Shown here: in pieces, positions 1 to 64,000 of the stretch
Position numbering within the stretch: position 1 is the first letter of the stretch
How the letters are laid out: each line of letters starts with the position of its first letter
NCBI GenBank assembly: GCA_964016885.1
Contig: OZ024740.1
Coordinates: forward strand, 201,996,001-202,060,000
Reading direction: 5' to 3'
Length of the DNA stretch: 64,000 nucleotides
Source of the DNA: Eledone cirrhosa
Lineage: Eukaryota
Notes under the pieces: model-generated
Databases searched by the model: none
What the model was told of the DNA's origin: nothing
The model's input: the letters and a program-made list of their open reading frames with translations, nothing else
Program-made: the position numbers and the translations under genes

Positions 1-194
1 AAACTATAGCAAAACAGCAACTGGCATTTCATTTGCTATCCTGTGTGTATGTTTGTGTGGATGTATGTCTGAGTGTGTATTTTTGTAAGTGTGTCTGTGT
101 TTGCACGTTTATATTTATATACTCATACATATGAATGTATGCATATGCACATACACACACATAGACATACATATACACATACACATCAGTGTGT

Positions 195-342
195 TGAAAA
201 AATTCTAGTTTTATAAACTCCAAAAGGATGAAAGATAGTTGACTATGGCAGGATTTGAATTCATAGTAGTGAGAGCTGAAACAAATCCTGTAAATTATTT
301 TGTCCTGCACTCGAAATAACTCTGCTAATTCACTGACTGCCA
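195..342 (-). mobile_element. tRNA-derived SINE, degenerate (family also at 8850 and 10810)
   Basis: Shares 'aaggatgaaag...ggatttgaattca...ctgctaattcac' with 8920-9035; the reverse strand reads as a tRNA-like head with a B-box-like motif. Confidence 0.55.
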
Positions 343-1094
343 ATATTTTGTTAGTGTTTGTAATGATTTGTGTAAAAAATATCCTTGTTAGTCTGTGATA
401 TATTATATCAAATATACATTCCTGTTGTAATGATAAGAAGCAATAACAGAACTTTACACAATTTTGAAAGATTGAAATTTATATACAAGGTGATCCTCAC
501 CAGTAATTTTGGTGTGTTGGTGTGTGTTTTGCCAGGAGGGTTGGGACATAGTTTAGAAGGTCGAGTGTGATTTTTAGTTTCCTTGTGCAGTATGGATCAG
601 GGGTCAGGTGAGTGAGGTCATATGTAAGTTTATAGGATATGATTGCTTGAATACATGGATAGCTTTGGTTTGTTCTAGATGTACTTACATTTAAGTTTAG
701 GCAATCAATGGTCTTTATTATGTATATGTCCGTCATACTTTGATACCATGTGGACTGAGTTCTCCGTTGATAGGCCACTGTTATTGCATTTAATTGTGTT
801 TGGAGAGAACTTTGGATTGGGGTTGATTTGTTTATGTTAAGTTTATGCCACTGATGGCCTTAATTGCACACACACACACACACACAATACAGGATGGTTT
901 TCCAAAGGGGTTCAGGAAGAAAGCATAATTAAATAAGGTACTCAATACATTAGTAGAGACAGTGCATATTTATTTTATATAGGAAAGACTACCACATTGC
1001 TAGAGCTGTTTCATATGAAATAATCAGGACATTCCCAATGATTTCGTACAAATGAAACAGTTCTAGTCATGTAGTCAGAGTGGTAGTTCTGCTT

Positions 1095-1232
1095 GCATGG
1101 GTCCACCAATTATCAGTGAACCATGCAACATGTCCAGCCCATCTGAGTTTGTTCAGACGGTACTCAACGATAATGTCCTTCAATCTGGTTCTTTCCCTGA
1201 TCTGCTTGTTTCGGATGTGATCACATCCGAAA
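1095..1232 (-). mobile_element. RTE-like LINE 3' coding remnant
   Basis: Translation IRNKQIRERTRLKDII...KLRWAGHVAW matches the C-terminal 'LRWxGHV' motif of RTE-type ORFs. Confidence 0.65.
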
Positions 1233-1266
1233 TTGATAATTATATATTTATATCCAGTGTGAGAAT

Positions 1267-1301
<35 letters not shown>

Positions 1302-1689
1302 CCACCTGTACCCCATAATATTATGTTGCTCTTTTTATTTTACTGTTTAGTCAGGCAGAGAAGGGCAGTGCTCATGACCTTTAACAAAGCCTCTAAGACT
1401 GCTGGGTGAGAGAGAGAGGGAGCGGGGGGAAGTATTCTCAAACTCAAGACCTAATCTGGATGCTTGCAACAGAGTGAACTCTGCTAAAGTCACCCAATTT
1501 CCAGGTGGTAGTATTAAATCAGGTAACAGATTAAGTCTGTCACTGTGTAACATAACATCTATATAGAAACCACTATGTGTATCAGGTGACAGATTGTTTA
1601 CCACTGCCTTACATAATATAATACACTATGTGTATTAATGATGTATATGATATATTGTATTGTTGAACCTCCATCAATTCTGACAAGAG

Positions 1690-1976
1690 TTCCAGATGAT
1701 TGATCAACAGAACTGCCTAGTCTTGAAATGAATGTATAAGTGGTTGAGCATTCTACAGACATATACACCCTTAATATAGTTCTCAGGGAGATTCAGCATT
1801 ATAGCATGTGTCAAGGCTGACCCTCTGAATTACTGGTGCAACTAATTTTTTCCAACTGTGTGGACTGAAGTAACATGAAATAAAGTGTCTTGCTCAAGGA
1901 CACAACATGTAGCCAGGAATCAAACTAATGACCTTACAATTGAGCTGAGCACCCTAACCACTAAACCATGTGCCTT
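1690..1976 (-). mobile_element. tRNA-derived SINE
   Basis: Reverse strand begins AAGGCACATGGTTTAGTGGTTAGGG...GTTTGATTCC (A-box and B-box-like). The body 'tgaaataaagtgtcttgctcaagga' recurs at 8209 and, inverted, near 10450. Confidence 0.7.
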
Positions 1977-2393
1977 ATACAACACAGTGAAATTATATTC
2001 TTTGTTGCTTGTATTTGATTTTTTTCATCATACCAGATTCTTGACAATAACTCCAAGTGAAGTTGCTGGCTTTCTCATTAAGTAATTAAATATCTATTTA
2101 TTGTATAATCAAGTATTTAAGTATTTATTACGTGATGAAATATTTTATTATTATGCAAATAAGTATGTTATACAAGTGACATATATTTGGTCTCAGCAGA
2201 TTTACTAATGTAGTTATATAGATTTAATCTTAGATGTTCATAAAAGTCAATGTTAGGTTCTTTGTTCAATTGTTACAGTTTCTCAGAGAACCCTTCTTTT
2301 TTTCCTGATTTTCTACTCTTGTGCTCTTTATCTACTTTCCTCTCCTTCCATATAGCTGTAAATATTGGCTTGGCTGCAAATCTTGGATCTGCT

Positions 2394-2597
2394 TTAACCC
2401 TTTAGCATTTACATTACTCTATATTTACTATTGTACATAATTATCTCACATAATATCAAATCTACGAGATTTTGATGTTATTTATTTTGAGAACAGTACC
2501 TTAACATAAGTATGAGCAGCCAGTTATGGCCAGTTTGAACAGAAAGAGGTGAGAGAATTCTGGCTGGATACAGCCGGTTTAAATGCTAAATTGTTAA
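2394..2597 (+). mobile_element. piggyBac-like MITE copy 1
   Basis: TTAA-CCCTTTAGCATTT ... AAATGCTAAA(ttg)-TTAA: terminal inverted repeats between TTAA sites; internal sequence shared by six copies. Confidence 0.75.
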
Positions 2598-3150
2598 ATA
2601 GCTCTGTGCCAATGTTCTCCAGTGCTTGAGCTTTTCTGTTCATGAGAGACTTGGTAGCCAAGATAATTTCTTCTTTTTCTGGTGGTGTTGTACAGGGTGG
2701 TCCGAAAGTTTTGTCACCCCCTACCAAAAAGTAATGAGAAACAGTTTATGTTCCCATCACAGTATCCATGTATGCCTGTTTGTTCATTCTTGTCATCATC
2801 TTCAACGATTTGTCTGCCTCGTTTTATAGCAGTTTGCATTTCTCTTGAAGTTTCTCTAACATGGCTTCTTTAACCCTTTATCATTTACATTACTCTTTAT
2901 TTACTATTATATTTTCACAGTAAAGGCTTTACCTCACATAAAATTAATCTATGAGATTTTGATATTGTTTATTTTGAGAACAATACCTTAACATCAGTAT
3001 GAGTGGTCAATTAAAACCAGTTTAAACAGAAAGAGGTAAGAGAATTCAACTGGATACGGCTGGTTTAAATGTTATAGGGTTAAGGCTCTTATGCTTTTGA
3101 TGGTTTCCATGTGTCTGCTGTGATCCATTCCTTTCTCTTCTGCATAGTTC
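2598..3150 (-). mobile_element. RTE/LINE reverse-transcriptase-region relic interrupted by MITE copy 2
   Basis: PPEKEEIILATKSLMNRKAQALENIGTELF resembles the pre-RT 'EI..AI..LK..KAPG.D.I..EL' motif. RKEWITADTW lies on the other side of the MITE. Confidence 0.6.
2870..3083 (+). mobile_element. piggyBac-like MITE copy 2
   Basis: TTAA-CCCTTTATCATTT ... AAATGTTATAGGG-TTAA. Confidence 0.75.
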
Positions 3151-4000
3151 TCAGGCTGTGGAAGTCTTTCATTCTGATTTTCCACTGGTGTGGAAGTCAT
3201 TCATTCTGATTTGCTCCTAATTTCTGTTGAGATCATCTAAGTCTGACTATATATGATCCTTCATATCTGCCTAAGCTTGGAACAGATGAAGGACAAATAC
3301 CTTTATAGAGTTGGGTAGTTTCATGAAACCAGAGCTGGTTTTAGAAGGATTGGTATAAAAAGGGTTAAAAATGATATTTTATTTTCTGTAAGTAATTTTA
3401 AGAAATACATATAGCATTTATTTTATCCCTTCTGTGACACTAGAGCCCTTGCATTTCCCTTCCTTGTCTGTCTTCATAACCACAACATATACTTGAATAT
3501 TCAATGTAACTTTGAGTAGTTTTTATTATATATGTTCAATATTTGAATAAACTTTGGATTCATTTATGAAATAAATATGCTTTTAGTTATTTTAAAGTAT
3601 TTATGAAGAGATATTTGAAAAGATTGATAACTCCCCTCATTATCTTTTGTAGATAAATATATATTATATTAGCATTTTGAATATATATTGTAGATTGATA
3701 TATATTATATAAGCATTTTGAAACATTTAATTACTCACATTAACCTTTTGTTTTCAATATAGTGTGAAAGTCTTCAAGTTTATTCCTCTTTACAGAATTG
3801 GGTAGAAGTTAATTAATAAACCTATTTGCTTAATTGGATAGTCAAGCAGTCTTTGTAAGGTTTCTTTCTTAGTGAATAACACTATTCTAATCTGATAATT
3901 ATATTTTTCTCAATTGTAAATGTACTTTAGAGAGGAAAAAATCAAAATCATATTTTTTATATTTAGTGTCTTCAATACTTATTTAAAATATAGTATAGAA

Positions 4001-4080
4001 CAGAGGTTCTCAAAGTGGGCACTACTGCCCCCTTGGGGCATTGAGAAGGTCCAGGGGGTGCTGGGCCTAAGGGGGCAGTG
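4001..4080 (+). mobile_element. hAT (Charlie-like) terminal fragment
   Basis: CAGAGGTTCTCAAAGTGGG terminus preceded by GTATAGAA (an NTNTAGAN-like target). The matching right end was not found. Confidence 0.4.
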
Positions 4081-5459
4081 GTAGAGGTGATATAATAGTA
4101 TATTAAATATCAAATGATACATAGTATATATAAATATAGTAAAATAAAAAATATATAATATTTATTTATACATAGTATATATTATATTATTTATTATAAA
4201 TTGACAATTTTATTAATTACATATTTTTTACAATTTGCATGTAGGTAGATCTGTCTGGAAATAGGGTTGGGGGCACCGACTGTATTATGTGAGAACATAT
4301 ATGACAAAAGTACTTTCTGTGAAATGAAACATTGTTACAAACTGATTTATTTGGACTATTGTCCTCATATTGGCTGCAAAGTAATGTTTGTTTGAAAATT
4401 TCCTCCTTTACAGGAAATAATTCCATTTAAACATTGTATTGTTTATTTATAATATTTCAATTCTCTGTTTGTTGGTTCTGCTGTGTTTAAACCATACTGA
4501 AAAAAAACTACCATACTTGATGACATATAAGACTCACTTTTTTATGAAAAAGGTTTTAAAAATACCATCTATTTTTCCATGCTTGTACAAGGTAGATGAG
4601 ATGAGGGTGAGGATTATCCCCATCGTGGGTTTTCTGACTGGACACCCTTCCTATCACTAACCACTTTACAGCATAGACTGTGTGTATTTTATTATGCCGT
4701 CAGCACTAGAGATGTTATCTGTCAGGACTTAAGTCTCTCCTCTATACTTTATCAGTTATAATTTAGAGTGACTGCTCTCCTAGACAGGTTGCCTTCTCTA
4801 CAGCTTACAGAATCCACACCATCCCAGTGCAGTCCAATAAATAACTATTTATTCTAGAGTGACTGCCTTCTCTGCAGCTTATGGAGCTCACACCTAGTCC
4901 AATAGTATATATATATATATATATATATCATCATCATCATTTTTCCAAGCTCACATGGGTTGGCTGGGACATTTTGAGGCAGTGTTTTATGGCTTGATGT
5001 TCTTTTTGATATCAGCCGTTTTAGCCATTTTCTTTTGACATGCAAGGATATGGTGTACCTATCCTAAACCAGATACACACATGTATGTATATACATATAT
5101 ATGCACAACATTTATATACATGGATCTTACATGTGAAGTTGAGCTACATGTTTCAATAACATTATATGCTTACCTATCATTCCACAAATTTTTTTCCTAA
5201 TGATCTCTGCTGAAATGGACTTTTCAGTGTGGAATGGATACATTTTATTGTGCCACTTGTACTAGAGATATTGTCTGTCAGGGCATAAGTATCTCTTCTA
5301 CCCTGTGTCAGTTATAATTCAGAGTGACTGCTCTCCCAGATGGATTGCCTTCCCTTACAACTTATGGAGTCCATGTCTCCACTGTACTATAATGATCTTA
5401 TATGCCATCAAATATAATACATTATTTTTTTAAAATACTCAAACAGAAATAATGTTTCT

Positions 5460-5679
5460 TTAACCCTTTAGCATTTATATTACTCTATATTTATTATTGT
5501 ATTTTCACGGTAATGACTTTATCTCTCATAATTTATCTCACATAATATTGAATCTATGAGATTTTGATGTTATTTATATTGAGAACAACATCTAAACATT
5601 GGTATGAGCGGCAGGTTACAGCCAGTTTGAACAGAAAGAGGTGAGAGAATTCAAGCCAGTTTAAATGCTAAAGGGTTAA
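5460..5679 (+). mobile_element. piggyBac-like MITE copy 3
   Basis: Perfect TTAA-CCCTTTAGCATTTA ... TAAATGCTAAAGGG-TTAA. Confidence 0.85.
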
Positions 5680-7813
5680 GGTTCCCCATGCCCTATACAG
5701 AAATAATTCCATTGAAAAATGGTGTTGTTTCATTGTATATTTTTATATCTGTTGGTTCTGCAGTATTCTTGAAATGTTGAGAAATTTTGTTATATTCCTG
5801 TACTATATATTTCTATAATCTGTTGGTTCTGCTGTATTTATAAAATATTGAGAAATTAATAAAAATGGATGATTAAAGTACATTGATTTTTTTTTTTTTT
5901 TTTCTTTTCTGTTTGCTTCAGTTACTAATACGTGTTTCAATCAAGGAAATAGTAGCTATCAAGAATCAAAGGAAACAACTTTAAATGCACTCTTCAGAAA
6001 GTACTATTTCTTATATATATCATTTTTAATCACCTGCTCCCCCCTCCCCTTCCCAATTTACTGTATGCTTGCTGCTTCTTTAAATCATTTTCCATAAACA
6101 ATACGCTTTATTTGTCAGCTAAAAAATTTTATATCTGACAATTTCTATGCTGGTTGTTAACATACACCAAATATATATATATTTGTATCTTAATAACTTC
6201 TATGTCTTCGAATACTCTTTGGTTGTTAATATATACCAAATATAACTTTACATCCAATAACCATGTTCTTTAAATACTCTCTGGTTCTCCACATAAACTA
6301 CATATGTAAATCTTAATCTAAACAACTGTTTCATCACATACTCTCTTGTAGTCAGCAAAAATCAAATATATCATTTTATATCTGATAATTTCTGTTTTTA
6401 AATAGAATATTTATCCTTAATTTTATGAGAAAACCTATCTTTGTTGCTGCTATGATCAGTTTCTTTGTAACTTGTGATGGAAAATATATCAAACTGTGTC
6501 TTATTGCACTGTTTGGATACTTAGTAACCATTTAGTTTCCTCTTTGCAAGGCTCTTTATTTCAAATTCCCTTAAAATGTAGTTTTACTGTCTCAAATCAT
6601 CAATTTAAGAATTATCAAACTTATTTTTAAGAACTTTATTTTCTAGCTTCTTGGTTGGTGACTTTGTATATGCTTGTATACACTGACACCCACATCTACA
6701 AATTACAATAGGTGCAGACATTAGAGAAGGGCTTCACCAAGCTTAAAATGCCTACAGTGGCACCCCTATGACTCCATCAGTTCAAAGCAAAACAAAATGT
6801 GTTCTTCCCTAACTGGTTTATATTTATATTTGTGACAAAATATCCACATTTATGTGTAAATTTTTTGTTGTAGTGCACCCGAGCACTGTACACAATAATT
6901 TCATTATCATCATTATTATTATCATTACTGCTATCTTTTATAATTCCTTGAGAGAAATGTTGAAATTTCAATGTTTTACCAGACACAATGTAACATTTAG
7001 TCATTTGATTCACTTTTACATGTGCCATTGTTTGAAATTTTATTTGCGGGATTGGCTGACTTTGTTTATTTTGTATTAAACTTCTTTCCTGTGACTTACA
7101 TAAAATCACCTTAGTGTTCCCTTACTCCCATTAAGAATTCATTGTATTCTGGAGTCCGAGCAGCTTCTGTGTGTAAACCCCAACTATAATTTTCTCAATC
7201 AAGTAAAACTTCCCTTTGCTCAAACAATATTTTTTCAACTTTGTTTCCAATCAACTTCTCCTCATAAGTCAAACCATTTCGACCAATTCCCTTCAACTAT
7301 TTCCCTCACTTTTTACATAATTTGGAAATTTTTGCAAGGTACTTCTACAACCTACAGACCTTAAAAATTATAGGATCTGAAATCAATTAAGTCATTTATC
7401 ATGTTGAAGGCTCATCATTTCCCTACCTTCATTCCCCCTCCTTCTTTGTGTGTGTGTGTCACCAACCCCCTCTCTATATATATACATACATATCAAGGCA
7501 CTTGTATGATTAATGAGGGAACCCAAATGCAGAAAATAACTAATAATAATCAATTGCTATAAATAATAATAGCTTTAAAATATTGGACTAAATACCCCTT
7601 TGAATAGAAAAAAGTGGCCAGTAGCTGCTTCTCTGTAGTGACTACTGGCCACATTTCCTAAAGCTGTTGTTATTTATAGCAATCGATTGTGGTTATAGTT
7701 ATTTTCTGTATATATATATATACATACATACACCACATACTGTTCATGGTCAGAAGTGGTGAGATCTTATTTCAAGATGCTGAACTTCACAAAGGAACAC
7801 AAATGGAGAGAAG

Positions 7814-7855
<42 letters not shown>

Positions 7856-7989
7856 CATCATCATCATCATCATCATCATTGTTTAACGTCCATCTTCCAC
7901 GCTTGCATATATATATATATATGTGTGTGTGTGTCTGTGTGTGTGTAGATATATATGTATGTATGTATGTATCATCATCATCATCATCA

Positions 7990-8322
7990 TTTCATTTTAC
8001 GTCCACTTTTCCCTGCTTGCAAGGGTGGGACGGGAACTGATTCTGGCTTAATTTCTACAGCTGGATGCCCTTCCTAACACCAACCTCATTTACAGTGAGT
8101 ACTGGGTGCTTTTTTTGCCATGGCACCTCCACGACCACTTTGCAGTGGAATGATAGGGACCCCAGTCCCTATCATCTCATTTCTACAGCTGAGTAAACTG
8201 GAGCAATGTGAAATAAAGTGTCTTGCTCAAGGAAACAACACATCACCCAGTCTGAGAATTGAACTCACAACCTTTCGATTGCAAGCTTTGCCAATGCTCT
8301 AACCACTAAACCATGTGCCTTC
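7990..8322 (-). mobile_element. Adjacent SINE fragments
   Basis: 'ttctacagctggatgcccttcct' (inverse at 57595-57620) followed by a tRNA-headed SINE matching 1860-1976. Confidence 0.6.
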
Positions 8323-8849
8323 ATGTATATATATACTCATATATATATATATATATATGAGTATATATATATAGACACACACACACATACATTCATTTTG
8401 TTAAGGTTAAATAGTGAGTCTTGTTACTCTGTAGTTTTGCCTGTTTATCGTAGGGTCATCAGATTGTTTGTCTATCTAACTATTTATTTGTTTATATGTC
8501 TGCCTGCCTATCAAACTATCGTTGTATACCTCTATTTGTCTGTCTATCTGTCTACCTAACTATCTATCTATCATGTTAATTCATGAGCAGGCTATTCCAT
8601 TGATCATACTACTTGAATACTCATCATTAAAACCGACAGAGTTCCATTCCATAAATTAATTGTATTCTGGCAGAGTCCATCTTATTTGAAGTTATATCTA
8701 ATGAGCATCTAAAGCCTGTTTTGGTAGAGTCCATCTCATTCCAAGTTAAATCTATATAAGGATCTGAAGTCTACACTGAACATTAATGAATTGAGCCAGC
8801 ATGTGGTTAGGTGTATTGACCATGTACTCATAGATAGATCATGTAGTAA

Positions 8850-9037
8850 TTGTTTCTACTTTAGGCACAAGGCCAGAAATTACTCAGTACATTACTGGTA
8901 CTTTATTTTATCAACCCCGTAAGGATGAAAGGTAAAGTTAATCTCGACGGGATTTGAACTCAGACCATAAAGGGACGTAACTATGCTAGAAAGCATGACG
9001 TCCAACCCTCTACCGATAACTGCCAATTCACCGCCCT
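8850..9037 (-). mobile_element. tRNA-derived SINE
   Basis: 'actggtactttattttatcaaccc...ggatgaaaggtaaagtt...ggatttgaactcag'; an inverse copy is at 10810-11025. Confidence 0.65.
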
Positions 9038-9900
9038 TAGATAGATCATGTAATAATGTTTTGATATCAAACATCAACTACCCATTTGGTAGATTAAGCC
9101 TTTGTTCAATTAAATGACATCAACAAAAACAGACTTCGGATTATGATCATTGGGTGAAGAAGTGCTAGACGTTCAGTGTTGAAGAGGAAGGCCAACGATG
9201 ACATGGGGAGAAGTGGTGAAGCTGAACCTCAAGAAACTGAACCTGACAAAGGAAGGCAACAAGTAGTGAAAAGAACTTTTCTAACCCATGCCAACAAGGA
9301 AAAATGGATATAAAATTATATAATCTAGTCAGAATATGGTTCATCAACTAACCCAGTGAATTTTCCAGATTTCCATTCTTGTTCACAAAATGAATTGTCT
9401 ATTTTCATACTTTCATTTACATCTAAGCATTCTGATTAAGAAAAAATAGTTTAAAAGCTACTATATTTTCCAGCATCAAAGACATTTTTTTTCCTGAAAT
9501 ATGTCATGAAAATTTACAATGTTCTAGACCTAGAGGACAACAGTTACATTAACTCTTAATGTCCTGACCCACATGAATCATATTGGCAAGACATTCTTGA
9601 AAAGTTCAAAACAGCACTATGACTGTACCACATTAAAAATTAAAGTCTTTACTCTAATATTGCAAATTTTCACAGTTATCTGCCCACTAGTTAGGATACT
9701 ATTTCTATTTCGTGCTCCAGCCGACAGGCTGAGGTCATGTTGGGGTATCACAAGATGCTAAGAGTTTAAAAGTGTTGAAACCTTGTTTTGTTTTGTTCTT
9801 TTGTTGTTGTTTAACAATTTGTTTTTCAAATTTTGAAGTCAAAATCGAGGTGCATCTTTTAATGCCCAGAAATATGGTAATAACTAAAGAAATCATCCTT

Positions 9901-10066
9901 TTAACCCTTTAGCATTCACATAATATCAAATCTATGAGATTTTGAAAGTATTTATTTTGAGAACAATACCTTAACATCAGTATGAGTGGCCAGTTACAGC
10001 CAGTTTCAACAGAAAGAGGTAGAGAATTCTGGCCAGTTTTGGCCGGTTTGAACATTAACGGGTTAA
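9901..10066 (+). mobile_element. piggyBac-like MITE copy 4 (internally deleted)
   Basis: TTAA-CCCTTTAGCATT ... GGG-TTAA with the same internal core. Confidence 0.75.
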
Positions 10067-10374
10067 TACTCTATCAGGAATTTTTTCAATACATAATGTT
10101 TTTCAACATTACAACATCATGAGATTTTAAATTATATGATGAATTATTTTTTATATCATTTTCTATATATATTATATATATAAATATGGATTCTATTTTT
10201 GTCTGTAATCTGATATTTTAAGGTATACAAATAACCTTTTTATGTTATGAATTCAGTAATTTAATTACTCTTATATCTAAATGGGTCTCAGGTTTATTTT
10301 TTGCTTTTTAATATATATTTTCATATATATTCATTATTATCAATCTACCTTTTTTTTTCTGTTTGTTTATGTGA

Positions 10375-10497
10375 AAGCATGTGACCCAGAGGCTAAGGTG
10401 TTGGATTCACAATCATAAGGTTGTGAGGTCAACTACCAGATTGAGCAACATGTGTCCTTGAACAAAACTATTTTACATTGCTTCAGATCACTCAGCC
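10375..10497 (+). mobile_element. tRNA-derived SINE head, degenerate
   Basis: Reverse complement of the 8170-8322 and 1860-1976 family. Confidence 0.5.
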
Positions 10498-10641
10498 AGA
10501 GAAAGCCTTTGCCTTTCTCTTTTTTTTTTCTCAAATGTTTCTGAAAACATTTTAAAAACCAGCCATGTCTCCTCTATGGGTAATAGTTGAGAAGAAAACT
10601 AGGTAACCCTTAGAGATTAAAAAAATTGGACATTATATATA

Positions 10642-10720
10642 CATGATGTCCCCAAAAATGTATACATACTTCAACAGCATTCTAATCAAAGTGTGTATAC
10701 ATTTTGGGGGGGACACCCTG
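10642..10720. mobile_element. Tc1/mariner-like mini-MITE
   Basis: About 30-bp TIRs (CAGGGTGTCCCCC..AAAATGTATACACACTT) flanked by TA; a second copy is at 60586-60687. Confidence 0.7.
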
Positions 10721-10809
10721 TATATATATATATATATATATGTTTTTGTATTCATATTTTCATTCTTTAACCATTTGAATAATACTTAGGCAGGGTTTTA
10801 TTATCAAAT

Positions 10810-11025
10810 GAGGGGTGGATTGGCAGTACGGATAGAATTTGGACAAAAGGCTGATATATTTAGTTGACTTTCAACCTTCAAAATTCAAATCTCACCAAGG
10901 TCAATTTTGCCTTTCATCCTTCTGAGATTGATAAAAAAAAAATAAAGTACCAGTTATATACTGGGTTGATATAATTCACTTTCCCCTTCCCCTAAATTGC
11001 TGGCCCTGTACCAATGTTAGAAAGA
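10810..11025 (+). mobile_element. tRNA-derived SINE
   Basis: 'ttcaaatctcaccaaggtcaattttgcctttcatcct...aataaagtaccagt', the inverse of 8850-9037. Confidence 0.6.
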
Positions 11026-11290
11026 ATTATCAAATGAGATATAATAAACATGGTTAATAAATATCACAAAATAAAACCCATTTTTATATATATTGATATT
11101 CAATCTTTTCATTGGTTGTGATTATTGATTTTGTCAGTTTTTATCAACGTGTTCAATATATTTACTATATTTCTGTGATCATATTAAACCAATTTCTAAA
11201 AAACTCATATTTTGTTGTATTTTCTTATTTCTGTTATGTTCATCAAAAGATGTTGGAAATACTTCATAAGTAGTTATGAAAAAACTAAAT

Positions 11291-11484
11291 ATTCTATATA
11301 TACTATTATATTTTCAAAGTAAAGGCTTTACCTCACATAATATTGAATCTATGAGACTTTGGTATTATTTATTTTGAGAACAATACCTTAATATCAGTAT
11401 GAGCGGCCATTTACAGCCAGTTTGAACAGAAAGAGGTGAGAGAATTCTAGCCGAATATAACCGGTTTAAATGCTAAAGGGTTAA
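11291..11484 (+). mobile_element. piggyBac-like MITE copy 5 (left end lost)
   Basis: Internal core plus right end TAAATGCTAAAGGG-TTAA. Confidence 0.7.
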
Positions 11485-11752
11485 TGCATGAAACTGCATT
11501 AGCATTACATCCTTAGAAAGTATAAAACAACATTGTAACTGCATCACATTAGAGATTTTAGTTTTTATTTTAGTTTACTGCACATATTCATATTTCATAA
11601 TCTGTTCACTAATAAATATGCAACAAACCCATTTAAAAATATTTTCTGCTCAACCATTACAGGATGTTAAGTATTAAGGCCATGTTCCTTGCTAAAGCAA
11701 GAGTTTGCCTTGCAAGCCTCATGACAAGCTTTTTCATTTTGTTGTAATTAAG

Positions 11753-11904
11753 TCACATAATATCTAATCTATGAAATTTTTATATTATTTATTTTGAGAA
11801 CAATACCTTAACATCAGTATAAGCAGACGATTATGGCCAATTTGAACTGAAAGAGGTGAGAAAATTCTGGCCAGATTCCGTAGGTTTAAATGCTAAAGGG
11901 TTAA
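11753..11904 (+). mobile_element. piggyBac-like MITE copy 6 (left end lost)
   Basis: Internal core plus right end TAAATGCTAAAGGG-TTAA. Confidence 0.7.
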
Positions 11905-11958
11905 ATGATACTTTCCTCATTCATTAAAGGTAAGTATTTTCTACAGTGACTACAAGTT

Positions 11959-12054
11959 TGGTGTTTCATTAGACACAAGGTCTATTTTAACAAGGTATGG
12001 TGTTTCATTAGACACAAGGTCTATTTTAACAAGGTATGGTGTTTCATTGGACAC
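11959..12054. repeat. 39-bp tandem repeat, about 2.4 copies
   Basis: TGGTGTTTCATTAGACACAAGGTCTATTTTAACAAGGTA starting at 11959, 11998 and (partial) 12037. Confidence 0.9.
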
Positions 12055-12073
12055 CTGGTATAATTAATATATA

Positions 12074-13753
12074 TTTCTATTTATTGCAACGAGGGCGCAA
12101 AAGAAGGGGACAAATACAAGGGGGGAGTTTACACAAAAAGGCGAGTAAAGAAAACAAATAACAAATATAAAATTAACAATAAAGTCCTCAATAGGGAGGA
12201 GGCGTTTTGGGGGGGTCGCACACACACCCGAAAAAAGTGTGCAACCCTTCTCCTCAGGAGCACAAAGAGAGGGTGCTCCCTCGTTCCTTCATCTTTTCCA
12301 TCTACCTGCTGATGTAGAGAGAAGGCCCATTCACATGGGCCATTCTCGCCACTTTCACCCACCTTTCATAAAAACTACTGGGGTGGAGCACCTCTCTCTC
12401 CATCCTGATCCTTCTTCCGAAATGATATCGGAAGAAACGGATCAGTTGTTGGCCAGAGAGAAAGGTGATTGACCTCAGTCCTTTCAGACGCGTCCACCAT
12501 ACAACCTCTTTCGCCATGGCTTTTACGCACAGAAACACCGCCTCTCCTTCATTTTTGAAGGGGGGGAGGCAGCTTAATCGTTACAATGGGTTCGGTGGTC
12601 AACCGAATCGGTCTCACCCGTGATAGCAGTCGTTCGACATAGCCCCACAGATCGACTACGCCCGAGCAGTGTACCAATGCGTGTGCAATGGTTTCCTCGT
12701 CACACACGAATCTGGGACAGATCTTTTTGGCGGGGTCCCTACCCGGACGCCCGTGTCTGTAGAGCTTTTCTCGAACGGGTAGAGCCCCTCGATAGCACTG
12801 CCAGGCTAGGGACTTCTGGAAGTTGTCCATAGGTCCCGGGCTGAATGTCCTACCGAACAGGCTGGCCAGTTCGTTTTCCTCCATGTCTAGGGCTTCTCCA
12901 AGGGCGTTGTCGCACCTGCTGCATACCAGCCCTCTATAGAATGACGAGGTGGAGTCTCCACTGATAACCGGGTCCACTTGCCAGAGGGCCGTGAGCGCCT
13001 GGGCACACTCAGTGTGCCAGGCGCCCAGTTTTCTCGGTCTTTGCTTGACCCAGGATTGCAGCTCGGTGAGTGAGATGAGTCTGGGAAAAGTTCATCTCAC
13101 AAACGGAGCCCACACCGGTTGACCGGTGAGGAATACGTGGAGGTGCCGTAGCCTTAATGCGTGTTTACGCATCATTAGCCACGGCATCCCCAGCCCTCCT
13201 TTCGAAGGGTGTTGACAGCAGATGGATCTCCTCACCAAAGGAATTGGAAGAGTGCGCGCTCCATCTTGGTGAGGGTTTCCCTTGGGCAAGGCACAACGGT
13301 CAGGCGGTAGTAGATGACGGACACTATATAGGTGTTCGCCACCTCCGCCCGACCTTTTAGGGATAGTTTGCAACTGGCCCACTTCTGAGTCAGTGCAAAC
13401 ACCCTGTTCGTAACCTCACTCCAGTTCTTCTCCACCTGGAGGTCTGGTCCGAACCAGACCCCGAGCAACTTCACCGGGCCCTCCGTCCAGCGTCCGACGA
13501 CGCCATCAAGGGCATCAGTTTGCCCCTCCACGTGCCGAGTTGCAAACCAATCGAATTGTCCCGGTTCAGCTTAGCCCCTGTAAACCTTTCGTACTCCTCC
13601 AGTAAGGTGCCGACCGCCCCGATTTCGGAGGCCGTCGACACCATTACTGTCACGTCATCGGCGTAGGCCGACACCGCTTTCCGCAATCCCTGTTCCAAAG
13701 GGATGCCCTGCAACAACTCCAACTTCCGCAGCAGTGGCTCGAGAGTCAATACA
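12074..13753 (-). mobile_element. Tx1/L1-type LINE E1, 5'-truncated and frameshifted
   Basis: TLEPLLRKL...AYADDVTV (RT), GLGMPWL, C-terminal finger region, stop at 12302, and a 3' UTR ending AATAAATAGAAA. Closest to E5. Confidence 0.92.
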
Positions 13754-14105
13754 GTGTCTAATTAATATACGTACTTTCTAATTGATATACACACATATAC
13801 ACTTTAATTAATACACAGATACAGTGTCTAATTAATATACATACTGTTTAATTAATATACAAATTATCTAATATATACACTGTCTAATATATACACACTG
13901 TCTAATACACACACACTGTCTAATATACACACTGTCTAATATACACACTGTCTAATATACACAATGTCTAATATATACACTGTCTAATATACACACTGTC
14001 TAATATATACACTGTCTAATATATACACTGTCTAATATACACACTCTAATATATACACACTGTCTAATATATACACTGTCTAATATACACAGTCTAATAT
14101 ATACA
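13754..14105 (+). repeat. Satellite block A (TGTCTAATATACACAC, degenerate on the left)
   Basis: 14/16-bp monomers; TGTCTAATTAATATAC variants at the left edge. Confidence 0.9.
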
Positions 14106-14123
14106 GGATTTTATATCTATCTA

Positions 14124-14357
14124 TTTTTCCTTTGTGTGATAGCGATGGTGAAAGAGGTTGTATTGAGGAAAGGGGTACAAACTCTGGAGATGAGGGTTGC
14201 ACATTTTTCGGGGGGGGGGGGGTGTTACCCATATGTAATGTCTCCCCCTATTGGGGAAAGTCGACTAATTTTTAAATTGCATTTGTGATAATATTTTACA
14301 CGTTTTTATTGTATGTAAACTTCCTTCTTTTGTGCCACTGTGGCTAATAAAGAAACA
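14124..14357 (+). mobile_element. Short 3'-end Tx1-type copy with internal deletions
   Basis: Matches E3 at 30985-31023 and 31240-31457; flanked by TATCTATCTA (14114-14123) and (TATC)4. Confidence 0.85.
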
Positions 14358-14527
14358 TATCTATCTATCTATCTGCCTGGCGCGTGGAACATCGGCAGTA
14401 AGATTTTTTGTAGATTAACCCCCAAGCTGAATTGTCAACTGGGTGGTAATCCCATTTTCGCACCTAAAGGGGCGAAAATTTTATTTAAAAATTGTTTTAA
14501 AAAATCAAATTTTGCCAACTATAAAAC

Positions 14528-16327
14528 ATGAATAACTCGAAAAGAATGCTAAAGAACGTCGAGAGAGGGAAAGAGGCAGATATTAACGTTATATCTGCTT
14601 CTGCTACTATGGACGTCGTTATGGATACGACTGTCAACAAAGAGAAAAAAATACCACTTGAAGATTTTAAAATTTCTACTGTTGAAGCGGAGAAAAATAA
14701 CAATAACACTACAGGAATTAAACCTATTAATATACATATACATGAAAAAGACAACATCAACAACTCTACAGATACATCTACACATAAAGTTTCACCTCGT
14801 CAAGGAATTGAGATTTCCAACACCGAGGCTAACAACGATAACAGCAACACCACACACAAAAAAATGTCTTTCGCTGAAACAGTGAATAAAAAACAAGATT
14901 TTATAAATCTTGACATCTCCAATGCAAGAGATATGCTCCAGCAACGGAGAAAATTTGTAACTTTCGAAGACAAGGGTGGGTTTAGAATTAACTCACCCCT
15001 CGAAATAAAAGAAGACACAGTTCGAAGGACAGTGACCTTCGGGACTGTATCCAATACAACGAGAAAACCGATATTTGTTAGTCAAGGAGATATAGAAGCC
15101 AACTTGAAGGAAATTCTAGCAAATGTTGACTTTCTCCAACGAGGAAAACAGTACGGAAGTGTTTCCGTACTGTTTAAAAGCGAGGCACTCGCCCAAAAAC
15201 ATTCTGTGACGCCAATGGTGTCAAAAGCATTCAACGTTTTCCCTAGATACATGGGAAAAAGGACACAAAAAATAAAAATATAAAATATACCACCAAACAT
15301 TAACATCTGGTGGATCTTGGCTGGCTTCGTAGAGCCAGAGACTGATATTATTCTTTCGATACGAAAGTCTATTAGACAAAGGTGGGCGGGTACTGATTTG
15401 GAGATTCTGATACAAATGAAGCCGGAGAGAATCTCCAAAATACCCGAAAAATCGTCATCGACGACAACAAAATAAACATTTCGGTAGAAGGGCGTAAATT
15501 TCATTGCTTTCGCTGTGGTAGCACAGCACACCTAAAAGCCCCCTGTCCTTCACAAACACACCACAACAACATCATTAAAAAAACACTATTACCAACACCA
15601 AAACAACCACCACAAGTACAACAACAGACAAAACGAGCAACCACACCAAAACAAACAGCTACTCAACCAACAACAGAAAAACAGAGACAACACCCCTGAA
15701 GAACACAGCCCCACCCCATCCCACTCCATCAAACACACACACCGAAACACCACCACTACACAACATACCCTACCCCATACTCCTGACGATGATTATTCAC
15801 CAACTTTAAGTGAAGAAGAGGGAGAGCCGCGGAAATCTAAAAAACAAAAAAAAAGACACCACAAAACTCCAATCACCAACGCACAACCACAGACAAAGAA
15901 CAACACAAACAACACCACAGTCAAACATCCCCCTACCAGCAAAACCAACACCAACACCACCCCAAACACAAGCACCCACCATAAAAAGAAAACTCTCGGA
16001 CGAACAACAAACTAAAACAACAACAAAAACACAAACAACAATACGCATACATCAACACAAAGAACAAGAGTCTGATGGCGGTCATCTCCCAAAACCCCAA
16101 GGTGGAGACGGAGGGCAAAACTTTCGTCAATAGCAGAATCGTCTCCACACCTTAAACTTATAAGGGTTTCTATGGAAACCTATAATGACCTGAAAAATAA
16201 ATTTTCACAGGACGTGGGCAAGCCCTGCCAGAAACCCATCAACCGCGTCCTGTTAAAATGTTTCCCCACCCCATCCAGCACCCAAATGGAGATTCAACAA
16301 CCCGATCTCCAGGAAACGAAAAGGTAA
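14528..16327 (+). pseudogene. E2 ORF1 (Gag-like nucleic-acid chaperone with CCHC knuckle), disrupted
   Basis: ORF 14528-15283 continues through stops and frameshifts. CFRCGSTAHLKAPC near 15505, a Q/T/P-rich tail, ending MEIQQPDLQETKR*. Homologous to the E3, E4 and E5 ORF1s. Confidence 0.85.
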
Positions 16328-16368
16328 GTACACCTTTCGTCCCTTTTCTCCAACTCTTCTTCACCAAC

Positions 16369-19300
16369 ATGGCTAGTTTACGAGTTGGAACCGTGAACGT
16401 GCGTGGCCTAGGGATGCCCTGGAAACAGGGCCAACTTTTAAACGACCTTAGGGCACACAGTATGGATGTGATAGCCATCACCGAGTCCAGGATTCACAAC
16501 AGGCAGCAACTAACCCCCATCTTCGACGACTTTAAGATCTACGCATCTCTCTGTTAGCCAAGGGGTGGAGGTGGAGTGGCTGTCATGTTTAGGAAGAACC
16601 TGGACGTTGAAGTACAGCAAGTACACTTGGACCCGGAGGGTAGACTGGTAGTCCTAGACGTGAACAGTATTGGAGGTGGAGCCTTCAGACTGGTGGCCGT
16701 TTATGCCCCGACTGGGCAATCGCAATCACGGCCAGACTTCTTTAAGCGTCTAGAGTCTTTTCTGGGAACGTCTCGTTCCTTACTTTTAGTGGGAGACTGG
16801 AATAGTATCCTAGATGCACGATGGGACTATGTGGGAGCATGTCCCAGTAGAGGGAGGTGCAACAGTCTCCAAACTTTAATCGGCCGATTCCAACTGGCCG
16901 ATAGGTATCGACTGGATTTCCCGACTGCACCACAGTGGACGTGGGCAAACCGCAGCGGGACATATAGATCGTATTTAGAAAGGTTCTTCATTAGAGAAAG
17001 GGACAAGGAGATGTTAAGCTGTCCACGAATGCACATGTTTGCCTATTCAGATCACAAATTAGTCGTCTGCATAGTCAACCGTGACAGAACACATAGACAG
17101 GGACCCGGATACTGGAAGCTAAACGTGTCGTTGCCGGCACGTAAAGCTTACAGTGAACGGATAAGTAGACTAGTCAAGCAACAGTTAACGGGAGCCATCG
17201 TCATCAATAGCTGGTGGTACTCTCTCAAGAAAGCAATTAGAGTAGAATCGATAGGGTTTAGCAGAAAGTTAGCCTTAGAGAAAAACAAAGTAGAAAGAGA
17301 ACTAGTAGCCAAGGTAGAGGAGGCATTTAGAAGTGGCAACGCGGCTAGAGTGTTATAGCGTCGAGAACGGCACTGGACCAGTTCTTCGATGCGAAATACG
17401 AAAGCTGCGTGGTCAGAAGCAAAACACGTGCTCTGGGAAACGAAGGAGCGAAAGCTCTCAGCTGGGCCCGAGTGGCGGAGGCAAAAAGTGGCAACAAGTC
17501 CACGATTCGGTCTTTGAAAGACCAAAACGGAGGCGTGCTACTTGACCCCAAGCAAATGTGGGCGGCCTTTCAGCAGCACTTTGCGCGACTGTTTGAACAG
17601 AACGACGGTGAGCCGAACGGGGCAATGGACTTTAGTTCATATCTCGACGGCCTGCCGCGTCTCTCGAACACGGACGCCGAGTTCTGCGACAGACCGATCA
17701 CGGGCACTGAGGCACTGAAATACGGGACGCTCTGGGCCGCTGCGGGAAACGCAAGTCACTCGGTCTAGATGGTCTACCCTATGAGTTTTACATAGGCATG
17801 CCGGACTTGTTCTCTGGCGTCCTCGAAGCCGTCTACTGCAATTGGCAGCAGAACGGGAGAATTCCCAGTTCTGCAGGCAAGGACGTAGTAACGCTGATCA
17901 GGAAAGATGAGAACAAGGGGGACGAAATTAACAACTTCAGGCCCATAACTCTGCTCAACACAGAGTTAAAGATTTTGGCCAAGGTGCTAGCGACGAGGTT
18001 GGCGCTTGTCGTCGAGAACCTGGTAGGGAAAGCGCAAACGTGTGCAATCCCGACCAGGTCTATACACGACAACCTCCACCTCATGCGATACATCATAGAG
18101 AGGATGGGTATTAAACCCGGCTTCGGTGGGGCTCTGATCAATTTGGATTAGTCTAAGGCATTCGATAGGGTCGACCATCGATACTTGGAAGCGGTTCTCA
18201 AGGCGGCCGGTTTCGATCCCGTTTTCAGAGCCCGGATCGAGGCGATGCACACCAGCATCTGCTTGAGGGTCAAGGTGAACAGCTACCTATCGGAGCCGTT
18301 CGCAATCACGCGTTCCATTCGACAGGGGTGCCCTCTCTCCTCCATTCTGTATGTATTGACTCTAGATCCACTACTGCGGAAATTGGAGCTGTTGCAGGGC
18401 ATCCCTCTAGAACCGGGACTGCGCAAAGCGGCGTCGACTTATGCCGACGACGTGACGGTAATGGTGTCGAGCACCTCGGAAATCGGGGTGATCGGCAACT
18501 TACTGAAAGAATACGAAACGCTGACGGGAGCAAAACTAAACCCGGACAAGTCTGTCGGGTTGCAACTCGGTACGTGCAGAGGCAAACCGTTGACGTCCGA
18601 CAGCGTCGTTGGACGCTGGACGGATGGACCGGTGAAATTGCTCGGGTTCTGGTTCGGTTCAGACCTCCAGGTGGAGAAAAACTGGAACGAGGTCACGGCC
18701 AAGGTGTTTGCACCACTCAGAAGTGGGCAGAGTGCAAACTGTCCTTGAAAGGTCGAGCGGAGGTGGCGAACACTTTCATAGCGTCCGTCATCTACTACCG
18801 CTTGACTGTCGTACCTTGTCCCCGTGAACACCTCGCCAAGATGGAACGCATGTTCTTCCAGTTTCTGTGGAAGAAGCAGGCTCCGCTGGTGAGGAGATCC
18901 GTCTGCTGTCAGCACCCTTCCAACGGAGGGCTGGGCATGCCGTGGCTGATGGTGCGCAAACATGCGCTGAGACTGCGGCATCTCCAGGTATTCCTCGCCG
19001 ACCCCCAACCGGTGTGGCCACCGTTTGTGAGACAAGCTTTTCCACAGCTCATCTCGCTGACGGAGCTGCAGTCCTGGGTCAAGAAAAGACCGAAAACGAT
19101 GGGCGCCTGGCACATTGAATGCGCCCAGGCGCTCACAGTCCTCTGGCAAGCGGGCGCAGCAATCAGTGGAGACTCCACTTCGACATTCTATAGAGGGATT
19201 GTACGTTACAAGGGCGACGACGTGCTCTGAGAGACTCGTCGAAGACGATGAGCTCACCAGTCTGTTTGGTAGGACTTTCCGCCCGGGACCTATGAACAAC

Positions 19301-19818
19301 TTCCAGAGGTCCCTGGCCTGGCAGTGCTACCGAGGAGCTCTACCGGTTCGTGACAAGATCTACAGGCACGGACGCCCTGGCAGAGATCCTTCCAAGAGGA
19401 CGTGTCCAAGATGTGCGCAGGACATTGAAACAGTTCTGCACGCAATTGTACACTGCCCGGGCGTAAGCGACCTGTGGAACTATGCAGAACAACTGCTGTC
19501 GCGTATGAGACAAATCCAGTTGACTGCCGAGTCCATAGTAAGGATCAAACCGCCAGACTCTTTCAAAAACGAAAGAGAGGCGGTTTTCCTCTGTACGTGG
19601 CTATGGTGAAAGAAGTTATATGGTGGACGAGGTTGAGAGGACTGAGGACAGATGCCTTTCTCTCCGGACAACAATTGTTTCCCTTCTTTAAGTATCACTT
19701 TAGAAGGAGAATCAGGGTGGAGAGAGAGGCACTGCACCCCAATAAATTTACTGAAAGGTGGGTGAATGAAGCGAAAATGGCCCGAGTGATTGGGCCTTCT
19801 CTGTTTATAAGCCTATAG
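16369..19818 (+). pseudogene. E2 ORF2 (APE endonuclease, reverse transcriptase, Cys/His finger), disrupted
   Basis: NVRGL, E, GDWN, SDH, GYWKLN, FRPITLLN, KAFDRVDH, RQGCPLS, YADD, CPRC..ET..H...HC; several internal stops and frameshifts. Confidence 0.95.
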
Positions 19819-20050
19819 GTTAAAGAAGAGAGCAAAAGGAAGAAAGGAGCACTTGCACAACACGCTCCTGGAGTTGAGGGTTGTTCTATCGACGGGGTAT
19901 TAAACAACCCATTTGTGGCGCCTCCCCCTATTGGGGATTTTGATTGTTGAAATTGTTTGTTTTTATATTTTTTACACGACTGTATGTAAAATCCCCGGCA
20001 TGTCTTTGTATTGTCCCCTTTCTTGTTGCGCCCTTGTGGCTAATAAAGAA

Positions 20051-20051
<1 letters not shown>

Positions 20052-20092
<41 letters not shown>

Positions 20093-20105
20093 TTATCTCT
20101 CTATC
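20052..20105 (+). repeat. (TATC)n microsatellite spacer between E2 and E3
   Basis: About 13 TCTA/TATC units, the last few imperfect. Confidence 0.95.
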
Positions 20106-22946
20106 GGACGTGCGGCAAATCGCTGGTAAGTTTTTATAAAATTTTCAATACAAAAACAGAATTTATTGTGTAAAAATTTATATTGTTTGATAGATTAACA
20201 CCCAGGCTGAAATGTCAGCTGGGTGGTAATCATAGTTTTCGACCCACAGGGGCTGAAAATTAATTTTTAAAAATTGACAAGTTTTTTAAATTTTCATAAC
20301 TTTAACAATGTGTGACTTACAACGAACGCTAGACTGCGAGAAGAGAAGGAAAGAGACAGATATAAACGTTATATCTCCCTCTATTTCCATAGAAGTATCT
20401 ATGGAAACGAACAACAACAAAATTTCGTTTCGTAAAGAAATGAATATTTACACAAAAGATGAAAATAACAGCCCACAATAGACACCAAAAAAAAAAACAC
20501 AGAAACTGCTGTAATTGAAATAATTGACACAACTACACACGAAAAAACAAACAACAACACCAATAAGATGAAAATGTGAACAACACCAACCAGAACAACA
20601 ACAACAATGATAGCAACAACACCAACAACAACAACAGCAACACGTACAACTCCTCAAACAAGGAAAAGATTTCCTTTGCTCAAACCGTCCAAAAGACGGA
20701 ACTGTTTACATACCTTGACATTTCCAATGCTAGGGAGCTGTTAAGTGATGCAAAGCAGTATGTAACTTTTGGTGAGAGTGGTGCTTTCAGCATCACTTCT
20801 CAACAGTTACGTAGAGAAACTATCCTAAAAACAGTAATTTTTAGGACAGTTTCAAATGTGTCAAAAAAACCAGCCCAATTATCCCAAAACGACATTGAAC
20901 TGTTTCTGAAAAATTCAATAAAGGATATTGCCTTCATCCAAAAAGTAAACTTTTGGGAAGCATTTCGGTGTTGATGAAAAACCAATTGACGGCACAGAAA
21001 TATTCTGTGTCGCCGATTGTGTCGCCCCTTTACACCTTTTTCCCCACATATATGGGAAAAAGAACCCTGAAGATTAAAATTTCGAACATTTCACCAAATG
21101 TAAACGTCTGGTGGATTTTGACTGGCTTCATCGATTTCGATGAAGACACCATCATTTCAGTGGGAAAGTCCTCCAGAGGCACATTCAATGGTACCAGCCT
21201 GGAAGTTCTGGTCCAAATAAGGCCAGAATGGATAGCTAAAATACCCCAACGTGTGCCTCTGGATGGAATTTCATTCATAAACATTTCTGTTGAGGTAGGC
21301 GGCCTTCATGTTACCACTGTTTAAGCAGTGGTCACCTGACGGCTTACTGTCCTCAGCTAGCTGCAAAAAAAAGAGGCACTACTGCCAACACCCAAAACAC
21401 CAACACAACCACCACCACCACCACCACAACAACAACAACAACAACAACAACACGCAAATATAACCAAAACAAGAACAACAAACCAAACTGCAAGCACAGT
21501 CCCACCCAACCCCACTCCACCTAAAACCACTGCAAAAACACCCACAAACACAACAGCTCCCCAAAACATACCCCTTCCAAATAACACAGACACCACAACG
21601 GACGAGGCCCCCTCACCATCACTAAGTGACGATGAGGGACAGCCTCTCCGTTCGAAAAGAAAGAAGAAAAGACAGCACAAGAACAAAAAAGCAACAAACA
21701 TTACTACAAACATACAACTACCAACACAAACATTACAAACAACCCCCTCCCCCCGTCCTTCGGGGGGGAGGGGGTTGTTTGTAATGTTTGTGTTGGTGGT
21801 TGCAAAAGCACGACATCACTCCAAACACAAACACCTACAACAAAACGAAAGCTCACACAAGAACAACAGACAAAAACCAACACAATACAAAAAGAACATT
21901 ACACATACATAAACAGTGAAAACAAAACTTTAATGGAGGTCATCTCCCACGACCCTTCGGTGAAAACCGAAGGGAAAACTTTTTCGAACTGTGCAGAGAG
22001 ACCTAATTTAAAGATGATTAGGGTCCCTACGGACACCTATAAGTCTTTAAAGGAAAACTTTCCTAAGGACGTGGGTAATCCTTGTGTTAAACCCATTAAC
22101 CGCGTCCTTTTAAAATGTTTCCCCACCCTCACCCAGACACCCCCGCCCCATCAGACACCCCCTTCCCACCAAACATCTCCGTCACCACCCCGCCGGAAAC
22201 CACCACTCACCCAAACAACCCCTCCAACACCGCCATGGAAATCGTGCAGCCTGGTCCCAAGGAGACGAAGAGGTGAGTGATTTCTTTTCCTCTTCTTTTA
22301 ATTTTTCAGCACCAACATGGCCAATATAAGAGTTTGGATGTGTGAATGTACGCGGCCTGTGGATGCCCTGGAAACAGGGCAAACTCTTAAACGATCTCAG
22401 GCCGCACAGTATGGATGTAGTAGCCATTTGCGAGTCCAGAATCCACAACGAGCGACAGCTGGTCCCCATCTTCGACGACTTTGAGATATACGCATCTCTC
22501 TGTCAGCCGGGAGGTGGGGGTGGGGTTGCCGTTTTGCTGCGGAAACACCTGGACATCGTAACACAGACGATACATCTGGACCCGGAGGGTCGACTGGTGG
22601 TCCTAGACGTTGACGGTAGTGAAGGTGGAGTCTTCAGGCTGGTGATCGCATATGCCCCATACGGGACACTGCGGCCAGACTTCTTCAAACGTCTAGAGAC
22701 TTTTCTGGGAACGTCCCGCTTCTTGCTTTTAGTGGGGGACTGGAATGGAATCCTAGATGCACGTTGGAACTATGTGGGAGCATGTCCCGATAAAGGGGGT
22801 GTAACAGCCTCAAACAGTTAATCGGCGATTTGACCTGGCCGATAGATATCGACTAGATTTTCCGACTGTGCCACTGTGGACGTGGACTAATCGCAGCGGA
22901 ACATCTAGATCGTACCTAGATAGGGTTCTAGTTAGAAATAAAGATA
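20106..22946 (+). mobile_element. Tx1/L1-type LINE E3, 5' half (5' UTR, ORF1 about 20308-22276, ORF2 endonuclease from 22317)
   Basis: ORF1 with CYHCLSSGHLTAYC knuckle; endonuclease motifs up to SYLDRVLVRNKD, where it is interrupted by E4. Confidence 0.92.
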
Positions 22947-23178
22947 ATTTTTTTTATTAGCCACAAGGGCACAAAAGAATGGGACAAATACAAATGGGGA
23001 GTTTACATACAGGCATATGAAAATAAAACTATTAATAAAATAACAAATAACAATTGATATCCCCAATAGAGGGGAGGTGTTACACAGGGGTTGTACACAC
23101 CCCCAAAAATGTACAACCTTCTTCTCCAGGAGCACCAACAGTGAGTACTCCCTTCCTCTCTTCCCCTTTTTCCTCAAC

Positions 23179-26100
23179 CTACAGGCTTATATAGAGAGAA
23201 GGAGCAGCCACTCGGGCCATCTTTGCCACATTCACCTACCTTTTATAAAATTTGCTGGGGTACAGCACCTCTCTCTCCATCCTGATTCTTCTTCCAAAAT
23301 GATATTTGAAAAAACGAATCAGCTGCTCGCCGAAGAGAGAGGTGTCTGACCTCAGCCCTTTTAACCTCGTCCGCCATATAACCTCTTTCACCATAGCCAT
23401 AATACATAGGAAAACCGCCTCTCCCTCGTTTTTGAAGGAGAGTGGCGGTTTGATCATGACAATGGACTCGGTGGTCAACCGGATTGGTCCCACCCGCGAC
23501 AATAGTCGTTCTACATAGCCCCACAGGTCGGTAACGCCCAGGCAGTGTACAAATGCGTGCGCGACGGTTTCCTCGTCGCGCACGCATCTCGGACAGATCT
23601 TTTTCGAAGGGTCCCTATCCGGGCGCCCGTGTCTGTAGAGCTTGTCTCGAACTGGTAGAGCTCCTCGGTAGCACTGCCAGTCCAGGGACTTTTGGAAGTT
23701 GTCCATTGGTCCCGAACAGACTGGCCAGTTCGTCCTCCTCTACGCCTAGAGTTTCTCCGAGCGTGTCGTCGCACTTGCTGCGGACCAACCCTCTATAGAA
23801 TGTCGAAGTGGAGTCTCCACTGATCGCCGGGTCCGTTTGACAGAGGACTGTGAGCGTCTGAGCACATTCGATGTGCCAGTCGCCCATTTTCCTCTGTCTT
23901 TGCTTGACCCAGGACTGCAGCTCGGTCAGCGAAACGAGTCGTGGAAATGCTCGCCTCACGAACTGATTCTGAAAAATTCAATAAAGGATATTGCCTTTAT
24001 CCAAAAAGGTAAACTTTTTGGAAGCATTTCGGTGTTGATGAAAAACCAATTGACGGCACAAAAATATTCTGTGTCGCCGATTGTGTCGCCCCTTTACACC
24101 TTTTTCCCCACATATATGGGAAAAAGAACCCTGAAGATTAAAATTTCGAACATTTCACCAAATGTAAACGTCTGGTGGATTTTGACTGGCTTCATCGATT
24201 TCGATGAAGACACCATCATTTCAGTGGGAAGGTTCTCCAGAGGCACATTCAATGGTACAAGCCTGGAAGTTCTGGTCCAAATGAGGCCAGAACGGATAGC
24301 TAAAATACCCCAACGTGTGCCTCTGGATGGAATTTCATTCATAAACATTTCTGTTGAGGTTATCTGGTGAGGAATACGTGGAGGTGCCGCAGCCTGAGCG
24401 CGTGTTTGCGCATCGTCAGCCACGGCATCCCCAGCCTTCCGTTTGAAGGGTGTTGGCAGCAGATGGATCTTCTCACCAAAGGAGCCCGTTTCTTCCAAAG
24501 GAATTGGAAGAGCGCGCGCTCCATTTTGGTGAGCGTTTTGGCTGGAGAAGGCACGGCGGTCAAGCGGTAGTAGATGACGGACGCTATAAAAGTGTTCACC
24601 ACCGCCACTCGACCTTTCAAGGATAGTTTGCACTCAGCCCACTTCTGGGTGAGTGCAAACACCTTGGACCAAACCAGACCCCAAGCAGCTTTACCGGTCC
24701 TTCCGTCCAGCGTCCGACGCCGCCATCGGAAGGCATCGGTTTGCCTCTCCACGTTCCGAGTTGCAAACCGACGGATTTGTCCCGGTTCAGCTTCGCTCCT
24801 GTGAACCTTTCGTATTCCTCCAATAAGATGCCGATCTCCCCGATTTGCGAGGTGCTCGACACCATTACTGTCCGGTCGTCGGCGTAGGCCGACGCCGCTT
24901 TTCGCAGTCCCGGTTCCAAAGCGATGCCCTGCAATAGCTCCAACTTCCGCAGTAGTGGATCGAGAGTCAGTACGTACACAAGGGAGGAGAGAGGGCATCC
25001 CTGTCGGATGGATCGCGTGATATGGGACGGCTCCGAGAGGTAGCCGTTCACCTTGAGCCTTGAGCAGATGTTGCTGCTGTGCATTGCAGCAATCCAGCCC
25101 CTGAACATGGGTCCGAAGCCTGCCGCCTCGAGCACCGCATCCAGGTAACGATGGTCAACCCTATCGAAAGCCTTAGACTGATCCAAGTTGATCAGAGCCC
25201 CACCGAAGCTGGGTTTACACTCCACCCTCTCTATGCTGTATCGCATGAGGTAGAGGTTGTTGTGTATGGACCTGGTCGGGATTGTGCATGTCTGCGCTTC
25301 TCCCACCAGGTTTTCGACAAATGCCAGCCTCTTTGCCAACACCCTGGCCAAAATCTGTAACTCTGTGTTGAGCAGAGTTATGGGCCGGAAGTTGCCTATG
25401 TCATCCCCCTTGTTCTCGTCCTTCCTGATTAACGTGATTACGCCCTTGGTCACAGAACTGGGAATTCTCCTGTTCTGCTGCCAGTTGCAGTAGACCGCTT
25501 CCAGGAGACCGGAGAACAAGTCCGGCATTGCTACGTAAATTTCGTAGGGAAGACCGTCGAGACCTGGAGATTTGCGTTTGCCGCATTGGCTCAGCGCGTC
25601 CCCTATCTCAGCGGCCGAAATCGGTCTTTCGCAGAACTTCGCCTCGCTGTCCGAGAGTCGCGGTAGGCCGTCGAGGTATGGACCGAAATCCATAGCCCCT
25701 CCCGGCGCGCCGCCCTGCCCGAACAATTTTGCCTCCGTCACTCGGGCCTAGCTAACAGCTTTGGCTCCCTCGTTTCCCAGAGCACGTATTTTGCTTCTGA
25801 CAACGCAGCCTTCATGCTTTGCGTCGAAGAACTGGTCTAAGGCCGTTCTCGTCGCTAGCACGTTGGCTACGTTGCCACTTCTAATTGCCTCTTCTATTTT
25901 ATCTATCAGTTCCTTCTCGGTCCTATTTATATTTAACCCTAATACTTTACTAAAAACTAACGAGTCTAATCTAACTGCCCTCTTCAGAGAGTACCACCAT
26001 CTGTTGTTGACAATGGCCCCTGTCAAGTGCTGTTTAAATAAAGTGCTATCCATCTACTGTAGGCTTTGCAAGTCGGTAACGACAAGTTCAGCTTCCAGTA

Positions 26101-26990
26101 GCCGGGTCCTCGTCTATGGGTTCTATCTATGGGACCATGCAGGTCACTAGTTTGTGATCTGAATAGGCAACCATGAACATTTGTGGACAGCTTAACATGT
26201 CCCTATCTTTATCTATCTATCTGGGATGGACACACGCGTGAAACTTGCTGGGTAAGTTCAGCTTCCAGTAGCCAGGTCCCTGTCTATGGGTTTTGTCAAG
26301 GTTGACTAAGCAGGTCACTAATTTGTGATCTGAATAAGCAACCACGAATATTTGTGGACAGCTTAACATGTCCTTATCCTTCTTTCTAACTAGAACCCTA
26401 TCTAGGTACGATCTATATGTTCCGCTGCGATTAGTCCACGTCCACAGTGGCACAGTCGGAAAATCTAGTCGATATCTATCGGCCAGGTCAAATCGCCGAT
26501 TAACTGTTTGAGGCTGTTACACCCCCCTTTATCGGGACATGCTCCCGCATAGTCCCAACGTGCATCTAGGATTCCGTTCCAGTCCCCCACTAACAGCAGG
26601 GAGCGAGACATTCCCAGAAAAGTCTCTAGACGTTTGAAGAAGTCTGGCCGCGGTGTCCCGTATGGGGAATATGCGGCCACCAGCCTGAAGGCTTCACCTT
26701 CATTACCGTCAACGTCTAGGACCACCAGTCACCCTCCGGGTCTAGATGTACCGTCTGTTTTACGAGGTCCAGGTGTTTCCGCAGCAAAACGGCAACCCCG
26801 CCCCCACCTCCCGGCTGACAGAGAGATGCGTAGATCTCAAAGTCGTCGAAGATGGGGGCCAATTGTCGCTCGCAGTGGATCCTGGACTCGCAAATGGCTA
26901 CTACATCCATACTGTGCGACCTGAGGTCGTTTAAGAGTTTGCCCCGTTTCCAGGGCATCCCCAGGCCGCGTACATTCACACATTGGCCAT
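23179..26990 (-). pseudogene. E4 ORF2 (endonuclease and reverse transcriptase), disrupted by deletions and two templated insertions
   Basis: ORF fragments 26465-26725, 26217-26453, 24617-25741 and 23236-23706 carry EN, RT and finger motifs. Confidence 0.9.
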
Positions 26991-27030
26991 GTTGGTGCTG
27001 AAAAGTTAAAAGAAGAGGAAAAGAAATCAC

Positions 27031-28555
27031 TCACCTCTTCGTCTCCTGGAGACCAGGCTGCACAATTTCCATGGGGGTGTTGGAAGGGTTGTTTGGTGGG
27101 GTGGTGGTCTCTGGCGGGGTGGAGACGGAGATGTTTGGTGGGGAGGGGTGTCGGGGGGGGGGGGGGGGCATTTCAAAAGGACGCGGTTATAGGGTTTGAC
27201 GCAGGGGTTACCTACGTCGTTAGGAAATTTATCTTTTAACTGTTTATGTGTGTCCATGGAGATCCTAATCATTTTAAGGTTAGGATTCTCCGCAGAGTAT
27301 GTAAAAGTTTTCCCTTCGGTCTCCACCGAAGGGTTTTTATATATGGTGTCTGTTAAAGTTTTATTGTTAGTATTTATGTAGGTATAACATTTTTGTTGTG
27401 TTGTGTTGCTTTTTTCTGTGGTTCTTGTGTGTGTTTACGTTTTGTAGTAGCTGTTTTGTTTTCAGGAGGGGGTGTTTTTGTTTGTGCTGTTTGCGTCGCT
27501 TGTATTGGTGTGTGTGTGTTTGTTGCATTTTTGTTTGTGTTATGTCTTTTCTTTTTTCTTTTTACTGGTCGGAAAGGCTCTCCCTCATCGTCACTGGGTG
27601 ACGATGATGAGGCTTCATCCGTGTTGTTGGGGAGGGGTACATTTTGAGGAGCTGTTATGTGTGTTGGTGTTTCTGGAGTTGTTTTAGGGGGGCGACTGTG
27701 TTTGCAGTTTGGTTTGTTTTTGTGTGTTGTTGTTGTTGTGGTGGTGGTGGTGGTTGTGTTGTTGTGTTGGGTGTCGGCAGTAGTGCCTTTTTTTTAATGC
27801 AGTTAATTGAGGACAGGAAGCCCTCAGGTGACCACTGCTTAAACAGTGGTAACATGAAGGCCGCCTACCCTCAACAGAAATGTTTATGTAGGAATTTCCA
27901 TCCAGAGGCACACGTCGTGGTATTCTAGCTATCCGTTCAGGCCTCATTTGGACCAGAACTTCTAAGCTTGTACCGTTGAATATGCTCCCGAAATTACTGT
28001 ATCTTCATCAAAATTGATGAAACCAGCTATTATCCACCAGATGTTTACATTTGGTGTGATATTTGTTATTTTTATTTTTTGGGTCCTTTTTCCCATGTAT
28101 GTGGGGAAAAAGGTGTAGAGGGGGGGGGGGACACAATTGGCGACACAGAATATTTCTGTGCCGTCAATTGGTCTTTCATTATTATTGATAAACTCCCGAA
28201 GAGTTTTCCCTTCTGTATTAAGGCAATGTCCTTCATGGAGTTTCTTAGAACCAGCTCAATTTCGTTTTGAGTTAATTGAGTTGGTTTTCTGGTGGTATTT
28301 GAGATTGTCCTAAAAACTATGGTTTTCAGGACAGTGTCTCTACGCAATTCTTGGGGAGAAGTGATGCTAAAAGCACCATTCTCCCCAAAAGTTATATATT
28401 GCTTGGCATCTCTTAGCAATTCTCCGGCATTAGAGATGTCAATCTGTGTATATAGTTCTGTATTTTGGACAGTTTGTGCAAACGAGACCTTTTTTCCTTG
28501 TTTGTGGAGTTGTTGTTGTCATTATTGTTGCTGCTGTTGGTGTTGTCATTGTTGT

Positions 28556-28610
<55 letters not shown>

Positions 28611-28880
28611 CTCAATTGCTTGATCTGTGGTTGCGGAATTCATTTGTGAAGTTGTGTTTTCGTTCCTAGCATTGTTGTTATTGTTGTTGCTGGTGCCGCT
28701 GGTTGTGTTGTTTTGGTTTGTTGCCATGGCAACGTCAAGTTGTCGGTCAGCAGGTGGAGAAAATCCTTCCTCTGGCTGACCTTTGTCTTTGACATCTGCT
28801 ACTATGACAGTGGTAGGGGCAAGCTGTAAGCATATCTTCCCCTTTCTTCCTTCGAATGTTGGTGAAGAAGCTTCAGCCAT
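27031..28880 (-). pseudogene. E4 ORF1, frameshifted
   Basis: Fragments 28413-28880, 28072-28419, 27684-27947 (CCHC) and 27027-27326; (AAC)n tract at about 28555-28610. Confidence 0.85.
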
Positions 28881-29094
28881 TTTTTTTAAATGTTAGCTTT
28901 TCCAAAAAAACCTTTTATGTACTATTTCGCCTAAAGGCGTAGAATATTTTGAGAAACTGACCAGATCAAAATTTGACCTGGCATCCCCCGAAAAATTGGT
29001 ATAAAAATGAAGGTTCACAGTTAAGAATTTCTATAGAAATTTAGGCAGAACTTACCCAGCAAGTTTCACGCGTGTGTCCATCCCAGATAGATAG

Positions 29095-31457
29095 ATAAAG
29101 ATAGGGACATGTTAAGCTGTCCACAAATGTTCATGGTTGCCTATTCAGATCACAAACTAGTGACCTGCATGGTCCCATAAAGAGAACCCATAGACGAGGA
29201 CCCGGCTACTGGAAGCTGAACTTGTCGTTACCGACTTTCAAAGCCTACAGTAGATGGATAGCACTTTATTTAAACAGCACTTGATAGGGGCCATTGTCAA
29301 CAACAGATGGTGGTACTCTCTGAAAAGGGCAGTTAGATTAGACTCATTAGTTTTGAGTAAAGTATTAGCGTTAAATAGAAATAGGACCGAGAAGGAACTG
29401 ATAGATAAAATAGAAGAGGCAATTAGAAGTGGCAACGTAGCCAACGTGCTAGCGACGAGAACGGCCTTGGGACAGTTCTTCGACGCAAAGCAGAGGGCTG
29501 CGATGTCAGAAGCAAAATACGTGCTCTGGGTTACGAGGGAGCCAAAGCTGTTAGCTGGGCCCGGGTGACGGAGGCAAAAAGTGGCAACAAGTCCACGATT
29601 CGGTCTTTGAAGGACCAAGACGGACGTGTGATACGTGAACCGAAGCAGATGTGCGCGGCCTTTCAGCGGCACTTTTCTCAGCTGTTCGGGCAGGGCGGTG
29701 CGCCGGGAGGGGCTATGGATATCGGTCCATACCTCGACGGCCTACCGCGACTCTCGGACAGCGAGGCGAAGTTCTGCGAAAGGCCGATTTCGGCCGCTGA
29801 GACAGAGGACGCGCTGAGCCAATGCGGCAAACGCAAATCTCCAGGTCTCGACGGTCTACCCTACGAATTTTACGTAGCAATGCCGGACTTGTTCTCGGGT
29901 CTCCTGGAAGCGGTCTACTGCAACTGGCAGCAGAACAGGAGAATTCCCAGTTCTGTGATTAGTCACACTAGTCAGGAAGGACGTGGAGAGGCAAACGGAT
30001 GCCTTCCGATGGCGCAGTCGGACGCTGGACGGAAGGACCGGTAAAGCTGTTCGGGGTCTGGTTTGGTCCGAACCTCCAGGTGGAGAAGAACTGGAACGAG
30101 GTGACGGCCAAGGTGTTTGCACTCACTCAGAAGTGGGCCGAGTGCAAACTATCCTTGAAAGGTCGAGCGGAGGTGGCGAACACATTTATAGCGACCGTCA
30201 TCTACTACCGCTTGACCGTCGTGCCTTGTCCAGCCAAAACGCTCACCAAAATGGAGCGCGCGCTCTTCCAATTCCTTTGGAAGAAGCGGGCTCCTTTGGT
30301 GAGAAGATCCATCTGCTGCCAACACCCTTCCAACGTAGGGCTAGGTATGCCGTAGCTTATGATGCGCAAACACGCGCTCAAGCTGCGGCATCTCTACATA
30401 TTCCTCACCGTAAAACCGGTGTGGGCCCGATCGTGAGGCGAGCATTCCCACGACTCATCTCGCTGACCGAGCTGCAGTCCTGGGTCAAGCAAAGACCGAG
30501 GAAAATGGGCGACTGGCACATCGAATGTGCTCATGCGCTCACAGCCCTCTGGCAAGAGGACCCGGCGATCAGTGGAGACTCCACTTCGTCATTCTATAGA
30601 GAGTTGATCCGCAGCAAGTGCGACGTCGCGCTCGGAGAAGCTCTAGGCGTAGAGGAAGACGAACTGGCCAGTCTGTTCGGTAGGACCTTCTGCCCGGGAC
30701 CGATGGACAACTTCCAAATGTCCCTGGCCTGGCAGTGCAACCGAGGAGCTCTATCAGTTCGGGACAAGCTCTACAGACATGGGCGCCCGGGCAGGGACCC
30801 TTCGAAAAAGATCTGTCCGAGATGCGTGCGAGACGAAGAAACGCATTCATACACTGCCCGGGCGTTACCGACCTGTGGGGCTATGTAGAACGACTATTGT
30901 CGCGGGTGGGACCAATCCGGTTGACCACCGAGTCGATTGTCATGATCAAACTGCCACCCTCCTTCAAAAACGAAGGAGAGGCGGTTTTCCTTTGTGTGAT
31001 AGCTATGGCAAAAGAAGTTGTATGCTGGACAAGGTTAAAAGGGCTGAGGTCAGACACCTTTCTCTCCGGCCAACAACTGATTCTTTTTTCCAAATAACAC
31101 TTTGGAAGAAGAATCAGGATGGAGAGAGAGGTGCTGTACCCCAGCAAGTTTTATGAAAGGTGGGTGAAAGTGGCGAGAATGGCTCAAGCGAATGGGCCTT
31201 CTCTCTATATCAGCCTGTAGGTTGAGGAAAAAGAGGAAGAGAGGAAAGGGATACAAACTCTTCGTACGCCTGGAGATGAGGGTTGCACATTTTTTCGGGG
31301 GTATGTGTTACCCATATGAAATGTCTCCCCATATTAGGGAAAATCGATTAACTTTTAAATTGCGTTTGTGATAATATTTTACACGTTTTTATTGTATGTA
31401 AACTTCCCCCTTTGTATTTGTCCCCTTTTTTGTGCCGCTGTGGCTAATAAAGAAACA
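29095..31457 (+). mobile_element. Tx1/L1-type LINE E3, 3' half, with the RT core deleted
   Basis: Resumes the endonuclease at KDRDMLSCPQ, exactly where the 5' half stopped. A deletion of about 0.67 kb at 29981 removes YADD. Stop at 31220; ends AATAAAGAAACA|TATCTAATAC. Confidence 0.92.
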
Positions 31458-34400
31458 TATCTAATACACACATTGTCCAATATACACACTGTCTAATATA
31501 CACACTGACTAATACACACACTGTCTAATGTAAACAGTGTCTAATATATACATTGTCTAATGTATACGCTGTCTAATATATACACTGTCTAATATATACA
31601 CTGTCTAATATATATACACTGTCTAATATACACACTGTCTAATATACACACTGTCTAATATATACACTGTCTAATACACACACTGTCTAATATACACACT
31701 GTCTAATATATACACTGTCTAATAAACACTGTCTAATATATAGACACTGTCTACTACACACACTGTCTAATATACACGCTGTATAATATACAGTTTCTAA
31801 TACACACACTGACTAATATACACACAGTCTAATATACACATTGTCTAAAATATACACTGTCAAATATTCACACTGTCTAATATACAGTCTAATATAGTGT
31901 CTAATACACACACTGTCTAATATACACACTGTCTAATATACACACTGTCTAATATATACACTCTCTAATAAACACACTATCTAATACACACACTGTCTAA
32001 TATACACACTGTCTAATATACACTGTCTAATATACACTGTCTGATACACACACTGTCTAATATATACACTGCCTAATATACACACTGTCTAATATATAAA
32101 CTGTCTAATATATACACTGTCTAATATATACACTGTCTAATATATACACTGACTAATATACAAACTGTCTAATACACACACTGTCTAATATATACACTGT
32201 CTAATATATACACTGTCTAATATACACATTGTCTAATATATACACAGTCTAATATATACACTGTCTAATATACACACTGTCTAATATATACACTGTCAAA
32301 TATACACTGTCTAATATATACACTGTCTAATATACACACTGTATAATATATACACTGTCTAATATACACACTGTCTAATATATACACTGTCTAATATATA
32401 CACTGTCTAATATACACAGTGTCTAATATACACTGTCTAATATACACACTGTCTAATATATACAGACTGTCTAATACACGCACTGTCTAATATACACACT
32501 GACTAATATACAGTTTCTAATACACACACTGTCTAATATAAAAAACTGTCTAATATACACATTGTCTAATATATACACTGTCTAATATACACACTGTCTA
32601 ATATACAGTCTAATATACAGTGTCTAATACACACACTGTCTAATATACACACTGTCTAATATACACACTGTCTAATATATACACCGTCTAATATACACAC
32701 TATCTAATACACACACTGTCTAATATACACACTGTCTAATATACACTGTCTAATATACACTGTCTGATACACAGACTGTCTAATATATACACTGCTTAAT
32801 ATACACACTTTCTAATATATGAACTGTCTAATATATACACTGTCTAATATACACACTATCTAATACGCACACAGTCTAATATGTACACTGTCTAATATAC
32901 ACACTGTTTAATATATACACTGTCAAATATACACTGTCTAATATATACACTGTCTAATATATACACTGTCTAATATACACACTGTATAATGTATACACTG
33001 TCTAATATACACTGTCTAATATATACGCTGTCTAATATATACACTGTCTAATATACACACTGTATAATATATACACTGTCTAATATACACACTGTCTAAT
33101 ATATACACTGTCTAATATACACACTGACTAATATACAGTTTCTAATACACACACTGTCTAATATAAAAAAAACTGTCTAATATACACATTGTCTAATATA
33201 TACACTGTCTAATATACACACTGTCTAATATACAGTCTAATATACAGTGTCTAATACACACACTGTCTAATATATAGTGTATAATACACACACTGTCTAA
33301 TATATAGTGTCTAATACACACACTGTCTAATATATAGTGTCTAATACACACACTGTCTAATATAAACACTGTCTAATATACACACTGTCTAACATATACA
33401 CTGTCTAATGTACACACTCTCTAATACACACAGTGTCTAATATACACACTGTCTAATATACACTGTCTAATATATACACTGTCTAATATATACACTGTCT
33501 AATATACACACTGTCTAATACACACACTGTCTAATATATACACTGTCTAATATACACACTGACTAATACACACACTGTCTAATATATACACTGTCGAATA
33601 TACACACTGTCTAATATATACACTGTCTAATAGAGACACTGTCTAATATACACAATGTCTAATATATACACTGTCTAATATATACACTGTCTATCATACA
33701 CACTGTCTAATATACACACTGTTTAATATACACACTGTCTAATATACACACTGTCTAATATATACACTGTCTAATATATACACTGTCTAATATACACACT
33801 GTCTAATATACACACTGTCGAATATATACACTGTCTAATATACACTGTATAATATATACACTGTCTAATATATACACGGTCTAATACATACACTGTCTAA
33901 TATACACACTGTCTAATTTACACACTGTCTAATATATACACTGTCTAATATACACTGTGTAATATACACTGTCTAATATACACATCGTATAATATATAAT
34001 ATACAAACGGTCTAATATACACACTGTCTAATATACACACTGTCTAATATACACTTTTTAATATACACACTGTCTAATATATAGTCACTTTCTAATATAT
34101 ACACTGTCTAATATATACACTGTCTAATATGCACACTGTCTAATATATACACTGTCTAATATACACACTGACTAATATACACACTGTCTAATATACACAC
34201 TGTCCAATATACACACTGTCTAATATACACACTGTCTAATATATACAATGTATAATATACACACTGTCTAATATATACACTGTCTAATATACACACTGTC
34301 TATTATATACACTGTCTAATATACACAATGTCTAATATACACACTGTCGAATATATACACTGTCTAATATACACTGTATAATATATACACTGTCTAATAT

Positions 34401-36535
34401 ATACACGGTCTAATACATACACTGTCTATTATACACACTGTCTAATTTACACACTGTCTAATATATACACTGTCTAATATACACTGTGTAATATACACTG
34501 TCTAATATACACACCGTATAATATATAATATACAAACGTTCTAATATACACACTGTCTAATATACACACTGTCTAATATACACACTGTCTAATATACACA
34601 CTGTCTAATATATACACTGTCTAATATACACACTGTCTAATATCCGCATGTCTAATATATACACTGTCTAATATACACACTGACTAATACACACACTGTC
34701 TAATATATACACTGTCGAATATACACACTGTCTAATATATACACTGTCTAATATATACACTGTCTATCATACACACTGTCTAATATACACACTGTTTAAT
34801 ATACACACTGTCTAATATACACACTGTCTAATATATACACTGTCTAATATATACACTGTCTAATATACACACTGTCTAATATACACACTGTCGAATATAT
34901 ACACTGTCTAATATACACTGTATAATATATACACTGTCTAATATATACACGGTCTAATACATACACTGTCTAATATACACACTGTCTAATTTACACACTG
35001 TCTAATATATACACTGTCTAATATACACTGTGTAATATACACTGTCTAATATACACACCGTATAATATATAATATACAAACGGTCTAATATACACACTGT
35101 CTAATATACACACTGTCTAATATACACTTTTTAATATACACACTGTCTAATATATAGCCACTTTCTAATATATACACTGTCTAATATATACACTGTCTAA
35201 TATATACACTGTCTAATATACACACTGACTAATATACACACTGTCAATATACACACTGTCCAATATACACACTGTCTAATATACACACTGTCTAATATAT
35301 ACAATGTATAATATACACACTGTCTAATATATACACTGTCTAATATACACAATGTCTAATATACACACTGTCTAATATACATTGTCTAACATACTCACTG
35401 TCTAATATATACACTGTCTAATATATACACTGTCTAACATACACGCTGTCTAATATATACACTGTCTAATATACACTCTGTCTAATATACACACTGTCTG
35501 ATATACACTGTCTAATATACACACTGTCTAATATATACACTTTCTAATATACACACTGTCTAATATATACACTGTCTAATATATACAGTGTCTATTACAC
35601 ACACTGTCTAATATACACACTGTCCAATATACACACTATCTAATATACACACTGTCAAATATATACACTGTCTAATATACAGACTGTCTAATATACACTG
35701 TCTAATATACAAACTGTTTAATATAAACACTGTCTAATATACACACTGTCTAATATACACACTGTCTAATGTATACACTGTCTAATATACACACTGCCTA
35801 ATATGCACTCTCTAATATACACACTGTTTAATATAAACACTGTCTAATATACACTATCTAATATATGCAATGTCTAATATATACTCTGCCTAATATATAC
35901 ACTGTCTAATATATACACTGTCTAATTTATACACTGTCTAATATACACACAATGTCTAATATACACTGTCTAATTCACACACTGTCTAATATACACACTG
36001 TTTAATATACACTGTCTAATATACACACTGTCTAATATACACACTGTCTAATATACACTGTCTAATATACACACTGTCTAATATACACACTGTCTAATAT
36101 ACACACTGTCTAATATATACACTGTCTAATATACACACTGTCTAATATACACTGTCTAATTCACACACTGTCTAATATATACACTGTCTAATATACACTG
36201 TCTAATTTACACACTGTCTAATATACACACTCTCTAATATACACTGTCTAATATACACACTGTCTAATATACACACTGTCTAATATACACTGTCTTATAT
36301 ACACACTGTTTAATATACACACTGTCTAATATATGCACTGTCTAATATACACTGTCTAATTCACACACTGTCTACTATACACACTGTCTAATATACACTG
36401 TCTAATATACACTGTCTAATATACACGCTGTCTAATATACACACTGTATAATATACACACTATCTAATATACAGTGTGTAATGTATACACTGTCTAATAT
36501 ACACACTGTCTAATATATACACTGTCTAATATATT

Positions 36536-36802
36536 CCCACACCCGAAAACAAAACACCCACAACAAAGAGAAAACACATACCGGAACCACAGACAAAAAC
36601 AAACACAACACAGGAAAAGTACACATACACTTACATAAACGAAGAAAATAGAACACTGATGGAGACCATCAGAAACAACCCTTTGCTCAAAACCGAAGGG
36701 AAAACTTTGGATAGCTCCAACAAAAACAAAAAAATGAACCTAAAACTGATCAGGGTCCCTATAGGAACTTATAGATCCCTAAAAGAAACATTTGTAGAGG
36801 AC
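36536..36802 (+). mobile_element. 267-bp ORF1 fragment of E5 embedded in the satellite (copy 1)
   Basis: Near-identical to 39221-39487, including the left junction. Confidence 0.95.
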
Positions 36803-38398
36803 ACTGTCTAATTTACACACTGTCTAATATACACACTCTCTAATATACACTGTCTAATATACACACTGTCTAATATACACACTGTCTAATATACACTGTC
36901 TTATATACACACTGTTTAATATACACACTGTCTAATATATGCACTGTCTAATATACACACTGTCTAATATACACACTGTCTAATATACACTTTTTAATAT
37001 ACACACTGTCTAATATATAGCCACTTTCTAATATATACACTGTCTAATATATACACTGTCTAATATATACACTGTCTAATATACACACTGACTAATATAC
37101 ACACTGTCAATATACACACTGTCCAATATACACACTGTCTAATATACACACTGTCTAATATATACAATGTATAATATACACACTGTCTAATATATACACT
37201 GTCTAATATACACAATGTCTAATATACACACTGTCTAATATACATTGTCTAACATACTCACTGTCTAATATATACACTGTCTAATATATACACTGTCTAA
37301 CATACACGCTGTCTAATATATACACTGTCTAATATACACTCTGTCTAATATACACACTGTCTGATATACACTGTCTAATATACACACTGTCTAATATATA
37401 CACTTTCTAATATACACACTGTCTAATATATACACTGTCTAATATATACAGTGTCTATTACACACACTGTCTAATATACACACTGTCCAATATACACACT
37501 ATCTAATATACACACTGTCAAATATATACACTGTCTAATATACAGACTGTCTAATATACACTGTCTAATATACAAACTGTTTAATATAAACACTGTCTAA
37601 TATACACACTGTCTAATATACACACTGTCTAATGTATACACTGTCTAATATACACACTGCCTAATATGCACTCTCTAATATACACACTGTTTAATATAAA
37701 CACTGTCTAATATACACTATCTAATATATGCAATGTCTAATATATACTCTGCCTAATATATACACTGTCTAATATATACACCGTCTAATTTATACACTGT
37801 CTAATATACACACAATGTCTAATATACACTGTCTAATTCACACACTGTCTAATATACACACTGTTTAATATACACTGTCTAATATACACACTGTCTAATA
37901 TACACACTGTCTAATATACACTGTCTAATATACACACTGTCTAATATACACACTGTCTAATATACACACTGTCTAATATATACACTGTCTAATATACACA
38001 CTGTCTAATATACACTGTCTAATTCACACACTGTCTAATATATACACTGTCTAATATACACTGTCTAATTTACACACTGTCTAATATACACACTCTCTAA
38101 TATACACTGTCTAATATACACACTGTCTAATATACACACTGTCTAATATACACTGTCTTATATACACACTGTTTAATATACACACTGTCTAATATATGCA
38201 CTGTCTAATATACACTGTCTAATTCACACACTGTCTACTATACACACTGTCTAATATACACTGTCTAATATACACTGTCTAATATACACGCTGTCTAATA
38301 TACACACTGTATAATATACACACTATCTAATATACAGTGTGTAATGTATACACTGTCTAATATACACACTGTCTAATATATACACTGTCTAATATATT

Positions 38399-38665
38399 CC
38401 CACACCCGAAAACAAAACACCCACAACAAAGAGAAAACACATACCGGAACCACAGACAAAAACAAACACAACACAGGAAAAGTACACATACACTTACATA
38501 AACGAAGAAAATAGAACACTGATGGAGACCATCAGAAACAACCCTTTGCTCAAAACCGAAGGGAAAACTTTGGATAGCTCCAACAAAAACAAAAAAATGA
38601 ACCTAAAACTGATCAGGGTCCCTATAGGAACTTATAGATCCCTAAAAGAAACATTTGTAGAGGAC
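38399..38665 (+). mobile_element. 267-bp ORF1 fragment of E5 embedded in the satellite (copy 2)
   Basis: Same sequence and both junctions as 36536-36802, 1863 bp downstream. Confidence 0.95.
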
Positions 38666-39220
38666 ACTGTCTAATTTACACACTGTCTAATATACACACT
38701 CTCTAATATACACTGTCTAATATACACACTGTCTAATATACACACTGTCTAATATACACTGTCTTATATACACACTGTTTAATATACACACTGTCTAATA
38801 TATGCACTGTCTAATATACACACTGTCTAATATACACACTGTCTAATATACACTGTCTAATTCACACACTGTCTACTATACACACTGTCTAATATTCACT
38901 GTCTAATATACACTGTCTAATATACACGCTGTCTAATATACACACTGTATAATATACACACTATCTAATATACAGTGTCTAATGTATACACTGTCTAATA
39001 TACACACTGTCTAATATACACACTGTCTAATATACACTGTCTAATTCACACACTGTCTACTATACACACTGTCTAATATACACTGTCTAATATACACTGT
39101 CTAATATACACGCTGTCTAATATACACACTGTATAATATACACACTATCTAATATACAGTGTGTAATGTATACACTGTCTAATATACACACTGTCTAATA
39201 TATACACTGTCTAATATATT

Positions 39221-42200
39221 CCCACTCCCGAAAACAAAACACCCACAACAAAGAGAAAACACATACCGGAACCACAGACAAAAACAAACACAACACAGGA
39301 AAAGTACACATACACTTACATAAACGAAGAAAATAGAACACTGATGGAGACCATCAGAAACAACCCTTTGCTCAAAACCGAAGGGAAAACTTTGGATAGC
39401 TCCAACAAAAACAAAAAAATGAACCTAAAACTGATCAGGGTCCCTATAGGAACTTATAGATCCCTAAAAGAAACATTTGTAGAGGACGTGGGGAATTACT
39501 GCGTGAAACCAATCAACCGCGTTATCTACAAAGGCCTCCCCACCAGAGGCACCCCCACCCAAGTCATCCTCACCCCACCAGACACCCCTTCCCCACCAAA
39601 CATCTCCGTCCCCACCCCGCCAGAAACCACCACCCCACCCAACAACCCATCCCCCACCCTCATGGAAATTGTGCAGCCCGATACCCGGGACGCAGAGAGG
39701 TAAGTGCCTTTTCTCTTCAACACCAACATGGCAATGCTAAGAGTAGGCTGTTTAAATGCGCGTGGCCTGGGCTCAACTTGGAAGAAAGCAATGTTTCTAA
39801 ATGACCTCAGGTCACAACGTATAGATGTGATGGTTATTTGCGAGGCCCGGATCAGCAACGTGCGACAGCTGGCCCCCACCTTTGATGACTTTGAGATGCA
39901 CGCATCTCTCTGTCAGCCCGGAGGTGGGGGTGGGGTTGTCGTTCTGCTGCAAAAACATCTGGGTCTCGCAACACAGATGGTACATTTGGACCCGGAGGGT
40001 CAACTAGTGGTTCTGGACCTTGGCAGTGGTGAAGGCGGAGCGTTTAGGTTGGTAGCCGCCTACGGCCCTTTCGGGTCAATGCGGCCGGACTTCTTCCATC
40101 GTCTGGAGACTTTTCTAGGGACCTCCCGCTCCTTGCTATTAGTGGGGGACTGGAATGGTATCCTAGATGCACGCTGGGACTACGTAGGGGCCTGTCCCGA
40201 TAGAGAGGGGTGTAATAGCCTCAAAGGGTTAATCGGTCGATTTGACCTGGCCGATAGATATCGACTAGATTTTCCGACTGCTCCAACCTGGACTTGGGCA
40301 AATCGTAGCGGATCATCTAGGTCGTACCTAGATAGGTTCTTAGTTAGAGTTAAGGATAAGGACTTTTTAAGTTGTCCAAAAATGCGCATGGTTGGCTATT
40401 CAGACCACAAGTTAGTGACCTGCATGGTCAACCTTGACAGAACTCATAGACAGGGACCCGGTTACTGGAAGCTCAACTTGTCCTTACCGGCAAGTAAGGC
40501 TTACAGGGAGCGGATTAGCACTTTAGTTAAGGAGCGGTTGACGGGCGCCATCGTCAACAGCAGGTGGTGAGGATCTCTCAAAAGAGAGCTTAGAGTAGTC
40601 TCTATAGAATTTAGTAAGGAGTTAGCCTCAAATAGAAATAGGAAGGAAAGGGAGTTGGTAGATAGTGTAGAAGAGGCAATTAGAAGCGGCGACGTGGCCA
40701 GAGTGCTAGCGTCGAGAACGGCCCTGGGCCAGTTCTTCGACGCGAAACACGAAGGCTGCTTCGTCCGAAGCAAAATACGTGCTCTGGGAAACGAGGGGAC
40801 CAAAGCTGTTAGCTGGGCCCGCGTGACAGAAGCCAAAAGAGGGAGCAGATCCACTATCCGGTCTTTGCGCGACCAGGATGGATGGGTGATCCTTGAACCT
40901 AAGCAGATGTGCGAGGCTTTTCAAAAGCACTTTGCCGGATTGTTCGGAAGGGGCGGGGAGCCGGTTGGGGATGTGAACTTCGGTCTATACCTCGACGGCC
41001 TGCCGCGTCTCTCGGACAGGGAGGCGAAGTCCTGCGAGGAGCCGATTTCAGCCGCTGAGATAGAGGACGTGCTGAGCCAATGCGGCAAACGCAAATCCCC
41101 GGGTCTCAATGGTCTTCCTTACGAACTATATCTAGCTATGCCGGATTTGTTCCCCGATCTCATCGAGGCGGTCTACTGCAACTGGCAACAGAACGGGAGA
41201 ATTCCCTGTGCTGTGACCAAGGGCGTAGTCACGCTAGTGAGGAAGGACGAGAACAAGGGGGACGATATAAATAATTTCAGGCCCATAACTCTGCTAAATA
41301 CAGAGTTACAGATTTTGGCCAAGGTGCTAGCAAAGAGGTTGGCGCTTGTCGTGGGCAACCTGGTGGGAGATGCGCAGACATGTGCTATCCCGTCCAGGTC
41401 CATCCACGACAACCTCCACCTCATGCGATACATCATAGAGAGGGTTGGGAACGAATCCGGCTTTGGTGGGGCCCTGATCAACTTGGATCAATCTAAGGCA
41501 TTCGATAGGGTCGACCATGGTTACCTGGATGCGGTGCTAGCGGCGGCAGGCTTCGGACCCGTTTTCAGGGGCTGGATCAATGCCATGCACAGCAGCCGCA
41601 TCTGCTCTAGAGTCAAGGTGAACGGCTACCTCTCGGAGCCGTTCGAAATCGCGCGGTCCATCCGACAGGGGTGCCCTCTCTCCTCCCTTCTGTATGTAAT
41701 GACTCTAGAGCCACTGCTGCGGAAGTTGGAGTTGTTGCAGGGCATCCCGTTGGAACGAGGATTGCGGAAAGCGGTGTCGGCCTACGCCGACGACGTAACA
41801 GTAATGGTGTCTACGGCCTCGGAAATCGGGGCGATCGGCACCTTACTGGAGGAGTACGAAAGGTTTACAGGGGCTAAGCTGAACCGGGACAAGTCGATCG
41901 GTCTGCAACTCGGCACGTGGAGGGGCAGATTGATGCCCTCCGATGATGTCGTCGGGCGCTGGACGGAGGGCCCGGTGAAGTTGCTCGGGGTCTGGTTCGG
42001 ACCAGACCTCCAGGTGGAGAAGAACTGGGGTGAGGTAGCGAACAGGGTATTTGCACTGACCTAGAAGTGGGCCGAGTGCAAACTGTCCCTGAAAGGTCGG
42101 GCGGAGGTGGCGAACACTTATATAGCATCCGTCATCTACAACCGACTGACCGTTGTGCCTTGCCAAAGGGAAAAGCTCGCAAAAATGGAGCGCGCACTCT

Positions 42201-43427
42201 TCCAATTCCTTTGGCAGAAGCGGGCTCCTATGGTGAGGAGATCCATCTGCTGTCAACACCCTTCGAAAGGAGGGCTGGGGATGCCGTGGCTAATGATACG
42301 TAAACACGCATTAAGGCTACGGCACCTTCAGGTATTCCTCACCGGTCAACCGGTGTGGGCCCCATTTGTGAGGCGAGCCTTTCCCAGACTCGTCTCACTC
42401 ACCGAGCTGCAATCCTGGGTCAAGCAAAGACCGAGAAAACTGGGCGCCTGGCACACCGTGTGTGCCCAGGCGCTCACGGCTCTCTGGCAGGCGGACCCGG
42501 CTGTCAGTGGAGAATCCACTTGTCATTCTATAGAGGGCTGGTGGTTAGCAGGTGCGACGACGCCCTCGGAGAAGCCCTAGACATGGAGGAAGACGAACTG
42601 GCCAACCTGTTCGGTAGGACATTCAGCCCGGAACCACGGATAACTTCCAGAGGTCCCTGGCCTGGCAATGCTCCAGAAGGGCTCTGCCCGTTCGAGAAAG
42701 GCTCTACAGACACGGGCGCCGGGGTAGGGACCCCTCGAAAAAGATATGTCCCAGATGCGTGTGCGACGAGGAAACCGTTGCACACGCATTGTTACACTGC
42801 TCGGGCATTGCCGATCTGTGGGGCTATGTCGAACAACTGCTGTCAAGGGTGGGACCGATCCGGTTGACCACCGAGTCTATTGTAACGATCAAGACGCCTC
42901 CCCTCTTCAAAAACGAAGGAGAGGTGGTGTTTCTGTGCGTAATAGCCATGGCGAAAGAGGTTGTATGGTGGACGCGTCTGAAAGGACTGAGGTCAGACAC
43001 CTTTCTCTCTGGCCAACAACTGGTCCGTTTCTTCCGATATCATTTCGGAAGAAGGATCAGGATGGAGAGAGAGGTGCTGCACCCCAGCCGTTTTTATGAA
43101 AGATGGGTGAAAGTGGCGAGAATGGCCCGTGTGAATGGGCCTTCACTCTACACCAGACTATAGGTGAGGAAGATGAAAGACCAAGGGAGCACCCTCTCTC
43201 TGTGCTCCTGAGGAAAAGGGTTGCGCACTTTTTTTCGGGGGTGGGTGCGACCCCCCAAGGCGCCTCTTCTCTATTGAGGATTTTGTTATAAATTTTATTC
43301 TGTTATATTTTATTTTATTTTTATATTTTGTTATTGCCTCCTCCTTATTGAGGACGCCTTGTTTTGTAAACTCCCCCCCATTGTACTTGTCCCACTTTTG
43401 ATGCCCTGGTGGCAAATAAAAGAAACA
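39221..43427 (+). mobile_element. Tx1/L1-type LINE E5, truncated within ORF1
   Basis: ORF1 tail to 39703, ORF2 39728-43163, 3' UTR ending AATAAAAGAAACA|TATCTAATATAC; satellite on both sides. Confidence 0.95.
39728..43163 (+). pseudogene. E5 ORF2 (best-preserved EN-RT; stops at 40570 and 42064, 3' frameshifts)
   Basis: A 288-aa endonuclease ORF and a 469-aa RT ORF in the same frame, with GDWN, SDH, RQGCPLS and YADD. Confidence 0.95.
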
Positions 43428-46400
43428 TATCTAATATACACAACGTCTAATATATACACTGTCTAATATATACACTGTCTAATATACACACTGTCTAATA
43501 TATACATTGTCTAATATACACACTGTCTAATTTACACACTGTCTAATATATACGCTGCCTAATATACACTGTCTAATATAGACTGTCTAATATAAACACT
43601 GTCTAATATACACTGTCTAATATATACACTGTCTAATATAGACTGTCTAATATACACACTGTCTATTATACACACACAGTCTAATATACACACTGTCTAA
43701 TATACACTGTCTGATATACACACTGTCTAATATACACACTGTCTAATATATACACTGTCTAATATACTCACTGTCTAATATACACACTGTCTAATATACA
43801 CAAACTGTCTAATATACACACTGTCTAATACGCACACTGTCTAATATACACTGTCTAATATATACACTGTCTAATATAGACTGTCTAATATACACACTGT
43901 CTATTATACACACACTGTCTAATATACACGCTGTCTAATATACACACTGTCTAATATATACACTGTCTAATATACTCACTGTCTAATATACACACTGTCT
44001 AATATACTCAAACTGTCTAATATACACACTGTCCAATATACACACTGTCTAATACACACACTGTCTAATATACACACTGTCTAATAATCACTGTCTAATA
44101 TACACACTGTCTAACATACACTGCCTAATAAACACACTGTCTAATATACACACTGTCTAATATATACACTATCTAATATACACACTGTCTAATATATACA
44201 CTGTCTCATATATATACCGTCTAATTTACACACTGTCTATTATACACACACTGTCTAATATACACACTGTCTAATATCCACTGTCTAATATACACTGTCT
44301 AATATATACACTGTCTAATATACAATGTAAAATATGTACACTGTCTAATATACACACTGTCTAATATGCACACTGTCTAATATATACACTGTCTAATATA
44401 CACTGTCTAATATATACGCTGTCTCATATATATATACTCTCTAAATTAAACACTGTCTAATATACACACTGTCTAATATACACACTGTCTAATATACACA
44501 CTGTCTAATATACACACTGTCCAATATATACAATGTATAATATACACTGCCTAATATATACACTGTCTGATATACACACTGTCTAATATATACCCTGTCT
44601 AATATACACAATGTCTAATATACACAGTCTAATATACACTGTCTAATATACACACTGTCTAAAATATACACTGTCTAATATACACACTGTCTAATATATA
44701 CACTGTCTAATATATACAGTGTCTAGTACACACGCTGTCTAATATACACACTGTCTAATATATACACTGTCTAATATACACACTGTCTAATATACACACT
44801 GTCTAATATACACATGTCTAATATATACACTGACTAATATACACACTGTCTAATACACACACTGTCTAATATATACACTGTCTAACATACACTGCCTAAT
44901 ATACACACTGTCTAATATACACACTGTCTAATATATACACTATCTAATATACACACTGTCTAATATACACACTGTCTCATATATACACTCTCTAATATAC
45001 ACACTGTCTAATATACACACTCTCTAATATACACACTGTCTAATATACACACTGTCTAATATATACACTGTCTAATATACACAGTGTCTAATATACACTG
45101 CCTAATATACACACTGTCTAATATATGCACACTGTCTAATACACACGCTGTGTAATATACACCCTGTCTAATATACAGTTTCTAATACACACACTGTCTA
45201 ATACACACACTGTCTAATATACACATTGTCTAATATACAGTTTAATATACAGTGTCTAATACATACACTGTCTAATACACACACTGTCTAATATACACAC
45301 TGTCTAATATACAGTTTAATATACAGTGTCTAATACACACACTGTCTAATATACACGTTGTCTAATATATACACTCTCTAATATATACACTGTCTAATAT
45401 ACACACTGTCTAATATGCACACTGTCTAATATTCACTGTCTAATATACACACTGTCTAATATGTACAATGTATAATATACACACTGTCTAATATATACGC
45501 TGTCTAATATACACACTGTCTAATATATACACTGTCTAATATACACAATGTCTAATATACACACTGTCTAATATACACCTGTCTAACATACACACTGTCT
45601 AATATATACACTGTCTAATACATACACTGTCTAATATACACACTGTCTAATTTACACACTGTGTAATATATGCACTGTCTAATATACACTGTGTAATATG
45701 CACTGTCTAATATACACACAGTCTAATATTCACACTGTCTAATATATACACAGTCTAATATACACACTGTCTAATATACACAATGTCTAATATACACACT
45801 GTCTAATATACACACTGTCTAATATACACACTGTCTAATACACACACTGTCAAATATACACACTGTCTAATATACACACTGTCTAATATACACACTGTCC
45901 AATATATACAATGTATAATATACACTGCCTAAATATACACTGTCTGATATACACACTGTCTAATATATACCCTGTCTAATATACACAATGTCTAATATAC
46001 ACAGTCTAATATACACTGTCTAATATACACACTGTCTAATATATACACTGTCTAATATACACACTATCTAATATATACACTGTCTAAAATATACAGTGTC
46101 TAGTACACACGCTGTCTAATATACACACTGTCTAATATATACACTGTCTAATATACACACTGTCTAATACACACACTGTCTAATATATACACTGTCTAAT
46201 ATACACATTGTCTAATATATACACTCTCTAATATATACACTGTCTAATATACACACTGTCTAATATGCACACTGTCTAATATACACACTGTCTAATATAC
46301 ACATGTCTAATATATACACTGTCTAATATACACAATGTCTAATATACACACTGTCTAATATACACCTGTCTAACATACACACTGTCTAATATATACACTG

Positions 46401-49400
46401 TCTAATACATACACTGTCTAATATACACACTGTCTAATTTACACACTGTGTAATATATGCACTGTCTAATATACACTGTGTAATATGCACTGTCTAATAT
46501 ACACACAGTCTAATATTCACACTGTCTAATATATACACTGTCTAATACATACACTGTCTAATATACACACTGTCTAATTTACACACTGTGTAATATATGC
46601 ACTGTCTAATATACACTGTGTAATATGCACTGTCTAATATACACACAGTCTAATATTCACACTGTCTAATATATACACAGTCTAATATACACACTGTCTA
46701 ATATACACAATGTCTAATATACACACTGTCTAATATACACACTGTCTAATATACACACTGTCTAATACACACACTGTCAAATATACACACTGTCTAATAT
46801 ACACACTGTCTAATATACACACTGTCCAATATATACAATGTATAATATACACTGCCTAAATATACACTGTCTGATATACACACTGTCTAATATATACCCT
46901 GTCTAATATACACAATGTCTAATATACACAGTCTAATATACACTGTCTAATATACACACTGTCTAATATATACACTGTCTAATATACACACTATCTAATA
47001 TATACACTGTCTAAAATATACAGTGTCTAGTACACACGCTGTCTAATATACACACTGTCTAATATATACACTGTCTAATATACACACTGTCTAATACACA
47101 CACTGTCTAATATATACACTGTCTAATATACACATTGTCTAATATATACACTCTCTAATATATACACTGTCTAATATACACACTGTCTAATATGCACACT
47201 GTCTAATATACACACTGTCTAATATACACATGTCTAATATATACACTGACTAATATACACACTGTCTAATACACACACTGTCTAATATATACACTGTCTA
47301 ATATACACATTGTCTAATATATACACTCTCTAATATATACACTGTCTAATATACACACTGTCTAATATGCACACTGTCTAATATTCACTGTCTAATATAC
47401 ACACTGTCTAATATGTACAATGTATTATATACACACTGTCTAATATATACGCTGTCTAATATACACACTGTCTAATATATACACTGTCTAATATACACAA
47501 TGTCTAATATACACACTGTCTAATATACACCTGTCTAATATATACACTGTCTAATACATACACTGTCTAATATACACACACTCTAATTTACACACTGTGT
47601 AATATATGCACTGTCTAATATACACTGTGTAATATACACTGTCTAATATACACACAGTCTAATATTCACACTGTCTAATATATACACAGTCTAATATACA
47701 CTCTGTCTAATATATACATTGTCTAATATACACACTGTCTAATATACACTGTTTAATATACACACTGTCTAATATATAGACACTGTCTAATATATACACT
47801 GTCTAATATATACACTATCTAATATATACACTGTCTAATATGCACACTGTCTAATATATACACTGTCTAATATACACACTGTCTAATATACACACTGTCT
47901 AATACATACACTGTCTAATATAGACTGTCTAATACACACACTGTCTAATATACACACTGTCTAATATATACACTGTCTAATATACACACAGTCTAATATT
48001 CACACTGTCTAATATATACACAGTCTAATATACACACTGTCTAATATATACATTGTCTAATATACACACTGTCTAATATACACTGTTTAATATACACACT
48101 GTCTAATATATAGACACTGTCTAATATATACACTGTCTAATATATACACTATCTAATATATACACTGTCTAATATGCACACTGTCTAGTACACACACTGT
48201 CTAATGTATATACTGTCTAATATACACACTGTCTAATATATACACTGTGTAATACACACACAGTCTAATATACGCACTCTCTGATATACACACTGTCTCA
48301 GATATACACTGTCTAATATACACACTGTCTAATATACACACTGTCTAATATACACATGTCTAATACACAGACTGTCTAATATACACATTGTCTAATATAT
48401 ACACTGTCTAATATATACACTGTCTAATATACACACTGTCTAATATACACACTGTCTAATATATACACTGTCTAATTTACACACTGTCTAATATATATAC
48501 TGCCTAGTATACACTGTCTAATATAGACTATCTAACATACACACTGTCTAATATACACACTGTCTAATATATACACTGTCTAATATATACACTGTCTAGT
48601 ATACACACTGTCTATTATACACACACTGTCTAATATATACACTGACTAATATACACACTGTCTAATACACACACTGTCTAATATATACACTGTCTAATAT
48701 ACACATTGTCTAATATATACACTCTCTAATATATACACTGTCTAATATACACACTCTCTAATATGCACACTGTCTAATATTCACTGTCTAATATACACAC
48801 TGTCTAATATGTACAATGTATAATATACACACTGTCTAATATATACGCTGTCTAATATACACACTGTCTAATATATACACTGTCTAATATACACAATGTC
48901 TAATACATACACTGTCTAATATACACACACTCTAATTTACACACTGTGTAATATATGCACTGTCTAATATACACTGTGTAATATACACTGTCTAATATAC
49001 ACACAGTCTAATATTCACACTGTCTAATATATACATTGTCTAATATACACACTGTCTAATATACACTGTTTAATATACACACTGTCTAATATATAGACAC
49101 TGTCTAATATATACACTGTCTAATATATACACTATCTAATATATACACTGTCTAATATGCACACTGTCTAATATATACACTGTCTAATATACACACTGTC
49201 TAATATACACACTGTCTAATACATACACTGTCTAATATAGACTGTCTAATACACACACTGTCTAATATATACACTGTCTAATATATACACTGTCTAATAT
49301 GCACACTGTCTAGTACACACACTGTCTAATGTATACACTGTCTAATATACACACTGTCTAATATATACACTGTGTAATACACACACAGTCTAATATACGC

Positions 49401-52400
49401 ACTGTCTGATATACACACTGTCTCATATATACACTGTCTAATATACACACTGTCTAATATACACACTGTCTAATATACACATGTCTAATACACAGACTGT
49501 CTAATATACACATTGTCTAATATATACACTGTCTAATATATACACTGTCTAATATACACACTGTCTAATATACACACTGTCTAATATATACACTGTCTAA
49601 TTTACACACTGTCTAATATATATACTGCCTAGTATACACTGTCTAATATAGACTATCTAACATACACACTGTCTAATATACACACTGTCTAATATATACA
49701 CTGTCTAATATATACACTGTCTAGTATACACACTGTCTATTATACACACACTGTCTAATATACACACTGTCTAACATACACTGCGTAATATACACACTGT
49801 CTAATATACACACTGTCTAATATATACACTATCTAATATACACACTGTCTAATATACACACTGTCTAATATATAAACTCTCTAATATACACACTGTCTAA
49901 TATATACACTGTCTAATATATACACTGTCTAATATGCACACTGTCTAGTACAAACACTGTCTAATGTATACACTGTCTAATATACACACTGTCTAATATA
50001 TACACTGTGTAATACACACACAGTCTAATATACGCACTGTCTGATATACACACTGTCTCATATATACACTGTCTAATATACACACTGTCTAATATACACA
50101 CTGTCTAATATACACATGTCTAATACACAGACTGTCTAATATACACATTGTCTAATATATACACTGTCTAATATATACACTGTCTAATATACACACTGTC
50201 TAATATACACACTGTCTAATATATACACTGTCTAATTTACACACTGTCTAATATATATACTGCCTAGTATACACTGTCTAATATAGACTATCTAACATAC
50301 ACACTGTCTAATATACACACTGTCTAATATATACACTGTCTAATATATACACTGTCTAGTATACACACTGTCTATTATACACACACTGTCTAATATACAC
50401 ACTGTCTAACATACACTGCCTAATATACACACTGTCTAATATACACACTGTCTAATATATACACTCTCTAATATACACACTGTCTAATATACACACTGTC
50501 TAATATATACACTGTCTAATATACACACTGTCTAAGATGCACACTGTCTAATATATACACTGTCTAATATACACACTGTCTATTATGCACACTGTCTAAT
50601 ATATACACTGTCTAATATACACTGTCTAATATATACACTGTCTCATATATATACTGTCTAATTTACACACTGTCTAATATACACACTGTCTAATATACAC
50701 ACTGTCTAATATACACACTGTCTAATATACACACTGTCTAATATACACACTGTCTAATACACACACTGTCTAATATACACACTGTCTAATATACACACTG
50801 TTTAATATACACACTGTCCAATATATCCAATGTATAATATACACACTGCCTAATATATACACTGTCTGATATACACACTGTCTAATATATACCCCGTCTA
50901 ATATACACAATGTCTAATATACACACTGTCTAATATACACTGTCTAATATACACACTGTCTAATATATACACTGTCTAATATACACACTGTCTAATATAT
51001 ACACTGTCTAATATATACAGTGTCTAATATATACACTGTCTAATATACACACTGTCTAATATACACACTGTCTAATATACACATGTTTAATACACACACT
51101 GTCTAATATACACATTGTCTAATATATACACTGTCTAATATATACACTGTCTAATATACACACTGTCTAATACATACATTGTCTAATATACACACTGTCT
51201 AATTTTCACACTGTCTAATATATACACTCTCTAATATACACACTGTTTAATATACACACTGTCTAATATATACACTGTCTAATATACACACTGTCTAATA
51301 TGCACACTGTCTAATATATATACTGTCTAATTTACACACTGTCTAATATACACACTGTCTAATATACACATTGTCTAATATACACACTGTCTAATATACA
51401 CAGTGTCTAATATACACACTGTCTAATACACACACTGTCTAATATACACACTGTCTAATATACACACTGTCTAATATACACACTGTCCAATATATACAAT
51501 GTATAATATACACACTGCCTAATATATACACTGTCTGATATACACACTGTCTAATATATACCCTGTCTAATATACACAATGTCTAATATACACACTGTCT
51601 AATATACACTGTCTAATATACACACTGTCTAATATATACACTGTCTAATATACACACTGTCTAATATATACACTGTCTAATATATACAGTGTCTAGTACA
51701 CACGCTGTCTAATATACATACTGTCTAATATATACACTGTCTAATATACACACTGTCTAATATACAAATGTCTAATATATACACTGACTAATATACATAC
51801 TGTCTAATATGCACACTGTCTTATATTCACTGTCTAATATACACACTGTCTAATATATACACTGTCTAATATACACACTGTCTAATATACAAATGTCTAA
51901 TATATACACTGACTAATATACACACTGTCTAATACACACACTGTCTAATATATACACTGTCTAATATACACACTGTCTAATATGCACACTGTCTAATATT
52001 CACTGTATAATATACACACTGTCTAATATACACTGTCTAATATACACACTGTCTAATATACACACTGTCTAATATACACACTGTCTAATATACACACTGT
52101 CTGATATACACTGTCTAATATACACACTGTCCAATATATACACTGTCTAATATACATACTGTCTAATATACACACTGTCTAATATACACATGTCTAATAC
52201 ACACACTGTCTAATATACACATTGTCTAATATATACACTGTCTAATATATACACTGTCTAATATACACACTGTCTAATACATACATTGTCTAATATACAC
52301 ACTGTCTAATTTACACACTGTCTAATATATACACTGCCTAATATACACTGTCTAATATAGACTATCTAATATACACACTGTCTAATATACACACTGTCTA

Positions 52401-54843
52401 ATACATACACTGTCTAATATATACACTGTCTAGTATACATACTGTCTATTATACACACACTGTCTAATATACACACTGTCTAACATACACTGCCTAATAT
52501 ACACACTGTCTCATATATATACTGTCTAATTTACACACTGTCTAATATACACACTGTCTAATATACACACTGTCTAATACACACACTGTCTAATATACAC
52601 ACTGTCTAATATACACACTGTCTAATATACACACTGTCCAATATATACAATGTATAATATACACACTGCCTAATATATACACTGTCTGATATACACACTG
52701 CCTAATATATACCCTGTCTAATATACACAATGTCTAATATACACACTGTCTAATATACACTGTCTAATATACACACTGTCTAATATATACACTGTCTAAT
52801 ATACACACTGTCTAATATATACACTGTCTAATATACACAAACTGTCTAATATGCACACTGTCTAATACATACACTGTCTAATATACACACTGTCTAATAT
52901 GCACACTGTCTAATATTCACTGTCTAATATACACACTGTCTAATATACACTGTCTAATATACACACTGTCTAATATACACACTGTCTAATACACACACTG
53001 TCTAATATACACACTGTCTAATATACACACTGTCTAATATACACACTGTCAAATATATACAACGTATAATATACACACTGCCTAATATATACACTGTCTG
53101 ATATACACACTGTCTAATATATACCCTGTCTAATATACACAATGTCTAATATACACACTGTCTAATATACACTGTCTAATATACACACTGTCTAATATAT
53201 ACACTGTCTAACATACACACTGTCTAATATATACACTGTCTAATATATACAGTGTTTAGTACACACGCTGTCTAATATACACACTGTCTAATATATACAC
53301 TGTCTAATATACACACTGTCTAATATACAAATGTCTAATATATACACTGACTAATATACATACTGTCTAATATACACACTGTCTAATATACACACTGTCT
53401 AATATATATACTGTCTAATATACACACTGTCTAATATGCACACTGTCTAATATTCACTGTCTAATATACACACTGTCTAATATACACTGTCTAATATACA
53501 CACTGTCTAATATACACACTGTCTAATATACACACTGTCTAATATACACACTGTCTGATATGCACTGTCTAATATACACACTGTCTAATATATACACTGT
53601 CTAATATACATACTGTCTAATATACACACTGTCTAATATACACATGTCTAATACACACACTGTCTAATATACACATTGTCTAATATATACACTGTCTAAT
53701 ATATACACTGTCTAATATACACACTGTCTAATACATACATTGTCTAATATACACACTGTCTAATTTACACACTGTCTAATATATACACTGCCTAATATAC
53801 ACTGTCTAATATAGACTATCTAATATACACACCGTCTAATATACACACTGTCTAATATATACACTGTCTAATATATACACTGTCTAGTATACACACTGTC
53901 TATTATACACACACTGTCTAATATACACACTGTCTAACATACACTGCCTAATATTCACACTGTCTCATATATATACTGTCTAATTTACACACTGTCTAAT
54001 ATACACACTGTCTAATATACACACTCTCTAATATACACACTGTCTAATACACACACTGTCTAATATACACACTGTCTAATATACACACTGTCTAATATAC
54101 ACACTGTCCAATATATACAATGTATAATATACACACTGCCTAATATATACACTGTCTGATATACACACCGTCTAATATATACCCTGTCTAATATACACAA
54201 TGTCTAATATACACACTGTCTAATATACACTGTCTAATATACACACTGTCTAATATATACACTGTCTAATATACACACTGTCTAATATATACACTGTCTA
54301 ATATACACAAACTGTCTAATATACACACTGTCTAATACATACACTGTCTAATATACACACTGTCTAATATGCACACTGTCTAATATTCACTGTCTAATAT
54401 ACACACTGTCTAATATACACTGTCTAATATACACACCGTCTAATATACACACTGTCTAATATACACGCTGTCTAATATACACACTGTCTAATATAGACAC
54501 TGTCTAATATACACACTTTCTAATATATACACTGTCTAATATATAGTGTCTAGTACACACGCTGTCTAATATACACACTGTCTAATATATACACTGTCTA
54601 ATATACACACTGACTAATATACACACTGTCTAATATACACACTGTCTAATATACACTGTCTAATATACACACTGTCTAATATACACACTGTCTAATATAC
54701 GCACTGTCTAATATACACACTGTCTAATATGCACACTGTCTAATATTCACTGTCTAATATACACACTGTCTAATATACACTGTCTAATATACACACTGTC
54801 TAATATACACACTGTCTAATATACGCACTGTCTAATATACACA
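43428..54843 (+). repeat. Satellite block C (about 11.4 kb)
   Basis: Same monomer and orientation as blocks A and B; variant strings such as 'tgtctagtacacacgctg' and 'tatataccctgtctaa' recur. Confidence 0.98.
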
Positions 54844-55659
54844 AACAATATCCAATTACTACACACATACAGTGCCTTAATACTGCTCAAGGATAGATAA
54901 ATCTTCCAGAATTACTTCTATTAGTCCACAACTTTATTTCCCTCGAGGATTAGCTTCCTATTTCCTTTTGTTAATCAGTTAATATTTTATTTTCATAAAA
55001 AATATATTTTACAAAAAGAAGTTATACAGTGATGGAAATATGACAAAGAAAGATAAAAACAAAATTAAGTATTGAAAAGAGGGGAAAGGTGTAAAGAAGG
55101 GCAGATTTGGCTGTAGAGGAAAGGATTATAAATGTCATAAATGAGGGGGGAAAGGCAAGGACTGTTAGGCCTTAGAAAAAGGGGAGATGGTGATGGGCCC
55201 TATGCCTAGAGTTGGTCAATGTTTCGGCTATACCCTGCGGACAAAACTTAAAGACATTTCAATTTTAGTGCCCCTTTTCTCCCTGTTTAATACACAAAAA
55301 TTAAAATTCACGGCAAACCGCTAAAATTCCATATCACATCTGCTTATTTCATGTAATTAGAATTAATAAATTATAACAAACGTTAAGTACAAAAAACTGA
55401 CCTGTAATATATAAATATTAAATGGAAATATACATAATACGTAAATGTTAAGTGTTTTACACAAATCTACTGAGAAGTTAGTGATTGGGCTACCAAGAGA
55501 ATTTAGAAAATATACTAAAAGCTTAGGTTAAAATATACCACATCCACCATAGAAAGATTAAATACATCTCTTAATGAAAAACTTTATCTAAACTATGTAC
55601 AGTAAGTTTTACCTATGTAGGCATCACTGTAATACCTTCAAAAAGCCTTTCTTTCTATA

Positions 55660-57131
55660 TTTGGTATCTGAAAAAATCCTTAATGTACTCATCAAACTGC
55701 ATCATCTTAAGAACACTGCAGAGAACAGTTAGTTTTTTGTGGGTCATTATGATTCTCAAGTAAATCTTTAAGAGTATATATTTACTGAATGATCTCTTTC
55801 TTGAACACCAACTAACTATCAAGCTCAAATAAATTATAAGAACTACATCAACACATGGAAAGGTATTAGAAATTCATTCATCATGGAGTAACACTGCCTG
55901 TTCAGATGGCCTAAGACATGACCTGAGTTTGGAAAAGGCTGCAAAATGGACAATTTCTTCCATCACCACATGACTAAACTCATAGGTGAAAGCAGTGATA
56001 AGTTTCTCAGTGTCATTCTTATCTCTACATCAGGTAAGCTACATAATTTTACTATGAATTTGAACATACACACTTAATTTATAAGCTAACCTAGATTTTT
56101 GTAAGGCAGCAGAGAACTGATCTAAAATGACATCACAGCAATAATAAGTCCTGTATCTGAGTTTTTCTTCTGGGGAAATGACAATTTCCTCTGAGTCTGA
56201 TGTTGGATTTGCATCATAATGTTTGTTTCACTTTCTTGGCCTGTTGTTGCTTTGTAGTCGGTTATACCTCACATGGTCTAGGTATTCGGTTCCAACTCTT
56301 GATCCCTATCCCTAAGAGATTTCAGAATCTTTTCCAGAGAACTAATTAGATCCACCACTCTATTCAGCTCAACTGCAATTCTTTGAAAATCTTTATTTAA
56401 ACTGTTGAACCATACAAAAATTAAGTTCCATATTTTGGTAATCAGAGCAGCTTCCCGACAGTCTATTTTGTTTGTCAATGTTTCTGTTTCATATCTTGCT
56501 TCAGGTGTTTGTTTCAAGTCACCTTCAATATCTTGAGGTATATTTTAAATGGAGTCGCACTCATCTATGACACTCATCAATATAAGCTCGCTCTTAGAGA
56601 CCAATGTGTGTCTGACAGAAACTTCACAGTTTGTGTGCTTTTCCTTCTTTTCAAAGACTTCATTAGATGTCCCCATCTGTGTTTTGATGCAGACAAAAGG
56701 GATATAACCCTTCATTGAAGCCCTAATAATTGACAGCTTCAGTACATCAAGAGACAGCAGCCTGTTCAACAAGATTTAATGAGTGAACAGACCATAGGGA
56801 TGAAATGAAAGCCACACATGGCTTTCATCTCTGAGTAGAGACCAGACATACTGCTGGAAATATTAAACTTATCTCTGCAGTCTTCAAGATTAATATCATC
56901 ATTTAAAAACTTTCTAACAGAGAGGTAGCTAATACTTCAGTCATGTGACAGCCAACCTGCAGGAAAGTAAAAATAAAACCTTTTGATCAGCTTCCCAGAA
57001 AGAAGATACCACACAATAACTGTTAACTGGTCAACATGATCTAGGCCTGCTGTCGAATCTATGGAAAGTGAGAAGTACCATATTTGATGATGAATAGTAC
57101 TCCCAAACATTTCAGCAGGGAATATTAACAA
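55660..57131 (-). pseudogene. hAT (Tip100/ZMYM1-like) transposase relic
   Basis: YFSLSIDST...DQLTVIVWY, SDTHWS, IWNLIF..FNSLNKDFQ, and FPCVDVVLIIYLSL...RSFSK (hAT C-terminal dimerisation motif), in collinear order with many stops. Confidence 0.8.
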
Positions 57132-57224
57132 AAAATATTAGTCTACCAGATATGAAAACATGGCATATAAGACATATGTGATACTTGTTAACTATTTTGG
57201 GGGAAACAAGGGATCATATATGCC

Positions 57225-57382
57225 ATCAAATATATTGTATTGATGTTGTATAGATATTGATACAATATTGAAACAAAGGCATACAACATCAAAACAATAT
57301 CAATACTATATTGAAACAATATCAATATAATATTGAAACAATATCAATACAATATAGAAACAATATTGATACAATATTGAAA
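57225..57382. repeat. Imperfect 11/22-bp minisatellite (AATATTGAAAC / AATATCAATAC)
   Basis: Repeated ACAATATTGAA / ACAATATCAAT units. Confidence 0.7.
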
Positions 57383-57569
57383 AAAGCTAAACCTTACACT
57401 AGAATTGACTAAAGACTCTGAGGGCTGGCGCTATGCAGTGCTGAAGAAGACTTTGCCTACATCATACAATGTGACCTGACCCTCCCCACTTCCAATAGCA
57501 CAGCCTAACAATTATTCTCAACATCAGTACTTCAATGCCCCGACTACACACACACAAATTCTTAGCAGC

Positions 57570-57960
57570 TGCTCCTCACCTGTGAAGTGGTTAGTGATAG
57601 GAAGGGCATCCAGCTGTAGAAAGCTTGCCAGACAAAGAATCAGGAGGACACTTCTGTCATGTCAAGGCATGACAGCCTCCCTACTGTTTGGTGATTTACA
57701 TGATAAATGTACCCAGCACATGCTGTAAAGTGGTTGGTGATAGGAAGGGCACCCAGCCTTAGAAATCTTGCCTAACAAAGGGTTGAGAGAACCCTCAGTT
57801 GTGTCAAAGGCATGACAACTTCTCTTGAGCACTTGGTGGAATGTAAGACCATACATAAGTGAGACACAGGTCTCTGTTGCTAGCAGGGAAAGCAGGCATT
57901 AGAATGATGATGGTGATATATATTATCATGGAAAATGGACGTTAAACGATGATGATGATG
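57570..57960 (+). mobile_element. SINE-like fragments (two tandem 'gtgataggaagggcatccagc' cores)
   Basis: Inverse of 7990-8110; ends in a (GAT)n tail. Confidence 0.55.
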
Positions 57961-58373
57961 ATATACATACTTATATATATACACACACATATATATATAC
58001 ATACATATAAATATACATACACACACGCACACATATATATATATGCATATATATATACACATTACATATATAGAGAGAGAGATACATATATATACATATA
58101 TGTGTGTGTAAATGCATAATCTATTGGAGAAATTTTGAATATTGAGAAAAATAAATGATTTTACCACACCACCACCACCCTCTACACAACCACCACCATC
58201 TACACTATCACCACAACCTCCACTACCACCAACACCACCATCTACTTCACCACCACCACCACCACCATCTACACCACCTGAAAATTTATCCATTTCATCC
58301 AAATATTGAAATTTTACCATATTTGTATAATATAAAGGCGAAGATTTAGAAAAATGTGAAATAAGAAACTGAC

Positions 58374-60687
<2,314 letters not shown>

Positions 60688-60737
60688 TATACACACACAC
60701 ACACACACACATACGCATATACACATACATACATACA

Positions 60738-60978
60738 GGTTTGGACATGTGATGCGCATGGACAATGACCGATGGGTGAAGAAATGCCAGTAAATCCCAG
60801 TGGAAGGAAGACGCAGTAGAGGACGACCAAGAAAGACATGTGCAGAGGTTGCGAAAGTGGACCTCAAATCGCTAAGACTCGCAGAGGAGATGACGAAGAA
60901 ACGCGACAAGTAGAGAGATGCTGTGCTGAGAAGGACCCGTCCAACCCATGCAGACGTAAAAACAATTATGATGATGAT
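60738..60978 (+). mobile_element. RTE LINE 3' end
   Basis: FGHVMRMDNDRWVKKC..VEGRRSRGRPRKT, ending in a (GAT)n tail. Confidence 0.75.
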
Positions 60979-61043
60979 ATATATATATAAATATATAAAC
61001 CTAATATAACTGTAATGTTGCCTCCTGTGTTTTGTTTTATTTC

Positions 61044-61099
<56 letters not shown>

Positions 61100-61101
61100 G
61101 A

Positions 61102-61151
<50 letters not shown>

Positions 61152-61154
61152 TAA

Positions 61155-61800
61155 ATGAACACTGGCGAGAGCTTCAAGATATAGTAAAGAATCATCTGTA
61201 CTCTACCAACATGCTAAAATAGAACATAAGGGTAAATTAGGGAACATAGAAATAAAAATAGAAATCTACACACAGAAAAGACGCAATGTTTAAACAAATC
61301 ACAGAGGCAATAAACATAAATGAATTACAACCAAAATTAAATAGAAAGCATGAATGGAATAGAAACATCACAACTTACAGTTAAGGACAAAATGAAAACA
61401 CACACACACATGGAACAAACAACCAACCACTAACATGTAAATAAACAAATAAATAAACAAATATAAACACACACAGACACCCGGGTGTAACACATGTGCA
61501 AACTAAGCACACAACACACACATAGGACAGAACAAAGGAGAGGCAAAGGAGAAGCAAAGAAAAGAATCCCAGTCACTGAAGAAGTCACAGAATGTGTGAC
61601 GAAAGAACTTTGACAATATATGAACAATCGTCTGGTTGTGGAACCAACCAACCAACCGGAAAAAAAATTTATAAATTCCTAAATTTATAATAAATTGAAG
61701 TGAAAGCAACTGGTGCGTGTTTCTTATTGGCAACTTGACCCTCCCAAAGTATAACAATATCGGTTTCAACACACGTTTTCAGATAAAGAATCTTGCTAAA
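61155..61800 (+). mobile_element. Penelope-like element 3' remnant (GIY-YIG C-terminus plus tail)
   Basis: [11 protein letters not shown]...ITEAININELQPKLNRKHEW resembles the 'EA..I....P.LN' end of PLE endonucleases; a hammerhead motif lies downstream. Confidence 0.6.
61572..61614 (+). ncRNA. Minimal type I hammerhead-ribozyme-like motif
   Basis: GTCA-CTGAAGA-A-GTCACA(GAATG)TGTGAC-GAAA-GAAC-TT-TGAC: 4-bp stem I, 6-bp stem II, intact core boxes. Confidence 0.6.
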
Positions 61801-61814
61801 CAAATTCAGAAACG

Positions 61815-61848
<34 letters not shown>

Positions 61849-61851
<3 letters not shown>

Positions 61852-61978
61852 TGGTTACACAACAGTTAGTTCACCATACCGAGAACAATTGTTTCACCTT
61901 CGCGGATCTTCAGCTCGGGATCCGCGAAGGTGACACAATTGTTCTCGGTATGGTGAACTAACTGTTGTGTAACCACTT
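61849..61978. repeat. 60-bp-arm near-perfect inverted repeat
   Basis: 61849-61908 is the reverse complement of 61919-61978 with one mismatch; 10-nt spacer. Confidence 0.95.
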
Positions 61979-62045
61979 CTACCTAACTCATCCCTTGGAC
62001 TGAGTGCTCTACCACTACGGATATTACCTTCCAGTGTTCCACCAC

Positions 62046-62077
<32 letters not shown>

Positions 62078-62121
62078 CGGGGTAACAAATTATTGTTATA
62101 GGTAGTCCATAACAATCGCAA

Positions 62122-62227
62122 GCTCTGATGAATTGACTGGTTATAACTTTGTATTGGTGATCGAGTAACGTGAAAATAAGCGGGTAGCGATCTCTAGACC
62201 TACCAGTTCAGAGAAACAATTGTCAGC
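62122..62227 (+). ncRNA. Hammerhead-ribozyme-like motif with extended stem II
   Basis: GCT-CTGATGA-aTTGACTGGT...ACCAGTTCAGa-GAAA-CAATTG-TC-AGC; palindromic stem III and a GUC cleavage triplet. Confidence 0.45.
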
Positions 62228-63689
62228 AATGAGATTAAAAACGTTTTTTGTATAGCAAACCGTGTCACTCTTCTTTCCTGATTTATATATATATATATGA
62301 AGTTCGTCTGCTCCATACAAAGCTTGGCCACTTCTTGCATTTTATGCCTGTTCCTTCTCTTGGCATAAAATCTCAAATAGCTTTTGAATCCTGAAAACCT
62401 GTGAAATAATACAATGATGTCTCATTTCGTTCTTGTTTCCACTTTAGGTTTGTTGTGTATTATCAGATATTGTTTCAAACTACCATCTGATTTGTAAATT
62501 TTCTGACAAACATGTCACTGGAACTGATTCTCTACAGCGAATTTTGAATAATCAACTTAGACTTTACCATCATGTATATATATATATATGTGTGTGTTAG
62601 ACTGTTTACTACTAATGGATAGAATCGGTGGTTCGAGCTGGTAAACGATGATGTAACAAATTAATTAAAACACTCAACGTTATGCAAGCCACCCATCGTA
62701 GATGTGGCATCCATTGGTTGCTGCAAGAACGGAGTTAAGTATTTATTAAAATAACAGAAGGCCGGACAGGAAAATTTACCCGATTATGATACGAGATTAG
62801 GCGATTTCATCAGGTGTTATTTGCAGAATTATGTAACAGAATTAAGTTGAACACAAGTATAGAATAAGAGATAGGAGATAGAAAAAAATAGAAGATAGAA
62901 AATAGAAAATTTGATTCAGAGACAGCCTGCCAATATGATGTTATATTGATATATATAGGGCTATGGCTATAACGTTCGAGTATTAACTCAAACGTGCACT
63001 CAATAAAAAAGTATAAGATTTATTTACTTTTCAAAGAAAAAGGTAGGAGTGACTTTAGACTTTCGACATTAATACTTTTACATATACTATTTTTAAATGA
63101 AAAGCTGCCACTATGCATATCAACTATAAAATAGTGGAATAAGCTGGGTAAAATACACCCGAAGACGGACACTGTTTATATAGAAAGAGGAACGATTACA
63201 TAGTTGCATAATTAATTAGAAAGTTAACTTATATGCAATATTCTTTCAGGCAACCCATATATAATTTACCCATGTATTTAAAGGAATTAAGCTCAGGCAT
63301 ATATTTTGAAACTGGATTACAAATATGTTTGGGTTTAACATTTCATCATTTTATTAAATCATTTTACTGTATGTCGTTGTTGTTTCTGTTATTCCATCTA
63401 CCATCATTTTCCCTATCGTCAGAAACACTGCTACCATGACCATTAGAAAAGTAAAAGGAGAGTATATTCCACTTTTCTGGTCTAACTTAAAACATTGTTT
63501 TAATGAGTCATACAAAGGTTAAACCCTCGGTGGTTCTCCTCTGTTGGCGAATTTTTCTTTTTGTTATCGTTTCTTGTTTTTTTGTTTGTTTGGTTTTTTT
63601 TTTTTTTTGGGGGGGGGTCACGCAGAAACCCGCACTGTACTGTCCTGTGCTGTCTTTGATGTATTTTTTGTCAACCCTTTGCGGTTCAC

Positions 63690-64000
63690 TTTTCCTATGA
63701 TATGCTTCCATCCTTTATAATGAGTCAGGGATAGCTGTTTACACTCGTATACGATGTCAGTCACAGTTTCGTCTCTCTCCCCACAGATCCCCCAGAGCGA
63801 GCTAGCCTCTTCCACCTCAATATAGTGTGTCATCCATTTCGTTCTAAGGGTTTGCTCCTGTGCAACCAGTAGCATTTTTCATTCAGGTTGTTCTTCCTCT
63901 TTGTTGTTACTTCTTTCTTGGACATCCCCTGGTCTATTGTCTCCTCTTTCAATACAGCCTTAAGCACTGACTCTAGTGAAACTGGAATGTCTTCAAGTGC
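63690..64000 (-). mobile_element. R4/Dong-like (RLE) non-LTR retrotransposon relic, runs off the window
   Basis: LLVAQEQTLRT...ICGERDETVTDIVYECKQLS...YK matches the 'AAQEQAL.T...C..C....ET..HI...C..LA...Y' knuckle of RLE elements. Confidence 0.65.

What the first reader, a model, noticed from the sequence alone, without database searches (positions are those of the whole stretch)
12074..43440. A TATC/GATA-targeting Tx1-type retrotransposon family colonising a 16-bp satellite
Seen: five of six 3' ends run from AATAAA-GAAA(CA), or a short A run, straight into (T)ATCT. They are at 14358 (TATCTATC), 20051 (ATCTATC), 22946 on the minus strand (TATCTTTAT), 31458 and 43428 (TATCTAATA, a minority variant of the TGTCTAATA monomer). 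E1 has the near match TATATA. The targets occur in three unrelated contexts: microsatellite, satellite, and another element's ORF2. Known: Tx1-clade APE elements are often sequence-specific (for example Kibi/(TC)n, Koshi/(TTC)n, Keno/U2 snRNA). Inference: this is a TATCT-specific lineage with at least three diverged subfamilies that uses this satellite as a landing zone. I do not recognise it as a described family.
Basis: partly seen in the sequence, partly recalled or inferred. Interest (0 to 1): 0.85.

Follow-up and report, generated by a model that had tools for sequence, protein, structure and literature searches.

The report
Octopod retrotransposon seeding its own target
Six copies of one LINE-type retrotransposon, likely from an octopod, sit here with TATCT (once TATAT) directly after their 3' ends, and one copy has 10 extra bases of TATC repeat at its head that the empty site lacks, so the family likely targets TATC/GATA repeats and likely plants new landing sites for its own next copies.

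Summary
Six copies (E1-E6) of an L1/Tx1-group non-LTR retrotransposon (endonuclease, reverse transcriptase, zinc finger) end 6-7 nt after AATAAA, without poly(A); five run into TATCT, one into TATAT. The closest named relative is from Argonauta hians (62% aa), so the host is likely an octopod. The target is real at E5: it split E4's ORF2 at a pre-existing TATCT with a 9-bp duplication, and the empty site is seen in public contigs. E5 has 10 nt of (TATC)n at its head that the empty site lacks, and E3 and E4 also start in (TATC)n, which explains the head-to-tail chain E2-E3-E4. At E6 (and more weakly E1) the upstream flank copy reads TG where the 3' copy reads TA, so the satellite 'minority variant' may be RNA-written on an ordinary monomer. 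Raw reads from another sample show a further 3' end-(TATC)n-copy junction. Best reading: a (TATC)n-targeting family whose RNA carries target repeat at both ends. Microsatellite-targeting Tx1 families are known; I found no (TATC)n target in the papers searched, but Repbase/Dfam could not be checked and Tx1 membership is untested by tree.

The parts
12074..13753 (-). E1, 5'-truncated copy (3' part of ORF2 and 3' UTR); 3' flank TATAT (12069-12073), 5' side TGTAT (13749-13753, also matches the element's own letters)
   Evidence: 89% to E6
13749..14105 (+). short, partly degenerate piece of the 16-bp satellite, left of the nested block
14114..14124 (+). TATCTATCTAT, upstream copy of E2's target duplication
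14125..14357 (+). E2, 5'-truncated, internally deleted 3' end of the E4 type
14358..14374 (+). (TATC)4T spacer: 3' flank of E2 and head of E3
14375..20053 (+). E3, full-length, decayed; ORF1 about 14528-16327 with one CCHC knuckle, ORF2 about 16369-19818
20054..20105 (+). (TATC)n spacer: 3' flank of E3 and head of E4
20106..22946 (+). E4, 5' half (5' UTR, ORF1, endonuclease part of ORF2), ending in one copy of E5's 9-bp target duplication (22938-22946)
22947..29084 (-). E5, full-length but rearranged copy inserted antisense into E4's ORF2
29085..29094 (-). 10 extra nt CTATCTATCT at E5's 5' end, absent from the empty site
   Evidence: (X1 loose end at 29095, 6 contigs)
29095..31457 (+). second copy of the 9-bp duplication (29095-29103) and E4 3' half with an internal deletion near 29955-29983
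31458..54843 (+). 16-bp satellite array, consensus TCTAATATACACACTG, about 1460 units as one TRF row, with interruptions
36534..36801 (+). copy of E6's 5' junction and first ~270 bp, made by satellite duplication
38397..38664 (+). second such copy (1863 bp downstream of the first, 822 bp upstream of E6)
39219..43427 (+). E6, 5'-truncated in ORF1; ORF2 39728-43163 with two internal stops and one frameshift: endonuclease, RT, zf-RVT

Best explanation
These are six insertions of one L1/Tx1-group non-LTR retrotransposon family whose 3' ends abut TATCT or TATAT, which likely targets (TATC)n/(GATA)n repeats, and whose RNA likely carries a few TATC units at both ends, so that each full-length insertion would plant a fresh target at its own head. 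Steps: (1) shown: ORF2 has an L1-type endonuclease, RT and zinc finger; ends are fixed 6-7 nt after AATAAA with no poly(A). (2) shown once (E5): TATCT was in the target, 9 bp were duplicated, and 10 nt of TATC repeat were added at the 5' junction. (3) inferred: because the poly(A) signal is so close to the end, cleavage falls in the downstream (TATC)n, so the RNA ends in (UAUC)n; the endonuclease nicks the GATA strand, the RNA tail pairs with the nicked end and reverse transcription starts there. (4) inferred: this pairing tolerates near matches such as the common satellite monomer TGTCT and rewrites it to TATCT at the 3' junction. (5) inferred: transcription starts in the upstream (TATC)n, the copied repeat is joined at the 5' end, and later copies insert into it, giving head-to-tail chains (order E4, then E3, then E2; E5 into E4).
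For: Junctions and fixed spacing. Empty site of E5 seen in the ORF2 of other copies and in 6 contigs of run X1 (table 7); TATCT occurs at only 8 of about 10,400 strand-positions of the host E4. E2 is 5'-truncated yet has TATCTATCTAT upstream, so it entered an existing repeat. All 3 of 3 full-length 5' ends start in TATC repeat. Upstream TG versus downstream TA at E6 and E1. Raw reads of run X22: a joint from 31463 back to 30149 with TCTATCTATCAATCTATCTAT between (112-113 reads, 1 start) and one from 31463 to 30143 (78 reads, 2 starts, letters between not given), i.e. other loci where a 3' end is followed by another copy. Endonuclease catalytic residues conserved; model pLDDT 94.9, best matches human L1 endonuclease, TM 0.85. 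Pairing of RNA 3' end with the nicked target is proposed for SART1Bm and R1Bm (PMC7265360, passages).
Against: Six copies in one window, partly nested, so not independent. The 5' carry-over is shown by one insertion only; slippage at the junction could also make those 10 nt. The E6 mismatch could be a later mutation, satellite homogenisation, or a 5' junction made at another monomer; at E1 the upstream TGTAT overlaps letters the element itself has, so it is weak. No clean duplication can be found for E4. E1's flank is TATAT, E5's tail is A-rich. One search listed only 15 of 127 joints and 24 of 2610 loose-end rows, none of the listed loose ends at the 3' end, so no flank logo could be made; the spacer joint has a single read start. 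No RNA or enzyme data.
Confidence: 0.62

Rival explanations
1. Pure endonuclease specificity: the enzyme cuts strictly at TATCT, picks the rare TATCT monomers of the satellite, and the RNA carries no target repeat at its 3' end.
For: Both main satellite junctions read TATCTAATA though that monomer is 25 of 980 (chance 0.00065 for two); E5's site is a true TATCT.
Against: E6's upstream flank copy reads TGTCTAATATA in three copies; it does not explain E5's 10 extra head bases.
Confidence: 0.2
2. Tail only: the element simply encodes a TATCT/(TATC)n tail and head (microsatellite seeding), its endonuclease is unspecific, and apparent targeting comes from a few bases of microhomology at priming.
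For: Fixed spacing after AATAAA; TG-to-TA asymmetry at E6 and E1; E1's poor match; the X22 spacer joins an internal CTATC of the next copy in register.
Against: E5 hit a full TATCT present at under 0.1% of positions; E2 entered a 17-bp repeat and E3 ends in a 52-bp one; most 3' flanks carry no more than 5-6 nt of repeat, unlike encoded repeat tails.
Confidence: 0.13
3. The cluster was built by recombination and duplication in a satellite region, not by repeated targeted insertion; shared junctions are copies of one ancestral junction.
For: Real duplications are present: 1863- and 822-bp satellite offsets, a 96% inverted copy at 25727-26262, a 97.5% ORF1 piece at 23960-24360.
Against: The six copies are 75-91% alike, truncated at different points, in both orientations, with different flanks; E5 and E2 have target duplications.
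Confidence: 0.05

Closest known systems
Kibi/(TC)n, Koshi/(TTC)n and crocodilian (TTCC)n/(TTTC)n Tx1 families (PMC4494074, passages and section 15; PMC3812793, passages)
   Same: APE-type non-LTR elements inserted in pyrimidine-rich microsatellites on the sense strand.
   Different: Target here is (TATC)n, host likely an octopod; kinship by tree not tested.
Tx1 families that target satellites or other transposons (Tx1 in Tx1D, Tx1-Mar; 'Sat' in the legend of Fig. 3 of PMC4494074; the figure itself was not visible)
   Same: Insertion into satellites and other elements; tandem insertions around a duplicated target.
   Different: Here the satellite looks like a near-match side target, and the head repeat is longer than the target duplication.
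SART1Bm and R1Bm (R1 clade; PMC7265360, passages)
   Same: RNA 3' bases proposed to pair with the nicked target; R1Bm needs downstream target sequence.
   Different: Other clade, telomere and rDNA targets; SART1 inserts with poly(A).
Double-insertion tandems of non-LTR elements (PMC5932611, passages)
   Same: Head-to-tail and tail-to-internal tandems from repeated insertion at a preferred site.
   Different: There the target duplication renews the site; here E5 shows extra repeat added beyond the duplication.
Human L1 (ORF2p 8sxt; endonuclease 1vyb)
   Same: ORF2 layout and endonuclease fold.
   Different: No poly(A) tail, no TT/AAAA site, ORF1 has a CCHC knuckle and no Pfam L1 ORF1 hit.
L1-Tx1 families of Octopus vulgaris (PMC13282606, passages: 13 recently active families, 421 insertions)
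   Same: Likely the class these copies would be annotated in.
   Different: The word 'target' does not occur in that paper's main text; its family sequences were not compared.

Membership tests
L1 group of non-LTR retrotransposons (L1, Tx1) | ORF2 with N-terminal APE endonuclease, RT and C-terminal zinc finger | tested here: met
   Pfam Exo_endo_phos 2.4e-08, RVT_1 2.1e-25, zf-RVT 5.4e-06 (27.4 bits, cut-off 27.5); best solved match L1 ORF2p 8.5e-45, R2 8e-20
L1 group of non-LTR retrotransposons (L1, Tx1) | Endonuclease fold closest to L1 EN, catalytic residues present | tested here: met
   top 12 Foldseek hits are L1 EN or ORF2p
Tx1 clade | RT phylogeny groups with named Tx1 references (Tx1L, Keno, Dewa, Kibi, Koshi) | tested here: inconclusive
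   Tree of 161 of 167 RT regions held no named Tx1 or vertebrate L1 reference; it shows only a supported group (0.979) of P0001, P0002, P0003, P0014, P0115-P0117, P0263 among mostly unnamed relatives
Tx1 clade | Two ORFs; ORF1 with RNA-binding region and CCHC knuckle rather than the vertebrate L1 ORF1 (recalled feature) | tested here: inconclusive
   CCHC knuckle read directly in E3, E4, E5; 4 ORF1 pieces gave no Pfam family above cut-off; no longer homologue found; RRM not shown
Tx1 clade | Target preference (common, not strictly defining) | tested here: met
Kibi / Koshi | Target (TC)n or (TTC)n | tested here: not met
   flanks are TATCT/(TATC)n
Vertebrate-type L1 clade | Poly(A) tail and TT/AAAA insertion site (recalled) | tested here: not met
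   no copy has a poly(A) tail beyond 8 A including the signal
A catalogued Repbase/Dfam octopus family | Match to a library consensus with this target | not testable with these tools

The most novel reading that the evidence does not exclude
An octopod-wide retrotransposon lineage that manufactures its own targets: every full-length insertion exports (TATC)n at its head and rewrites near-match sites at its tail, so that it nucleates head-to-tail arrays anywhere, is a source of GATA/TATC microsatellites in octopus genomes, and feeds pieces of itself into satellite higher-order repeats. Relatives in one limpet contig (11 proteins with locus tags 3393-3415) and on one 26-kb contig (5 proteins) hint that array building is an old trait of this branch.
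Probability: 0.4. Interest if true: 0.7.

Novelty: new variant of a known kind. Interest (0 to 1): 0.5.

Why it matters
It adds a (TATC)n/(GATA)n target to the list of sequence-specific APE retrotransposons, likely in cephalopods, where the papers I searched describe no target for L1-Tx1 families. It gives a natural case in which endonuclease choice and RNA-DNA pairing can be told apart from sequence alone (the G/A asymmetry between the two flank copies), and one insertion with a known empty site that shows target repeat being carried to a new place. That links three things usually treated apart: target-specific insertion, birth of microsatellites, and growth of tandem arrays inside satellites.

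Tried and rejected
No whole genome is held, so no genome-wide logo. Viral contigs: 73 pattern matches, none a relative. Metagenome contigs gave 53 loci of distant relatives (23-45% in the best segment); none held three or more TATC/GATA units in a row, and of 31 inspected at the 3' end two (L007, L008) show poly(A) tails: too distant to bear on this family's target. Sequencing runs: no RNA holder listed; organisms with small shares that I did not lay are not used. ESM Atlas for a close ORF2 relative gave only unnamed RT clusters. Earlier findings of the scan: three look-ups, nothing. ORF1 had no homologue among longer proteins; its RRM-like part is untested. Paper searches for a described (TATC)n/(GATA)n-targeting element found none; supplements of PMC4494074 could not be read and its Fig. 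3, which lists targets, is not held, so a known family with this target could be hidden there or in Repbase. Rejected: chance; one junction copied many times; the satellite's TATCT variant as proven target.
Full report
Layout. Self-comparison and reading of the window give six copies of one element between 12074 and 43427, about 23 kb in all: E1 (minus, truncated), E2 (short 3' piece), E3 (full length), E4 (full length, split), E5 (minus, full length, inside E4) and E6 (truncated, inside the satellite). E2, E3 and E4 lie head to tail, separated only by (TATC)n. The block is flanked on both sides by a 16-bp satellite.

What the element is. E6's ORF2, read with X at its stops, has an APE endonuclease and RT, and a zf-RVT just under cut-off after a frameshift. 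Its best solved relative is human L1 ORF2p. The endonuclease keeps its catalytic residues, and its model matches L1 EN best. ORF1 has one CCHC knuckle in E3, E4 and E5. The closest named protein is from Argonauta hians, 62% over 54% of the query, so the host is likely an octopod; the species is not known. Twenty listed runs from 16 studies hold part of E6's 3' kilobase; I laid four and all four cover the E4 3' half, with 18,702 contigs in X1 and 199,620 of 12.5 million reads in X22 at 80% likeness, so the family is abundant. A tree of 161 of 167 RT regions (six too short were dropped) had no named Tx1 reference; clade membership is therefore open, and 'Tx1-like' rests on layout, lack of poly(A) and target preference.

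The 3' junctions. They are also in fixed register: TATCT (E1: TATAT) starts 6 nt after AATAAA in five copies and 7 nt in E6. Of 104 AATAAA sites in the window only the five element ends are followed by TATCT. This rules out chance but leaves target versus encoded tail open.

E5 settles that TATCT can be target. It interrupts E4's ORF2 with a 9-bp duplication TATCTTTAT (22938-22946, 29095-29103). The uninterrupted sequence is seen at the homologous place of E3, E5 and E6 and directly in 6 contigs of X1. TATCT occurs 8 times on both strands of 5195 bp of E4. E2, which lacks a 5' end, has TATCTATCTAT upstream, so it too entered an existing repeat.

Between the duplication and E5's first base are 10 nt, CTATCTATCT, which are not in the empty site. 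E3 and E4 also begin directly in TATC repeat (3 of 3 full-length heads). The simplest reading is that transcription starts in the upstream repeat and a few units are copied to the new site, in register with the TAT at the end of the duplication; slippage at the junction is the alternative. Either way a new target appears at the head of the new copy, which accounts for the chain E2-E3-E4.

At E6 the upstream flank reads TGTCTAATATA and the downstream TATCTAATATA; the upstream form is the same in two duplicated copies of that junction. At E1 the pair is TGTAT and TATAT, though there the upstream letters also match the element. If the target had been the rare TATCT monomer (25 of 980) both copies should read TA. 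The pattern fits an ordinary TG monomer whose first bases were rewritten from an RNA ending in UAUCU. By general knowledge (recalled) cleavage falls 10-30 nt after AAUAAA, which here is inside the downstream flank. Mutation, homogenisation or a 5' junction at another monomer are not excluded, and E4 shows no clean duplication at all.

Outside evidence. In raw reads of X22 a 3' end continues through TCTATCTATCAATCTATCTAT into another copy at position 30149, where the element itself reads CTATC (112-113 reads, one start); a second joint lands at 30143 (78 reads, two starts, letters between not given). Only 15 of 127 joints and 24 of 2610 loose-end rows were shown, so this is an example, not a count. 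Two relatives look arrayed by their records alone: 11 limpet proteins (29% identical) with locus tags between 3393 and 3415 on a contig of one length, and 5 proteins of a closer unnamed relative all with a 26,301-bp contig. I could not read their DNA.

Comparison with print. Tx1 families on (TC)n, (TTC)n, (TTCC)n/(TTTC)n, satellites and transposons are described (PMC4494074: passages and section 15; PMC3812793: passages). RNA-target pairing is proposed for SART1Bm and R1Bm (PMC7265360: passages); tandems by double insertion in PMC5932611 (passages). Octopus papers list L1-Tx1 without targets in the passages seen (PMC13282606; PMC8967140). PMC4455052, PMC5786205 and PMC3747384 (passages) added nothing on this target. 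Kojima and Fujiwara 2004 was not read. Eight searches found no (TATC)n-targeting family; Repbase, Dfam, the figure and supplements of PMC4494074 were not visible and could hold one.

Verdict. A real feature. It works like the known microsatellite-targeting Tx1 elements, with a target I could not find described, plus one clear case of target repeat carried to a new site. New variant of a known kind; interest 0.5; mechanism confidence about 0.6.

Noticed in passing
window 16321-16330, 22268-22278, about 27027-27040 (minus), 39695-39706: In E3, E4, E5 and E6 the ORF1 stop codon lies inside a splice-donor-like AG|GTRAGT followed by a pyrimidine tract before the ORF2 start; a GTAAG also sits 23-35 nt into the 5' UTR of E3, E4 and E5. 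Only E4 and E5 have an AG before the ORF2 start. Could mark spliced ORF1 or ORF2 messages.
   Followed up: partly
window 36534-36801 and 38397-38664: A 270-bp piece of E6's 5' end with its satellite flank has been copied twice by 822- and 1863-bp duplications: element sequence entering a higher-order satellite repeat.
   Followed up: partly
window 25727-26262, 23960-24360, 21715-21802: Rearrangements between the inverted E4 and E5: a 96% inverted copy of 29045-29579 (including E5's own head junction), a 97.5% copy of E4's ORF1, and an 88-bp local palindrome.
   Followed up: partly
window 31460-54843: The satellite has exact internal duplications at offsets 1863, 927, 635, 822 and 1125 bp; run X1 holds a contig that repeats the monomer.
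   Followed up: partly
window 2389-2599, 2865-3088, 5456-5684, 9916-10072, 11290-11487, 11745-11906: Six copies of a 150-230-bp dispersed repeat, 75-87% alike, bounded by TTAACCCTTT...AAAGGGTTAA-like inverted ends: probably a MITE.
   Followed up: no
window 61846-61981, 10634-10728, 60537-60737: Near-perfect or partial palindromes (136 bp at 93%; others 76-78%) beside (TA)n runs.
   Followed up: no
window 11952-12054: 39-bp tandem repeat (2.7 copies) right beside E1's 3' flank, containing ATTAGACAC, the reverse complement of part of the satellite unit.
   Followed up: no
protein cluster of P0120 (Patella caerulea) and cluster of P0117: Relatives whose records suggest tandem arrays of the element on single contigs.
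   Followed up: partly

Follow-up and report, generated by a model that had tools for sequence, protein, structure and literature searches.

A short TATC-like leader at the 5′ end of full-length copies of a TATCT-targeting LINE family in Eledone cirrhosa, and its likely origin in the donor's upstream repeat

The window, by which we mean the whole 64,000-nucleotide stretch of Eledone cirrhosa DNA analysed here, carries a cluster of related LINE copies, designated E0 and E2 to E5 (Table 1). One of these, E3, is interrupted in its endonuclease region by another, E4, which lies in antisense orientation and divides its host into a 5′ part (E3a) and a 3′ part (E3b). A 16-bp satellite, TCTAATATACACACTG, occupies large tracts at 31460–54843 and 13749–14105, and both E3 and E5 terminate at satellite TCTAAT, a sequence similar to the TATCT target of these elements. 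Furthermore, the region 2389–11906 holds at least six copies of a dispersed SINE-like repeat of 150–230 bp that are 75–87% identical.

Table 1. Features of the LINE cluster, in coordinates of the window
Feature	Position	Strand	Remarks
E0, 5′-truncated E3-type 3′ fragment, preceded by TATCTATCTAT (14114–14124)	14114–14362	+	Possible insertion into an older leader
E2, full-length, different subfamily	14375–20052	+	(TATC)4 ahead at 14358–14374
(TATC)~13 spacer, E2 3′ end to E3 5′ end	20051–20105	+	
E3a, host 5′ part (ORF1 + endonuclease domain)	20106–22946	+	
TSD copy, E4 3′ side	22938–22946	+	ATAAAGATA; TATCT overlaps the E4 tail TTTATCT
E4	22947–29084	-	Full-length degenerate two-ORF APE/RT LINE, antisense within E3 ORF2; AATAAA at 22958–22953
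Copy of E3a 20897–21296 inside E4	23960–24360	+	97.5% identical; probable second local template switch
Inverted copy of E4's own 5′ junction + E3b, inside E4	25417–26259	-	Sources 29048–29579 (96%) and 29683–29983 (93%)
Conserved 5′ motifs of E4	29051–29070	-	CGTG at element position 15 (29070–29067), GTAAG at position 30 (29055–29051); candidate internal promoter
10-nt TATC-like 5′ leader of E4	29085–29094	-	AGATAGATAG, which is CTATCTATCT on the E4 strand; absent from the empty site
TSD copy, E4 5′ side	29095–29103	+	ATAAAGATA; TATCTTTAT read on the E4 strand
E3b, host 3′ part	29095–31462	+	Terminates at the 16-bp satellite
E5, 5′-truncated copy in the 16-bp satellite	39221–43428	+	5′ junction without TATC; in-window control

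The copies belong to an APE/RT LINE family of the L1 group that has been active recently and takes TATCT and (TATC)n as its insertion sites. Pfam recognizes Exo_endo_phos, RVT_1 and zf-RVT (27.4 bits, against a cut-off of 27.5) in the ORFs of the window, and the architecture is that of the L1 group: an ORF1 followed by an ORF2 with an N-terminal APE domain, a central RT and a C-terminal zinc finger. A natural intact copy elsewhere in the genome, L261, encodes an ORF1 of 583 aa and an ORF2 of 1145 aa, and a PDB search with ORF2 retrieved L1 ORF2p at E=6.5e-49 (residues 7–856), versus E=4.9e-19 for the best R2 match. We call the family 'Tx1-like', a provisional label presumed from architecture and target preference; a labelled Tx1 reference was found neither among 56 homologs nor among the atlas matches. 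The available text of PMC4494074 defines target preference as more than 20% of flanks; in 41 copies picked by 5′ similarity alone, a TATC-like 12-mer lies upstream of 36 and downstream of 24. Ten young copies are 98.4–98.9% identical to L261, and the 1145-aa ORF2 is kept in 9 of 11 young copies. The young subfamily with intact ORF2 (~99% identical) consists of L240, L241, L245, L250, L252, L254, L255, L261 and L273, and its 5′ ends and bodies are often mosaic. The copies also bear the marks of TPRT, namely target-site duplications (TSDs), 5′ truncation and a fixed 3′ end. TTTATCT begins 24 of 29 3′ ends in a set chosen for non-TATC flanks, TATCT stands at the start of the TSD in 10 of 12 5′-truncated copies, and the target of E4 within E3 was a lone TATCT pentamer.

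The E4-in-E3 junction had drawn attention in the original prediction, which described a 9-bp duplication flanking E4 and 10 extra nucleotides between this duplication and the first unique base of the element. Both are present: ATAAAGATA stands on either side of E4, its inner edge being soft because TATCT is shared with E4's own 3′ tail TTTATCT, and the 10 nt separate the 5′ copy from the unique E4 end, GGGATGG on the minus strand (first base 29084). That the extra nucleotides are missing from the uninterrupted ORF2 site, as also proposed, is borne out as well. The reconstructed empty site, with a single ATAAAGATA and no extra nucleotides, has 58 exact matches in the 3.0-Gb assembly, and GATAGATAGA occurs in 0 of 54 distinct homologous ORF2 sites among the family loci examined. 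Furthermore, two DNA runs from one sample yield 5 and 6 contigs with the uninterrupted form up to 29093/29095, which may derive from other copies rather than from an empty allele of the E4 locus; in two runs from other organisms (X5 and X6), coverage is confined to parts of ORF2. An E3 that natively carried the 10 nt is ruled out by the empty-site matches, the homologous sites and the contigs. Since empty sites lack them, the extra nucleotides arrived with or after the E4 insertion.

One part of the claim needs amending. The motif was said to be absent from the corresponding sites in E2, E4 and E5; this holds for uninterrupted sites, but E4 itself contains its 5′ junction a second time, in inverted orientation, with the same leader at 26213–26222 and the TSD copy at 26204–26212. 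The inverted copy was joined at a 6-nt GAACTT microhomology. The junction at 26204–26259 was considered as an independent insertion and rejected, as it has the same flanks, is inverted and is confined to a single locus among those examined. Because the inverted segment (26259–25417) was found only at the E4 locus among the family loci examined, it represents a later local rearrangement. Together with the copy of E3a sequence inside E4, it is best read as the likely product of post-insertion local template switches between inverted homologous elements. The leaders of the two junction copies are identical while their flanks differ by ~4%, so that the leader has been stable since the junction was duplicated. 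Elsewhere in the cluster, E3 ORF1 contains a near-perfect fold-back hairpin with a TTCG loop (21716–21800), which we read as a further local snap-back. It coincides with a mir-30 Rfam match below gathering score; mir-type Rfam matches in general stay under the gathering threshold and fall on hairpins or simple repeats. In addition, the 5′ junctions at G000:C2:319802024-319802054 and at L244 have inverted element sequence upstream, forming a palindrome around TCT that suggests cDNA snap-back.

The leader of E4 is no isolated case. From ~1200 candidate family matches, we collected 100 distinct copies that have both a complete 5′ end and a 3′ end, a non-random subset in which some copies are internally deleted or recombined. 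A strict TSD rule (a perfect duplication, 9 nt or longer, that includes non-repeat sequence) passes 15 of the 100 true end pairs versus 46 of 9900 mismatched pairs. The 15 copies have 10, 11, 15, 12, 27, 14, 16, 13, 5, 14, 12, 14, 17, 13 and 9 extra nt; when mismatches in the TSD are allowed, the extras drop to 3 (L240), 1 (L251) and 8 (L273); for L107 the figure is ~16 by eye. With TSD ends checked in this way, a TATC-like leader of 8–17 nt separates the TSD from the unique 5′ end in 13 of the 15, the two leaderless copies being L240 (3 nt) and L251 (1–5 nt, with a TSD of 40–44 bp). A looser TSD rule, under which 8.9% of mismatched pairs pass, gave 8 or more extra nt for 18 of 27 full-length copies and for 0 of the 12 5′-truncated copies that have a TSD (Fisher p=8e-5). 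These 12 remain from 26 truncated copies examined, 14 of which have no TSD of at least 9 nt, and their extras range from -5 to 6. A set chosen by 3′ flank contained two full-length copies with a TSD, having 11 and 17 extra nt, and a third without a TSD. In the 41 copies picked by 5′ similarity, those with the TATC-like 12-mer on one side only have it upstream in 15 cases and downstream in 3 (p=0.008). For many of the full-length copies, selection used a pattern that required a G no more than 20 nt upstream; this sets a ceiling on the leader length that can be seen and under-samples longer leaders. A search for longer leaders in the E2- and E3-type subfamilies reduced 15 candidate loci to two usable cases, of 12 and 13 nt. 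The observation at E4 is thus real and generalizes across full-length copies: numerous independent insertions, together with the control of truncated copies, support the proposal that TATC arrives with the element at its 5′ end, and the full-length insertions that could have contradicted it largely possess the leader.

How these nucleotides arise can be approached through the truncated copies and through the leader sequence itself. As no truncated copy has 8 or more extra nt, addition at any junction is excluded. Growth of extra units after insertion, by replication slippage from the TSD and the adjoining TCT, would fit the expansion of TATC tracts in this genome, where many spacers are long, but no such gain is seen in truncated copies whose TSDs likewise start with TATCT (0/12), the threshold for tetranucleotide slippage is ~4 units according to the accessible part of PMC3812793, and the leaders of the two E4 junction copies have not diverged along with their flanks. 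Given the truncated copies and this threshold, we regard post-insertion slippage as very improbable. A different possibility is that no more than a short unit, UCU or AUCU, stands at the RNA's 5′ end and that the RT stutters at the template end, remaking the repeats at each insertion. Such stuttering would account for the near-fixed TCT at -1 to -3 (109, 103 and 101 of 111 ends) and for the variable leader length (8 to 17), and it likewise predicts truncated copies free of additions. It fails, however, to explain why the same two-base variant, CTCTTTATCT, with departures from the repeat at -6 and -8, precedes 7 of 27 E2-type sites at unrelated loci with different flanks (5 of 23 in a second count), and it does not account for the imperfect leaders of L108, L250 and L326; we consider it improbable.

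Further variants recur in the other subfamilies. TCTCTCTATC lies ahead of 8 of 26 E3-type ends, and E4-type ends carry a C at -4 in 45 of 111 cases, compared with 4–15 of 175 for the first three positions in A phase within 3′ flanks; a junction register shifted by 2 nt could also yield such a C. When CTCT is scored as a label on a tree of 112 5′ ends, it requires 25 changes versus 33.6 when shuffled (0/500 as low), a modest clustering that near-duplicates (L035/36, L048-51) inflate and that leaves ATCT and CTCT mixed in the youngest clade; the ATCT label is barely clustered (32/500). Because leader variants reappear in unrelated loci at fixed positions, a leader templated by RNA is favoured over RT slippage. 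We infer that the leader is inherited through the RNA and that it frequently becomes overwritten on annealing to a repeat target. Of the two mechanisms originally offered, an RNA start in the upstream TATC is therefore the one these variants favour, while slippage by the RT is disfavoured.

We propose that full-length copies carry an 8–17 nt TATC-like leader likely because their RNA begins inside the TATC tract upstream of the donor, a reading based on sequence comparison. In such a cycle, the endonuclease would nick at TATCT, and the 3′ UAUCU of the RNA would anneal at the nick and prime reverse transcription. Subsequently, the cDNA would extend to the RNA's 5′ end, thereby copying the leader. 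At a (TATC)n target, the copied leader could anneal to the upstream target DNA and disappear into the repeat, giving a precise junction, whereas at a lone TATCT, such as that in E3 ORF2, it would be unable to anneal and would be joined as extra sequence. Every daughter would thus retain the repeat required for an identical start in the next cycle.

The start would most likely be set by a candidate internal Pol II promoter comprising a conserved CGTG/ACG element and GTAAG. CGTG or CGTA occupies a constant position in 110 of 120 E4-type, 31 of 37 E2-type (plus 3 at position 7) and 25 of 27 E3-type ends, and GTAAG at position 30 (107 of 120 ends), 24 (32 of 37) and 21 (26 of 27) in these three subfamilies. 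The fixed CGTG recalls the CGTG downstream promoter element (DPE) that PMC4748587, in the portion available, describes for other LINEs. The spacing of a DPE, with CGTG ~25–32 nt past the start, predicts leaders of 10–17 nt for the E4 type (8–17 seen) and of 21–26 nt for the E3 type (13 seen, in L326 alone). The GTAAG motif, 21–30 nt into every 5′ end, also resembles a splice donor. A GTRAGT and a pyrimidine tract occur right before the ORF2 ATG in E2–E5 (22274–22279, 16324–16329, 39701–39706), followed by an acceptor AG in E3 and E4 only. At the 5′ end of L261, the E4-type GGATGGA could pair with leader UCUAUCU via G-U, and the E2 and E3 types have no such pairing.

A leader of this kind could also stem from a read-through RNA that starts in an upstream element or at a host promoter and is cut within the TATC spacer, the cleavage being due either to a ribozyme or to 3′ processing of the copy upstream. 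Another element's 3′ end does lie within 200 nt upstream of 33 of 60 E4-type 5′ ends, a bare AATAAAGAAAC occurs within the upstream stretch of L295, and there are precedents, as R2 employs a ribozyme and HeT-A RNA starts in the upstream element (PMC1636488, in its accessible text). Searches for a ribozyme speak against it: Rfam, which misses divergent ribozymes, gave no ribozyme-family match at E<=1 in the window from 11000 to 32000 or in three natural copies, and an HDV L3-like motif scan of four copies returned one loose match, at +138, in two of them. Read-through followed by cleavage is, on this evidence, decidedly improbable. The TATC tracts upstream of L295 and L083 contain bare AATAAAGAAAC-like tail fragments, which could be ultra-short insertions or longer leaders that include a neighbour's 3′ end.

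If RNA initiation in the upstream repeat is the source of the leader, full-length insertion would have consequences for the target itself. It had been proposed that each insertion seeds new targets. Fresh TATC units are indeed deposited, since off-target full-length insertions leave 2–4 TATC-like units; evidence for their later reuse is ambiguous. None of 15 arrays traced upstream gives a clean insertion order. The cases compatible with seeding are E0, whose TATCTATCTAT adjoins satellite without TATC runs, L300 and L302, all of them simple-sequence and ambiguous, while L107 is a full-length copy inserted at the 3′ junction of an older copy and points to that side instead. Furthermore, the leader is not needed for making a target, because a single TATCT is enough and is itself duplicated in each TSD. 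Longer TATC tracts may nevertheless be preferred targets, and seeding through leader deposition is plausible, though only suggested by these cases. A more far-reaching version holds that the element builds its own niche: the transcribed leader would plant a 2–4 unit TATC tract with each off-target full-length insertion, these tracts would expand and nucleate head-to-tail arrays, and the LINE would be a main source of the genome's TATC/GATA microsatellites. We regard this as speculative and, on balance, rather unlikely.

The family bears on several questions. The joining of 5′ ends in non-LTR elements is unsettled, and second-strand priming is called the greatest uncertainty of the R2 model in the available part of PMC3774820; the leader, hidden in repeats and exposed at a lone TATCT, provides a natural experiment with and without annealing. 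The leader also offers a 5′-side route for microsatellite birth, next to the 3′ tails and internal proto-repeats described in the review literature consulted. For annotation, the true 5′ end of an element would lie 8–17 nt upstream of its first unique base, and the subfamily with intact ORFs makes the leader model testable. The literature searched yielded neither a Tx1 element that targets TATC nor a repeat leader that is co-transposed; Kojima and Fujiwara 2004, subscription papers, Repbase and the supplements of PMC4494074 may hold one, and the accessible sections of PMC4640811, PMC7265360 and PMC6530143 contain nothing on 5′ leaders.

Among known systems, LINEs that target microsatellites are the nearest in target choice. 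They include Kibi at (TC)n, Koshi at (TTC)n and crocodilian Tx1 at (TTCC/TTTC)n (PMC4494074, PMC3812793), and further Waldo, Mino and Dong. Kibi, Koshi and crocodilian Tx1 share with the present family an APE-type machinery, a preference for pyrimidine-rich microsatellites, TSDs and tandem insertions, but in the parts of these two papers available TATC is absent from their target lists and no 5′ repeat leader is reported. HeT-A and SINEU-2, the latter described with 5′ extensions in the available text of PMC4494074, resemble the family in that upstream flank is carried at the RNA 5′ end into new copies; their extension is unique neighbour sequence, whereas here it is short and consists of the target repeat itself. 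The closest precedent, by analogy, is the upstream-28S leader of R2, although the family itself is not R2. R2 RNAs with 9–36 nt of upstream 28S sequence give precise junctions, or tandem duplications of 13–28 nt if annealing fails (Eickbush et al. 2013, PMC3774820, in the portion available). In both systems a target-like 5′ leader would leave a precise junction when annealed and a leader-length duplication when not, and junction variants can propagate; leader-length extra sequence is indeed what non-annealed full-length 5′ junctions of the present family display, and truncated ones do not. R2, however, is a single-ORF element of the rDNA whose 5′ end is made by an HDV-like ribozyme, while the present elements have two ORFs and an APE, target a dispersed microsatellite and yielded no ribozyme in our searches. 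The comparison would thus extend the target-homologous 5′ leader beyond R2 and the rDNA, to a recently active APE-type family.
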